Source of the DNA: Parcubacteria group bacterium Gr01-1014_33
Lineage (GTDB): Bacteria; Patescibacteriota; Minisyncoccia; Sungbacterales; HO2-52-23
NCBI GenBank assembly: GCA_007376125.1
Contig: VMFQ01000012.1
Span: forward strand, 1 to 49,672
Direction of reading: 5' to 3'
DNA: 49,672 nucleotides
The position numbers and the translations under genes were made by a program. The notes below the pieces were generated by a model, which worked only from the letters and a program-made list of their open reading frames with translations, ran no database searches and was not told the origin of the DNA. Positions within the stretch are counted from its first letter, which is position 1, and the number at the start of each line of letters is the position of its first letter. This document shows, one piece after another, positions 1 through 49,672 of this stretch.

Positions 1-805
1 GTATCAGCATGTCAAACATATCTTGAGACACTTCTCCATTTTCCCCGACAGAAATTGCAAGTCGCACCAGAGTAAAAGAGTCGTCATCTCGGTAACTCAC
101 TTTTTCCCAATTAAGGAAAATCGCTCTTCCATCGCGCCAGTAGGTATTCCCGCAATGCGCGCTATCAAGATGAAGCGCGAATTTTGAACTTGGCGGGGCA
201 AAACGAGATATAATTCTTTGCGCGCGCAACGCAAGAGGAAGAATCTTTGCGACCCATTTGAGAACGCCCGCCGGATCTTTATCCCCACTATGCACAACAG
301 CGTATCCAAGCCGGTAAAGCCATCTCATGCCGCTTCTTTCGTAAGACCGCGCAGTGTACTTTCTAAGAAAAGGAAGAGTTTTAAGGTCAACATCGTACGA
401 GTTGAGTATTGCAATAGCCTTTACCGCTCTTATTAAAAGTTCTTGAGAGAGCGGTTTTAAGTCGTTGAAACACGTTCCTTTCACAAATTCCTGAATTAAG
501 AATGGCGTGGAGAATCCTTCGTCAAGCGCGTACACTTTCGGTCCGATACGGGTATGTTCAAGAGCTTTAAGTATTGCATATTCTTCCTTCATACTAATCC
601 ATTCCCCGGCGCGGTAACTTTCCTGATTTATCATGCGAAGCGCATATATTCCATAATATGGCCATCTTTTTTGTCCCGGGGCCTCTACCCGATACATAAG
701 ATGGTTTCCTTCACTTATAGTTTCAATCCGAGCGCCTTGCAATCCCATAATACCTTTGTGGTCAATGTATTCTTGAATTTCTTGGATAGTTGGTTTGCGG
801 GCCAT
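1..805 (-). CDS. APH/choline-kinase-like phosphotransferase; N-terminus complete, 3' end runs off the window
   Basis: Absent from the ORF track because it has no stop in the window. My reverse-complement translation from the ATG at 805-803 is open to position 1 (MARKPTIQEIQEYIDHKG...FDMLI). AAAGGAGAA Shine-Dalgarno lies just upstream. HLDSAHCGN fits the HxDxxxxN catalytic loop of APH/ChoK kinases. Confidence 0.6.
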   Translation of the reverse strand, partial: MARKPTIQEIQEYIDHKGIMGLQGARIETISEGNHLMYRVEAPGQKRWPYYGIYALRMINQESYRAGEWISMKEEYAILKALEHTRIGPKVYALDEGFSTPFLIQEFVKGTCFNDLKPLSQELLIRAVKAIAILNSYDVDLKTLPFLRKYTARSYERSGMRWLYRLGYAVVHSGDKDPAGVLKWVAKILPLALRAQRIISRFAPPSSKFALHLDSAHCGNTYWRDGRAIFLNWEKVSYRDDDSFTLVRLAISVGENGEVSQDMFDMLI

Positions 806-928
806 GAGTTCTCCTTTCACGCGTATCAAAATAACTCAACGTACTGATCTCATATATATCACAATTTTCCTTGATTGGCAAGAGCAACATTTTTACCTCT
901 TTTTTCGTTCTATTTAAGGAAACCCAAA

Positions 929-2098
929 ATGGAACACAAGAGAAAAAAAATCCTTTATATCATCACCAAATCGGCATGGGGCGGGGCGCAGAAATACGTG
1001 TACGATCTTGCGACTCATCTCTCGCCGGAGCAGTTTGACGTAACGGTTGCCGCCGGAGGAAATGGGGAACTTTTTACACGGCTCGCCCGCGCGCACATCC
1101 GCGCCATTCCGATCCCCGCGCTTGAACGCGACGTGCATATTATAAAAGAGCTCGCGGCATTTTTTTATTTGGCGAAAATCATCGCGCGGGAAAAACCGGA
1201 TGTCGTGCATCTCAACAGCACCAAAATCGGCATCTTGGGAGCGATTGCGGCAAAATGCGCGTTTCTTGCCACCGGCCGTTTTTCGTATATCATATTTACC
1301 GCGCACGGATGGGGATTTAAGGAAGACTGTTTTGTGCTGTGGCACGGCACTATTTTTCTCGCAGAATTTTTTGGATCGTTGTTCCAAAATAAAATTATTG
1401 TTATTGATAGTGCTGATTACCAAAGTGCGCGAAAATTTATTCCGGCGCGAAAACTTGTCCTCATACCAAACGGAATAAACGCGCCACAATTTTTGTCAAG
1501 AGAGAGAGCACGCGCAATGATCGTGGAAAAAATCGGATACCCGATTGATTCTTCCCGCCTTCTTATCGGCACCATTGCGGAATTTACGAAAAACAAAGGG
1601 CTTCCGTATCTTCTTGACGCGTTATCAAGAATATCGAGGCTAAGCCTTGATATTTCTTCAGCACCCATTTGCGTGATAATCGGAAGCGGGGAAAATGAGA
1701 AATCAATGCACCAACGCATTCGTGCGCTCGGGCTTGAGACATCTGTCTTCCTTCCCGGATTTATGCCGGATGCCGCTATGTATATGCCTGCGTTTGATAT
1801 ATTCGCGCTCCCTTCGGTGAAAGAAGGGCTCCCGTATGTGGTAATGGAAGCGATGGCCGCAGGACTTCCGATTGTTGCCTCGCAAGTCGGCGGCATACAG
1901 GATCTTATTGAAGACGGCAAAAACGGCATACTCGTGCCTCCAAAAAATCCGGACGCGCTTTCGCGCGCGCTCCATTCACTCTTTCAAGACGCGGGCACAC
2001 GCGCATCATTCGGCGCATATTCCCGGCTCAAAGTCAAGACAAAATGTACGCTCCGTGATATGATTGAAAAAACGGTATGCATATATCAAAACGAGTAA
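929..2098 (+). CDS. Glycosyltransferase family 4 (GT-B, retaining type)
   Basis: ORF 875..2098. The likely start is MEHKRKKILYIITKSAWGGAQKY at 929, preceded by AAGGA. The C-terminal EGLPYVVMEAMAAGLPIVAS...GKNGILV is the E-x7-E GT4 signature. Confidence 0.8.
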   Translation: MEHKRKKILYIITKSAWGGAQKYVYDLATHLSPEQFDVTVAAGGNGELFTRLARAHIRAIPIPALERDVHIIKELAAFFYLAKIIAREKPDVVHLNSTKIGILGAIAAKCAFLATGRFSYIIFTAHGWGFKEDCFVLWHGTIFLAEFFGSLFQNKIIVIDSADYQSARKFIPARKLVLIPNGINAPQFLSRERARAMIVEKIGYPIDSSRLLIGTIAEFTKNKGLPYLLDALSRISRLSLDISSAPICVIIGSGENEKSMHQRIRALGLETSVFLPGFMPDAAMYMPAFDIFALPSVKEGLPYVVMEAMAAGLPIVASQVGGIQDLIEDGKNGILVPPKNPDALSRALHSLFQDAGTRASFGAYSRLKVKTKCTLRDMIEKTVCIYQNE

Positions 2099-3456
2099 GC
2101 AAAAAAGTGCTTCTTCTTTTATGCGGAGATATTTTTCTTCTTTACGCCGCGCTTTACTCCGCGCTTGCGTTCCGCTACTCACCGACCGGAGAGTGGTTTC
2201 TTTTTCGCAAACATTTTTTTTCGTTTAGCGTCATATACGCATTCTGGATAATTTTTTTAAGCGCGTTCGGACTCTATGATCTTCGGCTCATGAAAAACGG
2301 CAAGATATTTTTGTACCGGCTTCTCCAGGCAATGGCGGCGGGATTTATGCTCGCGGTAAGCGTATTTTATCTCTTTCCTTTCGGGATTGAGCCGCGGAGA
2401 AACCTTTTTATCATCACCTTCCTTGGCACCTTCTTTATCGTGATATGGAGGTATTTTTTTAATCTTGTGATCCCGCGCGCGCCGTCCTCGCGGGTGATAT
2501 TTTTCGGAGCGGGCAAAGAGACTCGCGACCTCGCAGACTATCTTCTTCTCCATCCCCAGCTCGGGCATAAGCCCGTCGCATTTGTCGTAAACGGAGAAAC
2601 TGAAAACGAAACGCCTTCCTCATTCCCGTATTATACACTCCTCCAAAAAGATTTTCGCCATATTGCGCGCGACACGCGGCCCGACATTGTGGTTATTGCG
2701 CGCGAGATGAAAACAAAACGCGATGTGGTAAAAGCCCTTCTTGCGATAATCCCGCTCGGAATTTCCGTTGCTGAATTTCCCGCGTTCCACGAAATGATCA
2801 CCGGAAAAATCCCCCTTTCTCTTATTGAGGAAGTATGGTTTCTGGAAAATCTTATCGGGATAAAAAAACATTCGTACGAATTTGCGAAACGGATTATTGA
2901 CGCGGCGCTTGCGATTGTCGTGGCAATCCCCGCACTCTTTACATTTCCTTTGATCGCGCTTGCGATCACGCTCAATTCCCCCGGACCGGTATTTTTCCGG
3001 CAGAAACGAGTGGGTAGAAACGGCGCCGTCTTCACCCTCTTGAAGTACCGCTCAACCCATCGCACCGCAGTGCCTGTCGGTACGGGACGGACAAAGGAGG
3101 ATGAAGACGGCGTATATACGCGCGTGGGCAAGCTACTACGGCGAAGTTACATTGACGAGATCCCGCAGATTATAAACATCCTCAAGGGTGAGATGTCGTT
3201 TGTGGGGCCACGACCGGAACGACCTGAATACGTGAAAGAACTAAAAGAAAAAATTCCATTCTACGAAATGCGACTCCTTGTGCCTCCGGGCATTACCGGA
3301 TGGGCGCAAATCAATATGGAAGACGACGCGTCTGTTGAGGACGCACCAGAAAAAATGCAGTACGATCTTTATTACACAAAAAACAGGTCCTTTGTGTTGG
3401 ACCTGTTAATTATGCTTAAAACCTTATTCACGCTTTTTCAAAGAGAGGGACGTTGA
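2077..3456 (+). CDS. Polyprenyl-phosphate sugar phosphotransferase (WbaP/PglC-type bacterial sugar transferase), initiating enzyme
   Basis: 459 aa with N-terminal TM helices. Contains FFRQKRVGRNGAVFTLLKYRS, DEIPQIINILKGEMSFVGPRPERPEY and PGITGWAQI. The 22-nt overlap with the GT4 gene suggests an operon. Confidence 0.85.
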   Translation: MHISKRVSKKVLLLLCGDIFLLYAALYSALAFRYSPTGEWFLFRKHFFSFSVIYAFWIIFLSAFGLYDLRLMKNGKIFLYRLLQAMAAGFMLAVSVFYLFPFGIEPRRNLFIITFLGTFFIVIWRYFFNLVIPRAPSSRVIFFGAGKETRDLADYLLLHPQLGHKPVAFVVNGETENETPSSFPYYTLLQKDFRHIARDTRPDIVVIAREMKTKRDVVKALLAIIPLGISVAEFPAFHEMITGKIPLSLIEEVWFLENLIGIKKHSYEFAKRIIDAALAIVVAIPALFTFPLIALAITLNSPGPVFFRQKRVGRNGAVFTLLKYRSTHRTAVPVGTGRTKEDEDGVYTRVGKLLRRSYIDEIPQIINILKGEMSFVGPRPERPEYVKELKEKIPFYEMRLLVPPGITGWAQINMEDDASVEDAPEKMQYDLYYTKNRSFVLDLLIMLKTLFTLFQREGR

Positions 3457-3543
3457 CAAAATCTCCCTATGAAAAGATTATCAATCTTCTCATCCCCCTT
3501 TATGATATAAATGGGGATGAGACGCCTCCTTTTTTTAAAGGGG

Positions 3544-3568
3544 ATAAAACGATCGGCGATCGTTTTAT
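3544..3568. terminator. Perfect 11-bp stem hairpin between convergent genes
   Basis: ATAAAACGATC-GGC-GATCGTTTTAT read directly. It lies between the end of the plus-strand transferase and the stop of the minus-strand DUF559 gene. The flanking runs are T/A-rich. Confidence 0.4.
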
Positions 3569-3930
3569 CGGAGGGATTTTCGCAATACTTCTTCAATTCT
3601 TATCAAAACTCCCTCGATATTTTTTAGTACATCAACATTTGTAAACCGCAGTGTTTGGAGACCAAGGGAGGAAGAATAAAGATTTCTTTCGTTATCCTTT
3701 TCAATTCCCTCTTTTTCATAATGCTGTCCCCCGTCAACTTCAATGATACGAGATGCGCTGGGACAATAAAAATCAACAATATAATTTCCGATTGGTTTCT
3801 GACGATACCATTGCGCTCCACCCATCTGTTTATTCCTAAGTTTACGCTAGAGAACTCGTTCAGCGTCTGTCATTGTTTTTCGCAACTCTCTGGATTTCTT
3901 TTTGAGGTTGAAATTGTAGGGAAGAATCAT
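3565..3930 (-). pseudogene. DUF559 (Vsr-like endonuclease domain) gene interrupted by an in-frame TAG
   Basis: ORF 3565..3825 (YRQKPIGNYIVDFYCP...IEVDGGQH) is a DUF559 core. Reading upstream in the same frame from the ATG at 3930 gives MILPYNFNLKKKSRELRKTMTDAERVL-TAG-RKLRNKQM. The TAG at 3847-3849 sits where family members have Trp (TGG). Confidence 0.65.
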
Positions 3931-3988
3931 AAATAATCCGCCCTAACCCTCCTTTACAAAAGGAGGGAAGAAGCCAAAATTCTCCTTT

Positions 3989-4900
3989 TCAAATAAGATT
4001 TATCAACCGTTTCAACTCCCCGATGCCCTCTTCAAAAGAGATTTTTGGCTGCCAGCCCAAGAGTGTACGCGCGCGCGTGATGTTGGCAAGAGTTTCTTTT
4101 ACTTCGCCTTGGCGCGCGTCGCAAAATTCCCACGGCCCCCCGATCATCTCGGCAACCTGAATAACGCTATAATTTGTTCCGGTTCCCACGTTTATAATCT
4201 CCCCCTTTCCGACTTGATTGGACTCCATTGCGAGAAGATTCGCAGCCGCAACGTCCCGGACGTGCGTAAAATCGCGGCGTTGATTTCCATCCGGCACTAC
4301 GCTCATCGACTCGTTATTTTTCCTTTGCTCAAGAAAAATGCCGACTACCGTAGCATACGGCCCGTCTTTTTTTGTGGTTTGCCGAGGGCCATAGACGTTA
4401 AAATATCTCAAACATACGGTTTCCAACCCGTAAAACCGCGATGCCATCTGGCAGTATTGCTCGCCCACCCGTTTTTGGATCGCGTATGGAATAATCGGCT
4501 CCGGCGGCATATCTTCAGTAAGCGGCATGGGATGGCGCGCGCCATACGCGGAAGAAGACGCGGAATAGACAACGCGCTTTACTCCCGAATCGCGCGCCGC
4601 AAGAAGAACGTTAAGCGTTCCCGTGATATTAATGTCGTTCGTAAGTTGGGGTTGGGTGATGGAGTATTGCATGCGTGGTTGTGCCGCAGTATGAAAGACT
4701 CCCGCCGCTCCCGCAAAAATCGGTTTCAATATCTCAAAATTGCGTATGTCTTCCTCGTGCACAATCGCACGAGGGTGTATCCGTTCTCTTTTTCCGGTCA
4801 AAAAATTGTCCAGCACGTGGATTTCATCACCTCGCTCTATGAGCGCGTCAGTAATATGGGAGCCGATGAATCCGGCCCCTCCAGTTACGATATATTTCAT
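3989..4900 (-). CDS. NAD-dependent sugar-nucleotide epimerase/dehydratase (UDP-hexose 4-epimerase-like SDR)
   Basis: MKYIVTGGAGFIGSH Rossmann start at 4900. SSSAYG and YAIQK give the S...YxxxK triad, and NVYGPRQ is present. The longer track ORF (to 4978) only adds a translated palindromic repeat. Confidence 0.75.
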   Translation of the reverse strand: MKYIVTGGAGFIGSHITDALIERGDEIHVLDNFLTGKRERIHPRAIVHEEDIRNFEILKPIFAGAAGVFHTAAQPRMQYSITQPQLTNDINITGTLNVLLAARDSGVKRVVYSASSSAYGARHPMPLTEDMPPEPIIPYAIQKRVGEQYCQMASRFYGLETVCLRYFNVYGPRQTTKKDGPYATVVGIFLEQRKNNESMSVVPDGNQRRDFTHVRDVAAANLLAMESNQVGKGEIINVGTGTNYSVIQVAEMIGGPWEFCDARQGEVKETLANITRARTLLGWQPKISFEEGIGELKRLINLI

Positions 4901-4961
4901 AAAATCCAAATCACGAATATTGAATCCCGCCGAAGGCGAGGCTCGCCAAAGGCGGCGGGAA

Positions 4962-5924
4962 TCAAGCGAGAGAGACATTTTCTTCTGCGTTCGTCTTCAC
5001 TTCCTGATTCTTGATTCCTACTTCCTGATTCAACTTGCTTTTGATCCACTCATGGTCATGTACGCTCACGTCTTCCAAGGTAAGCCCTTGAGAGAGAAGA
5101 AGTTTTTCATTAAAATTCCTGTCATGACGAATTAGTTCCGCCGCTTCCGAAAGCCCCTTTCCATCCAAATGGGCGATCAAGGCATCAATGTCTTTGGGAA
5201 AGCAAAAGCCGCCAAATCCGCGGTATCCGCCGTGCAGAACATCAAGGTGCGAGTCTCCGATTCTAAAGTCAGCGGAAATTCCAAGCCGGACATTTTCATA
5301 ATCTACCCCGTGCGCTTCTGCAAGCGCGGCAAGCGCGTTTGCAAAGTTGATTTTCCGCGTAAAATATACATTCCCTCCATATTTTATAATCTCGGCTTCG
5401 GTTGCGGTGATCTTGACCGGACGATAGGTGTTTATCCCCCACGGAGACATAAACGGCGCGCGCGGAAGCAAAGAGAGCACCGCATGCGCCGCGCCAATGC
5501 TTTGGGCGGTAAACCCGACAATTTGCCGATCCGGCTTGGTAAAATCTTCCCACGCGCGTTTTTCGGTTAAAAACTCCGGGTTGAAAAGCACCTGCAGAGA
5601 CGGGTATTTTTTCTGAAAATATTCGGTGGTTCCCGGCGGAACCGTGGATTTAAGCACCACTATTTTCCCCTGCGCGATCCTTGCAAACGCGCTTTCCACG
5701 ACGCCGAGATCCGCGCTCCCGTCGCGCGCGCGCGGCGTGGGCACGCATATAAAAATCACGTCCGCAAGGTTTACGTCGTAGGAAAATCCTTTTTTGGGAT
5801 CAGTGTCAAATAAAAATAAGTCACGTCCGCGGGAATATCCGCGCAATTCCTCAAAGTATCGCTTAAGCGGGGTTCCTACCATGCCCACGGCAATAATGCC
5901 GATTTTTAATCTTGGTTGTTCCAT
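4962..5924 (-). CDS. UDP-glucose/GDP-mannose dehydrogenase family protein, short form lacking the C-terminal UDP-binding domain
   Basis: KIGIIAVGMVGTPL is an N-terminal dinucleotide fold and GFGGFCFPKD is the catalytic-Cys motif. Only ~80 aa follow the Cys. The tail (NQEVGIKNQEVKTN) is encoded by low-complexity repeat DNA. Confidence 0.65.
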   Translation of the reverse strand: MEQPRLKIGIIAVGMVGTPLKRYFEELRGYSRGRDLFLFDTDPKKGFSYDVNLADVIFICVPTPRARDGSADLGVVESAFARIAQGKIVVLKSTVPPGTTEYFQKKYPSLQVLFNPEFLTEKRAWEDFTKPDRQIVGFTAQSIGAAHAVLSLLPRAPFMSPWGINTYRPVKITATEAEIIKYGGNVYFTRKINFANALAALAEAHGVDYENVRLGISADFRIGDSHLDVLHGGYRGFGGFCFPKDIDALIAHLDGKGLSEAAELIRHDRNFNEKLLLSQGLTLEDVSVHDHEWIKSKLNQEVGIKNQEVKTNAEENVSLA

Positions 5925-5975
5925 TATACCAAGTAAAACGACTGATTGTTCTTCTGTGTTTCAGCCGCAAGAAGA

Positions 5976-6194
5976 GTTATGAATCAGGAATCTGGAATTA
6001 TGAATAAATCTCGCACCTTCCCGCAGGGTATTAAACCCCGCAGGAAGGATTTCAATAATACCCATTCATCCCGCACAAACAGTTGGTGCGGGATGAATCC
6101 CTCCAGCCACCTGCGGGGTATTCCGGGAAGATGCGGGATAAAGATTTTCCGAAATTTTCTTCTTTCTTAATTCTTACTTCCTAATTCATAATTC
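5976..6194. repeat. Composite palindromic intergenic element with low-complexity outer arms and nested hairpins
   Basis: The outer arms gttatgaatcaggaatctggaattatgaat (5976-) and ttcttaattcttacttcctaattcataattc (-6194) are imperfect reverse complements. Inside is a perfect 13-bp stem ATTCATCCCGCAC-9 nt-GTGCGGGATGAAT at 6064-6098. CCCGCAGGGTATT-like motifs are also repeated. Confidence 0.6.
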
Positions 6195-6343
6195 TATCTT
6201 CCCTAAGAAATCGCTGAATAAGTCCCTTTCTACTGAAATTGCAGAATTTCGGCTACAAGCCATTCAGTCCTCCTCGCCGTATATTTTCATATACGCCTTT
6301 GCTCGCCTCGCTCGCGCTTTGGCGGAGTGGGTCGGGCTTCATG

Positions 6344-6370
6344 GGAGAAACGATTGCCAATCGTTTCTCC
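6344..6370. repeat. 27-nt perfect palindrome GGAGAAACGATT-GCC-AATCGTTTCTCC (copy 1 of 2)
   Basis: Read directly. The same palindrome with the complementary loop (GGC) recurs at 37952-37980. Confidence 0.7.
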
Positions 6371-6408
6371 GCTCGAAATTCTGAAATTCCACCAACGAAA
6401 ATACTTAT

Positions 6409-8721
6409 TCAGCGGTTTCTAAGCATTTCCAAAAACTGTTTCGCTTCTTTCTGGTTGTCCGGACTCGGGTCAAGTTTCAACGTCTCCTCCACTTCACGGC
6501 GCGCCTCCTGGATATTCCCGGTTTCGGCAAGAAGCGCTGCCAACACCGCATGGAATTTGGCAACTTTGGGATTTTGAGAGATCATAAGCCGATATACCTC
6601 AAGCGCCGCGGGAAAATTTTGCGCTTGCTGGTATCCTTGCGCGATCCGGGACACCTGTTCCGTACTCAACGATGAAAGTGGATGAACTTTCTTGATTTCG
6701 TTTATGGTATCCTCATGCTTCGTGACCGCCGCAATTGTCCAAAGCCCCGCCCCTACTTCCCGATAACTTTTGTCCAGATTCCAAGCCTTTTTCATCGCCT
6801 GATATGCCTCCTCGGACCTCCGCGTAAGAAGATAAAACCGCGCGGCTTCAACATAGACCGCTTGGCGCGTGGGACTCACCTTTATTGATTCTTTAAAAAT
6901 CGCCTCGGCTTCTTGAATATATTTTGGATCGGATATTGCTTGCTGCTCAAGCCCGCGGGTAATGAGCGTACCCAGAAACAAAAGATGCTTGACGTCTTTT
7001 GCGCTGTGTGCGGTTTCTTTGCGAAGTTCGTCTATCGCAAATTCCACGAAATCTTTTTTTTGCTTCTGTGTCACCTTGTCGGAATACGGTATTTCGCGGC
7101 CAATAGCCGCAATCTGCTCACGCACTTCAGTGTTTCCAAACGTATCATACGCAAGCGCTTCTTGAAACGCGTTTTTTAACTGTTCCTCGCTCCCGTCTGA
7201 ATTTATGACCATGAGCACGCGTATAAGCGCCTTTCCCTCCTGTATGGGTTTGATATTAAAAAAATATATCCAGACCGAAACAACTGCAAAAAGGAAAATC
7301 ATTACAGGAATTCCGGACCAAGCGAGCGGATTTTTTCTTCCGGTTTTGGTATACGCGCGATCGAGAACATCCCTTCTGTCCGTTCCCAAGAAATACTCGG
7401 TGTAGCCGAGAAACCCAAAAAACAAAAGATAGGTATTGAGATTATCAAATACAAAGATATTTTGGAAAAACGAACTTGCGAAAAGTCCGATGAGTGTAAG
7501 ACTCGTCCATGCGCCCACGCGTGATTTTCGCGCCACCCCCGCGAGTCGCCAAAATACAACGCCGATAACAGAAAGATAACTGAAAAGTCCAAGGAATCCG
7601 GCATGAATAAGCCAGTCAAAAATAATGTCATGCGAACGGTCAAACCACGGTTCTTCGCCATAAAGCCCGGGATTGTAGTATTTTTGGAATACAAGATAAT
7701 AGTTTTCCTGGCCCCAACCGAGAATCGGACGGTCAAGCGCGCCTTTGATACTCATTCCCCATATCATAAAACGCGCGCGGATCGTGCCCTCGTTCAATGA
7801 ATAATTAGTGAGCCGTTCAAGCGCCTGATTCTTTTGCACGAATTCGGTTTTGCGGATAGACCAGAAAAAGACCGGGATAAGAAACGTAAGCAGAAGAATA
7901 ATGCCCGCGACTTTCCTTCCGGCGTTCCGGTACGGCACTACGCCGCCCCTTTTTTGCACATACGCGGCGTTTCCCTGAATATCCTCACCAAAAATCCTAT
8001 TCCAGAAGAGTACCGTAATAAACGAGAAAAGAATCGCAGATCCGGCAAGCGCAAGCACTACGCCGCGCGTTGCGCTGAAATAAATTATTGCAAGTTCAAA
8101 GAGGAGTGTTACGCCGTAAAAAATTGAAAGCGCCCGTTTTTTCCAAAATTCGCGCAGGAGCAAAAGCAAGAGCCAGACGTGGTACATGAGGTATGCCGCA
8201 AGATACGTCGGGTTTCCAATAGTCGCATCCACCCGAAATCCCCCTTGAATGGAACGGATATATCCGAGTCGCTGGAGGATGGCGTAAAGCGAAACTGCAA
8301 TGCTTGCCGCAAGCGTTACGTGGAAAAATACGAGCCAATCGCGCCGCGTTTTGAAAACACTTACCAGCATTACGAAATAAAGGTAGAGATGCCCGATCAT
8401 CATAAACCCTTCCATACGCTCATAGTTTGAGAAAAACGAGCGATAGGGATTGGGCGAGAAAAGATCCGCGAGAAAGACGATTACGGTAAATACGGTAACC
8501 GCCTTGAAAAGCAATGTCAAGCGCGGCCGATACGCAGGATTCATCACGGCAAGCCCTACCCAGAACACAAAAATAAGTTCCGTAATGATGCGGAACGTAA
8601 AATTCTTCCCGGTAATAAAGGGGAAGAGCATTGAGGGCGAGATATAGAGCGGCAAGAACGGGATCACCCAAAGCCCGATTTTGACGATCCACAAGAATAC
8701 TTTTTCAGTTTGTTTTGGCAT
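6409..8721 (-). CDS. Polytopic membrane protein with O-antigen ligase/polymerase-like (Wzy_C) core and C-terminal TPR repeats
   Basis: 770 aa with more than 10 predicted TM helices. YFSATRGVVLALAGS resembles the Wzy_C S-R-G loop. The soluble C-terminal ~270 aa has TPR-like repeats (AYQAMKKAWNLDKSY, ALEVYRLMISQNPKVAKFHAVLAALLAETGNIQEARREVEETLKLDP). Confidence 0.6.
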   Translation of the reverse strand: MPKQTEKVFLWIVKIGLWVIPFLPLYISPSMLFPFITGKNFTFRIITELIFVFWVGLAVMNPAYRPRLTLLFKAVTVFTVIVFLADLFSPNPYRSFFSNYERMEGFMMIGHLYLYFVMLVSVFKTRRDWLVFFHVTLAASIAVSLYAILQRLGYIRSIQGGFRVDATIGNPTYLAAYLMYHVWLLLLLLREFWKKRALSIFYGVTLLFELAIIYFSATRGVVLALAGSAILFSFITVLFWNRIFGEDIQGNAAYVQKRGGVVPYRNAGRKVAGIILLLTFLIPVFFWSIRKTEFVQKNQALERLTNYSLNEGTIRARFMIWGMSIKGALDRPILGWGQENYYLVFQKYYNPGLYGEEPWFDRSHDIIFDWLIHAGFLGLFSYLSVIGVVFWRLAGVARKSRVGAWTSLTLIGLFASSFFQNIFVFDNLNTYLLFFGFLGYTEYFLGTDRRDVLDRAYTKTGRKNPLAWSGIPVMIFLFAVVSVWIYFFNIKPIQEGKALIRVLMVINSDGSEEQLKNAFQEALAYDTFGNTEVREQIAAIGREIPYSDKVTQKQKKDFVEFAIDELRKETAHSAKDVKHLLFLGTLITRGLEQQAISDPKYIQEAEAIFKESIKVSPTRQAVYVEAARFYLLTRRSEEAYQAMKKAWNLDKSYREVGAGLWTIAAVTKHEDTINEIKKVHPLSSLSTEQVSRIAQGYQQAQNFPAALEVYRLMISQNPKVAKFHAVLAALLAETGNIQEARREVEETLKLDPSPDNQKEAKQFLEMLRNR

Positions 8722-8727
8722 AGAGAT

Positions 8728-8756
8728 ATAGTACTATGAGCGAGAAATGAAGTCAA
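8728..8756 (-). promoter_or_regulatory. Sigma70-like promoter predicting a leaderless mRNA for the Wzy_C-TPR gene
   Basis: On the minus strand this reads TTGACT-17 nt-TACTAT-6 nt-ATG, with the start codon at 8721. Confidence 0.5.
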
Positions 8757-8794
8757 TAAAAAAATAAAAGGGCCTCTCTAATACGAAAAGCCCT
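8757..8794 (-). terminator. Weak intrinsic terminator after the 8854-9999 gene
   Basis: On the minus strand the stem AGGGC...GCCCT is followed by TTTTATTTTTTTATT. Confidence 0.4.
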
Positions 8795-8853
8795 GCAAGT
8801 TATACTTTTGTGTGAGCATAGGCTATTAAAGGAGCATAAATGGAGTTATTGAG

Positions 8854-9999
8854 TTAGAGTGTAGGTCGCGCAAATTCTCCGATTGAACGCCGCTGCAGAT
8901 TTTCAAACGCCTCATTTCTTCCCATGACATAGCCAAATTTAGTCCTTATCATCTCTTCAATCTTTTCCTCATCAAATGTCCGAATCATCCCCTTACTTCC
9001 CTTCTCTCTGCTACTCTCCCTTACCCGCAACGAGGATACTTCATTCAATGGGATAAATAGTTTTATATCGCCGCGGCACAAGACAGCAGCTACGCTTTGA
9101 TGACTCACTATTTGTATCACTTCGCTTTCAGCCCCAAATTCTTTAGCATACATATTTAAAATACGTTGAGACGCTTGAGTGGGTTCAGCGCGACGCAAGA
9201 ACGTGAGAAAAAAACGTTCAATGGACTTTGGCATATCTTTCAATGTGTGAGAAACTACTTCCGCGAAAGTAGACAAAAGACCGCTCGTCTTCGCTTCCTC
9301 AACCGCTACTATTGCTTGAGAATCTAAATCCCGCTTCCATAATGAGGCGAGGGCTTCTTCTTTCTTCCCGAGAATATACACATCCGAAAGTCCTATCCGT
9401 ATATCTATCTGAATTTCACCATTACAATGGGGGCACCATAAACTGTTACCTCTTTCATCTGTTTTCATCTCTATCATTTTGAATGTATCATCCGGTCCGG
9501 AAATTATTGATTCTTGCAATGTCTCTTTATGGATTACTGGCGCTTCCTTTTCAATACGAGTATCCTCATAAACTACTGCCTCTGCGTTGCCTCTTTCCGC
9601 AAGCCATAATAGGAATGGATCTTTGAATTTGGGCATTACAGACGACCCCTTGTTCTCCAAACCGATCTCCGAATTCACCTCTTGCACTACTTGCACATCG
9701 TTTTGTTGATTTAACTGCTGTGAATCCAACACAGCTTCAATAACAGTAAGACGCCACCATCCTCCACCTCTTCCGCGTCCAACACCTTCTTCCGGAACCA
9801 ATAATCCCCTGTTCCTTAACGTGTCTATACCCGCCCTACCAACAGACAAACCAAGTGTCTTTTGTGCGAAGCCAACCGCACTCTTAATTCTCACATGAGC
9901 ACTATCAATCACTTCTACATCTGCTCCCTCTTCCCTCACTTTCTTTATCAATAAAAGATATACTTCTTGCGCATTATGCGTTAACTTTTGAAAGTCCAT
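8854..9999 (-). CDS. Hypothetical protein; possible N-terminal winged-helix and central CxxC Zn-ribbon-like motif
   Basis: 381-aa ORF with a strong AAAGGAGGAAAAG Shine-Dalgarno. The N-terminus (LGLSVGRAGIDTLRNRGLLV) looks wHTH-like and CPHCNGE is present. I recognise no family. Confidence 0.45.
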   Translation of the reverse strand: MDFQKLTHNAQEVYLLLIKKVREEGADVEVIDSAHVRIKSAVGFAQKTLGLSVGRAGIDTLRNRGLLVPEEGVGRGRGGGWWRLTVIEAVLDSQQLNQQNDVQVVQEVNSEIGLENKGSSVMPKFKDPFLLWLAERGNAEAVVYEDTRIEKEAPVIHKETLQESIISGPDDTFKMIEMKTDERGNSLWCPHCNGEIQIDIRIGLSDVYILGKKEEALASLWKRDLDSQAIVAVEEAKTSGLLSTFAEVVSHTLKDMPKSIERFFLTFLRRAEPTQASQRILNMYAKEFGAESEVIQIVSHQSVAAVLCRGDIKLFIPLNEVSSLRVRESSREKGSKGMIRTFDEEKIEEMIRTKFGYVMGRNEAFENLQRRSIGEFARPTL

Positions 10000-10062
10000 C
10001 TTTTCCTCCTTTGTCTCTTTTTAGTTGTCAAAAATACTAATAAAATAGTAACTCTCTCTCTC

Positions 10063-10635
10063 TTAAAAGTCAAGAGTTGCGATTTTGAGCTCCCTTAACC
10101 CATCCAAAATCGTACGCGCGTCATTCAAGGCATTGTGTTGACTTCGGGAAAGTTCTTTGCCGAATGCGCGGACAATCGTACTGGACATATAGTTTTTGGT
10201 AGCAATGCCCCGTGTTTCAAACACCGGCTGGATTATTGAAAATCGCGCGCGTTCAAACGGAAATGGTATTCCACAAAACCCGCAGTTTTCTTCCAAGACA
10301 TCCGCGTCCCCGCCCCATGAATAGATTTGATAGAGATCAGTCCACTTAAAAAATTTCTCAAGCGCAACCGGAAAATCAACGCCCTCTTTATCTATGGTTT
10401 CTTGCGCGATTCCGGTAAGTCCTGTAAAAAAATCCGAGAGCATCGGATTTTTTCGCGGTTTTATCAAAACACTGAACGAATCAAGTTCTGAAAAATTCTC
10501 GGTTTCCGCGAGCACCGCGCCGATCTGTACGATTTCACGATACTCGTTTGGTCCAGACCAATTCCGTTCCTTCGTTCCTTCCCATGTGGTGTATTCGGTG
10601 TCAAAGAGTACGATTTTTTCAGGAAGATTGAACAT
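10063..10635 (-). CDS. DEDDh 3'-5' exonuclease (KapD/ERI-1-like, DnaQ superfamily)
   Basis: LFDTEYT is Exo I (DxE), SWGGDADVL is Exo II and HNALNDARTI is Exo III (Hx4D). Confidence 0.75.
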   Translation of the reverse strand: MFNLPEKIVLFDTEYTTWEGTKERNWSGPNEYREIVQIGAVLAETENFSELDSFSVLIKPRKNPMLSDFFTGLTGIAQETIDKEGVDFPVALEKFFKWTDLYQIYSWGGDADVLEENCGFCGIPFPFERARFSIIQPVFETRGIATKNYMSSTIVRAFGKELSRSQHNALNDARTILDGLRELKIATLDF

Positions 10636-10671
10636 AAGAGATTAAGAGACCCACTTTGTGCAAGTTTTTCG

Positions 10672-11091
10672 TTATATCACTTTCTCTTCTATTTTCTTAA
10701 TCCTCTTATTATGTTCGAAGAGTGTCCCATCAATCCGTTTATGAGCCATAGTATGAGCCGCATGCTCCTTGAGCAATATGTCAAGTTTTGTAATCACTTT
10801 GTCATTACTCTGAATAACATCCGCGTGCATCAGACGAACATCCTGTATTATATCCTCTCTCTGCTGATTTAAATCCTCTTTGGTAGCGAAATACTTCAGG
10901 TCCTCTTTGGTAGCGAAATACTTCAGGTCCTCTTTGGTAGCGAAATACTTCAGGTCTTCTTTGGTAGCGAAATACTTCAGGTCCTCTTTGGTAGCCATTA
11001 TTTCTTGAATATCCAAAAACTGCTGCTGGGTTATCATCGCCAGCTTATCAAGCGTCATTCTTTGTTTTTTTTCAACCATTTTCCTCTGCAT
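10672..11091 (-). CDS. Small coiled-coil protein with five tandem ATKEDLKYF nonapeptide repeats
   Basis: 139-aa ORF. The repeat is encoded by a near-identical 27-bp tandem array. Confidence 0.6.
   Translation of the reverse strand: MQRKMVEKKQRMTLDKLAMITQQQFLDIQEIMATKEDLKYFATKEDLKYFATKEDLKYFATKEDLKYFATKEDLNQQREDIIQDVRLMHADVIQSNDKVITKLDILLKEHAAHTMAHKRIDGTLFEHNKRIKKIEEKVI
10874..10996. repeat. 27-bp tandem repeat, 4.5 copies, in frame inside the CDS
   Basis: The unit tcctctttggtagcgaaatacttcagg starts at 10874, 10901, 10928 and 10955 (the last with one substitution). A partial copy starts at 10982. Confidence 0.9.
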
Positions 11092-11147
11092 ACATCCAAT
11101 ACTACCCGATCAATGAAATCTGTCAATTGTGCATAAACCGCTTCAAT

Positions 11148-12260
11148 TTATGTGAGCACATCGGGCGTGAACGGACTGAATTTCGGAATCGCGCATTGGG
11201 CGGTTTTTCCCACCACTTCCTCGTACTTCTCCGAAGGAAGACCTCCGGCAAATTCCTGCGGGCGCATGGCATATATCATATCGGCAGTGATTATCGCGCC
11301 TTTGGGAATATCTTGTCCTGCCATAAGCGATTTTCTGAAAATGGAGCGGAACGGAACCTCGCCTTCGTGAAGAAATTTGTTTTCAGTCCCCATATATTTT
11401 TGCATTGCCGGATCCTCGGCAACGGCCACGCGTTTCTCCGGATTATTTTCAATCGCGCGAATTCCTCGCACCATTTTTGAAAATTCATCGGGCGTCATTG
11501 AAACTTTATGATCCGGCCCCCAAAGCGCCCGATCAAACGTAAAGTGTTGTTCTACCATTCTTGCACCCAGCGCAACCGCCGCAATTGCCGGTTCAACCCA
11601 CGGAGAATTTTGGGAAAACCCGATGGTAACTCCCGGAAAACGTTTTTGAAAAAACGGGATAGTGAGTAAATTAGAATCTTCCGCCGGATACGGATAGCGC
11701 GATATCGCATGCATTAACACAAATCGCCCGTTTTTGCGGCGAAGAAAATTAAGCGACTGATCCACATCTTCCAGTGTAGACATTCCTGTCGGGATAATAA
11801 TCGTCTTTCCGGTTTCCACCATAAAATCAAGCATAACAAAATCAAGAATATCGGAAGACGCTACTTTCCAAAACGGTACATCAAGTTTTTGGAGTTTTTG
11901 TGCCGCTCCGCGCGACATCGGTGTTGAGAAAAATACAATCCCGATTTCATCGCAATAGGATTTCAATGGCTTCCAAAAATCTTCCATGGGCGTTGAGCGT
12001 TCGTTTCGCGATACCCATTGATAGCGGCTTTTGCCCTTGAAATGCGGCGAATCAAATTCCATGTTCAACACTTCATCCTCTACATTGTGCGTCTGAAACT
12101 TCACCGCATCCGCGCCTTTATCTTTTGCGGCACGCGCGAGCACACGTGCATTTTCCAGATATTCCGAAACCGGTCGCTCGTCCTCGGTCTGGATAAAATT
12201 TTTTCCGATTTCGGCGACTATGACTACTCCTTTTTGAAGTTTTTGTTCAAGAATGTTCAT
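11148..12260 (-). CDS. Divergent NeuB-family (sialic/nonulosonic acid synthase-like) protein with C-terminal SAF domain
   Basis: Start is MNILEQKLQKGVVIVAEIGKNF at 12260. GADAVKFQTH and AAVALGARMVEQHFT are present, with an SAF-like tail. It has AEIGKNF instead of AEIGxNH and GFSQNS instead of the SDH/SGH motif seen in the other three paralogs. Confidence 0.7.
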   Translation of the reverse strand: MNILEQKLQKGVVIVAEIGKNFIQTEDERPVSEYLENARVLARAAKDKGADAVKFQTHNVEDEVLNMEFDSPHFKGKSRYQWVSRNERSTPMEDFWKPLKSYCDEIGIVFFSTPMSRGAAQKLQKLDVPFWKVASSDILDFVMLDFMVETGKTIIIPTGMSTLEDVDQSLNFLRRKNGRFVLMHAISRYPYPAEDSNLLTIPFFQKRFPGVTIGFSQNSPWVEPAIAAVALGARMVEQHFTFDRALWGPDHKVSMTPDEFSKMVRGIRAIENNPEKRVAVAEDPAMQKYMGTENKFLHEGEVPFRSIFRKSLMAGQDIPKGAIITADMIYAMRPQEFAGGLPSEKYEEVVGKTAQCAIPKFSPFTPDVLT

Positions 12261-12299
12261 GGAATATTGTTTATAAAACACCCTATGGAGCGTTTTGGT

Positions 12300-12329
12300 A
12301 ACAAAAAACCCACATGCAGAACGCAAGTG
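12300..12329 (-). terminator. Intrinsic terminator after the pilin-like gene
   Basis: On the minus strand the stem CACTTGC-gttct-GCATGTG (6 of 7 pairs) is followed by GGTTTTTTGTT. Confidence 0.5.
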
Positions 12330-12394
12330 AGTAAGAATTTGTCGGCTATCCAAAAAGGATAAATTCGCTTAGATGTATCACTGTATCAGACAAT

Positions 12395-12943
12395 TCACGG
12401 GCACGGACGGCTAGAAGGAATAAGAAAACATATACCGTCTCCAATGCCTGTACAAGAAGGTCCGTCCTGCTGTAAAAACCCGTCGGGGCCAGCCGAAGCA
12501 ACGGTATCAAATCGGCAGTCGGTTGGACCATACTCCCGCTCATTTTCGTCAAGTAAGTACGGGCTTCCCCAGGGATCGCGCATCATGCGATCAATACCGG
12601 AAACGGTCCCGTTTGTTGCTGCTTGAATTGCATTGAGATCATTAACCCACTGCGTGTAGCAACCATCAGTTGTCGGAACATTGCGAAGGTCTCTCCCGCC
12701 ACACACACAATAACTACACGCGCTTCCCGTAATATCCTGCAGGCGCATCGCGGATTCGCCCTGCGCCACAGTCGCCGCTTTGACAAATTGATTAATTTCT
12801 GCATTGGCGCGAGCATACTTGGCTTTGTTTCGCGCGCTGTTAACTGATGTGAGTACCACACTTGAAAGTATGCTGATGATGGAGATAACCACCAGCAGTT
12901 CAACAAGCGTGAATCCCTTATCCCGAGAGTATGGATTGCGCAT
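12395..12943 (-). CDS. Type IV pilin-like protein (prepilin-type N-terminal cleavage/methylation domain), Cys-rich C-terminal region
   Basis: MRNPYSRDKG|FTLVELLVVISIISILSSVV is a class III signal peptide followed by the hydrophobic helix. Start chosen at 12943 (an alternative ATG is at 12952). The longer track ORF adds non-coding-looking residues. Confidence 0.8.
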   Translation of the reverse strand: MRNPYSRDKGFTLVELLVVISIISILSSVVLTSVNSARNKAKYARANAEINQFVKAATVAQGESAMRLQDITGSACSYCVCGGRDLRNVPTTDGCYTQWVNDLNAIQAATNGTVSGIDRMMRDPWGSPYLLDENEREYGPTDCRFDTVASAGPDGFLQQDGPSCTGIGDGICFLIPSSRPCP

Positions 12944-12963
12944 ATGTGTCATCCCCGTAACTT

Positions 12964-12978
12964 GGAAACTCGGTTTCC
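12964..12978. promoter_or_regulatory. GGAAAC-TCG-GTTTCC palindrome in the pilin 5' region; recurs at 14624-14637 and 36526-36540
   Basis: Read directly at three loci with conserved flanks (a/t)(c/t)TTGGAAACTCGGTT(T)CC. Here it lies ~20 nt upstream of the pilin start. It is downstream of an extended -10-like TGTTATACT (12994-13002, minus strand). Confidence 0.35.
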
Positions 12979-13060
12979 GAGTGGGATTTCTAAAGTATAA
13001 CACATCCAAAAAATTAATAACATACCATCCGTGCCCGGAAACAACTCTCCAATCCAATCC

Positions 13061-13352
13061 TTACCCCCACGCGATCAAAAGAACTCCCGCGACCATGAAG
13101 AGCGCACCTGTGAGGCGCTCGCGGAAGTGGCCTTCTTTGTGGACGAGGCGGCCTAAGAATACGTCAAACACAATACTCAAAAAACACAATACTCAAACGT
13201 TTAAGAGAAATAAAGTATGCGGCAAGGATTAGGGAAAGGCCTATATAATGCAAGACCACAGTAATCAGATACGATGCGCTCATGCCGAAAAAAGACGAAT
13301 CTAAGATCCTACGAGACCGGGTCTCATAGGATACATTGATTATTGTTTCCAC
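13061..13352 (-). pseudogene. DMT/EamA transporter C-terminal fragment (about 3 TM) disrupted by a 16-bp tandem duplication
   Basis: The GTG start at 13352 follows GGGGGAGG. The ORF ends ...LKRLSIVFFEYCV*. The duplicated TTTGAGTATTGTGTTT (13166-13197) shifts the frame. Removing one copy restores ...LSIVFDVFLGRLVHKEGHFRERLTGALFMVAGVLLIAWG* (stop at 13061-13063), a typical EamA C-terminus. Confidence 0.55.
13069..13181. repeat. 113-bp direct repeat, copy 1 (encodes an EamA C-terminus)
   Basis: Identical to 14653-14765 except for one base (13082 a versus 14666 c). Confidence 0.9.
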
Positions 13353-13420
13353 AATATCGCCTCCCCCACAAGAGTATTCGCATTGTCAAATACCTTTTGA
13401 GATAGTATACTGTTTTATAA

Positions 13421-13462
13421 AAAAAGCAAATAAAAAAGGGCTTTTCGAAAAGAAATGCCCTT
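13421..13462 (-). terminator. Intrinsic terminator after the 13481-14530 gene
   Basis: On the minus strand the stem AAGGGC...GCCCTT, with inner CTTTTCGAAAAG, is followed by TTTTTTATTTGCTTTTTTTAT. Confidence 0.6.
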
Positions 13463-13480
13463 CTCCTTAACTCCTGATCC

Positions 13481-14530
13481 CTAGTTCCCAATAACAATTT
13501 CTATCGTATCAAGCAGACGGCCCATAAATCCATCAGACGTAATCAACATCGCGCCCACTGTTACAATGAAAGCAGGTCCAAGTCGAACCTTTGCCTTCTC
13601 TTCGTGAAGGAATATCCAGGAGAGAATTACTGCGAATATAACCGATAAGCGATTTACACTTCCTACGTATGCAATAGGAGCTAAAAGATACGCGAGCATA
13701 GATGGCACTGCGGCAATTACAATACTGCCGCCACAGAGGAAAATAATTCCAAGGCTGTATTTATTTGCCTTCAATTTCGCTCTCACTCCTAAATATTCCT
13801 CTCGTATTACTTTCCTACCCGAATACAATAGATGAATGAGAGCAAAAATTATTGTGAGAGACAGCCATTTATATATGAGCCCGATTATTACATCCCCACT
13901 ACGCGCCATAAGGGCATCACATATAATGCCGCCTCCTCCCAAAATTGCAGATCCATATCCAGAACGGAGTGCTCGTATTTTATTCAGCACTCCTTCATCC
14001 TGTGATTCGGAAATAGGCAGTTTCCATCCAAGCCATGGAATTTTTCTCGGAAGGGGTAAAACAAAGATTTTCCACCAACCTTTCCACGGTTCTCCTGCCC
14101 GTATATGCCAAAAATTTCCCCCCATGATCGCCATAATTCCAAACTTTCCCTGCCAACTTACCTGTTCTTCAAGAAAGAATGCAGGTATAAGAAGAAGGCC
14201 TGGGGTAAATGATTGCACAGGAGCAACAAAAGATGCCTCTCCAAATCTACTTGCCCTTGTTCTTAATATGAGAATTCCTAAATTTAACGCAACTGAACCG
14301 CCAAGCCAACCATAAAAAGAAAGTGTGTTCGCACTGCGAAAGAGCATTCCATGTAGAGCCATTAGAATACTGGCAAAAATAAGGAGAATTACCGTAACAG
14401 TTTGGCTTACGATAAGAAAACCAAAATCCGATAGACCAATTTCTTTCTTGAGCAACCATTTTTTTGTTACTTCATATCCTGCAGTACCAAAAGCAGAGAG
14501 AAGCATTAGAGCAATTGCCAAGATTTGCAC
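13481..14530 (-). CDS. DMT-superfamily (EamA-like) polytopic membrane protein
   Basis: 349 aa with about 10 TM helices. The GTG start follows GAGGAGGA. The C-terminal NRLSVIFAVILSWIFLHEEKAKVRLGPAFIVTVGAMLI matches the EamA repeat-2 end. Confidence 0.6.
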   Translation of the reverse strand: MQILAIALMLLSAFGTAGYEVTKKWLLKKEIGLSDFGFLIVSQTVTVILLIFASILMALHGMLFRSANTLSFYGWLGGSVALNLGILILRTRASRFGEASFVAPVQSFTPGLLLIPAFFLEEQVSWQGKFGIMAIMGGNFWHIRAGEPWKGWWKIFVLPLPRKIPWLGWKLPISESQDEGVLNKIRALRSGYGSAILGGGGIICDALMARSGDVIIGLIYKWLSLTIIFALIHLLYSGRKVIREEYLGVRAKLKANKYSLGIIFLCGGSIVIAAVPSMLAYLLAPIAYVGSVNRLSVIFAVILSWIFLHEEKAKVRLGPAFIVTVGAMLITSDGFMGRLLDTIEIVIGN

Positions 14531-14652
14531 AGTTATTCCTCCTCGTTTTCATTCTTCTATCAAAGACCGAAATGTTTTTATTATCTACATCTACCACATC
14601 GAATTAACTAAGTCAACTCATTTGGAAACTCGGTTCCGAAGTAGTTATCCAA

Positions 14653-14765
14653 ACGCGATCAAAAGCACTCCCGCGACCATGAAGAGCGCACCTGTGAGGC
14701 GCTCGCGGAAGTGGCCTTCTTTGTGGACGAGGCGGCCTAAGAATACGTCAAACACAATACTCAAA
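14653..14765. repeat. 113-bp direct repeat, copy 2
   Basis: See 13069-13181. It is entered out of frame by the upstream EamA ORF. Confidence 0.9.
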
Positions 14766-15389
14766 CAGATGTGAAAACCCTCGCTGGAACCAAAGAATTA
14801 TGGTTATGGCAAGAAGAAGCAAGACAAGACTATAGAACGTGAAAAGAAGCGGCGAGGCATACTGAAAAGAAAATTTAGTGATGGTAACGCCGGAAGCCGC
14901 AAGAAATGCGGATGCGAGCATATACCATGTCCCTTTTTCTCTCAAAAGATTTTTCATGCTTCCAAATTTTCCTTGACTTTCTTTTCCAAGAAAAAACGGC
15001 CCAATCATCACGGATAATATTCCAATAGCGCCGAGCGTTGAGGGAAGCTCACCGAGAAAAACATATCCAAGAGGGATCAGAAAGAGCGCCGAGAGAGAAA
15101 AAAGAGGTCCTACAAGCGACTGCGGCGAAGATTGAAATGCGCGCACATAAAGATAGCTTAAGGCAAGCTCCACCGGAAGCGAAAGTCCGAGAAGGATCAG
15201 CCAAAAGCGCGGTTCCGGAATTTTCCATTCCGCAAAAAGGGTAACCAAAAGCGCCATCACTGGAAGACCTCCCAAAAGTCGGTACCAGTTCAATAAAAAA
15301 GGATTTTCGGCTTTCAGTCCTTCACTCTTAAAAAACGTGTTTTGAAACGAAGAACCAAGCGCTGAAATAAGTCCGAAAAGTATGCCCAT
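14748..15389 (-). CDS. EamA/DMT transporter, apparently truncated after TM7 (possible pseudogene)
   Basis: 213 aa with 7 TM helices. The ORF ends FSHLFEYCV* five codons into the 113-bp repeat. The +1 frame of the repeat encodes the expected last helix (LSIVFDVFLG...VLLIAFG*). TM8-9 are missing. Confidence 0.55.
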   Translation of the reverse strand: MGILFGLISALGSSFQNTFFKSEGLKAENPFLLNWYRLLGGLPVMALLVTLFAEWKIPEPRFWLILLGLSLPVELALSYLYVRAFQSSPQSLVGPLFSLSALFLIPLGYVFLGELPSTLGAIGILSVMIGPFFLGKESQGKFGSMKNLLREKGTWYMLASAFLAASGVTITKFSFQYASPLLFTFYSLVLLLLAITIILWFQRGFSHLFEYCV

Positions 15390-15392
15390 AGA

Positions 15393-15481
15393 TTAGGAAG
15401 TAGATGGTAGGAAGTAGGAAGTAGTAAAAAGCGGAAGGGAGGGTTTTATACTACTACCTACTACCTAATTCTTCTACTACC
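15393..15481. repeat. Low-complexity imperfect palindrome (AGGAAGT / ACTACCT words)
   Basis: taggaagtagatggtaggaagtaggaagtagta ... tactactacctactacctaattcttctactacc. The right arm overlaps the stop of the dehydrogenase gene. Confidence 0.55.
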
Positions 15482-16449
15482 TGTTTTGCAATAAACTCTT
15501 CGGTTATATGCATTGCCTCATATGTTGCCCCGCCGATGTGGGGAACTATAATAAGATTGGAATGGGTTTTTGCGTAGTTCCACAGCGGATCTTTTTTGAG
15601 GTGTCTTCCCTTCCCCTCCTCGTCCCACATAACGTCAATCGCGGCTCCGGCGATCCATTTTTGTTTGAGCGCTTGTATTAAGGCGTTTCGCTCAATAATC
15701 TCGGCACGCGCAGTATTGATGAGATGGGCAGTTTTTTTCATCATCTGAAAGTGCTTTTCTTTAATACACTCACGGGTCTCGTCCGTGAGAAGAATATGAA
15801 GAGTTACGATATCAGATGTGGTAAGAAGGGTTTCGAGCGAAACTTTTTTAATGCCATATCGCTTCATTGTCGTTTCATTCACATAAGGGTCATACCCAAT
15901 AACACGCATGCCAAACGCGCCCGCATATTTTGCTGTAATTTTTCCAAGACGCCCGCAGCCCACAATGCCAAAAGTTTTCCCGATGAGTTGATGCCCTTTC
16001 CATACATCGCGATTCCAATTCCCTTTTTTTATATCCTCAAATGCCCATGGAATCTTACGAACGAGCGCAAGTGCCAGAGCCATGGTTTCCTCTGCCGTGG
16101 AAGGAATACTTTTAAGAAAAGAAGAATGACCGCGGAGCGACATTACTCTTATTCCGCGTTTTTTTGCCGCATCCATATCAATATGGTTTAAGCCAGTAGT
16201 GGGAGTCGCGATAATTTTCAGATTCGGCATTTGAGAAAACCATTTTTCATCAAGGGTATATTTGAGGCGCACCACAACAATATGGGCAGATCGCAAAACT
16301 TTTTCTTTTCTTTCCCCATCGAGTTCTGAAAAAAAATACACCGGACCTACTCTCCGGTACGTTGTCAGCGCGTCCTTTGAATAATCTATTGGCTCGAGAA
16401 TAAGGGTAGTATATTTCATTGCTACATTGCTAAAAACGATTTTAACCAT
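15454..16449 (-). CDS. D-isomer-specific 2-hydroxyacid dehydrogenase (phosphoglycerate/glycerate dehydrogenase-like)
   Basis: GIVGCGRLGKITAKYAGAFGMRVIGYDP is an NAD fold, and the C-terminal region has PHIGGAT. The ATG at 16449 overlaps the upstream stop by 8 nt. An alternative ATG is at 16419. Confidence 0.75.
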   Translation of the reverse strand: MVKIVFSNVAMKYTTLILEPIDYSKDALTTYRRVGPVYFFSELDGERKEKVLRSAHIVVVRLKYTLDEKWFSQMPNLKIIATPTTGLNHIDMDAAKKRGIRVMSLRGHSSFLKSIPSTAEETMALALALVRKIPWAFEDIKKGNWNRDVWKGHQLIGKTFGIVGCGRLGKITAKYAGAFGMRVIGYDPYVNETTMKRYGIKKVSLETLLTTSDIVTLHILLTDETRECIKEKHFQMMKKTAHLINTARAEIIERNALIQALKQKWIAGAAIDVMWDEEGKGRHLKKDPLWNYAKTHSNLIIVPHIGGATYEAMHITEEFIAKQVVEELGSR

Positions 16450-17161
16450 GTAATAATTTCTTCAATGCTCTTTCCGCCGCTTTCCAGTCCTCCGGTATGT
16501 TAATATCCACCACGTATTTTTTTTCTATTATGTACGGCATCACTTTTTCGCCATAGAAATTTGGATGTTCGGAATCAAATAAAAGAGAGGGCTTAAAAAG
16601 ATACATCATGCCAATACTCCAGTATGTTTTGGGAAGTTCCTGTCTTTGACTCATTCGCATATACACCGGATTTCCGTTAAAAAGTCGGAGTATTCCGTTT
16701 CTCTCCAAAACCATCGCTTTGTGTGGACTGTAATTTTCCGGAATTTCGGAAACGCTTACTACTGAATCCGCCTTGCTTTTAATAATTAAATCAGCCGCCT
16801 CTTTAATATGAAAGGGTTGGCGCAAAGGAGAAGTGGGCTGGAGAATCATCGCATAGTCCGGCGCGTACCCTTCTTTCTCTTTAAGAACCGTTACCGCATG
16901 TTGCATGACTTCAAGATGCAGAACATGGTCTTCGGCAAGTTCTTTTGGACGTATAAACGGAACTTCGCATCCGTTCTGCCGCGCGACCTCGGCAATTTGA
17001 GGATCATCGGTGGAGACAATCAGACGATCAAGCGCGCCGGATTTTTGGGCGGCTTCAATCGTATACGCGATTAAGGGTTTGCCTAAGAGCGATTTTATAT
17101 TTTTGCCCGGAATCCCTTTTGATCCGCCGCGGGCGGTTATGACGCCGAGAACTTTAGGCAT
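16442..17161 (-). CDS. neuA: Acylneuraminate (NulO) cytidylyltransferase, CMP-sugar synthetase
   Basis: GVITARGGSKGIPGKNIKSLLGKPLIAYTIEAA...DRLIVSTDDPQIA is the classic CTP_transf_3 N-terminus. Confidence 0.85.
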   Translation of the reverse strand: MPKVLGVITARGGSKGIPGKNIKSLLGKPLIAYTIEAAQKSGALDRLIVSTDDPQIAEVARQNGCEVPFIRPKELAEDHVLHLEVMQHAVTVLKEKEGYAPDYAMILQPTSPLRQPFHIKEAADLIIKSKADSVVSVSEIPENYSPHKAMVLERNGILRLFNGNPVYMRMSQRQELPKTYWSIGMMYLFKPSLLFDSEHPNFYGEKVMPYIIEKKYVVDINIPEDWKAAERALKKLLHG

Positions 17162-17263
17162 GAATCATGAATTAGGAATCATGAATTAGGAATTTTAAAT
17201 ACTTCTTTTCTGTATTCTATCCCTGATTCATAATTCCTTATTCCTTATTCCTTATTTCATGAT
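17162..17263. repeat. Low-complexity imperfect palindrome (GAATTAGGAAT / ATTCCTTATTC words)
   Basis: gaatcatgaattaggaatcatgaattaggaat ... attcataattccttattccttattccttatttcatgat. Confidence 0.55.
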
Positions 17264-18429
17264 ACTTCAAAAAATTTCTTCTGGCTGTAGAGCGGCGTCT
17301 GCTGTAAAATCTCCGCGATCCGTTTGCTCGTATCCGGCTTATAGTAAATATGAGAGGAGGGATACCGGCCGTGTTCCATTTGCGCCGTGATAGCGTGTGT
17401 GATGAGAGATGCGTCGTAACCCGCATCGCAGACATTTTCCGCGCGGAGGCGCCCTTGCTGGCGCGTGCCGATGTTTACGACCGGCGTTCCAAAATACGAA
17501 GACTCTTTTATGCCGGAAGACGAATTTCCCACGAGGCAGGACGCCCGTTTCAGAAGCGCGATAAAGTCTTCCGGAAGCATATCGGTTACGAAATGAATCG
17601 GAGCGTTGCCGCGCCGCGCGCGTTCGCGAAATATCCGGATCGCTTTTGCCATCTCATCGGTCCCGGCGTCCGAATTCGGCCAGAACCAGACTGCGGGCAC
17701 TTTGAGTTCGTCCACCGCCTGCAAAGTCATTTCAACATGTTCCCGATTTTTTACCTCGGTTGTTACCGGATGCTGGATTACCATAAGGAACGGTTTTGAA
17801 ATATCTACCCCCTCCCCCACCCCCATACGATTTACAAAATCCGCCGGCAATCGTTTTTTCACCCCTGCCGCAAATTCTACATCAAGCGATCCTACATTAT
17901 ATACAGAATCCGGATCCTCTCCCATCTGGACCACGCGCCGCCGCGAATCTTCATTTGTTACAAAATGGACATGCGAAAGTTTCGTAATTGCGTGCCGTAC
18001 GCTCTCGTCAATCGTGCCAGTAACGTCCCCGCCCTCTATGTGCGCGACTGTTTTATTCAAATACGCAGCCACCATTGCCACCGCTAACTGTTCAAACCGA
18101 TCTCCGCGGATAAGCACAATGTCCGGATTTAGTTTGTGGAGTATGTTCGCGGATTCAAGCGCGGTCAGCCCGGCTGTCTTTGCCATGGTCACATGATTTC
18201 CACCCTCAATCACGTTATAGAGCGTCTCGTGAATTTCAAACCCCGCGTCGCGGATCGCCGGCAAAAAACGCTCGCCGTATTTTTCAAGAATCGCCGAGCC
18301 GCCCACCACGAGCTGGAGTTCAATTTTCGGATTGCCGCTATTGAGGAGTTCCAAAAGCCGCTTCTGCCGCGCGTAGTGAATCCGGCTCATTATGGGAAAG
18401 CAGATTTTTCTAGGTTTTTGCTTATCCAT
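17257..18429 (-). CDS. neuC: UDP-N-acetylglucosamine 2-epimerase, hydrolysing type (NeuC/LegG-like)
   Basis: Start is MDKQKPRKICFPIMSRIHY at 18429. IRGDRFEQLAVAMVAAYLNKTVAHIEGGDVTGTIDESVRHAITKLSHVHFV is present. The longer track ORF only adds a translated repeat. Confidence 0.8.
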   Translation of the reverse strand: MDKQKPRKICFPIMSRIHYARQKRLLELLNSGNPKIELQLVVGGSAILEKYGERFLPAIRDAGFEIHETLYNVIEGGNHVTMAKTAGLTALESANILHKLNPDIVLIRGDRFEQLAVAMVAAYLNKTVAHIEGGDVTGTIDESVRHAITKLSHVHFVTNEDSRRRVVQMGEDPDSVYNVGSLDVEFAAGVKKRLPADFVNRMGVGEGVDISKPFLMVIQHPVTTEVKNREHVEMTLQAVDELKVPAVWFWPNSDAGTDEMAKAIRIFRERARRGNAPIHFVTDMLPEDFIALLKRASCLVGNSSSGIKESSYFGTPVVNIGTRQQGRLRAENVCDAGYDASLITHAITAQMEHGRYPSSHIYYKPDTSKRIAEILQQTPLYSQKKFFEVS

Positions 18430-18456
18430 TATAGGTAAGTAGTCCCTCGCCGCCCT

Positions 18457-18572
18457 GTCATTGCGAGGATTTTCGTGCGGATTTCGTACAAAAATCCGCG
18501 GCAATCCCACTCTCCGAGGTTTTAGATTGCGGAGTTTATCCTGAGTCTTGCGAAGGACCCGCTCGCAATGAC
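18457..18572. repeat. Palindromic repeat with GTCATTGCGAG ... CTCGCAATGAC termini (copy 1)
   Basis: Termini read directly. Internal GGCAATCCC and a trailing GTGAGAGGTTAC are shared with the copy at 47574-47675. Confidence 0.7.
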
Positions 18573-18641
18573 GGAAGAGGAGCTGTGAGAGGTTACATAG
18601 GTAAAACTTGTATTTATGGATATAAGTTGCATAATATAATG

Positions 18642-19391
18642 CTAATTGATATTCTTGCCGAAAAGGTTAATAACCCTCTTCAACGCGGAAAAAGCCGGTG
18701 TCGCATAGCGATACATATATATGTCCATCTCATCTCCTCCGAAAGAGCGTTTAAACTCAACAATCCCTTTTTTTGAAGGGTCATCCAAATTAAGTCCCGC
18801 TAAATCGAAAAACTTTCTGTTATTTCTTTTCCCCCACTTGCACATTTCCCAAATGAGCATGCGCGATGCATGCGCGCTCACTTTTGCACGTTCGCCCATT
18901 TCTCTCCTTAAAGAAGCGGTATGCTTTGCGCGAATATACTCTCCATTGTCATAAAAAGACATTGTTACTATCATCCTCCCGTTGTAATACGCGTTGAAAA
19001 ATAAACAATTATCAAACTCTTTTTTTATGTCCGGTTTCGCTCCTTCTTCTTTTTTAACCTCGCGATAGAGCCGATATGACGCATCAGAATCTTTGTCCTC
19101 CGAAACTATTTTGAGATCCGCATTTTTCTCCCCTCTCCGGATATGTTTCTTACAGGTATCGCTGTATTTCTTGAAAATATCATCCACGCCTTGGTTAAGA
19201 TCAATGAGCGCGGTACGCTGGACTCTTTCTTTACACCAAAGAATATGCGCGCGCGCGTAAGAATAGACATGGAGATACCTGAATTTCTTTTTGAGGCCTT
19301 CCGCTTCCTCAAGACTGATTCCAGAAGTAAGGATTCGCGCATACGAGAATCCCGCGATTGAAATTTTTTGTACTATATCTCCCTGCCTCAT
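18642..19391 (-). CDS. FemAB-like / GNAT-fold (Acetyltransf_6-like) transferase, single-domain short form
   Basis: FFDLAGLNLDDPSKKGIVEFKRSFGG resembles the FemX/FemAB motif YDxGG...GLxxFKxxFG. It has an ATGA overlap with the upstream GNAT gene. Confidence 0.5.
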   Translation of the reverse strand: MRQGDIVQKISIAGFSYARILTSGISLEEAEGLKKKFRYLHVYSYARAHILWCKERVQRTALIDLNQGVDDIFKKYSDTCKKHIRRGEKNADLKIVSEDKDSDASYRLYREVKKEEGAKPDIKKEFDNCLFFNAYYNGRMIVTMSFYDNGEYIRAKHTASLRREMGERAKVSAHASRMLIWEMCKWGKRNNRKFFDLAGLNLDDPSKKGIVEFKRSFGGDEMDIYMYRYATPAFSALKRVINLFGKNIN

Positions 19392-19915
19392 ATATTGAAC
19401 ATCTTCTTCCTTCGCGCCAAAATTTTTTGAATTTTTTTCGCGCGTGATGGCTTGGGCAAGAATAAATTAATCCGGTAAAAATTTGTTTCTTTCTGAAAAA
19501 ATCCGAATTTTTGATACACCGCATTGGCGGCAATACGCTTGGGGTTGGTATAGGTGCTTATATGTTTTGCCCGTACGGCGCGCGCGGTTTGAATCAATTT
19601 TTGGATAAGTTGAGAACCGATTCCGTGACCGCGAAAATGTTCATCCACGGTAAACTCCTCAATAAATGCGATGAGCCCGGTCGGCACCCAATACAGCACA
19701 AGAGACGCCATCCCCACGATTGCGTCTCTTCCCCCTACCGAAGTACGCGCCACCGCCATGCGAATGCATTCTTGATTTACCACGCGCTTTAGTTCCCGCA
19801 ACGTCAAAAGATGCGGCTTATCTGCTTGCTGGGGCAAAAGCATATTGATATCGCCTACATCATTTTGTGTAGGGTGAGGTAACCACTCAATTTTTATTCT
19901 TCGCTTGGTTTTCAT
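19388..19915 (-). CDS. GNAT family N-acetyltransferase (PseH-like candidate)
   Basis: FIEEFTVDEHFRGHGIGSQLIQKLIQ is GNAT motif A (R/Q-x-x-G-x-G/A). Confidence 0.75.
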   Translation of the reverse strand: MKTKRRIKIEWLPHPTQNDVGDINMLLPQQADKPHLLTLRELKRVVNQECIRMAVARTSVGGRDAIVGMASLVLYWVPTGLIAFIEEFTVDEHFRGHGIGSQLIQKLIQTARAVRAKHISTYTNPKRIAANAVYQKFGFFQKETNFYRINLFLPKPSRAKKIQKILARRKKMFNI

Positions 19916-19930
19916 ACAATGTATACTATC

Positions 19931-21280
19931 TTACGCGGGCGATGAGAGCGCATCAATGAGAATTCTTGCAACTCGCTTGCCGGCGCATCCGTCAAGCGCT
20001 CCGCATTGCTCTCGGACGAGCCGCGCTCTTTCAACGCGATGAAATTTGGGATTTTCTAAATAACGCCCGATCCAGTCAATAAGTTCTTCTTTTGTGCTGA
20101 CCAATTGAATCGCTCCGGTAGCAAGAACCGGTTGGTAATGATCCACTTTATAAAATTCAGCGGTGGGACGACAGTCCGGAAAATCTATTTTTAAGTTAAT
20201 AATCGGCGTATCAAACATCGCGGCATCAATACTCATCGTAGACGCATAACTTACCACTACCGAAGAATAACATAAAGTATCGGCGAGTGACTGAAAATCT
20301 TCAAAACTCATATCCCAATCCGTTCCTCGTTCAAGCGAGAAGCGTTTTCCCGGCATCTGGAAAATGACATCCGCGCAGTCGGGGGGCGCCGTTATTCTGT
20401 CATTTGGCGGGAAACGGACAAAGAGTTTTACATGGTATGAAAATAAATTTTTTTTAACTATGCCCGCAAGAAGCGCAATAATGCGCAAATCCGCATCACT
20501 TGCCGCAGTACCCGCCGGACAAAAAAGTATAATGCGTTCGTTCTCGCCAATTCCGTACTGCCGGTAAAATTCCGCTTTGGGAGTGCGCAGGGTATTTAGA
20601 TAATAATCAAAATGAGGAATCCCCGTTACATAAATGCGCGCCGGAGCCATATCCGCATGCGTTATTGCGTCCCTTTTTACAATCTCATTATGCACAATCA
20701 TCTCGTTGGGAAGGAGACGCACCATGGAGCGCGCCGTCAACTTATCCCACGAATTGATAAGTCCAATGGTTTTTATGTTGCGTCTTTTTGCTTCACGCAA
20801 GATTACAATCTCTCTATCGCTAAAAAGGTGGGCAAGCAATACGAGTGAGGGATTATAGCGCGCAAAGTAAGGAGCAAGGTAGTGCTCATGCACTATGCGA
20901 TAATCAAGCCAGCGCACTATCTTTCGCACGGTACGACGCGCAAAAATCCGATTAAAGACAATCTTGAAGAAAAATTTTGGATAATTGCCCGACTCTCTCA
21001 ACTCCCAGATTCTTTTGAGATCTATCGTGGACGAGCGAATGAGATTAAATTTGAGAAATCTAAAAAGGGGGCCGAAGAAACCGGGGGTATATTCCTCCAC
21101 TACTTCATACACTACATTTGGCGCTTGAAATTCGCTTTCATAATGCTCTTTTTTTGCGTTACTGTCGGTAAAAAAAACTACACGGATGTCGGGATGGCGT
21201 ATCAGTTCTTTATACACATCCGTACGGACAATGTTGCGAAATTCTATTGCTTGGAAAAGCGAAATGAAAATAGTTTTCAT
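19931..21280 (-). CDS. Uncharacterised GT-B-like transferase, paralog P1 (weak TagF/CDP- or CMP-donor transferase resemblance)
   Basis: 449 aa. ILFCPAGTAASD, VKLFVRFPPND and CYSSVVVSYASTMSIDAAMFDTPIINL parallel the TagF-type YAPT / HP / DYSS...P motifs. It is a paralog of 23733-25079. Confidence 0.4.
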   Translation of the reverse strand: MKTIFISLFQAIEFRNIVRTDVYKELIRHPDIRVVFFTDSNAKKEHYESEFQAPNVVYEVVEEYTPGFFGPLFRFLKFNLIRSSTIDLKRIWELRESGNYPKFFFKIVFNRIFARRTVRKIVRWLDYRIVHEHYLAPYFARYNPSLVLLAHLFSDREIVILREAKRRNIKTIGLINSWDKLTARSMVRLLPNEMIVHNEIVKRDAITHADMAPARIYVTGIPHFDYYLNTLRTPKAEFYRQYGIGENERIILFCPAGTAASDADLRIIALLAGIVKKNLFSYHVKLFVRFPPNDRITAPPDCADVIFQMPGKRFSLERGTDWDMSFEDFQSLADTLCYSSVVVSYASTMSIDAAMFDTPIINLKIDFPDCRPTAEFYKVDHYQPVLATGAIQLVSTKEELIDWIGRYLENPKFHRVERARLVREQCGALDGCAGKRVARILIDALSSPA

Positions 21281-22221
21281 ACGGTTGATCTTAATCCTCC
21301 GCAGAAATCCTGAAGATCCCCCGCATCATACCGAGGAATTAAATAGGGCAAATCCCCTTTCCTTACTCCTCGGCGTTCAATCGTAACCGCATAGCGAAAT
21401 CCTTCTTCTTGAAGAACTTTATGCGCCATCTCGTCTGCCCGGCCATGCGGATAAGAAAATACAGGAGAAATCTCTTCGCATATGCCTGACAAAATCTCTT
21501 TTGCGCGTTCCACATCGTCCCGTACCTCACTTTCTTGCTTCTCATACAAAGGGGCGTGCGCATAAGAATGCGACCCGATAGCCATTCCGCTTTTTTGGAT
21601 TTCTCTTATTTCCTCTTTTTTCATAAAAAGCATCTGGTTCAACGCTTTGGGCTCTTTTTGAGAGCGCGAAAGAGCAGTTCCCAGAAATGCGGTTTGAAGA
21701 TCTCCCGGGATCTGCATAAGAGTTTCTTTGAAATTTGCAGTAAGAATATCTTCGTGCATCCGCTTGGAAGTAAGCCGGTGATCGGAGGGAATGGGATACT
21801 CGTCTTTTTGGGAAGGGAATTCGGCGGCAACCACTTCTTGAAAAGTACGCACAAGTGAAGACACCGATTCAGACGACATAAGAACATGAAGCGCATGCGC
21901 GGCAGGGAGCGCGCCTTCACACACACAGCCGATAATAAAAAAAGTTCCCCGAGCGCCGTATTTTTTCAAAATCGGAAATGCATTATCGTATTGGTCTTTC
22001 AAGCCGTCATCAAACGTCAAGGCGCAATAACTCCTTTTCTCCTCATTCTCCGCCGCAGATACCACCTCTTCTACAGAGACGATTTTATACCGCTCGGAAA
22101 GAAATTCTATTTGGCGCCGAAACTCATCTACCGGACACGGAAAAATCCCCGAAAGTGAGGAGTCAGGATCTCTTACATAATGATAGTTAACTATTATATA
22201 GCGCTCATTCGGAGAAAACAT
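21277..22221 (-). CDS. Polysaccharide deacetylase (NodB homology, CE4)
   Basis: ALTFDDGLKDQYDNAFPILKKYGARGTFFI, with GSHSYAH further downstream. Confidence 0.8.
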   Translation of the reverse strand: MFSPNERYIIVNYHYVRDPDSSLSGIFPCPVDEFRRQIEFLSERYKIVSVEEVVSAAENEEKRSYCALTFDDGLKDQYDNAFPILKKYGARGTFFIIGCVCEGALPAAHALHVLMSSESVSSLVRTFQEVVAAEFPSQKDEYPIPSDHRLTSKRMHEDILTANFKETLMQIPGDLQTAFLGTALSRSQKEPKALNQMLFMKKEEIREIQKSGMAIGSHSYAHAPLYEKQESEVRDDVERAKEILSGICEEISPVFSYPHGRADEMAHKVLQEEGFRYAVTIERRGVRKGDLPYLIPRYDAGDLQDFCGGLRSTV

Positions 22222-22244
22222 ATGTGTGCTTCAATTTATAACGC

Positions 22245-23561
22245 TTACTTTTGCCCCAAAGTAACCCCTTCTCCGCGCGATCCAGGAAAAAGACGCGCTG
22301 CCTGTTCTTGAAGATGAATACCAAGCTCGTCTTGCACTATTTTTTCAATATGCCTGCCCAAAAGCGATAGAGAGCGAAGGGAAGGATATTTTTTGTCAAA
22401 AGGGATCACAAATTCTTTGTTTCCTTGAAATTTTTGCACGGCGCTCCTCTTGTCCTCTTTCCTCCGAATACATACGCCGTAGAGCATCCGCCATACAATA
22501 TGGAGGCGCATGCGGCGTATGAGATTCAAAAAAGGCCAGAGAAACATATATTTTTTCGCTCGTGCGGCAAGAACTTTTTGATACCCCGCATTGAGCGTTT
22601 TGAGGAACGCAAAAAGCTCTTTCCAATTGCGAAGTGCGGCTACTACGCCGGTATCAAGATAGAAAAGTTCCGAAACGTACTGCTCCGCAAAACGTTCATA
22701 GCCAATGGGAATATCACCGAGAAGATCGGGAAGAAGTTTTTTCGTGCGAAGATAATTTTCAAGTATCCCGTTCATACGCGTATATCCCTTTACGGGGCTC
22801 AATTGCGCTATAAATGGTCTTTTTTTAAAACGCGCGCGCGCGGCAGTAGACCAGATTTGACTCATTGAAACTCCGAGACGCCCCACAATAACCATCGGGA
22901 TATCAACGAAAAAAGAAGACTTGGCAAACGCAAAGAGGATTGGCTGCAGCGAATGGATATTGGGCATCTCGGCAATCATGACAAACCCGAGGCGTGCAAA
23001 TGCCCGTTCAAGAATTTGGCGCGAAAATACGGTTGCCGAAAAATGAAAACGCGGATATTTCTGACCGGGACCCCGCCGGGAAAATCCGAAAATTTCGCGG
23101 AGTGCCGATGAGAGATCAATCGCTTGCACACTGCCGTTCCAAGGCACTACTCCCACGCTATTTCGCAAAAATAGGCGCGGATGCCGGTCGTCATAATAAT
23201 AAAAATGGCTTGCGGTGATTACCTCTGCCGAAGTATTGCGGATCGTCCGATCAAAAAGATCAAGCGCAAAAGGCAGGAGAAAATTATCATCATCACACCA
23301 CATCACATACTCGCCCGTGGCCTGTCGTGCGGCAAAATCCCATGTAATCAAAGGAGGACTTTTGGGAGATTCTACATAGCGCACGCGTGCATCGTCCGAA
23401 TACAGTGTTGCTTCTTTTGCCTCTTCCGATCCGCTTGAATCCACCACGATAAGTTCAAAATCCCGAAACGTTTGCGTGAGTACAGATTCCACCGCCATGC
23501 GAATGAGATGGGCGCGCCCGGAAGTCGGTATCAGAATTGAAAATCGAGGAGGTTTAGTCAT
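22245..23561 (-). CDS. Glycosyltransferase family 2 with extended C-terminal region
   Basis: Start is MTKPPRFSILIPTSGRAHLIRMAVESVLTQTFRDFELIVVDSSG at 23561, and WCDDDN is a DxD-type motif. Confidence 0.75.
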   Translation of the reverse strand: MTKPPRFSILIPTSGRAHLIRMAVESVLTQTFRDFELIVVDSSGSEEAKEATLYSDDARVRYVESPKSPPLITWDFAARQATGEYVMWCDDDNFLLPFALDLFDRTIRNTSAEVITASHFYYYDDRHPRLFLRNSVGVVPWNGSVQAIDLSSALREIFGFSRRGPGQKYPRFHFSATVFSRQILERAFARLGFVMIAEMPNIHSLQPILFAFAKSSFFVDIPMVIVGRLGVSMSQIWSTAARARFKKRPFIAQLSPVKGYTRMNGILENYLRTKKLLPDLLGDIPIGYERFAEQYVSELFYLDTGVVAALRNWKELFAFLKTLNAGYQKVLAARAKKYMFLWPFLNLIRRMRLHIVWRMLYGVCIRRKEDKRSAVQKFQGNKEFVIPFDKKYPSLRSLSLLGRHIEKIVQDELGIHLQEQAARLFPGSRGEGVTLGQK

Positions 23562-23576
23562 ATTATAGAAAAAACA

Positions 23577-23720
23577 AAATCCGAAATCCAAATATCGAAA
23601 TCCGAAACAAATTCAAATGTTCAAAATTCAAATGACCAAAACGGGGATGGATTCGTTTTGAATTTTGGACATTCGAATTTAGATATTGTTTCGAATTTCG
23701 TGCTTCGTGCTTAGGATTTT
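23577..23720. repeat. ~145-bp low-complexity palindrome (AAATCCGAAAT / ATTTCGGATTT words), copy 1
   Basis: The arms are imperfect reverse complements. The left end aaaatccgaaatccaaatatcgaaatccgaaacaa is nearly identical to 25871-25905. Confidence 0.7.
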
Positions 23721-23732
23721 TTTCACAGCACA

Positions 23733-25079
23733 TTATGCATTTCCCACATATGATAAAAGTATTCTTGCAAGCCGTTCCGTTGCCATGCCATCCCTACGGT
23801 ACGCTTGCTCCCGAACGATACGCTCTCTTCCCGCGAAATCGCAAGTAGGATCATTGAGATATTTCTTCACATGTGAAGCGCATTCATCGGCGCCTCGGGC
23901 AAGCTTCACTCCCCCGCTTTCAAGAATCGGCTGCCAATGATTGTAATCAAAATACCGCCGTATACTCTCAAAGTATGGTCGTTCCTCATACCCGTCAAAT
24001 CCCACAAGAATTACAGGTGTATCAAAAAAGGCGGCATCAATACAAATCGTGGAAGGTCCGCATACTACGAGATCGCTCCAATGGAGCGTATCAGCCAGAT
24101 GCATATCATTGTCTCTAGTAAGCTCCTCGTTTGTTCCCGCTTGCTCCTGCCGTCCCCGCGGTTTATCAAAAAGAATTCTTCCTTCGTTTTGCCTATACTT
24201 ACCTTGCAAGAACGAAACGTGATCATCAGGCGGATAGCGGACAAGAATTTGATATTGAGGGGGAAGCGTTTGGTCAAGAATTTGCAGTACATCCCGATCT
24301 ACCGTATTGGAAGAAAGATAGCGATCTCCTACTGGCGCAAAAAGGATAAGAGGACGTTGAGAATCTCCCCCAATACGGGAGAAAAACGATTCGCGGGCGG
24401 CACGCGATTCCTTTTGATAACGATCATAGTGAGGAATGCCTACGATATGTACACGCTCCTCGGGAATGTGATGAAGCGTTACCGCTTCTTTTGCCTGAAT
24501 CTCATTTTGCACAATGAGTATATCCGGAATAATTTGCAAAAGTCCTTTTGTGGTCAAAGTATCCCACGAGCGTACCATTCCGATTACAAGGATGCCCAGG
24601 TCGCGCGCCGCATGGCACATACGCACATCATATTCATTTTGAATATCTGTTGAAAAAACCAACCCGGGACTATATCGCGCAAGAAGCTCCGAGAAAGGAA
24701 ATCGCGGGACGAGAAGTGAACTTAATGTGCGTACCACCCGCTGCCCGAACGACATACTAAAAATAAATGAAAGGAAAAATGCGCTCGACCACTTCAACTC
24801 CGTGCGCCACTTAATATCGAGCGAGCGCGTGTTGATGCTCGCGAGCGCCAAAGTGCGCAGCCAAAAATCTCTCCACTCAAGACGTTCTTTTACTCCTTCG
24901 GTCTGGACGCATCCCTTCAGCTCATCTTGGAAAAATTTTTGCTTATCGCCAGGAACCAGCGCTATCGGTCTGACTCCGCGGGCACGCAAGATTTCAAGAA
25001 GTTCGGTACTGAAAATATTGCGTAAAATCAGAGGGTGAAAGCTCGTAATAAAAATTGTTTTGGGAGTACCATGAGCCAT
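23733..25079 (-). CDS. Uncharacterised GT-B-like transferase, paralog P2
   Basis: 448 aa, MAHGTPKTIFITSFHPLILRNIF. ILFAPVGDRYLS, ILVRYPPDDH and HWSDLVVCGPSTICIDAAFFDTPVILVGF are present. Confidence 0.4.
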   Translation of the reverse strand: MAHGTPKTIFITSFHPLILRNIFSTELLEILRARGVRPIALVPGDKQKFFQDELKGCVQTEGVKERLEWRDFWLRTLALASINTRSLDIKWRTELKWSSAFFLSFIFSMSFGQRVVRTLSSLLVPRFPFSELLARYSPGLVFSTDIQNEYDVRMCHAARDLGILVIGMVRSWDTLTTKGLLQIIPDILIVQNEIQAKEAVTLHHIPEERVHIVGIPHYDRYQKESRAARESFFSRIGGDSQRPLILFAPVGDRYLSSNTVDRDVLQILDQTLPPQYQILVRYPPDDHVSFLQGKYRQNEGRILFDKPRGRQEQAGTNEELTRDNDMHLADTLHWSDLVVCGPSTICIDAAFFDTPVILVGFDGYEERPYFESIRRYFDYNHWQPILESGGVKLARGADECASHVKKYLNDPTCDFAGRERIVREQAYRRDGMATERLARILLSYVGNA

Positions 25080-25089
25080 GCAGTCTCCT

Positions 25090-25860
25090 TCACATTTTGC
25101 GGGCTACGGCCCGAGGCGGACTCGCCTTTCGGGCGAAACATTCCATACTATTGCCCCAGAATGGGAAATTAGTTTTTCGTTTCAGACGGAAAAGTCGAAG
25201 GATAAATGCAGTTATGTCGTGCGCCGGACGCGCATACGGAATTCCCCAGTATGGATAGATAAAGATAATTTCACTAAAACCAAAATTAGTGAGAATCTGG
25301 CGGAGCATCTTATCAGAAGGCAAAAGAAAATTGAGATGTTCTTTGATAAAAGGAAGATCTTGAAAAAGTCGGTATACAATTCCGTGGGTATTGGGCGTCG
25401 CAAGAAAAATCAAACTTCCTCCTGGCTTCAGCCAATAATAGCACTCGCTGATCTTCATTATGGGATCAGGGATGTGTTGAATCGTGCCGCGAAACACCAC
25501 TGCATCAAAAAAATTATCCTCTGGATCAAAGTGAGTCGTAACCCCGCGGGATTCGGCAATGACGCGCGCATGATCCGAAAGTTCAATTCCAAATTTTTCC
25601 CATTGCTCACCCCAAAGCGATAAAAATTCTCCCCGCCCGCATCCCACATCAAGCACACTGCCTCCTTTTGCAAAGGTGGGAATATATTTTTTTATGCGCT
25701 CCATTTCTTGGGCATACATTTTCTCGCGCTTTGCCTCCTCTCGCCGGTAATCCTCTCCTCCTCCGCCCGAGCGATTTTCAAAGTATTGCGGTCCGTACAA
25801 GTCCTCCAGTCGGCGCAGTGTTTCCTCGCGCACACCAAATAGTTTTTGATTGTATCGCAT
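25090..25860 (-). CDS. Class I SAM-dependent methyltransferase
   Basis: Start is MRYNQKLFG at 25860. VLDVGCGRGEFL is motif I. Confidence 0.75.
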   Translation of the reverse strand: MRYNQKLFGVREETLRRLEDLYGPQYFENRSGGGGEDYRREEAKREKMYAQEMERIKKYIPTFAKGGSVLDVGCGRGEFLSLWGEQWEKFGIELSDHARVIAESRGVTTHFDPEDNFFDAVVFRGTIQHIPDPIMKISECYYWLKPGGSLIFLATPNTHGIVYRLFQDLPFIKEHLNFLLPSDKMLRQILTNFGFSEIIFIYPYWGIPYARPAHDITAFILRLFRLKRKTNFPFWGNSMECFARKASPPRAVARKM

Positions 25861-25870
25861 ACGATTCAGA

Positions 25871-26026
25871 AAAATCCGAAATCCGAATATCGAAATTCGA
25901 AACAATATCTAAACTCAAATTTCCTAAATTCAAAACATAGCTTCGATAGACTCACTACAGGTTTTGAACATTTGGATTTTGATAATTGGAATTTGTTTCG
26001 GATTTCGGATTTCGTGCTTCGGATTT
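25871..26026. repeat. ~155-bp low-complexity palindrome, copy 2 of the 23577 family
   Basis: aaaatccgaaatccgaatatcgaaattcgaaacaat ... atttgtttcggatttcggatttcgtgcttcggattt. Confidence 0.7.
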
Positions 26027-26098
26027 AGTCCGAGAATGTATTCCTTAGACGAGCTCAGGAAATACTTACTCTATAATTCAGAAATATAGCTTGGATAC

Positions 26099-34343: not shown

Positions 34344-35159
34344 TCACCACGCGGTCCACCCTCCATCAACAATAAGATTTGCTCCTGTCATATAGCGGGA
34401 CGCATCAGACAAAAGAAAAAGAATTGCGCCGTTGTAGTCGTCTTTTTCTCCCATACGGCCAAGCATGGTGCGCTCGCTATATTTTTTCACAAAAAGAGGA
34501 TCTTGGGCATTTTCTACTCCGCCAAGAGTCAAGGTGTTCACACGCACGCCAAAGCGCGCAAGATATGAAGCAAGTTCGCGGGTAAAATTGGGAAGGGCGC
34601 CTTTTGTAACCGCGTATGCAATAGATCCGAATCGGCCCACCGGATAAATTTGACTGTCGTGCGCCACCTCGCCATACACCGAGCCGATATTGACGATAAC
34701 ACCCGAACGCTGTTTTTTCATAACACGAATAATTACTTGAGTTACAATAAATGTTCCGGTAAGTCCCGTGTCAACCGCCGCTTTCCAGAGATCCAACGGA
34801 TATTCTTCATACGGACTAAACTGCTCGGCTGATTCTTTTTTGGCGGGCGAATACGTCAATGCGGCATTGTTGACTAACGCATCAATGCGGCCCCATCGTT
34901 TCAGAACCGCCGCAATTACTTTTCGTACGCCTTCTTGATCAGTAATATCCTGCGAATAGACATCAATGTTTTTACGGAGACGCAGAGGAAGCGCATGAAC
35001 TTTCTGTTCGAGCTTCGGCTGCCCCAACGCATCTATGATCGCGACTTTCGCACCGGCTGTGGCAAAAAATTCCACATAGCGCATTCCTAAAAAGCCGGCT
35101 CCACCGGTAATGAGGATTATTTTATTTTTTACCGAAAAAATTTGTTCGGATGTGTTCAC
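34344..35159 (-). CDS. SDR family oxidoreductase
   Basis: The GTG at 35159 gives (M)NTSEQIFSVKNKIILITGGAGFLGMRY, parallel to the paralog 45735-46562. NNAA and YAVTK (YxxxK) are present. Confidence 0.75.
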   Translation of the reverse strand: MNTSEQIFSVKNKIILITGGAGFLGMRYVEFFATAGAKVAIIDALGQPKLEQKVHALPLRLRKNIDVYSQDITDQEGVRKVIAAVLKRWGRIDALVNNAALTYSPAKKESAEQFSPYEEYPLDLWKAAVDTGLTGTFIVTQVIIRVMKKQRSGVIVNIGSVYGEVAHDSQIYPVGRFGSIAYAVTKGALPNFTRELASYLARFGVRVNTLTLGGVENAQDPLFVKKYSERTMLGRMGEKDDYNGAILFLLSDASRYMTGANLIVDGGWTAW

Positions 35160-35281
35160 CCGGTTAGAAATAGGACGCAGACGCAAAAAGCGCCTTGCAT
35201 ACTATGGTATTATTTGGCATTGACTTTTGTATGTATATCATATTTTTCAAGTATGCGTTCGCGATTTCTAACGGGGTTCAT
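35160..35281 (-). repeat. Stop-to-start intercistronic element, copy B (diverged)
   Basis: sORF MNPVRNRERILEKYDIHTKVNAK (35281-35210) starts 6 nt after the aminotransferase TAG, behind AGGAAAG. The 3' TIR ATTTCTAAC (35171-35163) is followed by CGG-GTG (35159). Confidence 0.65.
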
Positions 35282-35287
35282 ACTTTC

Positions 35288-36388
35288 CTATTTCAAAACT
35301 TTTTTAATACGATCACTTATCAGCGCAATATCTTTTTCTTCAAGATTTGCTCCGCTCGGAAGAATAAGACCAGTGCGCGCAAGCCGCCGCGCGTGAGGAA
35401 AGTGTCCGTGCTGTCGCATGTAAGGTAAATCGCTCATCGGCAAGAAAAATGGACGGGTATCTACCCCGCTCTCTCTTAAATGAAGCGCGAGTTTTGGTAC
35501 GGATTTTGTGCGAAATCTCATGGCATTCACCCACCATGAAGGTTGGGATCCGGGCGTTTCTTCTTGCAGTGTAACGATTCCTCGCTCCACCAATGGTTCA
35601 AGGTATGCCTCATACCAGCCGCGAATTTTGCGCTTCCGTTCTAAAAGTTCCTTGATCCGCTCAAGCTGTCCCAACCCAAGCGCCGCCTGCAAATTAGTCA
35701 TCCGATAATTATACCCCATTACAGGATGATAGTATTTCCGGGCATTGGACGGCTGGGCTTGATTTTTTAGTAGCGCTACGCGCGCGGCAATTGATTTGGA
35801 ATTTGTTACCACCATTCCTCCCTCGCCTGTCGTAATTGTCTTGTTGCCGAAAAAACTAAATGAATTGGCAACCCCGAAACTTCCCACCATTTTATTTTTA
35901 TAGAAAGCCCCATGCGCTTCAGCCGCATCCTCAATCACCATAAGACGGTGTTGCCGCGCGATCCGCATAATCTCTTCCATTCTGCAGGGGTTTCCATATA
36001 GATGAACAGGCATGATCGCTTTCGTCCGCGGGGTAATACGTTCTTCAATACGCCCCACATCAATATTAAACGTAGATTCCTCACAATCCACGAAAACAGG
36101 GGCCGCGCCCACATAGAGCACCGCATTTGCGGATGCCGCATACGTAAAATTAGGCACGATAACTTCGTCACCCTTTCCAATGCCAAGGCTAAGCATCACG
36201 AGATGCAAACTCACTGTTCCGTTACACGTGGTACGCGCGTACCGAACTCCTACATATCGGGCAAATGTCTCCTCAAATTTTCCGATATATTTTCCCCACG
36301 AACTCACCCATCCGGATTCCATGCAATCTAGAACATACTCTTTCTCGCGGGAGCCAATAACCGGTTCAAGCACTGGATATGTTTTCAT
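35288..36388 (-). CDS. pseC: DegT/DnrJ/EryC1/StrS PLP-dependent sugar aminotransferase (PseC/LegC-like)
   Basis: CNGTVSLHLVMLSLGIGKGDEVIVPNFTYAASANAV and SFFGNKTITTGEGGMV (catalytic Lys). Confidence 0.75.
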   Translation of the reverse strand: MKTYPVLEPVIGSREKEYVLDCMESGWVSSWGKYIGKFEETFARYVGVRYARTTCNGTVSLHLVMLSLGIGKGDEVIVPNFTYAASANAVLYVGAAPVFVDCEESTFNIDVGRIEERITPRTKAIMPVHLYGNPCRMEEIMRIARQHRLMVIEDAAEAHGAFYKNKMVGSFGVANSFSFFGNKTITTGEGGMVVTNSKSIAARVALLKNQAQPSNARKYYHPVMGYNYRMTNLQAALGLGQLERIKELLERKRKIRGWYEAYLEPLVERGIVTLQEETPGSQPSWWVNAMRFRTKSVPKLALHLRESGVDTRPFFLPMSDLPYMRQHGHFPHARRLARTGLILPSGANLEEKDIALISDRIKKVLK

Positions 36389-36419
36389 TTGTATTTAGAA
36401 CCTGTTCACAATCTTCCCC

Positions 36420-36509
36420 CTACCTGAAAATGCATGTTTTTGGCTGCAAAACTTCGTCTCGCACTCATCGTAATACCATTACGCTTCGCGCTCCGACTGT
36501 ACTCGCTCA
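36420..36509. repeat. Conserved box plus 51-bp core (inverted orientation)
   Basis: The box is at 36420-36442 and the core at 36458-36508 (see 30519-30591). It is followed by the GGAAAC-TCG-GTTTCC palindrome at 36526-36540. Confidence 0.85.
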
Positions 36510-36552
36510 CCCCGACTTTCTACTTGGAAACTCGGTTTCCACGTGAGATGTA

Positions 36553-37908
36553 TCAATACTCAAAACGAAATTCCGGCGGCCCTCCCGGCGGAAGCGCACC
36601 ACGTTCTTTCCAAAAGCGATACGAGGAAATGGCATGATCAAGCACGGCATTGGCCTCGCGCGCTTCTTTTTCAGTCATCAGACGCACCTCTGTAAATCCC
36701 CGCCCACAACGGATTTTTTCCGGTTCATCAATCTCTGCGGCGTATAAAATTACATCGCCATCGGTCGTAAGGGTATATCCGGACTCGGCAAAACGCGAGT
36801 CCGGCCAAAAGTGTCGCGCCCCGCCAATACAGAAAAATTGATCACGGCCAACCACAATACCAAAATCCTCTTTCACCAATTCTTGCGCACGATCTTGGTA
36901 TGGAAGAAAATGTCGTGACCTACCGCCGGCAAACCACCAAAATCCCCTTGCCGGCCGTTCTCTTCTTTTCCCTACGAGAAATTTTTCGCTTCCGTCCTTC
37001 ATCCGAACCGCAAGCAATACGTCCACATACTTCACAGTGAGGTTCTCCGCGCATACTCTGAAATGTTCCTCGGCAATCCAGCCATTTCCTTGATCTTTAC
37101 TTTGATGCGAACGATGGAGAATCTGCCCAATTTCCTTAAGAATATTGTTACTGACCAAACTGTACGCCTCGCCCGCAACTTCAAGAGTCGCGCCCTCATA
37201 AGGAGGATACCAAAACGCTCTTGCTTTGCGCTCCACCGTTTCCGGCGAATCTTCAGGCGCTACGCGGCGTAAACGCTCAAATTCTTTTTTGTCAATATAC
37301 CTTCCCTTGCCCTGCGGAGAGACATCCCACTTCTTCCCCGCAAGAGCTTCATCCATCACACGCATAAAAAGGGTAAGTAAATATCCTTGGCTCTTTTGCT
37401 CTAAAGAAAAAGCGGTTTCTGTTTCCGGCGATATGGAAAAACGATCCACGGCAATAATGTCACCCGTATCAAAATCTTCGGAAACAAAATGAGCGGAAAC
37501 TCCCCACGAAGGAAGATTTTCAAGAATTGCAATGGTATATCCGCCTACACCGCGAAAATCAGGCAATGGCGCGGGATGAAAATTAATGCATCCTTTTTTT
37601 CCCACCTCAATCAATGACTTTCTTATCTTCTCCCAGAAAAGAAACGATATTACAAAATCAATATCCCGAACACACCCGGCAAGTTCGGGCCGAGACGGAT
37701 TATGAGGATCAGCAATACATTGATAGAGTTCTTTACTCGTAAGAAGCGGAATCCCATGAGTGCGCGCCGCATCGCTCAATTTCGGCGACCAATGGAGCGC
37801 CTCTTCATCCGGAGGCGCAACAACTCCGGTCACGGTACCGCCGTTTGCCAAAAGATATTCCAGAGCCCTCACTGAACCTGGTTTTTTTCCAAGAAACAAT
37901 ACGCGCAT
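36553..37908 (-). CDS. Formyltransferase (Fmt/ArnA-N-like, N- and C-domains) fused to a NUDIX (GDP-mannose mannosyl hydrolase-like) domain
   Basis: The N-terminus has MRVLFLGKKPGS...INFHPAPLPDFRGVGG...SAHFVSEDFDTGDII. The C-terminal ~150 aa has FLVGKRRERPARGFWWFAGGRSRHFLPYQDRAQELVKEDFGI, resembling GxRxxxPAxxxWxxPGGR...E..EE.G. Confidence 0.6.
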   Translation of the reverse strand: MRVLFLGKKPGSVRALEYLLANGGTVTGVVAPPDEEALHWSPKLSDAARTHGIPLLTSKELYQCIADPHNPSRPELAGCVRDIDFVISFLFWEKIRKSLIEVGKKGCINFHPAPLPDFRGVGGYTIAILENLPSWGVSAHFVSEDFDTGDIIAVDRFSISPETETAFSLEQKSQGYLLTLFMRVMDEALAGKKWDVSPQGKGRYIDKKEFERLRRVAPEDSPETVERKARAFWYPPYEGATLEVAGEAYSLVSNNILKEIGQILHRSHQSKDQGNGWIAEEHFRVCAENLTVKYVDVLLAVRMKDGSEKFLVGKRRERPARGFWWFAGGRSRHFLPYQDRAQELVKEDFGIVVGRDQFFCIGGARHFWPDSRFAESGYTLTTDGDVILYAAEIDEPEKIRCGRGFTEVRLMTEKEAREANAVLDHAISSYRFWKERGALPPGGPPEFRFEY

Positions 37909-37951
37909 GTTTTCGGTTTTTGAGCATGACCTTACGCCTTTTAAGTCATTA

Positions 37952-37980
37952 CGGAGAAACGATTGGCAATCGTTTCTCCG
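37952..37980. repeat. Perfect 13-bp-stem palindrome CGGAGAAACGATT-GGC-AATCGTTTCTCCG (copy 2)
   Basis: Read directly. It is the reverse orientation of 6344-6370. Confidence 0.7.
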
Positions 37981-38107
37981 TATAATTTCTCAAGAACTAT
38001 ACGGGGTACACTCATGCGTTGCAATCTCAACTCATACAATATCAGATTGCCACGCGCTTTGAGGACTCGCAATGGGAAAAAATGATGTTTTTTCAAACAC
38101 ATACGTC

Positions 38108-38833
38108 TTACTTTTTCTCAAGATAACGCCTCATAACCAATTCCGCAATCTCAAGATCAATTTCCTCATTGATATCCCACGACCGTTCCTTGGGAATTTC
38201 AATGTACCCTGTCGGATCTGCAAGATACATTGAACTCGCTTCACGCACCTGCTTCGCACTTACCAACTCAATGACTGCATTGAGTTGGACAAAGTCCCGC
38301 GGAAGGAGTTGGCGCTGATAGTAGGTTGCAATATCTTTTCCCGGAATGAGGGGCTGTAATGCGCCATTTACCGTTTGATACATCCAATACGGATGGTTTT
38401 CGGCTTCCACCACCGTTACACTCCGTACCACATCATAATTTCCTTGATCTGCCGTTTCAATAATCCGCGCAATATCATCCGCAGTCCGAAACGGCGTTGT
38501 GGGACGAAGATTTAACACATACTCATAGCGCTCGCCCTCCTTCTCTAAAAAATCAAGGGCGTGACGGAATACCGGCCCGTCAGGAGTTCGGTCCTCGGCA
38601 AGTTCTGGAGGACGCATACACGGCACCTCCATCCCCCATTGCCGCGCAATATCCGCGATCTCTCTGTCATCCGTGGAAACAATGAGACGATCAATAAGCG
38701 GTGATTCGCGAGCAGAAAAGAACGCATACGCAATAAGCGGCTTTCCACACAGCATTCTCACGTTCTTGCGCGCCACCCGTTTCGACCCGCCTCGCGCAGG
38801 AATGATTCCTAAAATTTTTTTCCCTTGATACAT
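38108..38833 (-). CDS. neuA: Acylneuraminate (NulO) cytidylyltransferase
   Basis: Start is MYQGKKILGIIPARGGSKRVARKNVRMLCGKPLIAYAF...DRLIVSTDDREIA at 38833. GAGGAGG lies upstream. Confidence 0.8.
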   Translation of the reverse strand: MYQGKKILGIIPARGGSKRVARKNVRMLCGKPLIAYAFFSARESPLIDRLIVSTDDREIADIARQWGMEVPCMRPPELAEDRTPDGPVFRHALDFLEKEGERYEYVLNLRPTTPFRTADDIARIIETADQGNYDVVRSVTVVEAENHPYWMYQTVNGALQPLIPGKDIATYYQRQLLPRDFVQLNAVIELVSAKQVREASSMYLADPTGYIEIPKERSWDINEEIDLEIAELVMRRYLEKK

Positions 38834-38957
38834 ACTCACCAATCGCCTCCTCAATAATGTGATACAAAATATAACGCCCTCCATTCGTCAAAGGTTTTAC
38901 CTATTATACCGATTTATCGATAAAAAAACATTTTTTGCGGACAATAATTTCTACACG

Positions 38958-38986
38958 TTTACAGAAAATTTTTTTCGCGGTATAGT
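38958..38986 (+). promoter_or_regulatory. Sigma70-like promoter predicting a leaderless mRNA for the TylF-like gene
   Basis: TTTACA-17 nt-TATAGT-6 nt-ATG (38993). Confidence 0.5.
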
Positions 38987-38992
38987 ATTTCC

Positions 38993-39697
38993 ATGACAAC
39001 ACTTCTTAAAAAGATCCGGGCGCGCGCGGGAAATGGAATTCAGACGGTTCTTTCTTCTGCGGGGTGGGAACTACGGAGACGATCAGAGCGGCATACCACA
39101 CCCATGACCCTTGAAGCTTTAAGCGGGTTTCTTTACTTTGTACGGCGTTTTGCCGAGATCCGTTTGCTACAAGGCGATATTGTGGAATGCGGCGTAGGAC
39201 GCGGCAAAAGTTTTCTTTGCCTTGCGTTTCTTGCCGCAGAAGAAAATGCGGGCCGCATGCTGTGGGGTTTTGATAGTTTCGCGGGCTTCCCCGATCCCAC
39301 TCCGGAAGATAAAAGTCCGCGAAATCCCCAGCAAGGAGAGAAAATCTCCAAAAAAGAAGATGTAGTATGGATGCTTCGCGATGCACACTTGGGAGATGAT
39401 TTTGTAAAAAATTACGTGCGATTTGTCCCTGGGTTTTTCAACGATACGCTTCCCCACTATACCGGCAACAATATTGCCCTTCTCCATATTGACGGAGATT
39501 TATACCGCTCCTACAAAGACACGCTTGACACCCTTTATTCAAGAGTGGTGCCGGGCGGACTTATTCTTTTTGACGAGTACAATACAGTGCAGTTTCCCGG
39601 AGCAACAAAGGCGGTAAATGAATTCTTTTCCGGAAAAGGGGTTGAGATTAAACACGATAGACTTTCTGAAAAATATTATTGCGTTAAACCACAGTAG
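38993..39697 (+). CDS. TylF/MycF-type (macrocin O-methyltransferase family) SAM-dependent methyltransferase
   Basis: GDIVECGVGRGKSFLCLAF and LHIDGDLYRSYKDTLDTLYSRVVPGGLILFDEY. Confidence 0.75.
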   Translation: MTTLLKKIRARAGNGIQTVLSSAGWELRRRSERHTTPMTLEALSGFLYFVRRFAEIRLLQGDIVECGVGRGKSFLCLAFLAAEENAGRMLWGFDSFAGFPDPTPEDKSPRNPQQGEKISKKEDVVWMLRDAHLGDDFVKNYVRFVPGFFNDTLPHYTGNNIALLHIDGDLYRSYKDTLDTLYSRVVPGGLILFDEYNTVQFPGATKAVNEFFSGKGVEIKHDRLSEKYYCVKPQ

Positions 39698-39723
39698 GAA
39701 ATTGCTGCCAAATGTTGCTTCTT

Positions 39724-39792
39724 GTCATTGCGAACAGAGCGAAGCAATCTTATATTCCGAGGCGGAGATTGCCGCGCTACGCTCGCAATGAC
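39724..39792. repeat. GTCATTGCGA ... CTCGCAATGAC palindromic repeat (copy 2)
   Basis: gtcattgcgaacagagcgaagcaatc...gagattgccgcgctacgctcgcaatgac, between convergent genes. Confidence 0.7.
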
Positions 39793-39810
39793 AGAGACTT
39801 CCAGACTTAC

Positions 39811-41193
39811 TTAAGAGTTTCCAATAATTTTCCCAATCGCATTCACTGCTCTTTTGTACGACAAGCCATCGGAAAATGGCGCCCACTCGCTTGCAACACT
39901 TCTTCTCTCTTTGCGGTCCAGCGCGGGATTTTCGAGATATTGATTAACAAGCGTACAAAGTTGTTCCGGTGTATCTGCGAGACGCTCTACGCCTCTTTCA
40001 AGGAGTACTTTATTATTCTCAAGTTCATAAATGCGCCGCGGTATTTCGGGGAATCCCATTCCCACAATCGGTTTATCAAAAAGGGCGGCCTCTACCACTA
40101 TCGTGGAGGCATGGCATACCACCACATCGCAATAAAGAAACGTGGCGGTCATATTCACCATATCATTCTTATCCATTTCCACTTTATATTCCGGAGTTTC
40201 CTCATCCCCTCTAACGACGCGCCCTGATCGTTCAATGTGAAGACCCGGAATATCCATATATTCCCGATACGGTCCTATCACATCTATAGGATGAAGACGC
40301 ACAAAAATATTAGGATCACCCATGAGAAGCTTTTCGCGCTTCAGACGCACAAGCGTGCGAAGAAATTCTCCTCGCATTTTATAGATCCCCGGAGTCGGAG
40401 TAGCCCAAAGAATTGTTTTTTTTGAGGGGTCAAGCCCTTTACTTTCGAGAAACGCATCGCGTGAAGGTATACGATTATATTTTCTATCATTGATATAATG
40501 ATCATACCGAAGACACCCTGTCACTAGTACGCGCTCCTCCGGATAATGCATCACCCGTTCAATCTCTCTCTTCATCACATGATTCCAGGCAAAAATATAA
40601 TCCGGAAGGCGAGTTGTTTTTGATTTGGAGTAGGGAAAATCATGATTAAACTCAACTGCAACTGTGGGGATACCAACATGTTTTGCGAATATTATTACCT
40701 CGGCCTCAAGAGCGCTCGTACCGGTTGCCGCGGTGAGAATGAGGCGCGGCTGGTACTTTTCTACTAATTCACGAAACTCCCGTGAAGGACGCGCGATACA
40801 CTTTTCAATACGAGTATAGCGCCGAACAGTAAGAAGGCGCGCCGGGATAAAACTTCCTATAATCATCAAGATCCGATGCCAGCGATTGGGAATACGACCA
40901 TAATCAAGAATCTGTATTGTGGCGAGACTATCGTGCTCACGAATAAAATAGAGCCGGATGTATCGGCTCACGGTATCCCAAAGCCATGCATAGCGAACGT
41001 GGATCGGCTGATAGATAGTGTTTTGATTTACATAATACCCCTGCCACTTCGCCTCCTCTTCATCAATCCAGCGCGTAAGAACTACGACGCGGTATTCTTT
41101 TGCCAAGTGCGGAAAAAACTCACTCCGAAGGACATCGGATAAATGACCATACTTCTCAAGCACAAGAAAAACAGTATTGAGAGGTGAGTTCAT
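39811..41193 (-). CDS. Uncharacterised GT-B-like transferase, paralog P4
   Basis: 460 aa, closely similar to P3 along its length (RPSREFRELVEKYQPRLIL versus RPSPEFSALVKNYRPRLML). ILWATPTPG, FVRLHPIDV and LYCDVVVCHASTIVVEAALFDKPIVGMGF are present. Confidence 0.4.
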   Translation of the reverse strand: MNSPLNTVFLVLEKYGHLSDVLRSEFFPHLAKEYRVVVLTRWIDEEEAKWQGYYVNQNTIYQPIHVRYAWLWDTVSRYIRLYFIREHDSLATIQILDYGRIPNRWHRILMIIGSFIPARLLTVRRYTRIEKCIARPSREFRELVEKYQPRLILTAATGTSALEAEVIIFAKHVGIPTVAVEFNHDFPYSKSKTTRLPDYIFAWNHVMKREIERVMHYPEERVLVTGCLRYDHYINDRKYNRIPSRDAFLESKGLDPSKKTILWATPTPGIYKMRGEFLRTLVRLKREKLLMGDPNIFVRLHPIDVIGPYREYMDIPGLHIERSGRVVRGDEETPEYKVEMDKNDMVNMTATFLYCDVVVCHASTIVVEAALFDKPIVGMGFPEIPRRIYELENNKVLLERGVERLADTPEQLCTLVNQYLENPALDRKERRSVASEWAPFSDGLSYKRAVNAIGKIIGNS

Positions 41194-41302
41194 CCTGTTA
41201 GAAGTTCCACCCCCGCCATGCTACGGCGTGGCGAAAACGATTGTTAATTATTTCCGTGCATAGCATAGCATAATCCCCGCGGGAATTTCTAACGGGATTC
41301 AT
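41194..41302 (-). repeat. Stop-to-start intercistronic element, copy D (divergent; the sORF spans the whole element)
   Basis: An ATG at 41302 overlaps the neuB-like TGA (ATGA). The sORF is MNPVRNSRGDYAMLCTEIINNRFRHAVAWRGWNF. Its TAA (41200-41198) lies inside the 3' TIR, 4 nt before the P4 ATG (41193). The TIRs are GTTAGAAATTCC and GGAACTTCTAAC. Confidence 0.65.
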
Positions 41303-42246
41303 TTTCTTCGAAGCTTCTTGAGAATGGGAATCTCGGATTCATACACGCGCTTGATGCCGTCTCCTTTTGCTATTTCAAAATGCCGGATATATTTCACAAG
41401 TTGCGCAAGACCGTGCGGCTCAAGCGAGGCGGCCTGATCCGACCCCCACATCGCCCGATCAAGGGTAATGTGTCGTTCCACCATACAGGCGCCAAGAACC
41501 GCTGCCGCCAAAGAAGAAGAAATTCCCACTTCATGTCCGCTGTATCCAATCGGAATATACGGAAATCTTTTTTGCAGAGTGTGAATAACAGAGAGATTTA
41601 ATTCATGCGCTTCGGAAGGGTATGTGGAGGTACAATGCAGAATTACACAATTTTCCGCTCCTATACCCTCTACCGCATGTTCTATTTGCCCCATGGTACT
41701 CATGCCGGTTGAGAGAATAATCGGCCGTCCTTTTGAACGGATATACCTCAAAAGCCCATCATCAGTCAAACTTGCGGAAGCAACTTTATAGCATGGCGGA
41801 TTAAACTCTTCAAGAAAATCAACGCTTTCCTCGTCCCACGGCGAGGCAAACCACAGTATCTTTTTTTCTTTGCAGTACTCATCAATTGCCTCATACTCTT
41901 TTTTGGTGAGTTCGAGCGCCCATTTCTGATCTTCATTTCTTGTATCAATGAAATTGGATGTTGTCAGACGCGCACGCGCATCTTCCGAAAGAACTCCGCG
42001 CTGAATTGCCGAAACAACGAGATGGGAAGGCACTTCGCGCGGTTTTATGCGTTCTTCTTCGCTATAGACAACCGGAATAGTCCGTTTTTGAAATTTGACG
42101 GCATCCGCTCCCGCGGCAACCGCCACATCAATAAGGCGGCGCGCAGTGTCAATGTCGCCGTTATGATTGATGCCTATCTCTGCTACGACAAAGCATGGCT
42201 TGCCCGGACCTACTTCACGATCCCCGATTTTAATGGTTTGAGACAT
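41299..42246 (-). CDS. neuB: NeuB-family synthase lacking the C-terminal SAF domain
   Basis: The ATG at 42246 gives MSQTIKIGDREVGPGKPCFVVAEIGINHNGD. GADAVKFQKR and IGYSGHEVG...VLGACMVERHIT are present. The protein ends ~25 aa after the TIM barrel (...ESEIPILKKLRRK*). Confidence 0.75.
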   Translation of the reverse strand: MSQTIKIGDREVGPGKPCFVVAEIGINHNGDIDTARRLIDVAVAAGADAVKFQKRTIPVVYSEEERIKPREVPSHLVVSAIQRGVLSEDARARLTTSNFIDTRNEDQKWALELTKKEYEAIDEYCKEKKILWFASPWDEESVDFLEEFNPPCYKVASASLTDDGLLRYIRSKGRPIILSTGMSTMGQIEHAVEGIGAENCVILHCTSTYPSEAHELNLSVIHTLQKRFPYIPIGYSGHEVGISSSLAAAVLGACMVERHITLDRAMWGSDQAASLEPHGLAQLVKYIRHFEIAKGDGIKRVYESEIPILKKLRRK

Positions 42247-42250
42247 GATT

Positions 42251-42463
42251 GAAATTTTCAATTTACAATGAGAGTTACGCGTTTCATTCTTTCTGTCATT
42301 CCCAACTTGATTGGGAATCCAGTCTTTCTTTCATTCTTGATTCCCGCTTTCGCGGGAATGACATCAAACGCGTAAGTCCTAAATTCTTAAAATTACCAAT
42401 TTTCAAATTGAAAATTCAAGAATTGAAAATTTATTGAAAATTGTTTATTGAAAATTGAAAATT
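42251..42463. repeat. Composite palindrome: GAAAATT-word outer arms enclosing a GTCATTCCC...GGGAATGAC element (42295-42362)
   Basis: gaaattttcaatttacaat...(gtcattcccaacttgattgggaatcc...attcccgctttcgcgggaatgac)...ttgaaaattgtttattgaaaattgaaaatt. Confidence 0.65.
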
Positions 42464-42467
42464 AGCG

Positions 42468-43223
42468 TTAACTTTCCCACGGCTCTTTTCCTTTTACTCG
42501 AAGCTCATTAATAATTATTTCGGCATATGTAAGATCACGCGAAGAATCAATATCAACGCTTCGCCACGCTTCAAAGAAAAGCGGGAGAATACGTGTTCCG
42601 CTCATAGAGTGTTGTACTGCGATAGTGTCTGTCCGGATCACATCTATGTGCCCGAAAGGGAACATCATTGAGGGAAGAAGCTGATTTGGCATGTTGTGCG
42701 GTTCACGATACTTTTCAAAAACTTCAGGAAATTCTTTGATAAGAAAGGATTCAAGGTATCCGTCCACTCCCACTTTATACATCTTAAAAGGACTGTAGGG
42801 CGTCTTGCATACTGACCGTACAGAATGCGCATCCGGGTGATCCAAGAGAAGCTGTATCCCCCGATCAATATCCGCGGTTGATTTAAGAGGCGACGTGGGA
42901 CGGAGATGCACAACCGCATCCGGAATATGTCCTTCTTTTTCTTTGAGCCATTGAAGAGCATGTTCAAACACTGGTAAGTCGGGCGTATCGTCCAACGCAA
43001 GTTCTCCCGGACGCATAAATGGGACTTCGACACCCTCGCTTCGCGCGACATTTGCCATTTCCTCGTCGTCAGTCGAGATAATAAGGCGGGTTATCAGTTT
43101 CGCCCCTTGCGCCGCTCGAATGGTGTAGGACAAAAGCGGCAACCCCGCACATGGGACAATGCTTTTTTTAGGAATTGATTTTGATCCTCCCCGCGCAGGG
43201 ATAATAGCAAGAATGTGCGTCAT
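42468..43223 (-). CDS. neuA: Acylneuraminate (NulO) cytidylyltransferase
   Basis: ILAIIPARGGSKSIPKKSIVPCAGLPLLSYTIRAA...TRLIISTDDEEMA. Confidence 0.85.
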   Translation of the reverse strand: MTHILAIIPARGGSKSIPKKSIVPCAGLPLLSYTIRAAQGAKLITRLIISTDDEEMANVARSEGVEVPFMRPGELALDDTPDLPVFEHALQWLKEKEGHIPDAVVHLRPTSPLKSTADIDRGIQLLLDHPDAHSVRSVCKTPYSPFKMYKVGVDGYLESFLIKEFPEVFEKYREPHNMPNQLLPSMMFPFGHIDVIRTDTIAVQHSMSGTRILPLFFEAWRSVDIDSSRDLTYAEIIINELRVKGKEPWES

Positions 43224-43270
43224 TATGTAGATAAAACCCGCCTGCCGCTTGCGAAGTTTCTATATATTCC

Positions 43271-44572
43271 CTACCTCACCAATAGCTCAATATCACCGTC
43301 ATACTGGATTTCTATAGGAGAATCGCCAAATGAGGTAAACCTTGTCTTGAGAGGACTTTCAATAAGAGTCATGGGTAGGCTCTTGAAGCGTTTACCAGTA
43401 AATTTCCGATAGACTCTATTGCAAAAAGGCCGAGCGCGTATCCATCTTCGACGCACATCGCGATCGAAAAAAGTAGGTAGGAAAGTAGCTGTGGCCGATG
43501 GCGCGCCTATATTATCCTCATTCCAGGAAAAAGAATACCGCTTGCCGCGAGAAAGGGATTTTGGAAGGAAAAAAGAAGAAAACTTTTTAACCGGATCGCT
43601 CACGCATTGTTTCTTATAATGCGCGCGAGGAGAAGCAACTTTTTTTGCTAAAACCATAATCTCCTCAAATGTATCTGAAGCGTCTTTCATTACCTCATAG
43701 CCATGCCGATTTAAAAGTTTTTCTATACCGCAATAGGTATACGAATGAAGATGCGGAAGCCAGAAGAGAATTGTTTTAACCGGTTCATAGAGCGTATTAG
43801 GCATGGCAAGGATAATATGGTCCCCTTCTTCCTGAAGAGCTGCCGCGGTCCTTATAAATTCGTTTGGGTTGTACACATGCTCAAATACATGTGCGCTGAA
43901 AAATATTCCGATGGGAGCAACGGATTTAAGCGCCACAGCCACTTTCGGATTTTCAAAATTCCCCACATGCACCGGATACCCATAGCGTTTAGTGGCGAAT
44001 TCGCTTCGAAAGCGCGAACTCTCTACTCCTATCAGATTCTTGAATCCGATATTTTCAAACTCCTTCAAGACATCTCCGTATCCACAGCCAATGTCGCATA
44101 CGGGAGTGTTTGCACCAATGGCCAAAGATTTTGCAAGATGAACTGCAGCTCTCCGCGCGGGTGGAATTTTTTGCTTTTTTGCATGGGCAGCTTCCTTGAT
44201 TGCATCCCGCTTCTTTGCCCAGTCCCAATCGTTGAGGTAAAAATTCTCCATCCATTCTTTTGTCGGCCGATCCATGTAGCCGGAATATCCGCATTCAGAG
44301 CAATGGCCAATTCGCATGCGCCTTACATCATGTCCTGCGACCAGCGTAAGAAATGTCTCTAATTCTACTCCGCAACAGGGGCATAAGTTTTGAACGTCAA
44401 AAGGAACGTCGGATCCTAATTTGATTGTCCGATAGGTATAATAATGACGAAAATAATGTAAACGAAATCCACATTGATTCAATGCTTTTTGAGAATTTTT
44501 TCCACGTGGCTTAAAAAAATATTGCGGGATGACACGAAATTTAGTTCGCTCATTTTTTTGGCGTGAGAGCAT
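43271..44572 (-). CDS. Class I SAM-dependent methyltransferase with N-terminal Cys4 zinc-ribbon-like motif
   Basis: CPCCGVELE...CSECGYSGY precedes VCDIGCGYGDVLKEF (motif I). The ATG at 44572 is chosen because the track start at 44638 is a TTG. Confidence 0.7.
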   Translation of the reverse strand: MLSRQKNERTKFRVIPQYFFKPRGKNSQKALNQCGFRLHYFRHYYTYRTIKLGSDVPFDVQNLCPCCGVELETFLTLVAGHDVRRMRIGHCSECGYSGYMDRPTKEWMENFYLNDWDWAKKRDAIKEAAHAKKQKIPPARRAAVHLAKSLAIGANTPVCDIGCGYGDVLKEFENIGFKNLIGVESSRFRSEFATKRYGYPVHVGNFENPKVAVALKSVAPIGIFFSAHVFEHVYNPNEFIRTAAALQEEGDHIILAMPNTLYEPVKTILFWLPHLHSYTYCGIEKLLNRHGYEVMKDASDTFEEIMVLAKKVASPRAHYKKQCVSDPVKKFSSFFLPKSLSRGKRYSFSWNEDNIGAPSATATFLPTFFDRDVRRRWIRARPFCNRVYRKFTGKRFKSLPMTLIESPLKTRFTSFGDSPIEIQYDGDIELLVR

Positions 44573-45587
44573 ATCGTATATATTGCGGAAGAGGGTAATT
44601 TTTAGACCTCTCAAAAGTTTGAGAGTGCCCCTCCACAAGAGATGCTTCGGATAAAAACGCCCCGGTAAACATCAGCCGTTCACCTTCTAGGCAATGCCCG
44701 CCCTTATGTAGGCCACTGGTATCGCAAAAAATCAGAGTTCCGGCAGTTCCGGTGCATACTCGGATATCACTCGCAGAAATGGTTTTTTCCACTTCTCCCG
44801 GCTTAGGATAGGAGCCTTTAGGGAACGACTGCGACGCAACATGCCGCCACCTTCCTCCATATTGCGAACCGGCAATATAACAGAAAGGTCCCCTCTTCTC
44901 ATTGGAAACATCATTTATATATAAAAACACTTTGACGAGCTTAATATCATCTGGATCACGGTGCCAGCGCTGGGAAAAATAGTTGGGAAATTTTTTTGAC
45001 ACAGGAATCGTGAGCGCCAGATTATAATATGCAAAACGAGTACACATGCCCATATAGCTATTTATGATCCCGAGCACCACATCGCTTAGTGCCATTCGCA
45101 TAAAAGGATTAGTAAGATCAATTGCAGTGGAATCGCTGTGACCCCATAAAGAGATAAAAAAATCTTTTCTTTCTCCACCCTGGCGAGATGCTTTTTCAAG
45201 TTTTTTTAATACCACGTTCTCGTTATATCCCTCGAGCTCTTTTTCTTTTTCTGCAAGAAACTTTTTTTGTTCTTGAATACGCGCCTGAACTGATAAACTT
45301 TCTAATTTTTTGAATGTAAAACTCTGGATATCAGTAAAAATTTTCTTATCTGAAAGTAACCTTTCCAAAGGGACAACAGCGATACCATCCCGCTTAAGTG
45401 CAGCCATTATCTCTTTTTGAATATTATTTAATTCATAATAAGAATTCTTCCAGAATATGCGCGGTTTTCTATTGCGTACATAATACCACACAGGCCATGC
45501 AAATCGTGTAGTATAATAATATGCATGATAGCTTAGTTTGAGGATTTTTTTTCTTGCATACCCGATTTTTTTAAAAAAAGAAGACAT
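44550..45587 (-). CDS. PhyH-like Fe(II)/2-oxoglutarate-dependent dioxygenase
   Basis: WHRDPDDIKLVKVFLYINDVSNEKRGPFCYIAGS with a distal GLHKG gives the HxD...H facial triad pattern. Confidence 0.65.
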   Translation of the reverse strand: MSSFFKKIGYARKKILKLSYHAYYYTTRFAWPVWYYVRNRKPRIFWKNSYYELNNIQKEIMAALKRDGIAVVPLERLLSDKKIFTDIQSFTFKKLESLSVQARIQEQKKFLAEKEKELEGYNENVVLKKLEKASRQGGERKDFFISLWGHSDSTAIDLTNPFMRMALSDVVLGIINSYMGMCTRFAYYNLALTIPVSKKFPNYFSQRWHRDPDDIKLVKVFLYINDVSNEKRGPFCYIAGSQYGGRWRHVASQSFPKGSYPKPGEVEKTISASDIRVCTGTAGTLIFCDTSGLHKGGHCLEGERLMFTGAFLSEASLVEGHSQTFERSKNYPLPQYIRYALTPKK

Positions 45588-45619
45588 ATTTTTTGATAGT
45601 TAGAACTTATGCATTTGGT

Positions 45620-45710
45620 GTCATTCCCGCCTCCGGTCGTAGCTGAGGGTAAACTCCAGCGGGAATCCAGTATTAAGAAGAACTGGATTCCCAATCGCGT
45701 TGGGAATGAC
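45620..45710. repeat. GTCATTCCCGC ... TTGGGAATGAC palindromic repeat
   Basis: gtcattcccgcctccgg...ccagcgggaatccag...ctggattcccaatcgcgttgggaatgac. Confidence 0.7.
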
Positions 45711-45734
45711 AGAAACAGCGAATCACATAAATAA

Positions 45735-46562
45735 TTACCACGCGGTTTTGCCGCCGTCCATGATAAGATTTGCTCCGGTCATAAACAAAGAGGCATCCGA
45801 ACAAAGAAAAAGCATTGCGCCGTTATATTCCCCCCCTTGCGCCATCCTGCCAAACATGATGAGCGACGAGTAGCGCTTCACAAAATCTTCCGGATGAGTT
45901 GGTGTTTGCATGCCCACTGGACAAAACATATTTACGCGCACACCATGCGGAGCAAGATATTCAGCCCATGCGCGCGTAAGCCCCAGTAATGCGCTTTTTG
46001 TCGCAATATACGCGGCCGATTTGTATTTGCCCGAGCCCTCTCCGTAGACGCGATGATCATATGCGGTTACCGCAAGTTCCGAACCCTGATTGATGATTAC
46101 TCCTCTTTTTTGATTCATCATTATGGGACTTACCGCTTGCGTGCAAATTTCCGCTCCGGTTAAATTTACCTCAACTTCTTTGCGCCACAAGTCTATCGGA
46201 TATTTTTCATAGGGCGCAAAAAGCGCTTCCGCATCTTTGCTTCCTACTGCGGGATTCATTGCCGCATTATTGATAAGTACATCAATTTTGCCAAATTTTT
46301 TCACCACCGCATCTACTGCGGCTTCAACTGCTTCTTTTTGGGTGATATCCACTCTTACCGCCATCGCCTCAACTCCGCTTGCATTTGTAATTTTTTGCAT
46401 GGATTCCTGCATCACCATTTCATCTTTTAGATCAAAAAGAACTACATGTGCTCCGGCCATGCTCAACACATCCGCATACTGCATACCCAAAAACCCCGCG
46501 CCTCCAGTAATAATCACCACGCGATCTTTTAGGGAAAATAGTTGAAAAATATCAGGATTCAT
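45735..46562 (-). CDS. SDR family oxidoreductase (paralog of 34344-35159)
   Basis: The ATG at 46562 gives MNPDIFQLFSLKDRVVIITGGAGFLGMQY. NNAA and YIATK are present, and the shared C-terminus is GANLIMDGGKTAW. Confidence 0.75.
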   Translation of the reverse strand: MNPDIFQLFSLKDRVVIITGGAGFLGMQYADVLSMAGAHVVLFDLKDEMVMQESMQKITNASGVEAMAVRVDITQKEAVEAAVDAVVKKFGKIDVLINNAAMNPAVGSKDAEALFAPYEKYPIDLWRKEVEVNLTGAEICTQAVSPIMMNQKRGVIINQGSELAVTAYDHRVYGEGSGKYKSAAYIATKSALLGLTRAWAEYLAPHGVRVNMFCPVGMQTPTHPEDFVKRYSSLIMFGRMAQGGEYNGAMLFLCSDASLFMTGANLIMDGGKTAW

Positions 46563-47323
46563 GTTTTTTGAGGATTTCGCGCACAAATTCAAGCTGCCTT
46601 TTCGCGTCCCCGAGATAATCGTCGCTTCGCCATGCCTGCAGAATATATGTTCCATTATAACCAATCTCCGAGAGGACTGCAAAGCATTTTTCAAAATCAG
46701 CATCGCCCGTGCCCAGAATCACCGACTGTGTGCTTCCCCCCTTCCGATCTTTTACATGCACTCCAAAGACACGCGTACCAAGCATCTTGAAATCTCTTGG
46801 ACAATCAAATCCATACGAGGTGCAATTGCCAATATCATAATACACGCCGACGCGAGGACTTTTGAAGCGATCCACGAAATCAATGAGCTCGTTTACGGGA
46901 AGTTCGGTTTCAAACGCAATCCGCAACGTGTTATCCCTCATCCCGTTGAGCGCTTGGGTGATAACGGAAATAATTTTCTGTTTCTCTCCTTCGCTTTTAA
47001 CCGCGTGATCCTCAAGAAGCGGAATAAGAATAAGGTTTTGGCCAATCTTGGCCGCATATTGCATCTGGGGAATAAGTTCGCGATTCACCACCTGAACCGG
47101 GTCTCTTCCCACCAACGGATACTTCATGAAATAGTCCGAGCACATTGAGAGAGTTTCTATTCCGCTTAAACTCTTCCCAATCCAAAAGCCACTCAATGCA
47201 ATCAAATCCCATCTCGCGCGCCACCTTAAACTCTTTCTGCCAATCCGGCGGAAAAAATTGCAACCGTTTTTCATTTTCCGGGCGCAGGGTAAGCCGCCCC
47301 TGCATAATTCCAATTTTGTTCAT
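46552..47323 (-). pseudogene. UlaE/SgbU-like sugar-phosphate 3-epimerase/isomerase (xylose-isomerase-like TIM barrel) with a frameshift
   Basis: The N-terminus MNKIGIMQGRLTL...GFDCIEW is in the frame of ORF 47012..47350. The rest (SGIETLSMCSDYF...VGVYYDIGN...HVKD...GYNGTYILQAW) is in the frame of ORF 46552..47313. The switch lies within 47167-47188. Confidence 0.6.
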
Positions 47324-47442
47324 CCCGTGAGAAATAGGACGCAGACGCAAAGGGCATCTTGCGTACTATGTTATTGCTAATAATTTTTTTCTATGTATGT
47401 TATATTTTCGGGTATGCGGCCGCGATTTCTAACGAGGTTCAT
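47324..47442 (-). repeat. Stop-to-start intercistronic element, copy C (near-identical to copy A)
   Basis: About 105 nt are identical to 28313-28420 except for one T-run indel and a few end bases. The sORF is MNLVRNRGRIPENITYIEKNY (47442-47377). The 3' arm ATTTCTCAC is followed by GGG-ATG (47323). No upstream gene abuts this copy. Confidence 0.7.
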
Positions 47443-47573
47443 CCCGCGAGAAGTCTGTCTTTATAGAATTTGTGATTCACTTCAGACAGACAAAATATCT
47501 TTATGCCCCTATTTGTTTATACCCCAGCGTAAAGATTTTAGCAAATCTTTCCACCGTAATCCCTCACCGCATT

Positions 47574-47675
47574 GTCATTGCGAGTCCCGCTGAAAGCGGG
47601 ACGTGGCAATCCCGTTTCCCAAGATTAAGATTGATTCGTCAAAACGCATTGGGAATACGTTTTGACTCGCAATGG
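47574..47675. repeat. GTCATTGCGAG ... CTCGCAATGG palindromic repeat (copy 3)
   Basis: Read directly. The inner hairpin is CCCGCTGAAAGCGGG, and the trailing GTGAGAGGTTAC is as at 18585-18596. Confidence 0.7.
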
Positions 47676-47782
47676 CGGAAAAAAGGTGTGAGAGGTTACT
47701 TTCCACCCAAGACCTATCACGAGATCCATATTTATTAAAACCTATAAAAATACACAAAAGTTGCGGGGTTGAGGGAATCTCA

Positions 47783-47810
47783 TTGACAACATCCGTATAA
47801 GAAATATACT
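47783..47810 (+). promoter_or_regulatory. Sigma70-like promoter predicting a leaderless mRNA for the AKR gene
   Basis: TTGACA-16 nt-TATACT-6 nt-ATG (47817). Confidence 0.5.
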
Positions 47811-47816
47811 GAAAGC

Positions 47817-48708
47817 ATGAAAAACAACATGCCGCAAAAAAAGCTTGGGAGGACAAATTTTTTGGTTTCTAGAATCGGGCTTGGGACAGTTGAGCTTGGC
47901 TACACGTATGGCATTGGGCCACGCACGATGCCTGACGAAACAGATGCCATAAAATTGCTTCGCGAAGCAGTTGAGATGGGGGTAACATTTTTTGATACCG
48001 CGCATTTTTATGGTTCTGCCGAAGAGCGCATTGGTAAATCCGGAATTGCAAAGATGGAAGGAGTGATCGTCGCAACAAAATGCGGCCATGTGCTTGATAA
48101 GGCACTTGCGATAACGAAGGAAGAGCTTGAAAAAGAGGTACGGAAAGAAGTGGATGAGTCAAGAAAAAAACTTGATATGGACACACTTCCTCTTGTCATG
48201 TTCCATGGCGGATCAAAAAAGCAAATTGAAGAAGGCGGGCTTATTGAAATTATGCAGCAGCTGAAGGATGAAAAAAAGGTGGCATACAGCGGTATTACCA
48301 CGCGCGGGGAAGAGGCGCCGATGGCCGCAATCCAAAGCAATTTCTTTGATGCGCTTCAAGTACCCTATAGCATTTTGGATCAGCGGATGAGTAAGGCGGT
48401 ACTTGCCGAAGCCGAGAAAAAAAATATTGGCATTGTCGCAAGGTCTGTGCTTCTCAAAGGCGCGTTAACTCCGGCGGTAGTATGAACGCATCCATGTAGT
48501 GCTTGTGGGCACAAACAACCTGGACCACATCCAAAACGCCGCTCGGGTCGCAGAAATGGATCCGCTCCCGCAGGACGTATTGGAGAATCTGAAAAAACTT
48601 GCAATAGAAGACATATCGCAGGTTGACCCCGCCCACTGGCCGCCTTCATCCGTAAGCGACAGCAAGAACGGAGAAAAACTACTCCCGCATCTTTATAAGA
48701 GGAAGTAG
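47817..48708 (+). pseudogene. Aldo/keto reductase with internal deletion and frame break
   Basis: ORF 47817..48485 has LGRTNFLVSRIGLGTVELG...FFDTAHFYG...IGIVARSVLLKGALT. After a stop, another frame continues from 48481 with (Y-E-R-I-H-V)VLVGTNNLDHIQNAARVAEM, the AKR C-terminus. The ~50 aa normally in between are missing. Confidence 0.6.
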
Positions 48709-48762
48709 TATCCCATTCTTATCTCTTCCTTATCTCTCTTTCCACTCATTCTGAAAAACAAT

Positions 48763-48804
48763 CCTACTCACACTTACTTGCTATAGCAAGTAAGTGTGAG
48801 TAGG
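48763..48804. terminator. Perfect 19-bp stem hairpin between convergent genes
   Basis: CCTACTCACACTTACTTGC-TATA-GCAAGTAAGTGTGAGTAGG. On the minus strand it is followed by ATTGTTTTTC. Confidence 0.5.
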
Positions 48805-48879
48805 AAATTTTGACCATATAGGGAACCCTATTTTTCAATAGAGTGAGTAAAGTGTCCTAAATATCTATAGTTTCTCCCA

Positions 48880-48925
48880 ATAAAAAATGGCGTTTCAATT
48901 TGCATCGAAACACCATTTATGTTTT
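48880..48925. terminator. Bidirectional intrinsic terminator
   Basis: ATGGCGTTTC-10 nt-GAAACACCAT (9 of 10 pairs) is flanked by AAAAAA upstream and TTATGTTTTT downstream. On the minus strand it follows the neuB-like stop by ~30 nt. Confidence 0.6.
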
Positions 48926-48949
48926 TAGAATTTTATCTTTGCACTGCCA

Positions 48950-49672
48950 CTATTCTACATCGGCAAACGTGACATTTTCGTCAAAAAGGATGTCTCGCTT
49001 TGCTTTCTTTCCGATGATACGCGCCAAATTGCCATCCATTGCATAGACGCCATTACCAGGCCTTTTGGCACCAAGGTGAGATGCGGTGATGATCTCCCCT
49101 TTTTTGATATCAACAACTGCACAGATGCTCTTTCGCATACCGATGATGTTTTCAAGCTCTCCGCCACGGGGACGGATTTCGGGTGTTCCCAATGCCTTCT
49201 CCACGACCCGAATCGCATCTACAAATTCCTTAAACTCTTGGGGCTCCATGGATGCTTTGTGATCCGGACCGCTTCGCGCTTTGTCGTCAGTAAAATGGCG
49301 TTCATATACTTTTGCGCCAAGAGCCGCCGCCGCAATGCTTGAAACCGGCCCTTCGGTGTGATCCGAAAATCCAACCACATCAACAAATCTTTTCAGAGAT
49401 TGCATCGCGAGTAAATTTTGATCTTCCGGATTTGCGGGGTAGTTGGTATTGCATTGGAGAAGAATCAAATTATCCGGATTTGTTTTATTTTTTTCCGCCT
49501 CATCGCGAAATGCAGACACAGCCGCCATCACCTCGGTTTCGTTTGCAAGACCCACTGAAAGAATTACCGGTTTCCCGGTTTGCGCAGTTCTTCGAATAAG
49601 CGGATGATTTACGGTTTCAATCGAGGCGAGCTTATACGCCATAACTACTAACTTTTCCAATTCGTCCACAGC
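48950..49672 (-). CDS. neuB: NeuB-family nonulosonic acid synthase with SAF domain; N-terminus outside the window
   Basis: VGFSDHTEGPVSSIAAAALGAKVYERHFT...GPDHKASMEP, with SAF tail VVDIKKGEIITASHLGAKRPGNG. The ORF is open to the window edge. Confidence 0.8.
   Translation of the reverse strand, partial: AVDELEKLVVMAYKLASIETVNHPLIRRTAQTGKPVILSVGLANETEVMAAVSAFRDEAEKNKTNPDNLILLQCNTNYPANPEDQNLLAMQSLKRFVDVVGFSDHTEGPVSSIAAAALGAKVYERHFTDDKARSGPDHKASMEPQEFKEFVDAIRVVEKALGTPEIRPRGGELENIIGMRKSICAVVDIKKGEIITASHLGAKRPGNGVYAMDGNLARIIGKKAKRDILFDENVTFADVE

Follow-up and report, generated by a model that had tools for sequence, protein, structure and literature searches.

Gene content of the locus

The window analysed here, 49,672 nucleotides in length, corresponds to one complete contig of the NCBI metagenome-assembled genome (MAG) "Parcubacteria group bacterium Gr01-1014_33" and holds a gene array of ~46 kb. 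The host belongs to the Parcubacteria (CPR) and is an uncultured, ultra-small organism from groundwater. Four NeuB-family synthases, four CTP_transf_3 cytidylyltransferases, and four TagB/BFO_1060-like putative nonulosonic-acid (NulO) transferases were found in the array, and synteny in other CPR genomes sorts them into four partner sets. NulOs are nine-carbon sugars that resemble sialic acid. The array lies on the minus strand, as do all features below unless stated otherwise. A sequence-only reading of the window had called it co-directional, which is correct except for a TylF-type O-methyltransferase (38993–39697, Pfam TylF 123 bits) and an aldo-keto reductase (47817–48708, Pfam 96 bits, partial), both on the plus strand.

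GC content (45.2–45.9%) and tetranucleotide profiles (r 0.89–0.97) are uniform along the contig. Three independent ENA contigs match positions 1–27403, 30496–36509, and 36423–49573 at 99.8–100% identity; this second assembly did not confirm 27403–30496, nor the orientation of a 5.9-kb block, from the second cytidylyltransferase to the aminotransferase, that is bracketed by a perfect 52-nt inverted repeat (left arm 30540–30591, right arm 36458–36509). Each arm of this repeat extends further in the sibling contigs from ENA. Two genes broken in our contig are intact in ENA contig L023: the aldo-keto reductase (334 aa; 113-nt deletion here) and an AP_endonuc_2/xylose-isomerase-like TIM-barrel gene (46552–47350, Pfam 80 bits; 276 aa, frameshifted here by a 55-nt deletion).

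At the locus edge, on the plus strand, lie a GT4 glycosyltransferase (875–2098, Pfam Glycos_transf_1 125 bits) and an initiating phosphoglycosyl transferase (Bac_transf, 2077–3456, Pfam 193 bits), followed, on the minus strand, by a Wzy_C and TPR membrane protein of the O-antigen ligase/O-oligosaccharyltransferase type (6409–8721; Wzy_C 50 bits, cut-off 31.7). The same GT4/Bac_transf pair sits beside NulO genes in Giovannonibacteria locus L032, and Wzy_C-TPR homologues adjoin NulO genes in L002, L003, and L032; in Giovannonibacteria NulO genes are framed by the same three genes as in Gr01-1014_33. Inside the locus is a type IV pilin-like gene (12395–12952, Pfam N_methyl 35 bits) with the prepilin motif G|FTLVELLVV and copies of a 121-nt direct repeat on either side. 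The locus also carries two genes for EamA/DMT-type membrane transporters (13481–14530 and 14748–15389, Pfam EamA) and a GT2 glycosyltransferase (22245–23561, Pfam 53 bits).

Most of the tailoring genes proposed in the sequence-only reading were recovered where it had placed them. They comprise a polysaccharide deacetylase (21277–22221, Pfam 89 bits), two further SAM methyltransferases besides the TylF-type enzyme (25090–25860, Methyltransf_23 69 bits; 43271–44572, Methyltransf_23 43 bits, with an unknown N-terminal region), two short-chain dehydrogenases (SDR_a, 34344–35186, Pfam 143 bits; SDR_b, 45735–46562, Pfam 153 bits), a D-2-hydroxyacid dehydrogenase (15454–16449, Pfam 187 bits), and a formyltransferase (36553–37908, Pfam Formyl_trans_N 54 bits). 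Its FemAB-like and dioxygenase labels, however, find only sub-threshold Pfam matches. The first of these proteins (18642–19391) is weakly FemAB-like (E 0.0035, below cut-off) and had no match in the NCBIfam search. The second (44550–45587) is a possible Fe(II)/2-oxoglutarate dioxygenase, PhyH-like at E 0.02 (below cut-off), with a WHRD...LHKG motif and an AF2 model too poor to use (pLDDT 34).

Four diverged lineages

The analysis established directly to which families the genes belong, how far the paralogues have diverged, which genes pair by synteny, and which residues are conserved. Paralogues within the window are 34–41% identical among the NeuB synthases, 26–43% among the cytidylyltransferases (CTP1–4), and 26–41% among the putative transferases (NulOT1–4), while orthologues in other CPR genomes reach 57–88% (best for NeuB1 at 88%, NeuB3 at 81%, NeuB2 at 71%, and NeuB4 at 69%). 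By sequence comparison the paralogues are old, separately diverged lineages, and other CPR genomes retain each of them together with its own partners.

Four PF03102 and four PF02348 domains matched at the positions where four synthases and four cytidylyltransferases had been proposed. Two possibilities raised against that proposal fared poorly: all four synthases fall in the NeuB family and not the KDO8P family, and none of the paralogues looks like a decayed remnant, given the identities of their orthologues and catalytic residues that are largely kept. E25, K53, Q55, K129, S132, Y186, S213, E234, H236, and D247 are retained in every NeuB paralogue covering them. The NeuB_NnaB model outscores PseI for all four synthases. 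No synthase, synthetase, PseB, PseC, or PseG homologue reached its NCBIfam equivalog cut-off, and sugar identities are therefore not fixed by family models; the labels PseB, PseC, PseG, and PseF stand at the family level but not at the equivalog level.

All four putative transferases match NF046086 weakly. The TagB-like NulO transferases of Tannerella are NulO-specific (PMC5420450). Modelled with AF2 (pLDDT 76), NulOT4 adopts a GT-B fold; its matches to TagF/TarL and to 2-epimerases, at a TM of about 0.5, are generic GT-B ones.

The NeuB1 set

The first set comprises NeuB1 (11148–12260, Pfam NeuB 218 bits, with SAF domain), CTP1, NeuC, and NulOT1, and the partners NeuC, NulOT1, 2-hydroxyacid dehydrogenase, CTP1, and NeuB1 are conserved together in loci L026–L030. 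CTP1 (16442–17161, Pfam CTP_transf_3 93 bits), a CMP-NulO synthetase paired with NeuB1 by synteny, scores 183 with the PseF model (cut-off 206), and its nearest solved relatives are the CMP-Neu5Ac synthetases 6ifd, 9ftb, and 1eyr. The hydrolysing UDP-HexNAc 2-epimerase (17257–18390), proposed earlier to be of the NeuC/LegG type, clears its NCBIfam cut-off (TIGR03568, 351 bits against 236). In L026 and L029, orthologues of NulOT1 (19931–21280, Glyphos_transf 29.9 bits; NF046086 52 bits, below cut-off) sit between NeuC and CTP1, and the 2-hydroxyacid dehydrogenase has syntenic orthologues in L029/L030 and L031. Conserved neighbours further include an NAD-dependent sugar-nucleotide epimerase (3989–4978, Pfam Epimerase 200 bits) and a short UDP-sugar dehydrogenase (4962–5924, Pfam UDPG_MGDP_dh); in L029 their orthologues, 80% and 73% identical, adjoin that of NeuB1. 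The dehydrogenase recurs in its short form across L026–L030. The GNAT N-acetyltransferase is at 19388–19915 (Pfam Acetyltransf_1 58 bits), as had been noted.

In the active-site table, metal ligand His215 is replaced by Asn in NeuB1. The same replacement occurs in 56 of its 120 closest relatives (1663 relatives in all, the named ones from Parcubacteria, Magasanikbacteria, and Sungbacteria), and from these sequences NeuB1 belongs to a CPR-specific clade with Asn at 215. In L026 and L029, a NeuB1-type gene with Asn215 is the sole synthase of modules that are otherwise complete, and it is therefore the working enzyme there.

The NeuB2 and NeuB4 sets

NeuB2 (26099–27160, Pfam 277 bits), an SpsE-like synthase with SAF domain, scores 362 with TIGR03569 (cut-off 400) versus 284 with PseI; orthologues in Kaiserbacteria and Paceibacterota are 67–71% identical. 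It is grouped with CTP2 (30732–31496, Pfam CTP_transf_3 108 bits), an SpsF-type cytidylyltransferase, and a DUF4910/DUF2172/HTH_47 aminopeptidase-like protein (31517–32818, Pfam 345 bits). CTP2 adjoins NeuB2 orthologues in L002/L003, where DUF4910, CTP2, and NeuB2 are conserved together, and the DUF4910 orthologue in L003 is 64% identical. CTP2 had no match to the PseF model, and the nearest solved match to it, 6oew, is labelled just 'Cytidylyltransferase', not NeuA; we take CTP2 to be SpsF-like. Nearby are an SDR-family sugar epimerase/reductase (27407–28333, Pfam Epimerase 119 bits), a PseG/SpsG-like nucleotide-sugar hydrolase (28423–29460; TIGR03590 125 bits, cut-off 154) with homologues adjoining NeuB2-like genes in Vicinamibacteria loci, and a UDP-GlcNAc 4,6-dehydratase (29474–30472; Pfam Polysacc_synt_2 315 bits; PseB model 316, cut-off 408).

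NeuB4 (48950–49672, Pfam 187 bits plus SAF), a LegI-like synthase, is incomplete, with its 5' part past the contig end; a full-length copy, 91% identical, occurs elsewhere in the MAG on a different contig. Relatives at 51–60% identity carry the JGI name N,N'-diacetyllegionaminate synthase. Its set consists of CTP3 (38108–38833, Pfam 84 bits; PseF model 130), a CMP-NulO synthetase with a 57% identical orthologue in L034/L035, NulOT2 (23733–25079, Glyphos_transf 35 bits), and a DegT-family, LegC-like aminotransferase (35288–36388). The set is conserved in Sungbacteria loci L034/L035, where a 46–48% identical NulOT2 orthologue lies between NeuB4-type and CTP3-type genes; the aminotransferase orthologue within the L034 module is 60% identical. 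The formyltransferase continues at its C-terminus into an additional domain of unknown function and has a weak NUDIX-like NCBIfam match; a motif search detected no Nudix box.

A specific Pse-like set had been proposed from PseB-like, DegT, and PseG-like genes, which do lie at 29474, 35288, and 28423, but this specificity was not sustained. The aminotransferase scores 351 with LegC versus 260 with PseC (both below cut-off), all four synthases favour NeuB_NnaB over PseI, the nearest solved relative of NeuB2 is Bacillus subtilis SpsE (214 bits), CTP2 is not NeuA/PseF-like, and the dehydratase carries the T-x9-M-x3-K triad, as in SpsM/CapE/PglF. This triad has been described for SpsM, and the sps-type legionaminic route offers a precedent combining dehydratase, aminotransferase, PseG-like protein, SpsE, and SpsF (PMC7439481). 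By sequence, the set looks more like this B. subtilis route. A single dehydratase and a single aminotransferase serve two putative diamino-NulO synthases, NeuB2 and NeuB4, so their products may be closely related.

The NeuB3 set

NeuB3 (41299–42246, Pfam 258 bits) is a SAF-less member of the NeuB family: the SAF domain, with Arg314, is missing in the Pfam search and active-site table, and Ser occupies the Glu134 position. Its nearest solved relative is 6ncs, a SAF-less chain of 290 aa that we take to be a Leptospira protein. More than 8000 relatives were found, one with a fused SIS_2 domain, and the family alignment has 60 invariant columns. Its substrate is possibly a phosphosugar.

The partners are CTP4 (42468–43223, Pfam 62 bits; PseF model 129) and NulOT3 or NulOT4, a combination conserved in L031, where the CTP4 orthologue, which adjoins that of NeuB3, is 75% identical. 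NulOT3 (32820–34214; BFO_1060-like, NF046086 78 bits, cut-off 200) is 41% identical to NulOT4 (39811–41193, Pfam Glyphos_transf 35 bits), which adjoins NeuB3, and 47% identical to the transferase beside the L031 orthologues. CTP4-type genes are recurrent NeuB3-type partners in metagenome loci, and SDR and AP_endonuc_2 genes likewise recur around NeuB3-type genes.

Proposed working of the locus

Sugar identities, substrates, products, and acceptor are here those we infer from gene content. NeuC would remove UDP from UDP-GlcNAc or a derivative with epimerisation, NeuB1 would condense the hexosamine with PEP, CTP1 would form the CMP-sugar, and NulOT1 would transfer it, with tailoring by the 2-hydroxyacid dehydrogenase, GNAT, and FemAB-like protein. 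The 4,6-dehydratase, LegC-like aminotransferase, an N-acyl/N-formyl transferase, and the PseG/SpsG-like hydrolase would yield 2,4-diamino-2,4,6-trideoxyhexoses, which NeuB2 (with CTP2) and NeuB4 (with CTP3) would convert to 5,7-diamino NulOs of the legionaminic/pseudaminic series, possibly in N-acetyl and N-formyl versions. NeuB3, CTP4, an SDR, and the AP_endonuc_2-type enzyme would make a further ulosonic acid, possibly built from a phosphorylated or non-amino sugar, that the methyltransferases and PhyH-like enzyme may decorate. We envisage a glycan that the Bac_transf enzyme initiates and that GT4 and GT2 lengthen; each CMP-sugar would be added to it by its own TagB-like GT-B transferase, and the Wzy_C-TPR protein would pass the glycan to the final acceptor.

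The flanking phosphoglycosyl transferase, GT4, and Wzy_C-TPR ligase, together with the pilin gene inside the array, indicate that the locus serves a surface glycan or protein glycosylation, probably protein or pilin O-glycosylation or a cell-wall polysaccharide. Sequence evidence supports a multi-NulO system rather than a single sialic-acid pathway; the multi-sugar proposal of the earlier reading is borne out in that the synthases, the cytidylyltransferases, and the putative transferases newly recognised here form four separate, anciently diverged lineages with conserved partners. Combinatorial use of the sugars, the other option in that reading, is a conjecture. A surface-glycan locus with four make-activate-transfer sets for nonulosonic or related ulosonic acids is, as a whole, an explanation we regard as reasonably probable. 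The sugar coat that it implies on the cell surface would be unusually elaborate and built by known enzyme families.

Leptospira and Campylobacter already provide examples of clusters for multiple NulOs, and the Gr01-1014_33 locus would thus be an expanded variant of these that calls for no new mechanism; such an expanded cluster is new for the CPR.

Gene content of the array

An ORF map and Pfam/NCBIfam profile scans of the window placed four NeuB-type synthases (NeuB1–NeuB4) at 11148-12260, 26099-27160, 41299-42246 and 48950-49672, the 5' part of NeuB4 lying beyond the contig end, and four CTP_transf_3 cytidylyltransferases (CTP1–CTP4) at 16442-17161, 30732-31496, 38108-38833 and 42468-43223. 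Both sets are where the sequence-only reading had put them, with PF03102 scores of 218, 277, 258 and 187 bits (gathering threshold 22.1) and PF02348 scores of 93, 108, 84 and 62 bits (threshold 22.6). The hydrolysing 2-epimerase of NeuC/LegG type that it had named is likewise well supported (TIGR03568, 350.9 bits against a cut-off of 235.9). Its description of a co-directional array holds for the minus strand from 3989 to the contig end, except that genes for a TylF methyltransferase and an aldo-keto reductase run in the opposite direction. Within the proposed tailoring set, Pfam and NCBIfam recovered the formyltransferase, three methyltransferases, two SDRs, a 2-hydroxyacid dehydrogenase and a polysaccharide deacetylase, while the FemAB-like gene (18642-19391, Pfam E 0.0035) and the 'dioxygenase' or PhyH-like gene (44550-45587, Pfam E 0.02) stayed below threshold. 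The PhyH-like protein carries a WHRD...LHKG pattern compatible with a 2-His-1-carboxylate site, and its single-sequence AlphaFold model (pLDDT 34) is too poor to be used. An Rfam scan of the whole window gave no match, and no tRNA genes were found in it.

Several smaller features were also observed. The formyltransferase (36553-37908) bears a C-terminal extension of ~170 aa with a weak NUDIX-like NCBIfam match, but a Nudix box was sought without success and a NUDIX fusion was rejected; Sungbacteria carry separate NUDIX and left-handed-helix genes at the equivalent position. A small ORF at 10672-11091, between an RNase T-like exonuclease gene and NeuB1, matches no family and contains five tandem 27-nt repeats (10874-11008) encoding ATKEDLKYF. 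The split EamA genes are suspected pseudogenes. The same suspicion was dropped for the short UDP-sugar dehydrogenase because the short form recurs in other CPR loci.

Four synthase lineages and their partners

Identities among the paralogues in the window are low, at 34–41% for the synthases, 40–43% for CTP1, CTP3 and CTP4, and 26–41% for four putative TagB/BFO_1060-like transferases (NulOT1–NulOT4, at 19931-21280, 23733-25079, 32820-34214 and 39811-41193); CTP2 is barely alignable to the other three cytidylyltransferases. The best orthologues elsewhere reach 88% identity for NeuB1, 81% for NeuB3, 71% for NeuB2 and 69% for NeuB4. Among GTDB species genomes the nearest relatives of NeuB2 (67–71%), CTP2 (54–62%) and the DUF4910 protein (64%) are in Ca. 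Kaiserbacteria and Ca. Paceibacterota MAGs. Recent duplication within the locus was considered and discarded, as the paralogues are 34–41% identical to one another and 57–88% identical to orthologues elsewhere.

Each synthase recurs in related loci with partners of its own. In loci L026–L030 the order is NeuC, NulOT1, 2-hydroxyacid dehydrogenase, CTP1 and NeuB1, followed beyond NeuB1 by the short UDP-sugar dehydrogenase and an epimerase, which are found at 3989-5924 in the window. NeuB2 occurs with DUF4910 and CTP2 (L002 and L003), and NeuB3 (81% identity) lies between CTP4 (75%) and a transferase of the 3/4 type in L031. Two Sungbacteria loci (L034 and L035) join a NeuB4-type synthase to a transferase of the NulOT2 type (46–48%), a CTP3-type synthetase (57%) and the aminotransferase (60%). 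In the window these sets are interleaved, with the partners of NeuB4 10–24 kb away from it, so the locus is better described as a mosaic than as a product of tandem duplication. By these comparisons of sequence and gene order the synthases are four old lineages, each with its own partners. The proposal that the locus serves several NulOs thus gains backing from its gene families, the divergence of the paralogues and their conserved pairings.

Identity of the synthases

None of the four synthases reached the cut-off of either equivalog model: NeuB1–NeuB4 scored 234, 362, 258 and 236 with NeuB_NnaB (TIGR03569, cut-off 399.65) and 194, 284, 210 and 195 with PseI (TIGR03586, cut-off 340.25). The NeuB_NnaB score is the higher in all four, which leans towards the NeuB/Leg type. 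Only PF03102, TIGR03569 and TIGR03586 were matched, and family scans found no KDO8PS or DAHP match for NeuB1–NeuB4. On these scans the refuting case named in the sequence-only reading, paralogues that are KDO8P synthases or other aldolases, was rejected. Against solved structures NeuB2 is closest to Bacillus subtilis SpsE (214 bits, followed by PseI with 178 and NmNeuB with 156), NeuB1 scores 149 bits with NmNeuB and 145 with SpsE, and the NeuB4 type scores 152 with NmNeuB and 145 with PseI. Relatives of NeuB4 are named legionaminate synthase by JGI. For NeuB3 the closest solved structure is 6ncs, a SAF-less chain of 290 aa that we take to be a Leptospira protein.

When aligned to NmNeuB, each paralogue keeps, wherever its sequence covers them, E25, K53, Q55, K129, S132, Y186, S213, E234, H236 and D247. 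His215 and His236, which coordinate the metal in NmNeuB (PMC11339185), are both retained in NeuB2, NeuB3 and NeuB4; NeuB1 has Asn215 and His236. The SAF domain is present in NeuB1, NeuB2 and NeuB4 and absent from NeuB3, as it is from ~30% of the NulO synthases in UniProt (PMC8208679).

A further NeuB of 371 aa (P0242) was observed on another contig of the same MAG (10,748 nt), 91% identical to the partial NeuB4 and stopping two residues before the stop codon at the end of its own contig; an exact-sequence look-up of it gave no match. This protein may be a fifth paralogue, a strain variant or a continuation of the locus, and its presence on a second contig implies that the locus either continues or varies between strains.

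A conserved Asn215 clade

NeuB1 differs from NmNeuB by His215Asn, Asp214Gln, Ser154Pro and Cys182Ala. Among its 120 closest relatives Asn is found in 56 and the Asp-His pair is kept in 63; the Gln-Asn form is almost perfectly linked to Ala182, and sister sequences combine Asp-His with Cys. The modules of L026 and L029 are otherwise complete and have the Asn form as their sole synthase. Judged by these alignments, the Asn215 form is a conserved variant and not a remnant. Metal-dependent and metal-independent KDO8P synthases are set apart by a Cys-to-Asn switch, to which His215Asn in the NeuB1 clade may be analogous, and this conserved clade of ligand-less synthases is the most interesting enzymological lead from the locus. 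Relatives of the NeuB1 type number >1600 and the named ones include Parcubacteria, Magasanikbacteria and Sungbacteria, so the pathway may be a general CPR trait.

The NeuB3 module

NeuB3 has Ser in place of Glu134 and no SAF domain, and neither feature varies within its family of >8000 proteins, whose alignment has 60 invariant columns. With the SAF domain it also lacks Arg314, which is reported as essential in NmNeuB by a study in the reference list of PMC11339185. Genes for AP_endonuc_2, SDR and CTP4-type proteins recur beside NeuB3-type genes on unrelated metagenome contigs. In Leptospira, a synthase is fused to an endonuclease-like 'phosphatase' domain and a phosphorylated route has been proposed for it (PMC3438082); we infer that the features of NeuB3 fit that proposal. 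In one relative of NeuB3 (P0142, 539 aa) a SIS_2 phosphosugar-isomerase domain resembling GmhA is joined to the SAF-less NeuB domain, a sequence arrangement that hints at a family condensing PEP with a sugar phosphate.

The Kdn-9-P route of animals or Bacteroides likewise condenses PEP with a sugar phosphate. It is possible, though less likely than not, that the NeuB3 module makes a Kdn-, Kdo- or higher-ulosonic acid in this manner and not a nine-carbon NulO of the amino-sugar type, in which case the locus would mix NulOs with a second class of acidic sugar. The missing SAF domain, the SIS_2 fusion in one homologue, the recurrent AP_endonuc_2 and SDR neighbours and the route proposed for the fused Leptospira synthase (PMC3438082) all speak for such chemistry. 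So do the family-invariant motifs KFQKR and GYSGHE, which resemble animal Neu5Ac-9-P synthase. However, CTP4 scores best with PseF (129 bits), well over the KdsB models, no HAD phosphatase or sugar kinase was seen in the window, and NeuB3 itself is a clear member of PF03102 and not of KDO8PS.

Cytidylyltransferases and the predicted sugars

All four cytidylyltransferases carry the N-terminal nucleotide-binding motif ARxxS(K/T)xxxxK. CTP1, CTP3 and CTP4 are NeuA/PseF-like, and CTP1 resembles solved CMP-Neu5Ac synthetases. The PseF model (TIGR03584, cut-off 205.7) was not reached, with scores of 183 for CTP1, 130 for CTP3 and 129 for CTP4 and no match for CTP2. The solved match of CTP2 is 6oew, named only 'Cytidylyltransferase', with KdsB matched weakly. 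We take CTP2 to be of the SpsF type, for which we know of no solved structure for comparison.

The genes that had been read as a Pse-like set are present at family level, as a Polysacc_synt_2 4,6-dehydratase, a DegT aminotransferase, a PseG-like protein and a GNAT. Their specific assignment to Pse is not supported: PseB scores 316 against 408, PseC 260 against 424 (LegC is higher, at 351) and PseG 125 against 154, the PseI and PseF equivalogs were not found, and the synthase and synthetase are SpsE- and SpsF-like. The 4,6-dehydratase has the Met-type triad T-x9-M-x3-K described for SpsM/CapE/PglF (PMC7439481). Enzyme types resembling SpsM, SpsC, SpsG, SpsE and SpsF all occur in the window at moderate identities, and genetic evidence identifies the combination SpsM/C/D/G/E/F as the B. 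subtilis route to legionaminic acid (PMC7439481). The window resembles the sps pathway in its Met-triad dehydratase, DegT aminotransferase, acyltransferase, PseG-like protein, SpsE-like synthase and SpsF-like cytidylyltransferase. It differs in that the match between NeuB2 and SpsE is moderate (214 bits) and that the N-acyl step may be carried out by the formyltransferase or the GNAT.

These genes suggest a working model with several products, whose combinatorial use, as put forward in the sequence-only reading, would be a further supposition. One NeuC-dependent NulO would be made via NeuB1 and CTP1, and two 5,7-diamino NulOs via NeuB2/CTP2 and NeuB4/CTP3, which would have the dehydratase and aminotransferase in common and whose products would differ through the synthase, the N-acyl group (acetyl or formyl) or stereochemistry. 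The module of NeuB3 and CTP4 would supply a further ulosonic acid, and the sugars might then be tailored by methylation, hydroxylation, deacetylation and acylation.

There may be fewer sugars than genes, with paralogues partly redundant or inactive and one or two NulO backbones made, such as a NeuC-derived sugar plus a diamino sugar that takes alternative N-acyl groups. On that view NeuB1 with its His215Asn substitution, or the NeuB3 module, whose accessory genes are broken, would have no function in this strain or a regulatory one. We regard this as unlikely. It draws on the single 4,6-dehydratase and single aminotransferase, on the metal ligand missing from NeuB1 and the SAF domain and Arg314 missing from NeuB3, and on frameshifts in two genes of the window. 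The AP_endonuc_2 gene (46552-47350) is disrupted by a 55-nt deletion and the aldo-keto reductase gene (47817-48708) by a 113-nt deletion relative to k139_646284, a contig of the sibling ENA assembly ERZ27284378; the deletions are genuine strain differences or else assembly errors in the deposited contig of the MAG. Yet both genes are intact in the sibling (276 and 334 aa), Asn215 is shared by 56 of the 120 closest NeuB1 relatives, covaries with Cys182Ala and serves as the sole synthase of complete modules, the SAF-less family is large and strongly conserved (>8000 members, 60 invariant columns), and every synthase is accompanied by a synthetase and a transferase of its own that are conserved with it.

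Contig integrity and repeated elements

The ENA assembly ERZ27284378 reproduces 1-27403, 30496-36509 and 36423-49573 at 99.8–100% identity, and its two large contigs carry two synthases each (NeuB1 with NeuB2, and NeuB3 with NeuB4). Exact look-ups of the PseB-like and PseG-like proteins returned no ENA contig as a second assembly witness for 27403-30496. Across that interval the gene order DUF4910-CTP2...NeuB2 is the same as in Paceibacterota L003. GC content is 45.2–45.9%, and tetranucleotide profiles correlate at r 0.89–0.97 between blocks, compared with -0.02 to 0.83 for other loci. That the contig joins closely related strains or mis-orients a repeat-flanked block, so that no genome has all four synthases, is improbable: the matching sample's ENA assembly does split the region into three contigs with 27403-30496 uncovered, a perfect inverted repeat surrounds a 5.9-kb block, a 91%-identical NeuB4 variant lies on another contig of the same bin and several indels separate the two assemblies, but each large ENA contig holds two synthases, composition is uniform, the order across the unconfirmed join is that of L003 and the direction of transcription is the same in all blocks.

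The inverted repeat is 52 nt long and perfect (30540-30591 and 36458-36509), and it surrounds five genes, encoding CTP2, DUF4910, NulOT3, SDR_a and the aminotransferase. In the sibling ENA assembly each arm reaches ~171 nt, with 50 nt more on the outer side and 69 nt more on the inner side. The ENA contigs end within the arms, and the orientation of the block is therefore not independently fixed. The block could be an invertible or mobile cassette; the window holds no recombinase gene.

Other repeats were observed between genes. An intergenic element of ~130 nt is present in three copies (28299-28426, 35152-35281 and 47316-47442), the first and third 95–98% identical, with 13-nt terminal inverted repeats (CCCCGTTAGAAAT / ATTTCTAACGGGG). 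All three sit directly upstream of the start of an SDR or TIM-barrel gene; the element has no Rfam match and could act as a common promoter/operator or be a MITE. A 121-nt direct repeat (97%) at 13061-13181 and 14645-14765 includes the 3' end of the EamA gene at 14748-15389, and its second copy lies just upstream of a pilin gene; this duplicated stretch suggests that recombination or duplication brought in the EamA_a or pilin segment. Intergenic AT-rich, partly palindromic repeats (23574-23721, 25870-26029, 27285-27324, 34194-34345, 42275-42475 and 45587-45730) bracket the block of NulOT2 and a methyltransferase and the block of CTP4, a methyltransferase and the PhyH-like gene. Two indels between the assemblies fall at such repeats, 150 nt at 34196-34345 in the window contig only and ~100 nt at 27285-27292 in ENA only, as if these repeats were mobile.

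A bolder reading combines the four sets of synthase, synthetase and transferase with the inverted-repeat-flanked 5.9-kb cassette and the mobile intergenic repeats. The NeuB1 clade would comprise naturally metal-independent NulO synthases, and the locus would encode a variable, possibly switchable multi-NulO coat of an ultra-small episymbiont. We hold this to be a long shot. If true, a switchable NulO coat would serve host recognition or the evasion of phage or host.

Putative transferases and the surface-glycan framework

NulOT1–NulOT4 are each ~450 aa and are matched by Pfam Glyphos_transf, the NCBIfam BFO_1060 model or both. NulOT1, NulOT2 and NulOT4 exceed the Glyphos_transf cut-off; with NF046086 (BFO_1060) the two that were scanned, NulOT3 (78 bits) and NulOT1 (52 bits), do not reach the threshold of 200. 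Only NulOT3 and NulOT4 have the HP motif. A model of NulOT4 (pLDDT 76) has a GT-B fold, with TagF/TarL and 2-epimerases at TM ~0.5. Adjacency of these genes to synthase–synthetase pairs is conserved in L026, L029, L031 and L034, and mainly on this synteny we propose them as putative NulO transferases, a label kept at 'putative' because the BFO_1060 scores are far under the cut-off.

The TagB-like proteins BFO_1060, Tanf_01245 and TFUB4_00887 add a Pse or Leg derivative to the Tannerella forsythia O-glycan, and the Pse and Leg transferases cannot substitute for each other (PMC5420450). As in the window, Tanf_01245 and TFUB4_00887 are TagB-like GT-B enzymes encoded beside NulO genes. The Tannerella enzymes are each specific for one NulO, whereas NulO transfer by the window's proteins is predicted only (52–78 bits against 200).

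The frame of the NulO genes consists of an initiating Bac_transf transferase, glycosyltransferases of the GT4 and GT2 families and a 770-aa protein with a Wzy_C domain (50 bits, gathering threshold 31.7) followed by a C-terminal TPR; inside the array lie genes for a type IV pilin and for two EamA transporters. A Giovannonibacteria locus carries its NulO genes within the same GT4/Bac_transf/Wzy_C-TPR frame. This arrangement indicates that the array is the organism's surface-glycan locus. In Pseudomonas aeruginosa 1244 the Wzy_C-family enzyme TfpO/PilO transfers an undecaprenyl-linked glycan onto type IV pilin, and the O-unit contains Pse5Hb7Fo and is capped by this N-formylated NulO. The window also encodes Wzy_C-TPR, pilin and formyltransferase proteins. 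Unlike in strain 1244, the pilin here is a candidate acceptor only; CPR genomes commonly carry pilin genes, and in the related loci examined this gene was not seen.

Significance and comparison with known systems

CPR/Patescibacteria have very small genomes and probably live attached to host cells, and to our knowledge almost nothing is known of their surface chemistry. A literature search combining nonulosonic acids and Patescibacteria returned no paper; sialic-acid genes in CPR were mentioned in passing only. The locus of at least 46 kb presumably amounts to several per cent of a typical Parcubacteria genome, an estimate from typical CPR sizes. So much DNA given over to four sialic-acid-like sugars points to a central role of acidic nine-carbon sugars in how the cell presents itself. 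Glycobiology is short of CMP-NulO synthetases and NulO transferases as reagents, and the locus offers enzyme sets for finding both, along with new NulO structures; the sets include His215Asn synthases, SAF-less synthases and an SpsF-type synthetase.

Loci with two synthases are common among the retrieved CPR contigs (L031, L032 and L034). Around NeuB3-type genes, metagenome loci of at least 12 kb hold one synthase in 21 of 22 cases and two in the other. In addition, Vicinamibacteria MAGs (L005–L011 and L014) were observed to carry two NeuB and two cytidylyltransferase genes, one of them SpsF-like, followed by a PseG-like gene and an epimerase, so two-synthase NulO loci occur in Acidobacteriota too.

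Several NeuB paralogues per genome, for Pse, Leg and Neu5Ac, are known from Campylobacter jejuni together with many tailoring genes, and its pse and leg/ptm island plus the LOS neuB1 resembles the window in both respects. Campylobacter has Maf-type flagellin transferases, a GDP-linked Leg route and three synthases spread over two loci; the window is without flagellar genes and its transferases are TagB-like. The Leptospira interrogans cluster (Ricaldi et al. 2012), whose genes include several NulO synthases and aminotransferases as well as two CMP-NulO synthetases, has been read, with biochemical support, as a multi-NulO system that includes a divergent synthase linked to an endonuclease-like domain (PMC3438082). 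It is like the window in gathering several NulO synthases into one cluster. With such clusters and the two-synthase CPR loci as precedents, the locus is an expansion of a known theme and works like known NulO glycosylation loci. Compared with Leptospira, the window brings together four each of synthases, synthetases and putative transferases over at least 38 kb, its AP_endonuc_2 is a separate gene, one of its synthases carries His215Asn and its host is a CPR bacterium and not a spirochaete. The four-set array is a new and expanded form of the theme, in a lineage that has hardly been studied in this respect.

Follow-up and report, generated by a model that had tools for sequence, protein, structure and literature searches.

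Which reaction do four related proteins of about 450 amino acids carry out among the nonulosonic acid (NulO) genes of Parcubacteria bacterium Gr01-1014_33? The window analyzed here is an entire contig of this small, uncultured organism (49,672 nucleotides), and all four open reading frames, which a first-pass annotation had described as interleaved paralogs and candidate novel CMP-NulO transferases, exist on its minus strand (P1 to P4; Table 1). Exactly four members were found when the window was scanned in six frames with the family HMM. In BLASTP comparisons P1 and P2 share 29% identity (E 5e-61) and P3 and P4 41% (E 3e-114), against 23 to 27% for the cross pairs (E 1e-15 to 1e-29), which bears out the two sub-pairs recognized earlier; this similarity is far beyond chance, and the four are paralogs. 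P1-type, P2-type, and P3/P4-type proteins are old subfamilies, each conserved separately: the P1 type is the commonest in Patescibacteria, a P2-type member is accompanied by a P1-type one at 40 of 80 loci, and the P3/P4 subfamily has an H-P motif.

P1 is deposited as hypothetical protein G01um101433_317. P3 may start at the TTG of the mechanical ORF call or at the ATG preferred by the earlier reader (Table 1), and the top-scoring representative of the family (P0135, 457 aa) fits the ATG length and is probably the deposited P3.

Our results lead us to regard P1 to P4 as probable CMP-NulO transferases, which would add nine-carbon sugars resembling sialic acid to a cell-surface glycan, a reading that we favor with some reservation and that agrees with their fold, homology to TagF, match to the NF046086 family, and genomic co-occurrence with NulO genes.

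Table 1. Positions of the paralogs, their motifs, and neighboring genes in the window
Feature	Position	Strand	Remarks
GT4 glycosyltransferase	875-2098	+	
Bac_transf initiating phosphoglycosyl transferase	2077-3456	+	
Wzy_C/TPR protein	6409-8721	-	770-aa membrane protein; Wzy_C (O-antigen ligase / O-oligosaccharyltransferase type) and TPR
NeuB-like NulO synthase 1 (NeuB-1)	11148-12353	-	TIGR03569, E 1.9e-69
Pilin-like gene	12395-13057		N_methyl motif; within NulO cassette
EamA	13481-15389		Cassette with NeuB-1
D-2-hydroxyacid dehydrogenase	15454-16449	-	Profile matches
NeuA/PseF-like cytidylyltransferase	16442-17161	-	Profile matches
NeuC	17257-18510	-	350.9 bits
P1	19931-21280	-	449 aa; TagF-fold GT-B, P1-type subfamily
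CE4 polysaccharide deacetylase	21277-22221	-	Between P2 and P1
GT2 glycosyltransferase	22245-23591	-	Between P2 and P1
P2	23733-25079	-	448 aa; P1 paralog
Methyltransferase gene	25090-25905		
Pse-type module	26099-31496	-	Five genes, next five rows
NeuB-2	26099-27211	-	
SDR	27407-28333	-	
PseG-like	28423-29460	-	
PseB	29474-30472	-	
PF02348 cytidylyltransferase	30732-31496	-	
P3	32820-34214	-	464 aa from TTG (34214) or 457 aa from ATG (34193); P4 paralog
SDR	34344-35186	-	
LegC/PseC-type aminotransferase	35288-36388	-	
Formyltransferase	36553-37908	-	Nudix-like C-terminal half
NeuA/PseF-like cytidylyltransferase 3	38108-38884	-	
P4	39811-41193	-	460 aa; P3 paralog
NeuB-3	41299-42261	-	Upstream of P4
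NeuA/PseF-like cytidylyltransferase 4	42468-43223	-	Upstream of P4
NeuB-4	48950-49672	-	Cut off by contig end
S-T-x-x-I-D-A-A-x-F-D-x-P-I-I motif	P1 20198-20242; P2 24009-24053; P3 33075-33119; P4 40063-40107	-	Aligns to TarL motif SSLIYEYAVFKKPMI
V-R-x-(H/P)-P-x-D motif	P1 20399-20419 (VRFPPND); P2 24222-24242; P3 33294-33314 (VRIHPHD); P4 40282-40302 (VRLHPID)	-	Aligns to TarL FKMHP
G-x-P-x-x-D motif	P1 20606-20623 (GIPHFD); P2 24423-24440; P3 33510-33527; P4 40501-40518	-	Common to TagF/TarL motif GVPRTD
S-W-D motif	P1 20744-20752 (residues 177-179); P2 24561-24569 (SWD); P3 33648-33656 (SYD); P4 40639-40647 (NHD)	-	Asp invariant in 100/100 members
Helical insertion, N-terminal Rossmann domain	P1 20876-21097 (residues 62-135); P2 24690-24896; P3 33765-34013; P4 40750-40998	-	AF2 helices in P1 and P4

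Fold and family of the four paralogs

The suspected GT-B-like architecture was confirmed by confident AlphaFold (AF2) models of P1 (pLDDT 94.2, pTM 0.92) and P4 (pLDDT 95.6, pTM 0.93). Foldseek placed TagF, TarL, and Cps3D among the top matches of P4 (TagF 3l7j at rank 5, E 2.4e-11), with UDP-GlcNAc 2-epimerases, including NeuC, slightly above TagF (1f6d, E 2e-14, TM 0.67). Together with weak matches to PF02350 and NeuC models (P4 E 0.0047; 9/100 and 5/100 family members), this ranking might suggest GT-B-fold nucleotide-sugar 2-epimerases or hydrolase-like enzymes of NulO precursor synthesis rather than transferases. We consider this very improbable, as the sequence matches lie below threshold (16.3 bits versus 30.6), far fewer members match the epimerase models than match PF04464 or NF046086, TM-scores of 0.5 to 0.67 reflect the shared GT-B fold only, motifs aligned with TarL extend over the whole C-terminal domain, and a bona fide NeuC is encoded both in the window and at 50 of 80 loci.

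The resemblance to TagF, called loose in the first-pass annotation, turned out to be real homology. P1, P2, and P4 score 29.9, 35.1, and 34.9 bits with PF04464 (gathering threshold 22.1), P3 alone of the four being undetected in this search, and 94 of 100 family members match the model. The family profile aligns with TarL (8va1) at E 2.3e-6 with every C-terminal motif in register, and hhalign of the family against 24 TagF/TarL-type proteins gave 99.4% probability (E 1.7e-21, 260 columns). Judged by these alignments, the TagF/TarL phosphotransferases are true homologues of the family over the CMP-binding half.

While the earlier reader could assign no family, an assignment is possible: the closest named family is NCBIfam NF046086 (BFO_1060), which holds the Pse/Leg-derivative transferases of Tannerella forsythia, with E values of 4.4e-14 for P1, 4.7e-9 for P2, 8e-22 for P3, and 2.3e-23 for P4. 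It is matched by 99 of 100 members, every one below the membership cut-off, and since the scores of P1 to P4 (36 to 83 bits) are far below the 200-bit cut-off, transfer of function spans a long evolutionary distance. P3 also matches TIGR04396 (E 2.3e-9). Because a family can be assigned and a precedent exists in the oral bacterium T. forsythia, "novel" holds in the sense of a distant new branch and not of a new enzyme class. None of the 100 members matches the Pfam sialyltransferase, KpsC/KpsS (Capsule_synth, E <= 0.01), or Maf (PF01973) models, and KpsC/KpsS-type, classical sialyltransferase, and Maf enzymes are absent from the top 50 Foldseek matches of the P1 and P4 models. No unrelated function could be assigned with confidence, and each of the proposed checks that was run came out in favor of the earlier reader's interpretation.

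The family is large and mis-annotated, with several homologues named "CDP-glycerol glycerophosphotransferase family protein" by NCBI. Taken at face value, this automatic annotation would make P1 to P4 TagF/TagB-like phosphotransferases that use a CDP- or CMP-linked donor to place glycerol-phosphate, ribitol-phosphate, or another phospho-linked group (e.g., a phosphonate or phosphocholine-type head group) onto a glycan, with NulO genes nearby only since surface-glycan genes cluster. Scores above the PF04464 gathering threshold, the clear homology to TarL and TagF, and matches of 15 of 100 members to the TarF model are in line with this proposal, which we nevertheless judge unlikely, if worth keeping in mind; the NulO transferase family is matched by 99 members against those 15, and both the active site and the gene content of the loci speak against it.

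Motifs and a proposed active site

The three C-terminal motifs listed earlier were found in each of P1 to P4, the first as ILF(C/A)P, IVYAT, or ILWAT, the second as VR(F/Y/I/L)(P/H)P.D, and the third as (S)(T)...(D/E)AA.FD.P(I/V)(I/V). The second aligns with the phosphate-binding K/R-x-H-P motif of TarL and the third with its nucleotide-binding loop and ribose-binding acid, SSLIYEYAVFKKPMI. In the second motif Arg is present in 98% of members, while the H/P position is His in 52% and Pro in 34%; P3 and P4 keep the His, and P1 and P2 have Pro instead. The G-x-P-x-x-D motif is nearly invariant (Gly 100%, Asp 99%). The C-terminal Rossmann domain retains a TagF-type apparatus for binding CMP, made up of G-x-P-x-x-D, (K/R)-x-(H)-P, the S-S/T loop, a ribose-binding acidic residue, and a C-terminal D-G-x-S-x-x-R.

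The N-terminal domain departs from TagF. The catalytic His of the TagF W-H motif has no conserved counterpart there, His reaching at most 44% in any column, and the family is marked instead by an invariant Asp (D179 in P1). Both the loss of this His and the finding of an HP His in just 52% of members, and in neither P1 nor P2, argue against glycerol- or ribitol-phosphate transfer. We propose that the invariant Asp serves as general base in place of the lost His.

The four-helix insertion of the N-terminal domain carries a net charge of +6 to +8 and 12 to 16 F/W/Y residues in P1 to P4, with no transmembrane segment in any of the four, and is likely a membrane or acceptor-binding surface. This basic, aromatic module may dock the enzymes on the membrane or on their acceptor, as would befit peripheral-membrane GT-B transferases on a TagF/TagB scaffold.

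Gene neighborhoods and the likely donor

The window holds four NeuB-like and four NeuA/PseF-like (PF02348) genes, as detected with HMMs built from its own genes; its only cytidylyltransferases are these four, all NulO-type (PF02348 or PseF-like). A CDP-glycerol or CDP-ribitol synthase is absent from the window, and a TagD-type HxGH motif was found neither in 82 loci scanned nor in the main minus-strand ORFs of the window, which weakens the case for CDP-polyol donors further. The paralogs are tightly embedded: the P1 start overlaps the CE4 deacetylase stop by 4 bp, 15 bp separate P1 from a downstream GNAT gene, the P2 start follows the methyltransferase gene by 10 bp, a DUF4910 gene (start 32818) directly follows P3, and P4, as noted before, sits directly downstream of a NeuA-NeuB pair (105 bp). 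The cassette of NeuC, NeuA/PseF-like, dehydrogenase, EamA, and NeuB-1 genes recurs in other CPR loci, in the same order in locus L083. Fusions of family members with CE4 deacetylase (e.g., P0146) and methyltransferase domains mirror the gene neighbors in the window.

The predicted co-occurrence with neuA/neuB was recovered across 80 loci, all from Patescibacteria metagenome-assembled genomes (a few records bear other taxon labels), comprising 78 distinct loci from a genome scan and two (L001 and L002) from contig look-ups. NeuB, NeuA, or NeuC lies within 10 kb or less in 63 of the 80, and in 30 of the 35 for which the 10-kb flanks are complete; NulO genes occur in 80 to 86% of full-flank loci, a frequency that also counts against phosphotransferases. 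NeuB reaches a density of 45 per Mb and NeuA one of 49 per Mb, and 29 family members have a NulO gene no more than 200 bp away. Locus L017 lacks NulO genes nearby because its NulO cassette is about 12 kb away. Proximity alone cannot identify the donor, however, as glycan genes cluster in general. The match between paralog and NeuB/NeuA numbers holds on this contig (4:4:4) but is no general rule, since the mean at related loci is 2.3 paralogs to 1.0 NeuB. Paralogs outnumber NeuB in most loci, and in L083 and L001 family members adjoin NTP_transferase, PEP mutase, and ACP with AMP-ligase genes; both observations would suit phosphotransferases, and with about 2.3 paralogs per NeuB and such other possible donor pathways, some paralogs may depend on another donor linked to CMP or CDP.

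A pilin-like gene inside the NulO cassette raises the question of whether P1 to P4 are instead protein O-glycosyltransferases that draw on CMP-NulO and directly modify a type IV pilin-like or S-layer protein, as Maf or FlmG do flagellins. The helical insertion could then be a protein-binding module, and the presence of several paralogs recalls the Maf families. We find this improbable: the pilin gene was found in none of 80 related loci (by an insensitive sequence search), EamA and NeuB are direct neighbors in the L083 cassette, similarity to the Maf model is lacking, and all components of a lipid-linked route are encoded in the window (Bac_transf, GT4, GT2, and Wzy_C ligase). Acceptors of TagF-type enzymes, moreover, are lipid-linked and lie at the membrane. 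The T. forsythia relatives likewise use a glycan acceptor (PMC5420450).

Returning to CMP-NulO transfer, we speculate that P1 to P4 use CMP-activated NulOs in place of the CDP-glycerol of TagF, with CMP as leaving group in both reactions. Donors would be supplied on the contig by the Pse-type module and by a Neu/Leg-type module that depends on NeuC, and derivatized by formyl-, acetyl-, and methyltransferases and the hydroxyacid dehydrogenase. GT4 and Bac_transf likely mark the start of a lipid-linked glycan, and their link to P1 to P4 would be that this glycan is begun on polyprenyl phosphate by Bac_transf and lengthened by GT4 and GT2, while the four paralogs probably differ in the position or linkage at which they add NulO to it. 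Trimming or decoration might fall to the CE4 deacetylase and methyltransferases, and final transfer to a surface acceptor to the Wzy_C/TPR protein, the likely ligase, which has homologues at 14 of the 80 related loci.

Comparison with known transferases

The TagF, TagB, TarL, TarF, and Cps3D enzymes (PF04464) share with P1 to P4 a homologous GT-B fold, C-terminal CMP-binding motifs, and multi-module fusions in the family, and we propose that their CMP leaving group and peripheral membrane location are shared as well. In TagF-type enzymes the W-H His is invariant, whereas the P1 to P4 family has the invariant Asp, conserves the HP His only partly, and occurs with CMP-NulO supply and no CDP-polyol genes. 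GT38, GT52, and GT80 enzymes are GT-B proteins that have an HP motif and use Asp or Glu as general base, an arrangement analogous to the one proposed here. Together with GT42 and the Maf flagellin NulO transferases they use CMP-NulO donors, as P1 to P4 may, but show no HMM match to the family.

The pseudaminyltransferase KpsS1 (GT118) and the retaining ulosonic-acid transferases KpsC/KpsS/WbbB/KrkA (GT107, GT99, and GT140) also combine CMP-activated ulosonic acids with a modified GT-B fold (PMC12887879). They belong to a different branch of that fold from P1 to P4.

To our knowledge, the T. forsythia enzymes are the only genetically proven ones of this kind. Knock-outs showed that Tanf_01245/BFO_1060 is needed for adding a Pse/Leg derivative to the O-glycan, and the authors report a TagB/GT-B-type domain in Tanf_01245/TFUB4_00887/BFO_1060 (PMC5420450). 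P1 to P4 all lack the D/E-D/E-G sialyltransferase motif described for Tanf_01245, only P3 and P4 have the HP motif, and 2 to 4 co-located paralogs in Patescibacteria contrast with one gene in T. forsythia, a member of the Bacteroidota. Despite their low NF046086 scores, P1 to P4 match this named family best, and on both sides the enzymes are encoded with NulO biosynthesis genes and are without a predicted transmembrane segment, the donors proposed for T. forsythia being CMP-Pse and CMP-Leg derivatives.

TagF homology and the active site of the four paralogs

Within the window, which is one entire contig (49,672 bp) of this uncultured metagenome-assembled genome, pairwise comparison joined the four GT-B paralogs into P1 and P2 (29% identity, E 5e-61) and P3 and P4 (41%, E 3e-114), with cross pairs at 23 to 27% identity (E 1e-15 to 1e-29), and a six-frame scan with the family HMM returned exactly four members, as the first-pass annotation had counted. 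The three C-terminal motifs that it had described as common to all four were found in the sequences. The window also encodes four NeuB-like synthases and four PF02348 (NeuA/PseF-type) cytidylyltransferases of nonulosonic acid (NulO) metabolism.

AlphaFold2 models of P1 (pLDDT 94.2, pTM 0.92) and P4 (pLDDT 95.6, pTM 0.93) predict a two-Rossmann GT-B fold with a four-helix insertion in the N-terminal domain. Spanning about residues 62-148, this insertion is basic (net charge +6 to +8) and contains 12 to 16 aromatic residues and no predicted transmembrane segment, features that would fit an interfacial membrane enzyme. Foldseek searches of the PDB with these models gave generic GT-B neighbors, with UDP-GlcNAc 2-epimerases on top, followed by MshA/BshA and MurG; the P4 matches included TagF (3l7j, rank 5, E 2.4e-11), TarL (8va1), and the TagF-like polymerase Cps3D (8qoy). 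Scores for UDP-GlcNAc 2-epimerases, GT4 enzymes, MurG, and TagF all lay between E 1e-10 and 1e-14 (TM 0.45-0.69), and the search confirms GT-B for the models but is without power to discriminate among GT-B families. An assignment to the UDP-GlcNAc 2-epimerases (PF02350/NeuC) was rejected on sequence, with P4 scoring 16.3 bits against a threshold of 30.6 and P3 matching the NeuC model at E 0.019; the TM values of P1 and P4 with epimerases (0.5-0.67) are at the level of the shared fold.

Profile comparisons were more specific. P1, P2, and P4 exceeded the gathering threshold (22.1) of the CDP-glycerol glycerophosphotransferase model PF04464 with 29.9, 35.1, and 34.9 bits, mostly in their C-terminal halves; P3 alone was not detected by this model, which matched 94 of 100 family members (E <= 0.01). 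With the four-sequence profile, the PDB sequence search yielded noise alone; two deeper profiles (A2 and the 100-sequence A3) reached TarL and Cps3D. In HMMER, the 100-sequence profile matched TarL (8va1) at E 2.3e-6 over profile positions 210-446, and all four TarL/TagF C-terminal motifs (GxPRxD, K-x-H-P, DYSS...E, and DGxSxxR) were aligned: the family G-x-P-x-x-D to GVPRTD, V-R-x-H-P to FKMHP, S-T-x-x-I-D-A-A-x-F-D-k-P-v-I to SSLIYEYAVFKKPMI, and D-G-x-S-x-x-R to DGRSSER. Since hhalign of this profile against a profile of 24 TagF/TarL-type proteins (A4) gave 99.4% probability (E 1.7e-21, 260 columns), the CMP-binding half is homologous to TagF/TarL. The A4 sequences came from a search seeded with the TarL C-terminal domain and comprise fragments and TagB/TarL-type proteins of about 368 amino acids, without full-length TarL, which was enough for a profile.

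The active sites differ. The catalytic W-H pair (W103-H104) is invariant in the 24 TagF/TarL-type proteins, and its histidine is the residue mutated in PDB entries 3l7j (TagF H444N) and 8va1 (TarL H300N), whereas the family has no conserved N-domain histidine, His reaching at most 44% in every N-domain column of the 100-member alignment. Similarly, the phosphate-binding histidine of K-x-H-P is invariant in the TagF/TarL type (H236-P237 in A4), while the family has His in 52% and Pro in 34% at this position (His in P3 and P4, Pro in P1 and P2). Only two residues are fully invariant in the family, the Asp of S-W-D (P1 D179, P4 D185) and the Gly of G-x-P-x-x-D; the Asp of the latter motif is conserved in 99% and Arg289 in 98% of members. 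The S-W-D Asp, we suspect, takes the place of the W-H His of TagF, an equivalence that we infer only, since hhalign (local, global, low mact, and alternative alignments) was of low confidence in the N-terminal part and paired a TagF strand with a family helix; the firm point about the TagF catalytic His is only that the family sequences have no conserved counterpart in the N domain. If the function proposed for the family is true, His to Asp would be a simple active-site change that possibly separates glycosyl from phosphodiester transfer on the TagF scaffold.

The main rival explanation is that some or all of the paralogs carry out phospho-transfer from another CDP- or CMP-linked donor, and the homology to TagF speaks for it. 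No CDP-glycerol or CDP-ribitol synthesis genes (TagD/TarD, TarI/TarJ) were found among the window ORFs scanned or in five Pfam-annotated related contexts, and a crude test for the TagD-type motif G-x-F-D-x-x-H-x-G-H gave no hit in the ORFs of 82 loci and the main minus-strand ORFs of the window. With the TagF histidine also not conserved, we regard this rival as improbable, and we favor, as somewhat probable, the reading that P1 to P4 transfer CMP-activated NulOs.

Association with NulO genes and distribution of the family

HMMs for NeuB, NeuA, and NeuC, built from the window genes, were run against 80 related loci free of redundancy (1.32 Mb in all). Of the 80, 63 carried one or more of the three genes, as did 30 of the 35 loci with full 10-kb flanks (NeuB or NeuA in 28 of 35). 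In one of the five exceptions (locus L017), a NeuC-NeuA-dehydrogenase-EamA-NeuB cassette lies about 12 kb away from the P1-type gene (L083) and explains the exception. Genomes carry at most a few NulO-type genes per Mb; compared with this general background figure, used in place of a matched random control, the densities in the related loci (45 NeuB and 49 NeuA per Mb) indicate strong enrichment near the family. Moreover, 29 family members have a NulO gene within 200 bp, and the two nearly always share the strand. Every indirect test available favors the proposal, made from the sequence at the outset, that the paralogs are CMP-NulO transferases, be it the comparison of models and profiles (GT-B fold, TagF homology, and NF046086 as the best-matching named family) or the co-occurrence with NulO genes.

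Multi-paralog loci are the rule, with at least two paralogs in 29 of the 35 full-flank loci. P1/P2-type and P3/P4-type members occur together in 32 of 80 loci and P1-type and P2-type members in 40 of 80; the P1-, P2-, and P3/P4-type subfamilies are old. The balanced 4:4:4 count of the window had suggested one paralog per NulO module, and this fails as a general rule, since the 35 full-flank loci carry on average 2.3 family members for 1.0 NeuB, with the family outnumbering NeuB in 27 of them. Several transferases per NulO, serving different acceptors or linkages or oligo-NulO synthesis, are more likely than one per sugar, and other CMP- or CDP-linked donors may serve some of the paralogs. In two related loci (L001 958-21353 and L083 637-11814), family members lie beside genes for NTP_transferase, PEP mutase, ACP synthase, AMP-dependent ligases, and small carrier proteins, and a GNAT gene follows family members there, as it follows P1 in the window. 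These stretches hint at different activated donors in certain subfamilies, or at acceptors with acyl or phosphonate groups. Single-sequence searches of the related loci for the pilin, PseG-like, DUF4910, and Bac_transf proteins found none, and four GNAT matches, and are too insensitive to be read as absence.

At E cut-offs of 1e-3, 1e-10, and 1e-30, the four-sequence profile matched 9,378, 4,818, and 1,674 representatives, respectively, each standing for a cluster at 50% identity. A one-genome-per-species scan gave 79 loci, nearly all labeled as Patescibacteria/CPR metagenome-assembled genomes. Where homologs are named, they are called "hypothetical" or "CDP-glycerol glycerophosphotransferase family protein." In some members, two family modules are joined in tandem, and others are fused to a methyltransferase or a CE4 deacetylase, functions that are also encoded beside P2 and P1 in the window. 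Five tandem representatives of about 900 amino acids (P0134, P0136, P0140, P0141, and P0148) recall the dual-module KpsC and TagF-like capsule polymerases, and such an arrangement is compatible with alternating-linkage synthesis. Should the family function be true, thousands of sequences and two confident structural models would be added to the TagF-fold NulO transferases, and a systematic misannotation as CDP-glycerol glycerophosphotransferase would be corrected.

Gene context and a plausible glycan route

The window holds a Pse-type set (PseB, a PseC/LegC-type aminotransferase, a PseG-like protein, and NeuB) and a NeuC-dependent NulO set, together with modifiers (a formyltransferase with a Nudix-like C-terminal half, a GNAT, a D-2-hydroxyacid dehydrogenase, and one TylF-type and two other methyltransferases) and glycan genes (a Bac_transf initiating phosphoglycosyl transferase, GT4, GT2, and a CE4 deacetylase). 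Also present are a type IV pilin-like gene and a membrane protein with Wzy_C and TPR domains (see the table).

Coordinates of the paralogs and of neighboring features in the window
Feature	Position	Strand	Remarks
Wzy_C + TPR membrane protein	6409-8721	minus	770 aa; O-antigen ligase or PglL/TfpO type
ORF, 381 aa	8854-9999	minus	no Pfam/NCBIfam match
ORF, 139 aa	10672-11091	minus	no family match; five tandem ATKEDL(K/N), first four ATKEDLKYF; then predicted coiled-coil-like tail
Cassette of NeuC, NeuA (PF02348), D-2-hydroxyacid dehydrogenase, EamA transporter, NeuB	11148-18510	minus	
Type IV pilin-like gene	12395-13057	minus	N_methyl motif, ...DKG/FTLVELLVVISI...; in NulO cassette between NeuB-1 and EamA genes
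P1	19931-21280	minus	deposited as hypothetical protein G01um101433_317
P2	23733-25079	minus	
DUF4910/DUF2172/HTH_47 (M28 aminopeptidase-like) protein	31517-32818	minus	start directly after P3 stop
P3	32820-34193 or 34214	minus	
Formyltransferase/Nudix-like protein	36553-37908	minus	451 aa; N-terminal formyltransferase, C-terminal weak GDP-mannose mannosyl hydrolase match
P4	39811-41193	minus	deposited as hypothetical protein G01um101433_334
NeuB-3	41299-42261	minus	320 aa; NeuB-model match ends at 276 of 329
ORF, 345 aa	44550-45587	minus	no Pfam/NCBIfam match

This gene set is plausibly a complete glycan route: synthesis of a lipid-linked glycan would begin, P1 to P4 would add NulO residues to it, and the product would then be modified and ligated to a surface acceptor; we infer the order of the steps and the acceptor. 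The position of the pilin-like gene inside the NulO cassette and of the Wzy_C/TPR protein 3.7 kb away suggests O-glycosylation of the pilin with a NulO-containing glycan. In L083 (15113-19990), a further Patescibacteria contig, the gene order of the cassette is identical to that of the window, and no gene lies between EamA and NeuB. A transporter of the EamA type is unusual in a NulO operon. The D-2-hydroxyacid dehydrogenase, which recurs in 32 of 80 related loci, may supply a glyceroyl or lactoyl-type N-acyl group.

Judged from its sequence, NeuB-3 appears to be without the C-terminal SAF domain, and NeuB genes of 323 to 335 amino acids with no SAF match are also found in L002 (6833-7804) and L003 (2597-3604). 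The formyltransferase/Nudix-like gene sits between the aminotransferase gene and NeuA-3, and its product may be a bifunctional enzyme for an N-formylating and hydrolyzing step on a Pse/Leg-type sugar. The 345-aa ORF is probably a genuine cluster component, since it recurs in 8 of 80 related loci, and the mechanically assigned TTG start of the ORF at 43271-44638 is probably wrong because of its 89-bp overlap with it.

A wider reading, which as a whole we hold to be doubtful, would join these observations. The family would be a phylum-wide, unclassified group of NulO transferases in Patescibacteria (at least 1,674 clusters at 50% identity, E <= 1e-30), in which exchange of the catalytic His for an invariant Asp would have turned the TagF phosphotransferase scaffold to NulO transfer; two to four subfamilies, conserved as sets and sometimes fused in tandem, would act in series to build NulO-rich or oligo-NulO glycans, and a Wzy_C-type ligase would attach these to pili or other surface structures. 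If so, sialic-acid-like sugars would be a central and so far unrecognized surface component of these small-genome episymbionts.

A 40-kb block is given to four NulO pathways in a Parcubacteria genome of very limited size, and surface NulO glycans could matter in the attachment of these episymbionts to their hosts.

Relation to known NulO transferases

Transferases of Pse/Leg-type acids are far less known than the synthesis pathways, and the literature searched records as NulO transferases only Maf/FlmG, KpsS1 (GT118), and the genetically defined Tannerella forsythia enzymes; no paper linking Patescibacteria to NulOs was found in it. The Pfam models of GT38, GT42, GT52, and GT80 matched neither P1 to P4 (E <= 0.1) nor the 100 family members (E <= 0.01). 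At E <= 0.01, no Capsule_synth-type HMM (KpsC/KpsS/KpsS1 type; GT107, GT118, and GT99) matched P1 to P4 or the 100 members, and none of these members matched the Maf model. Neither a sialyltransferase nor a KpsC/WbbB-type enzyme was among the best 50 Foldseek PDB matches of P1 and P4.

The best NCBIfam match of all four paralogs is NF046086, the BFO_1060 family of T. forsythia Pse/Leg-derivative transferases, with 52.4, 35.8, 77.8, and 82.9 bits for P1 to P4 (E 4.4e-14, 4.7e-9, 8e-22, and 2.3e-23), all well below its membership cut-off of 200 bits. Searched with NCBIfam, 99 of the 100 family members matched it (best E 3.2e-25); P3 and P4 also weakly matched TIGR04396. BFO_1060 is the strain 92A2 ortholog of Tanf_01245 and TFUB4_00887. 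When those genes are deleted, the S-layer O-glycan loses its terminal Pse or Leg derivative, and a TagB/GT-B domain was noted in these enzymes by their authors (PMC5420450). Like NF046086, the family has genes for the synthesis and activation of NulOs as neighbors (in the window, four NeuB and four PF02348 cytidylyltransferases). The comparison was made through the NF046086 HMM and the published description of D/E-D/E-G and HP motifs in a conserved C-terminal region (PMC5420450). The [DE][DE]G motif is absent from all of P1 to P4, and, of the four, just P3 (residue 304) and P4 (residue 301) have HP where it is expected.

The first-pass annotation had noted a loose likeness to TagF without assigning a family; the hhalign comparison shows the likeness to be homology, and an assignment is now possible. 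The paralogs belong to a GT-B family of TagF fold, a distant sister group to the NulO transferases of T. forsythia, which lies outside both TagF proper and NF046086 by the defining features of each group.

What the first reader, a model, noticed from the sequence alone, without database searches (positions are those of the whole stretch)
41194..41302. Divergent copy D: small ORF spans the entire spacer from the NeuB stop to the P4 start
In this copy the sORF is 34 aa (MNPVRNSRGDYAMLCTEIINNRFRHAVAWRGWNF). It starts by ATGA overlap with the NeuB-like stop. It ends at a TAA inside the 3' arm, only 4 nt before the ATG of the GT-B-like gene P4. This forms a continuous stop/start relay: gene, sORF, gene. 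The interior differs completely from copies A-C while the two arms and the MNPVRN start are kept. That argues for selection on the ends.
Basis: seen in the sequence. Interest (0 to 1): 0.6.

Follow-up and report, generated by a model that had tools for sequence, protein, structure and literature searches.

The report
Mobile repeat parked on start codon
The 34-codon "small gene" is a side effect of a 105-bp mobile inverted-repeat element that landed on the stop/start junction between two sugar-pathway genes and copied four bases, so both genes kept their stop and start codons; the element family occurs in many bacterial phyla, and this scan had already flagged a sister copy.

Summary
The sORF is 41302..41198. 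Its ATG overlaps the NeuB-like stop (ATGA), and its TAA lies 4 nt before the ATG of P4 (39811..41193).

What it is: copy D (41193-41297, 105 nt) is a non-coding member of an inverted-repeat element family with arms YCCCGTTAGA...TCTAACGGGR. It is flanked by a 4-bp direct repeat, TGAA. The left TGAA keeps the NeuB stop and P4's original ATG, which now opens the sORF. "PVRN" is the translated arm. The element's last base (A) plus the right TGAA rebuilds ATG-AA for P4. The TAA is built into the right arm.

The family is genome-wide, order-wide and cross-phylum. Longer copies with the same ends carry an ~85-aa GIY-YIG nuclease gene. An empty versus filled site was seen at rpsB.

D's open frame alone is not significant (25% of shuffles). 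Across 73 start-codon insertions, however, this frame is open in 41%, against 11-15% for the other two frames of the same strand. Translation through the element (a relay) therefore seems to be favoured, while the peptide itself is not conserved.

The scan had already reported this element at copy A (e1-3356485). I confirmed its claims independently and added to them.

The parts
41299..42261 (-). NeuB-family synthase gene without a SAF domain. Its stop TGA is at 41301-41299 and lies inside the left copy of the duplicated TGAA.
   Evidence: Pfam NeuB E=1e-76. The C-terminus ...ILKKLRRK* matches the closest homologue in G048 (65% identity...VLKKLRRVGAK*), so the gene is not truncated by the insertion.
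41298..41301 (-). Left copy of the 4-bp target-site duplication TGAA. With the A at 41302 it forms ATGA, which holds both the NeuB stop and P4's original start codon.
   Evidence: The flanking 4-mers covary across the family.
41193..41297 (-). Copy D of the inverted-repeat element, 105 nt, with T...A ends. Left arm 41297-41282 is TCCCGTTAGAAATTCC. Right arm 41208-41193 is GGAACTTCTAACAGGA. 14 of 16 positions are complementary.
   Evidence: The arms pair in the RNA minimum-free-energy fold, -36.3 kcal/mol, z=-1.95.
41198..41302 (-). 34-codon sORF plus its TAA stop. It starts at P4's pre-insertion ATG, reads through the whole element and stops at the TAA built into the right arm.
   Evidence: No Pfam family. 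The same architecture occurs in 21 of 73 start-codon insertions elsewhere.
41189..41192 (-). Right copy of the duplication TGAA. With the element's last base A (41193) it rebuilds ATG-AA, the start of P4.
   Evidence: Homologues of P4 start 3-6 residues before the conserved (I/V)F(L/F/I)VL strand, as P4 does from this ATG.
39811..41193 (-). P4, a 460-aa glycosyl/glycerophosphotransferase-like protein and the downstream host gene.
   Evidence: Pfam Glyphos_transf E=1e-8. Homologues at 41-47% identity occur in another family of the same order.
28306..28421 (-). Sister copy A. TSD is TGAA, the rebuilt start is GTG (epimerase gene), and the sORF is 25 aa with an internal stop.
35159..35276 (-). 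Sister copy B. TSD is TGAA and the rebuilt start is GTG (SDR gene).
47323..47437 (-). Sister copy C. TSD is TGAA and the rebuilt start is ATG (TIM-barrel gene, frameshifted).

Best explanation
Copy D is a 105-bp non-autonomous (MITE-like) member of a mobile inverted-repeat element family whose longer members carry a small GIY-YIG nuclease gene. It inserted into the ATGA stop/start overlap that originally coupled the NeuB-like gene to P4, and it duplicated TGAA.

Consequences that the sequence shows directly:
- The left TGAA keeps the NeuB stop and P4's old ATG, which now reads into the element.
- MN comes from the flank and duplication, and PVRN from the arm.
- The element's terminal A plus the right TGAA recreate P4's ATG-AAC.
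- Because the element length is a multiple of 3, the old ATG's frame meets the TAA inside the right arm, 4 nt before the new ATG.

Inferred: ribosomes that finish NeuB, or start at the old ATG, translate the sORF. This melts the arm-arm hairpin. They terminate next to the rebuilt ATG and re-initiate there, so P4 stays translationally coupled. The peptide itself has no function.

I give about 0.85 to the insertion origin and about 0.45 to the relay being functionally important.
For: Family and arms:
- There are 4 copies in the window between unrelated gene pairs and about 30 paired copies in the 1.05-Mb genome.
- 24 of 31 related genomes have matches, with 0 hits for the reversed control pattern.
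- A capped scan returned 120 or more loci in named MAGs of many Patescibacteria lineages, and also Omnitrophota, Planctomycetota, Thermodesulfobacteriota, Gammaproteobacteria and Spirochaetia.

Target-site duplication:
- In 134 distinct elements, 73 have identical 4-nt flanks, and the flanks covary: TGAA/TGAA 47, TGGA/TGGA 12, TGAG/TGAG 10.
- In an unconditioned sample, 40 of 74 have identical flanks of many kinds.

Empty versus filled site:
- G000 rpsB reads ATGAA|104-nt element|TGAACGAATCA.
- Relatives read ATGAACGAAGTG or ATGAATGAAG with no arms.

Start-codon configuration:
- All 73 TSD-bearing elements have ATG or GTG at the left, and 63 have a long ORF from the right RTG.
- 129 of 244 T...A-ended elements in 62 genomes are in the TGNN|element|TG configuration.

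Nuclease-bearing partners:
- The 10 closest GIY-YIG genes (62-100% identity) are all flanked by the same arms, and 8 of them sit on a host start codon with TSD TGAA/TGAG/TGAT (L249, L021 and L252 show no clear duplication); their stop TGA lies in the duplication and overlaps the rebuilt ATG.

Relay:
- The sORF frame is open in 30 of 73, against 11 and 8 for the other forward frames, 16/11/10 for the reverse-complement frames, and 14% for shuffles. Weighted over 65 clusters it is 26.5 against 15.
- 21 of the 73 end at TAA-4nt-RTG like D.
- The upstream gene's stop overlaps the left ATG in 11 of 68.
Against: - No orthologous NeuB-P4 junction exists in the 62 genomes of the order, and a metagenome scan for P4's N-terminus found nothing. 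The empty site of D itself was therefore not seen.
- D's open frame alone is expected in 25% of shuffles.
- Copies A-C have internal stops and apparently still serve their genes.
- G000 has no GIY-YIG gene flanked by these arms, so D may be immobile now. Its right arm has two departures from the consensus.
- That the GIY-YIG protein moves the elements is inferred from association only. About 46% of elements lack identical flanks.
- The same arms also enclose tRNA genes and tiny hairpins, which a simple transposon model does not explain.
Confidence: 0.8

Rival explanations
1. Same insertion origin, but the sORF is irrelevant. It is open by chance, and P4 is translated by independent initiation at the rebuilt ATG, or after the hairpin brings the upstream region close to it.
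For: 25% of shuffles of D's interior stay open. Copies A-C and 43 of 73 start-codon insertions have internal stops yet precede intact long ORFs. D's relative C15:4136-4233 has no sORF.
Against: Across the family, the frame set by the old ATG is open about three times more often than the other two frames of the same strand, and more often than the reverse-complement frames. No SD-like 4-mer lies 4-16 nt before the rebuilt start in 62 of 68 elements, so independent initiation has no obvious support.
Confidence: 0.3
2. The arms are primarily an RNA-level (or single-strand DNA) structural signal kept by the host, for example a processing or stability stem. The sORF and the direct repeats are secondary.
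For: The arms pair in predicted folds, with z=-1.95 for D and z=-3.3 for A. The same arms enclose whole tRNA genes (G000 C38 tRNA-Ala, and several relatives) and 62-70-nt two-hairpin modules that differ in sequence but keep their pairing. The terminal pair covaries: T..A 54, C..G 12, mixed 2.
Against: Covarying 4-nt direct repeats that are not complementary to each other (TGAA/TGAA, TTTA/TTTA, TCCA/TCCA) are what a staggered-cut insertion leaves. A stem does not need them. Presence or absence at rpsB among genera. No Rfam family, even at E<=1. No terminator-like tail.
Confidence: 0.15
3. The sORF encodes a functional micropeptide (MNPVRN...) that is under selection as a protein.
For: The MNPVR start recurs in dozens of loci. 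One subfamily shows recurring ...NRGR...IGFGR...ASYF peptides.
Against: The shared residues are the translated arm and duplication. Interiors are unrelated between subfamilies, and lengths and stops vary. No Pfam match. D's closest relative lacks a start codon.
Confidence: 0.03

Closest known systems
Ssn nucleases and their SRM/NTS hairpin repeats (Chenal et al., Nat Commun 2025, PMC11893778)
   Same: A small single-domain GIY-YIG nuclease gene is flanked on both sides by its own short hairpin-forming repeat. Many gene-less copies of the repeat are spread around genes. That paper itself notes the IS-like repeat-gene-repeat layout.
   Different: The arm sequence (YCCCGTTAGA) is unrelated to the NTS consensus CGTCATTCCCGCGMAVGCGGGAATCYRG. 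Here the two arms are far apart and enclose 5-300 nt of cargo. There are 4-bp target duplications, start-codon placement and a fixed orientation, none of which I found in the sections of that paper that I read or word-searched. The best solved-structure hit of the nuclease is UPF0213 (1zg2, E=1e-8). Membership of the Ssn clade (cd10448) could not be tested.
Bacterial MITEs and mosaic repeats (Correia elements and NIMEs of Neisseria, from own knowledge; review PMC3184786 appeared in search but was not read)
   Same: Short non-coding elements with terminal inverted repeats, a small target-site duplication, many copies, variable interiors between conserved ends, and placement at gene borders.
   Different: The partner that shares the ends encodes an ~85-aa GIY-YIG nuclease, not a DDE or tyrosine transposase. 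More than half of the T..A-ended copies sit exactly on a start codon and rebuild it. The family spans several phyla.
Rickettsia palindromic elements (RPE; own knowledge)
   Same: Palindromic mobile repeats that can be tolerated inside reading frames. The G000 rpsB copy adds 108 nt in frame.
   Different: RPEs insert within coding regions and are translated as part of the host protein. D lies between two genes and is read as a separate sORF.
REP/BIME with RAYT, and IS200/IS605-derived palindrome elements (own knowledge; discussed in PMC11893778)
   Same: Hairpin repeats multiplied by a small nuclease or transposase gene that is flanked by the same repeats, with strand- or orientation-specific behaviour.
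   Different: Those systems leave no target duplication and use HUH tyrosine enzymes.
Translational coupling by overlapping or adjacent stop/start codons (ATGA; termination-reinitiation; established knowledge)
   Same: NeuB-TGA overlaps the sORF ATG, and the sORF TAA lies 4 nt before P4's ATG. This is the geometry that allows re-initiation.
   Different: Here the intermediate cistron was created by a mobile element, and its sequence is arbitrary.

Membership tests
MITE-like non-autonomous element | Terminal inverted repeats | tested here: met
   In D, 14 of 16 positions are complementary (TCCCGTTAGAAATTCC / GGAACTTCTAACAGGA). The same arms occur in all copies.
MITE-like non-autonomous element | Target-site duplication flanking the element | tested here: met
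   TGAA lies on both sides of D. The flanks covary in 73 of 134 and 40 of 74 elements. The empty rpsB site carries a single TGAA.
MITE-like non-autonomous element | Multiple dispersed copies, small size, no coding capacity of its own | tested here: met
   About 30 paired copies of 27-266 nt in G000. The sORF peptides are not conserved and have no Pfam hit.
MITE-like non-autonomous element | A longer partner with the same ends that encodes the mobility enzyme | tested here: inconclusive
   276-286-nt copies with the same arms carry a GIY-YIG ORF; 8 of the 10 closest also show the same TSD on a host start codon. Whether this protein moves the element was not tested. None with these arms was found in G000.
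Ssn / SRM system | Nuclease belongs to the Ssn clade (CDD cd10448) | not testable with these tools
   Pfam GIY-YIG E=2e-18. No NCBIfam family for the query nuclease; two sister copies gave only sub-threshold hits. Best PDB hit is UPF0213 BH0048, 1zg2. No CDD library is on hand.
Ssn / SRM system | Repeat matches the SRM/NTS consensus hairpin | tested here: not met
   The arms YCCCGTTAGA...TCTAACGGGR do not resemble CGTCATTCCCGCGMAVGCGGGAATCYRG. True NTS-like hairpins exist elsewhere in the window (42275-42330 and 45675-45730).
Ssn / SRM system | Nuclease gene flanked on both sides by its cognate repeat | tested here: met
   13 of 30 homologues, and all 10 with at least 62% identity, have both arms.
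Ssn / SRM system | Site-specific cleavage of single-stranded DNA near the hairpin | not testable with these tools
   This is biochemistry only.
Functional small protein gene | Peptide sequence conserved among copies beyond what the DNA repeat imposes | tested here: not met
   Only the M(N/D/S)PVR start and the arm-encoded last residues (e.g. F/L, or LTG) are shared, and both are encoded by the arms.
Known structured RNA family (Rfam) | Match to a curated covariance model | tested here: not met
   No match at gathering threshold in the window, and none at E<=1 in 41100-41400.

The most novel reading that the evidence does not exclude
The elements are a previously undescribed class of DNA transposon driven by a stand-alone ~85-aa GIY-YIG nuclease. 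This class inserts in one orientation exactly at start codons, rebuilds the codon from its own last base plus a 4-bp duplication, and overlaps its nuclease stop codon with the rebuilt start. It leaves gene-less derivatives, such as copy D, whose read-through sORFs are kept open to relay translation to the host gene. It is spread across Patescibacteria and several other phyla.
Probability: 0.35. Interest if true: 0.8.

Novelty: new variant of a known kind. Interest (0 to 1): 0.55.

Why it matters
For this locus, the sORF should not be annotated as a gene, and P4's start at 41193 is a rebuilt codon.

More broadly, the family shows how a mobile element can sit on a start codon in very compact genomes without killing the gene. 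It restores the stop and start codons by duplication, and it probably passes ribosomes on through a throw-away reading frame.

If the GIY-YIG protein is the mobility enzyme, this would be a new and very small transposition system with a defined target geometry. It would also be another nuclease/hairpin pair of the kind that made the Ssn family useful as a tool.

There is a practical side too. Gene callers will mis-start or split genes at these sites in thousands of candidate-phyla genomes.

Tried and rejected
- Orthologous NeuB-P4 junction. The best P4 homologues (41-47% identity) and the best NeuB homologue (65%) have other neighbours, so there is no empty site for D.
- Metagenome scan with a degenerate pattern for P4's N-terminus: 0 hits.
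- Integron attC reading, rejected. The core-like motifs are in the wrong order: GTTAGAA...TTCTAAC here, where attC has RYYYAAC...GTTRRRY (own knowledge of attC; sequence).
- DNA-uptake-sequence reading, rejected. There are only about 90 arm-like 9-mers per Mb, and most are in inverted pairs.
- Search for a classical transposase between arms 400-4000 nt apart in G000: nothing convincing.
- The six small GIY-YIG genes of G000 are not flanked by these arms. Their flanking sequences show different repeats (e.g. C66, C22, C77).
- Rfam, Pfam on the sORF peptides and the promoter/terminator scan: nothing above chance.
- Literature searches for the arm sequence, and for GIY-YIG with MITE or start codon: nothing relevant.
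- Two genome-search runs failed on gap size.

Full report
**1. Observation**

The feature lies on the minus strand.
- The NeuB-family ORF 41299..42261 (Pfam NeuB, E=1e-76) ends with a TGA at 41301-41299.
- The A at 41302 together with that TG forms an ATG, so the arrangement is ATGA.
- From this ATG a 34-codon frame runs to a TAA at 41200-41198. It translates to MNPVRNSRGDYAMLCTEIINNRFRHAVAWRGWNF.
- Four bases later (CAGG) the ATG at 41193 opens the 460-aa ORF 39811..41193 (Glyphos_transf-like).
- Homologues of this protein start 3-6 residues before the same conserved N-terminal strand, so 41193 is the true start.

The 18-mer ATGAAYCCCGTTAGAAAT occurs four times in the window, against 0.12 expected. 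The four copies are A 28306-28421, B 35159-35276, C 47323-47437 and D 41193-41297. They align only at their ends, and D's interior is unrelated to A-C. The gene pairs around the four copies are all different:
- A: an unknown gene and an epimerase
- B: a DegT aminotransferase and an SDR
- C: an unidentified upstream region and a TIM-barrel gene
- D: NeuB and the transferase P4

These are therefore independent placements, not a duplicated gene module.

**2. Anatomy of the ends**

Each copy has inverted arms, YCCCGTTAGAnnT ... AnnTCTAACGGGR. Outside the arms lies the same 4-mer in direct orientation. On the minus strand this 4-mer is TGAA in all four window copies.

In D:
- The left TGAA (41301-41298), with the A before it, holds both the NeuB stop and an ATG.
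- The right TGAA (41192-41189), with the last base of the element (A, 41193), gives ATG-AA for P4.
- Removing the 105 nt and one TGAA leaves ...AAAATGAACTCACC.... That is an ordinary ATGA stop/start overlap between NeuB and P4.

In A and B the element ends in G, so the rebuilt start is GTG. In C and D it ends in A, so the rebuilt start is ATG.

"MNPVRN" is therefore the old start codon, then the duplicated bases plus the first base of the arm, then the arm read as protein. The TAA is the TCTAAC of the other arm. The right arm fixes the outcome for any frame that stays open through the interior:
- Length that is a multiple of 3 gives TAA, 4 nt, RTG (this is D).
- Length mod 3 = 1 gives a TGA that overlaps the RTG.
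- Length mod 3 = 2 gives an in-frame fusion.

**3. The family**

- In the window's own genome (1.05 Mb, 86 contigs, 46% GC) there are about 30 paired copies of 27-266 nt. Their interiors are diverse: AT-rich sequence, two-hairpin modules of 62-68 nt, a tRNA-Ala gene (C38), and tiny hairpins.
- D's closest relative is C15:4136-4233. It shares TCCCGTTAGAAATTCCCGCGGGG and the ...TTCTAACAGGA end, but it has TTTA flanks and no start codon. D's interior also contains a half-copy of another hairpin repeat of this genome, AACAATCGTTTTCGCC.
- The exact arm pair occurs in 24 of 31 related genomes, with no hit for the reversed control pattern.
The named hosts include many Patescibacteria lineages (Paceibacterota, Saccharibacteria, Kaiserbacteria, Nomurabacteria and others). 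They also include Omnitrophota, Planctomycetota, Thermodesulfobacteriota, Gammaproteobacteria and Spirochaetia.
- I could not name the window's own organism with the tools at hand. Earlier notes of this scan call it Patescibacteria.

**4. Insertion and duplication are real**

- In 134 distinct elements (which required RTG at one end), 73 have identical 4-mers on both sides, and the two sides covary: TGAA/TGAA 47, TGGA/TGGA 12, TGAG/TGAG 10, TGCA 2, TGCG 1.
- In an unconditioned sample of 74 exact-arm elements from 12 genomes, 40 have identical flanks of many kinds. These include TAAA, TTGA, TGAA and their complements, plus CAAG, CAGG and TGGA.
- These repeats are not complementary to each other. 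A stem would not require them, whereas a staggered-cut insertion would leave them.
- A direct empty/filled comparison exists for a sister copy. G000 rpsB reads ggaggtATGAA|CCCCGTTAGA...(104 nt)...TCTAACGGGG|TGAACGAATCA. rpsB of other genera of the family starts ATGAACGAAGTG or ATGAATGAAG. 27 of the 29 relatives examined have no arm within 230 nt upstream of the aligned start.
- In G000 that insertion adds 108 nt in frame, so uS2 may carry a 36-residue extension.

**5. Start codons**

- All 73 elements with identical flanks in the conditioned sample have ATG (65) or GTG (8) at the left, and 63 have an ORF of at least 60 codons from the right RTG.
- Without conditioning, 16 of 74 C..G-ended elements abut a start codon.
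- For the T..A-ended variant to which D belongs, 129 of 244 elements in 62 genomes are in the configuration TGNN|element|TG. About 0.4% would be expected for two independent TG dinucleotides.
- The two terminal bases covary: T..A 54, C..G 12, mixed 2.
- The upstream gene's stop overlaps the left ATG, as in D, in 11 of 68.
- I cannot tell whether this placement reflects target choice or survival of harmless insertions in very compact genomes. The other common flanks (TAAA, TTGA) contain stop codons, and a few elements sit on gene ends, which fits the survival explanation.

**6. Nuclease-bearing copies**

I tested this.
- Elements of 276-286 nt with the same arms encode an ~85-aa GIY-YIG protein. 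Support: Pfam E=2e-18 and a best solved-structure hit to UPF0213 BH0048, 1zg2, E=1e-8.
- Homologues occur in 47 of 62 genomes of the order, with up to 14 per genome.
- The ten closest (62-100% identity) all have both arms. Eight have T..A ends, and eight sit on a host start codon with TSD TGAA/TGAG/TGAT. Example: L250, ATGAG|TCCCGTTAGAG...ATG...TCTCTAACGGGA|TGAGtgag. L249, L021 and L252 show no clear duplication.
- The nuclease ORF reads through the right arm (...FLSLTG). It stops at the TGA of the duplication, and that TGA overlaps the rebuilt ATG.
- More distant GIY-YIG clades have other cognate arms, and several also sit on start codons with an ATG or TATG duplication.
- G000 itself has six small GIY-YIG genes, but none is flanked by the CCCGTTAGA arms. 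D has no visible autonomous partner in this assembly (96.7% complete).

**7. Polarity**

- The arms are symmetric for 13 nt and then differ.
- A signature derived from the nuclease 3' end is TTCCTnTCTCTAACGGGA, which reads as AGG 3 nt beyond the arm on the reverse complement. It is found at the gene-proximal (right) end in 28 of 73 start-codon elements and at the left end in 1 of 73.
- In one search the relatives of A-C that I inspected by eye face the host gene the same way.
- The gene-less elements therefore look like internally deleted nuclease elements that are placed, or retained, in one orientation. D belongs to a subfamily with symmetric 16-nt arms and lacks this signature.

**8. Is the sORF meaningful?**

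- For D alone the open frame is unremarkable: 25% of interior shuffles stay open.
- Across the 73 start-codon elements, the frame set by the old ATG is open through the interior in 30. The other two forward frames are open in 11 and 8, the three reverse-complement frames in 16, 11 and 10, and shuffled interiors in 14%.
- The elements fall into 65 clusters by shared 8-mers. Weighted by cluster, the figures are 26.5 against 15.
- Of the 30 open frames, 21 end at TAA-4nt-RTG exactly as in D and 9 run to the element's end. By the stop positions, 8 of those 9 end at a TGA overlapping the RTG, and 2 elements in the listing are in-frame fusions; these sub-counts do not sum cleanly.
- The peptides share only the arm-encoded residues. 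The exception is one DNA subfamily, the relatives of A-C, with ...NRGR..IGFGR..ASYF.
- An SD-like 4-mer lies 4-16 nt before the rebuilt start in only 6 of 68.
- In predicted folds the arms pair, which places both start codons at the base of the stem.
- My reading is that translation through the element is favoured because it opens the stem and delivers ribosomes to the rebuilt start (termination-reinitiation). What is translated does not matter. This step is inferred, not shown.

**9. What remains unexplained**

- The same arms enclose functional-looking tRNA genes and 27-40-nt hairpins.
- About 46% of elements lack identical flanks.
- The nuclease-bearing copies in G036 and G019 sit at a homologous site with no clear duplication.
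- A role of the arms as an RNA or single-strand DNA signal is therefore not excluded.

**10. Comparison and novelty**

- The nearest described system is Ssn with its SRM/NTS hairpin repeats (PMC11893778). It shares the repeat-nuclease-repeat layout and the many orphan repeats.
- The repeat sequence here is different. Clade membership of the nuclease could not be tested. Target duplications, start-codon placement and polarity were not found in the sections of that paper that I read or word-searched.
- Full-text searches for the arm sequence, and for GIY-YIG with MITE or start codon, gave nothing relevant.
- The scan had already reported the element at copy A. My analysis agrees with that report. 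It adds the covarying duplications, the rpsB empty site, the 53% start-codon share of T..A-ended copies, the polarity, and the frame-openness test that bears directly on this finding.

**Verdict**

The sORF is a by-product of a mobile element, not a gene. The stop/start relay it forms is a recurrent, and probably useful, consequence of the element's design.

Noticed in passing
window 42275-42330 and 45675-45730: Hairpins CTGTCATTCCCAACTTGATTGGGAATCCAG and its complement closely match the flanks of the published NTS/SRM consensus (GTCATTCCC...GGGAATCYRG) of the Ssn nuclease system. They bracket a 3.3-kb segment of the gene cluster (I4; consensus).
   Followed up: partly
window 39723-39793: Another hairpin repeat (TGTCATTGCGAAC...GCTCGCAATGACA) lies directly after the stop of P4. 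The same GTCATTGCGAG motif flanks a small GIY-YIG gene on contig C22 of this genome.
   Followed up: partly
window 46552-47323 (minus strand): The gene after copy C (xylose-isomerase-like TIM barrel) is split between two frames. MNKIGIMQGRLT... runs for 103 codons, and the rest of the domain continues in another frame. This is either a frameshift or an assembly error.
   Followed up: partly
G000 contig C41:4986-5089 (same genome, outside the window): A 104-nt copy of the element sits on the rpsB start codon with TSD TGAA. The 108 added bases are in frame, so ribosomal protein uS2 may carry a 36-residue N-terminal extension. Relatives lack the insertion.
   Followed up: yes
G000 contigs C38:2894-2999, C75:19202-19274, C58:4032-4102, and several relatives: Whole tRNA genes are enclosed by the same or slightly varied arms. 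Many other tRNAs of this genome are flanked by other long inverted repeats, for example CACCCTCCCATCT.../...AGATGGGAGGG around tRNA-Arg.
   Followed up: partly
L028 (G042:C7) 1501-1814: A GIY-YIG-bearing element is itself interrupted by a nested copy of a gene-less element inside the nuclease ORF.
   Followed up: no
L017 (G036:C1) 1501-1776 and L021 (G019:C1) 988-1263: Nuclease-bearing copies are 94% identical at the protein level and sit at a homologous site in genomes of two different families of the order. This suggests recent transfer or strong conservation.
   Followed up: no
window 10874-11008: A 27-nt unit (TCCTCTTTGGTAGCGAAATACTTCAGG) is repeated about five times in tandem inside the ORF 10672..11091 (D2).
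   Followed up: no
window 41299-42261: This NeuB paralogue lacks the C-terminal SAF domain, which at least the paralogue at 48950-49669 has. Its closest homologue (G048, 65% identity) ends at the same place and likewise appears to lack the domain, so this looks like a natural short subfamily.
   Followed up: partly
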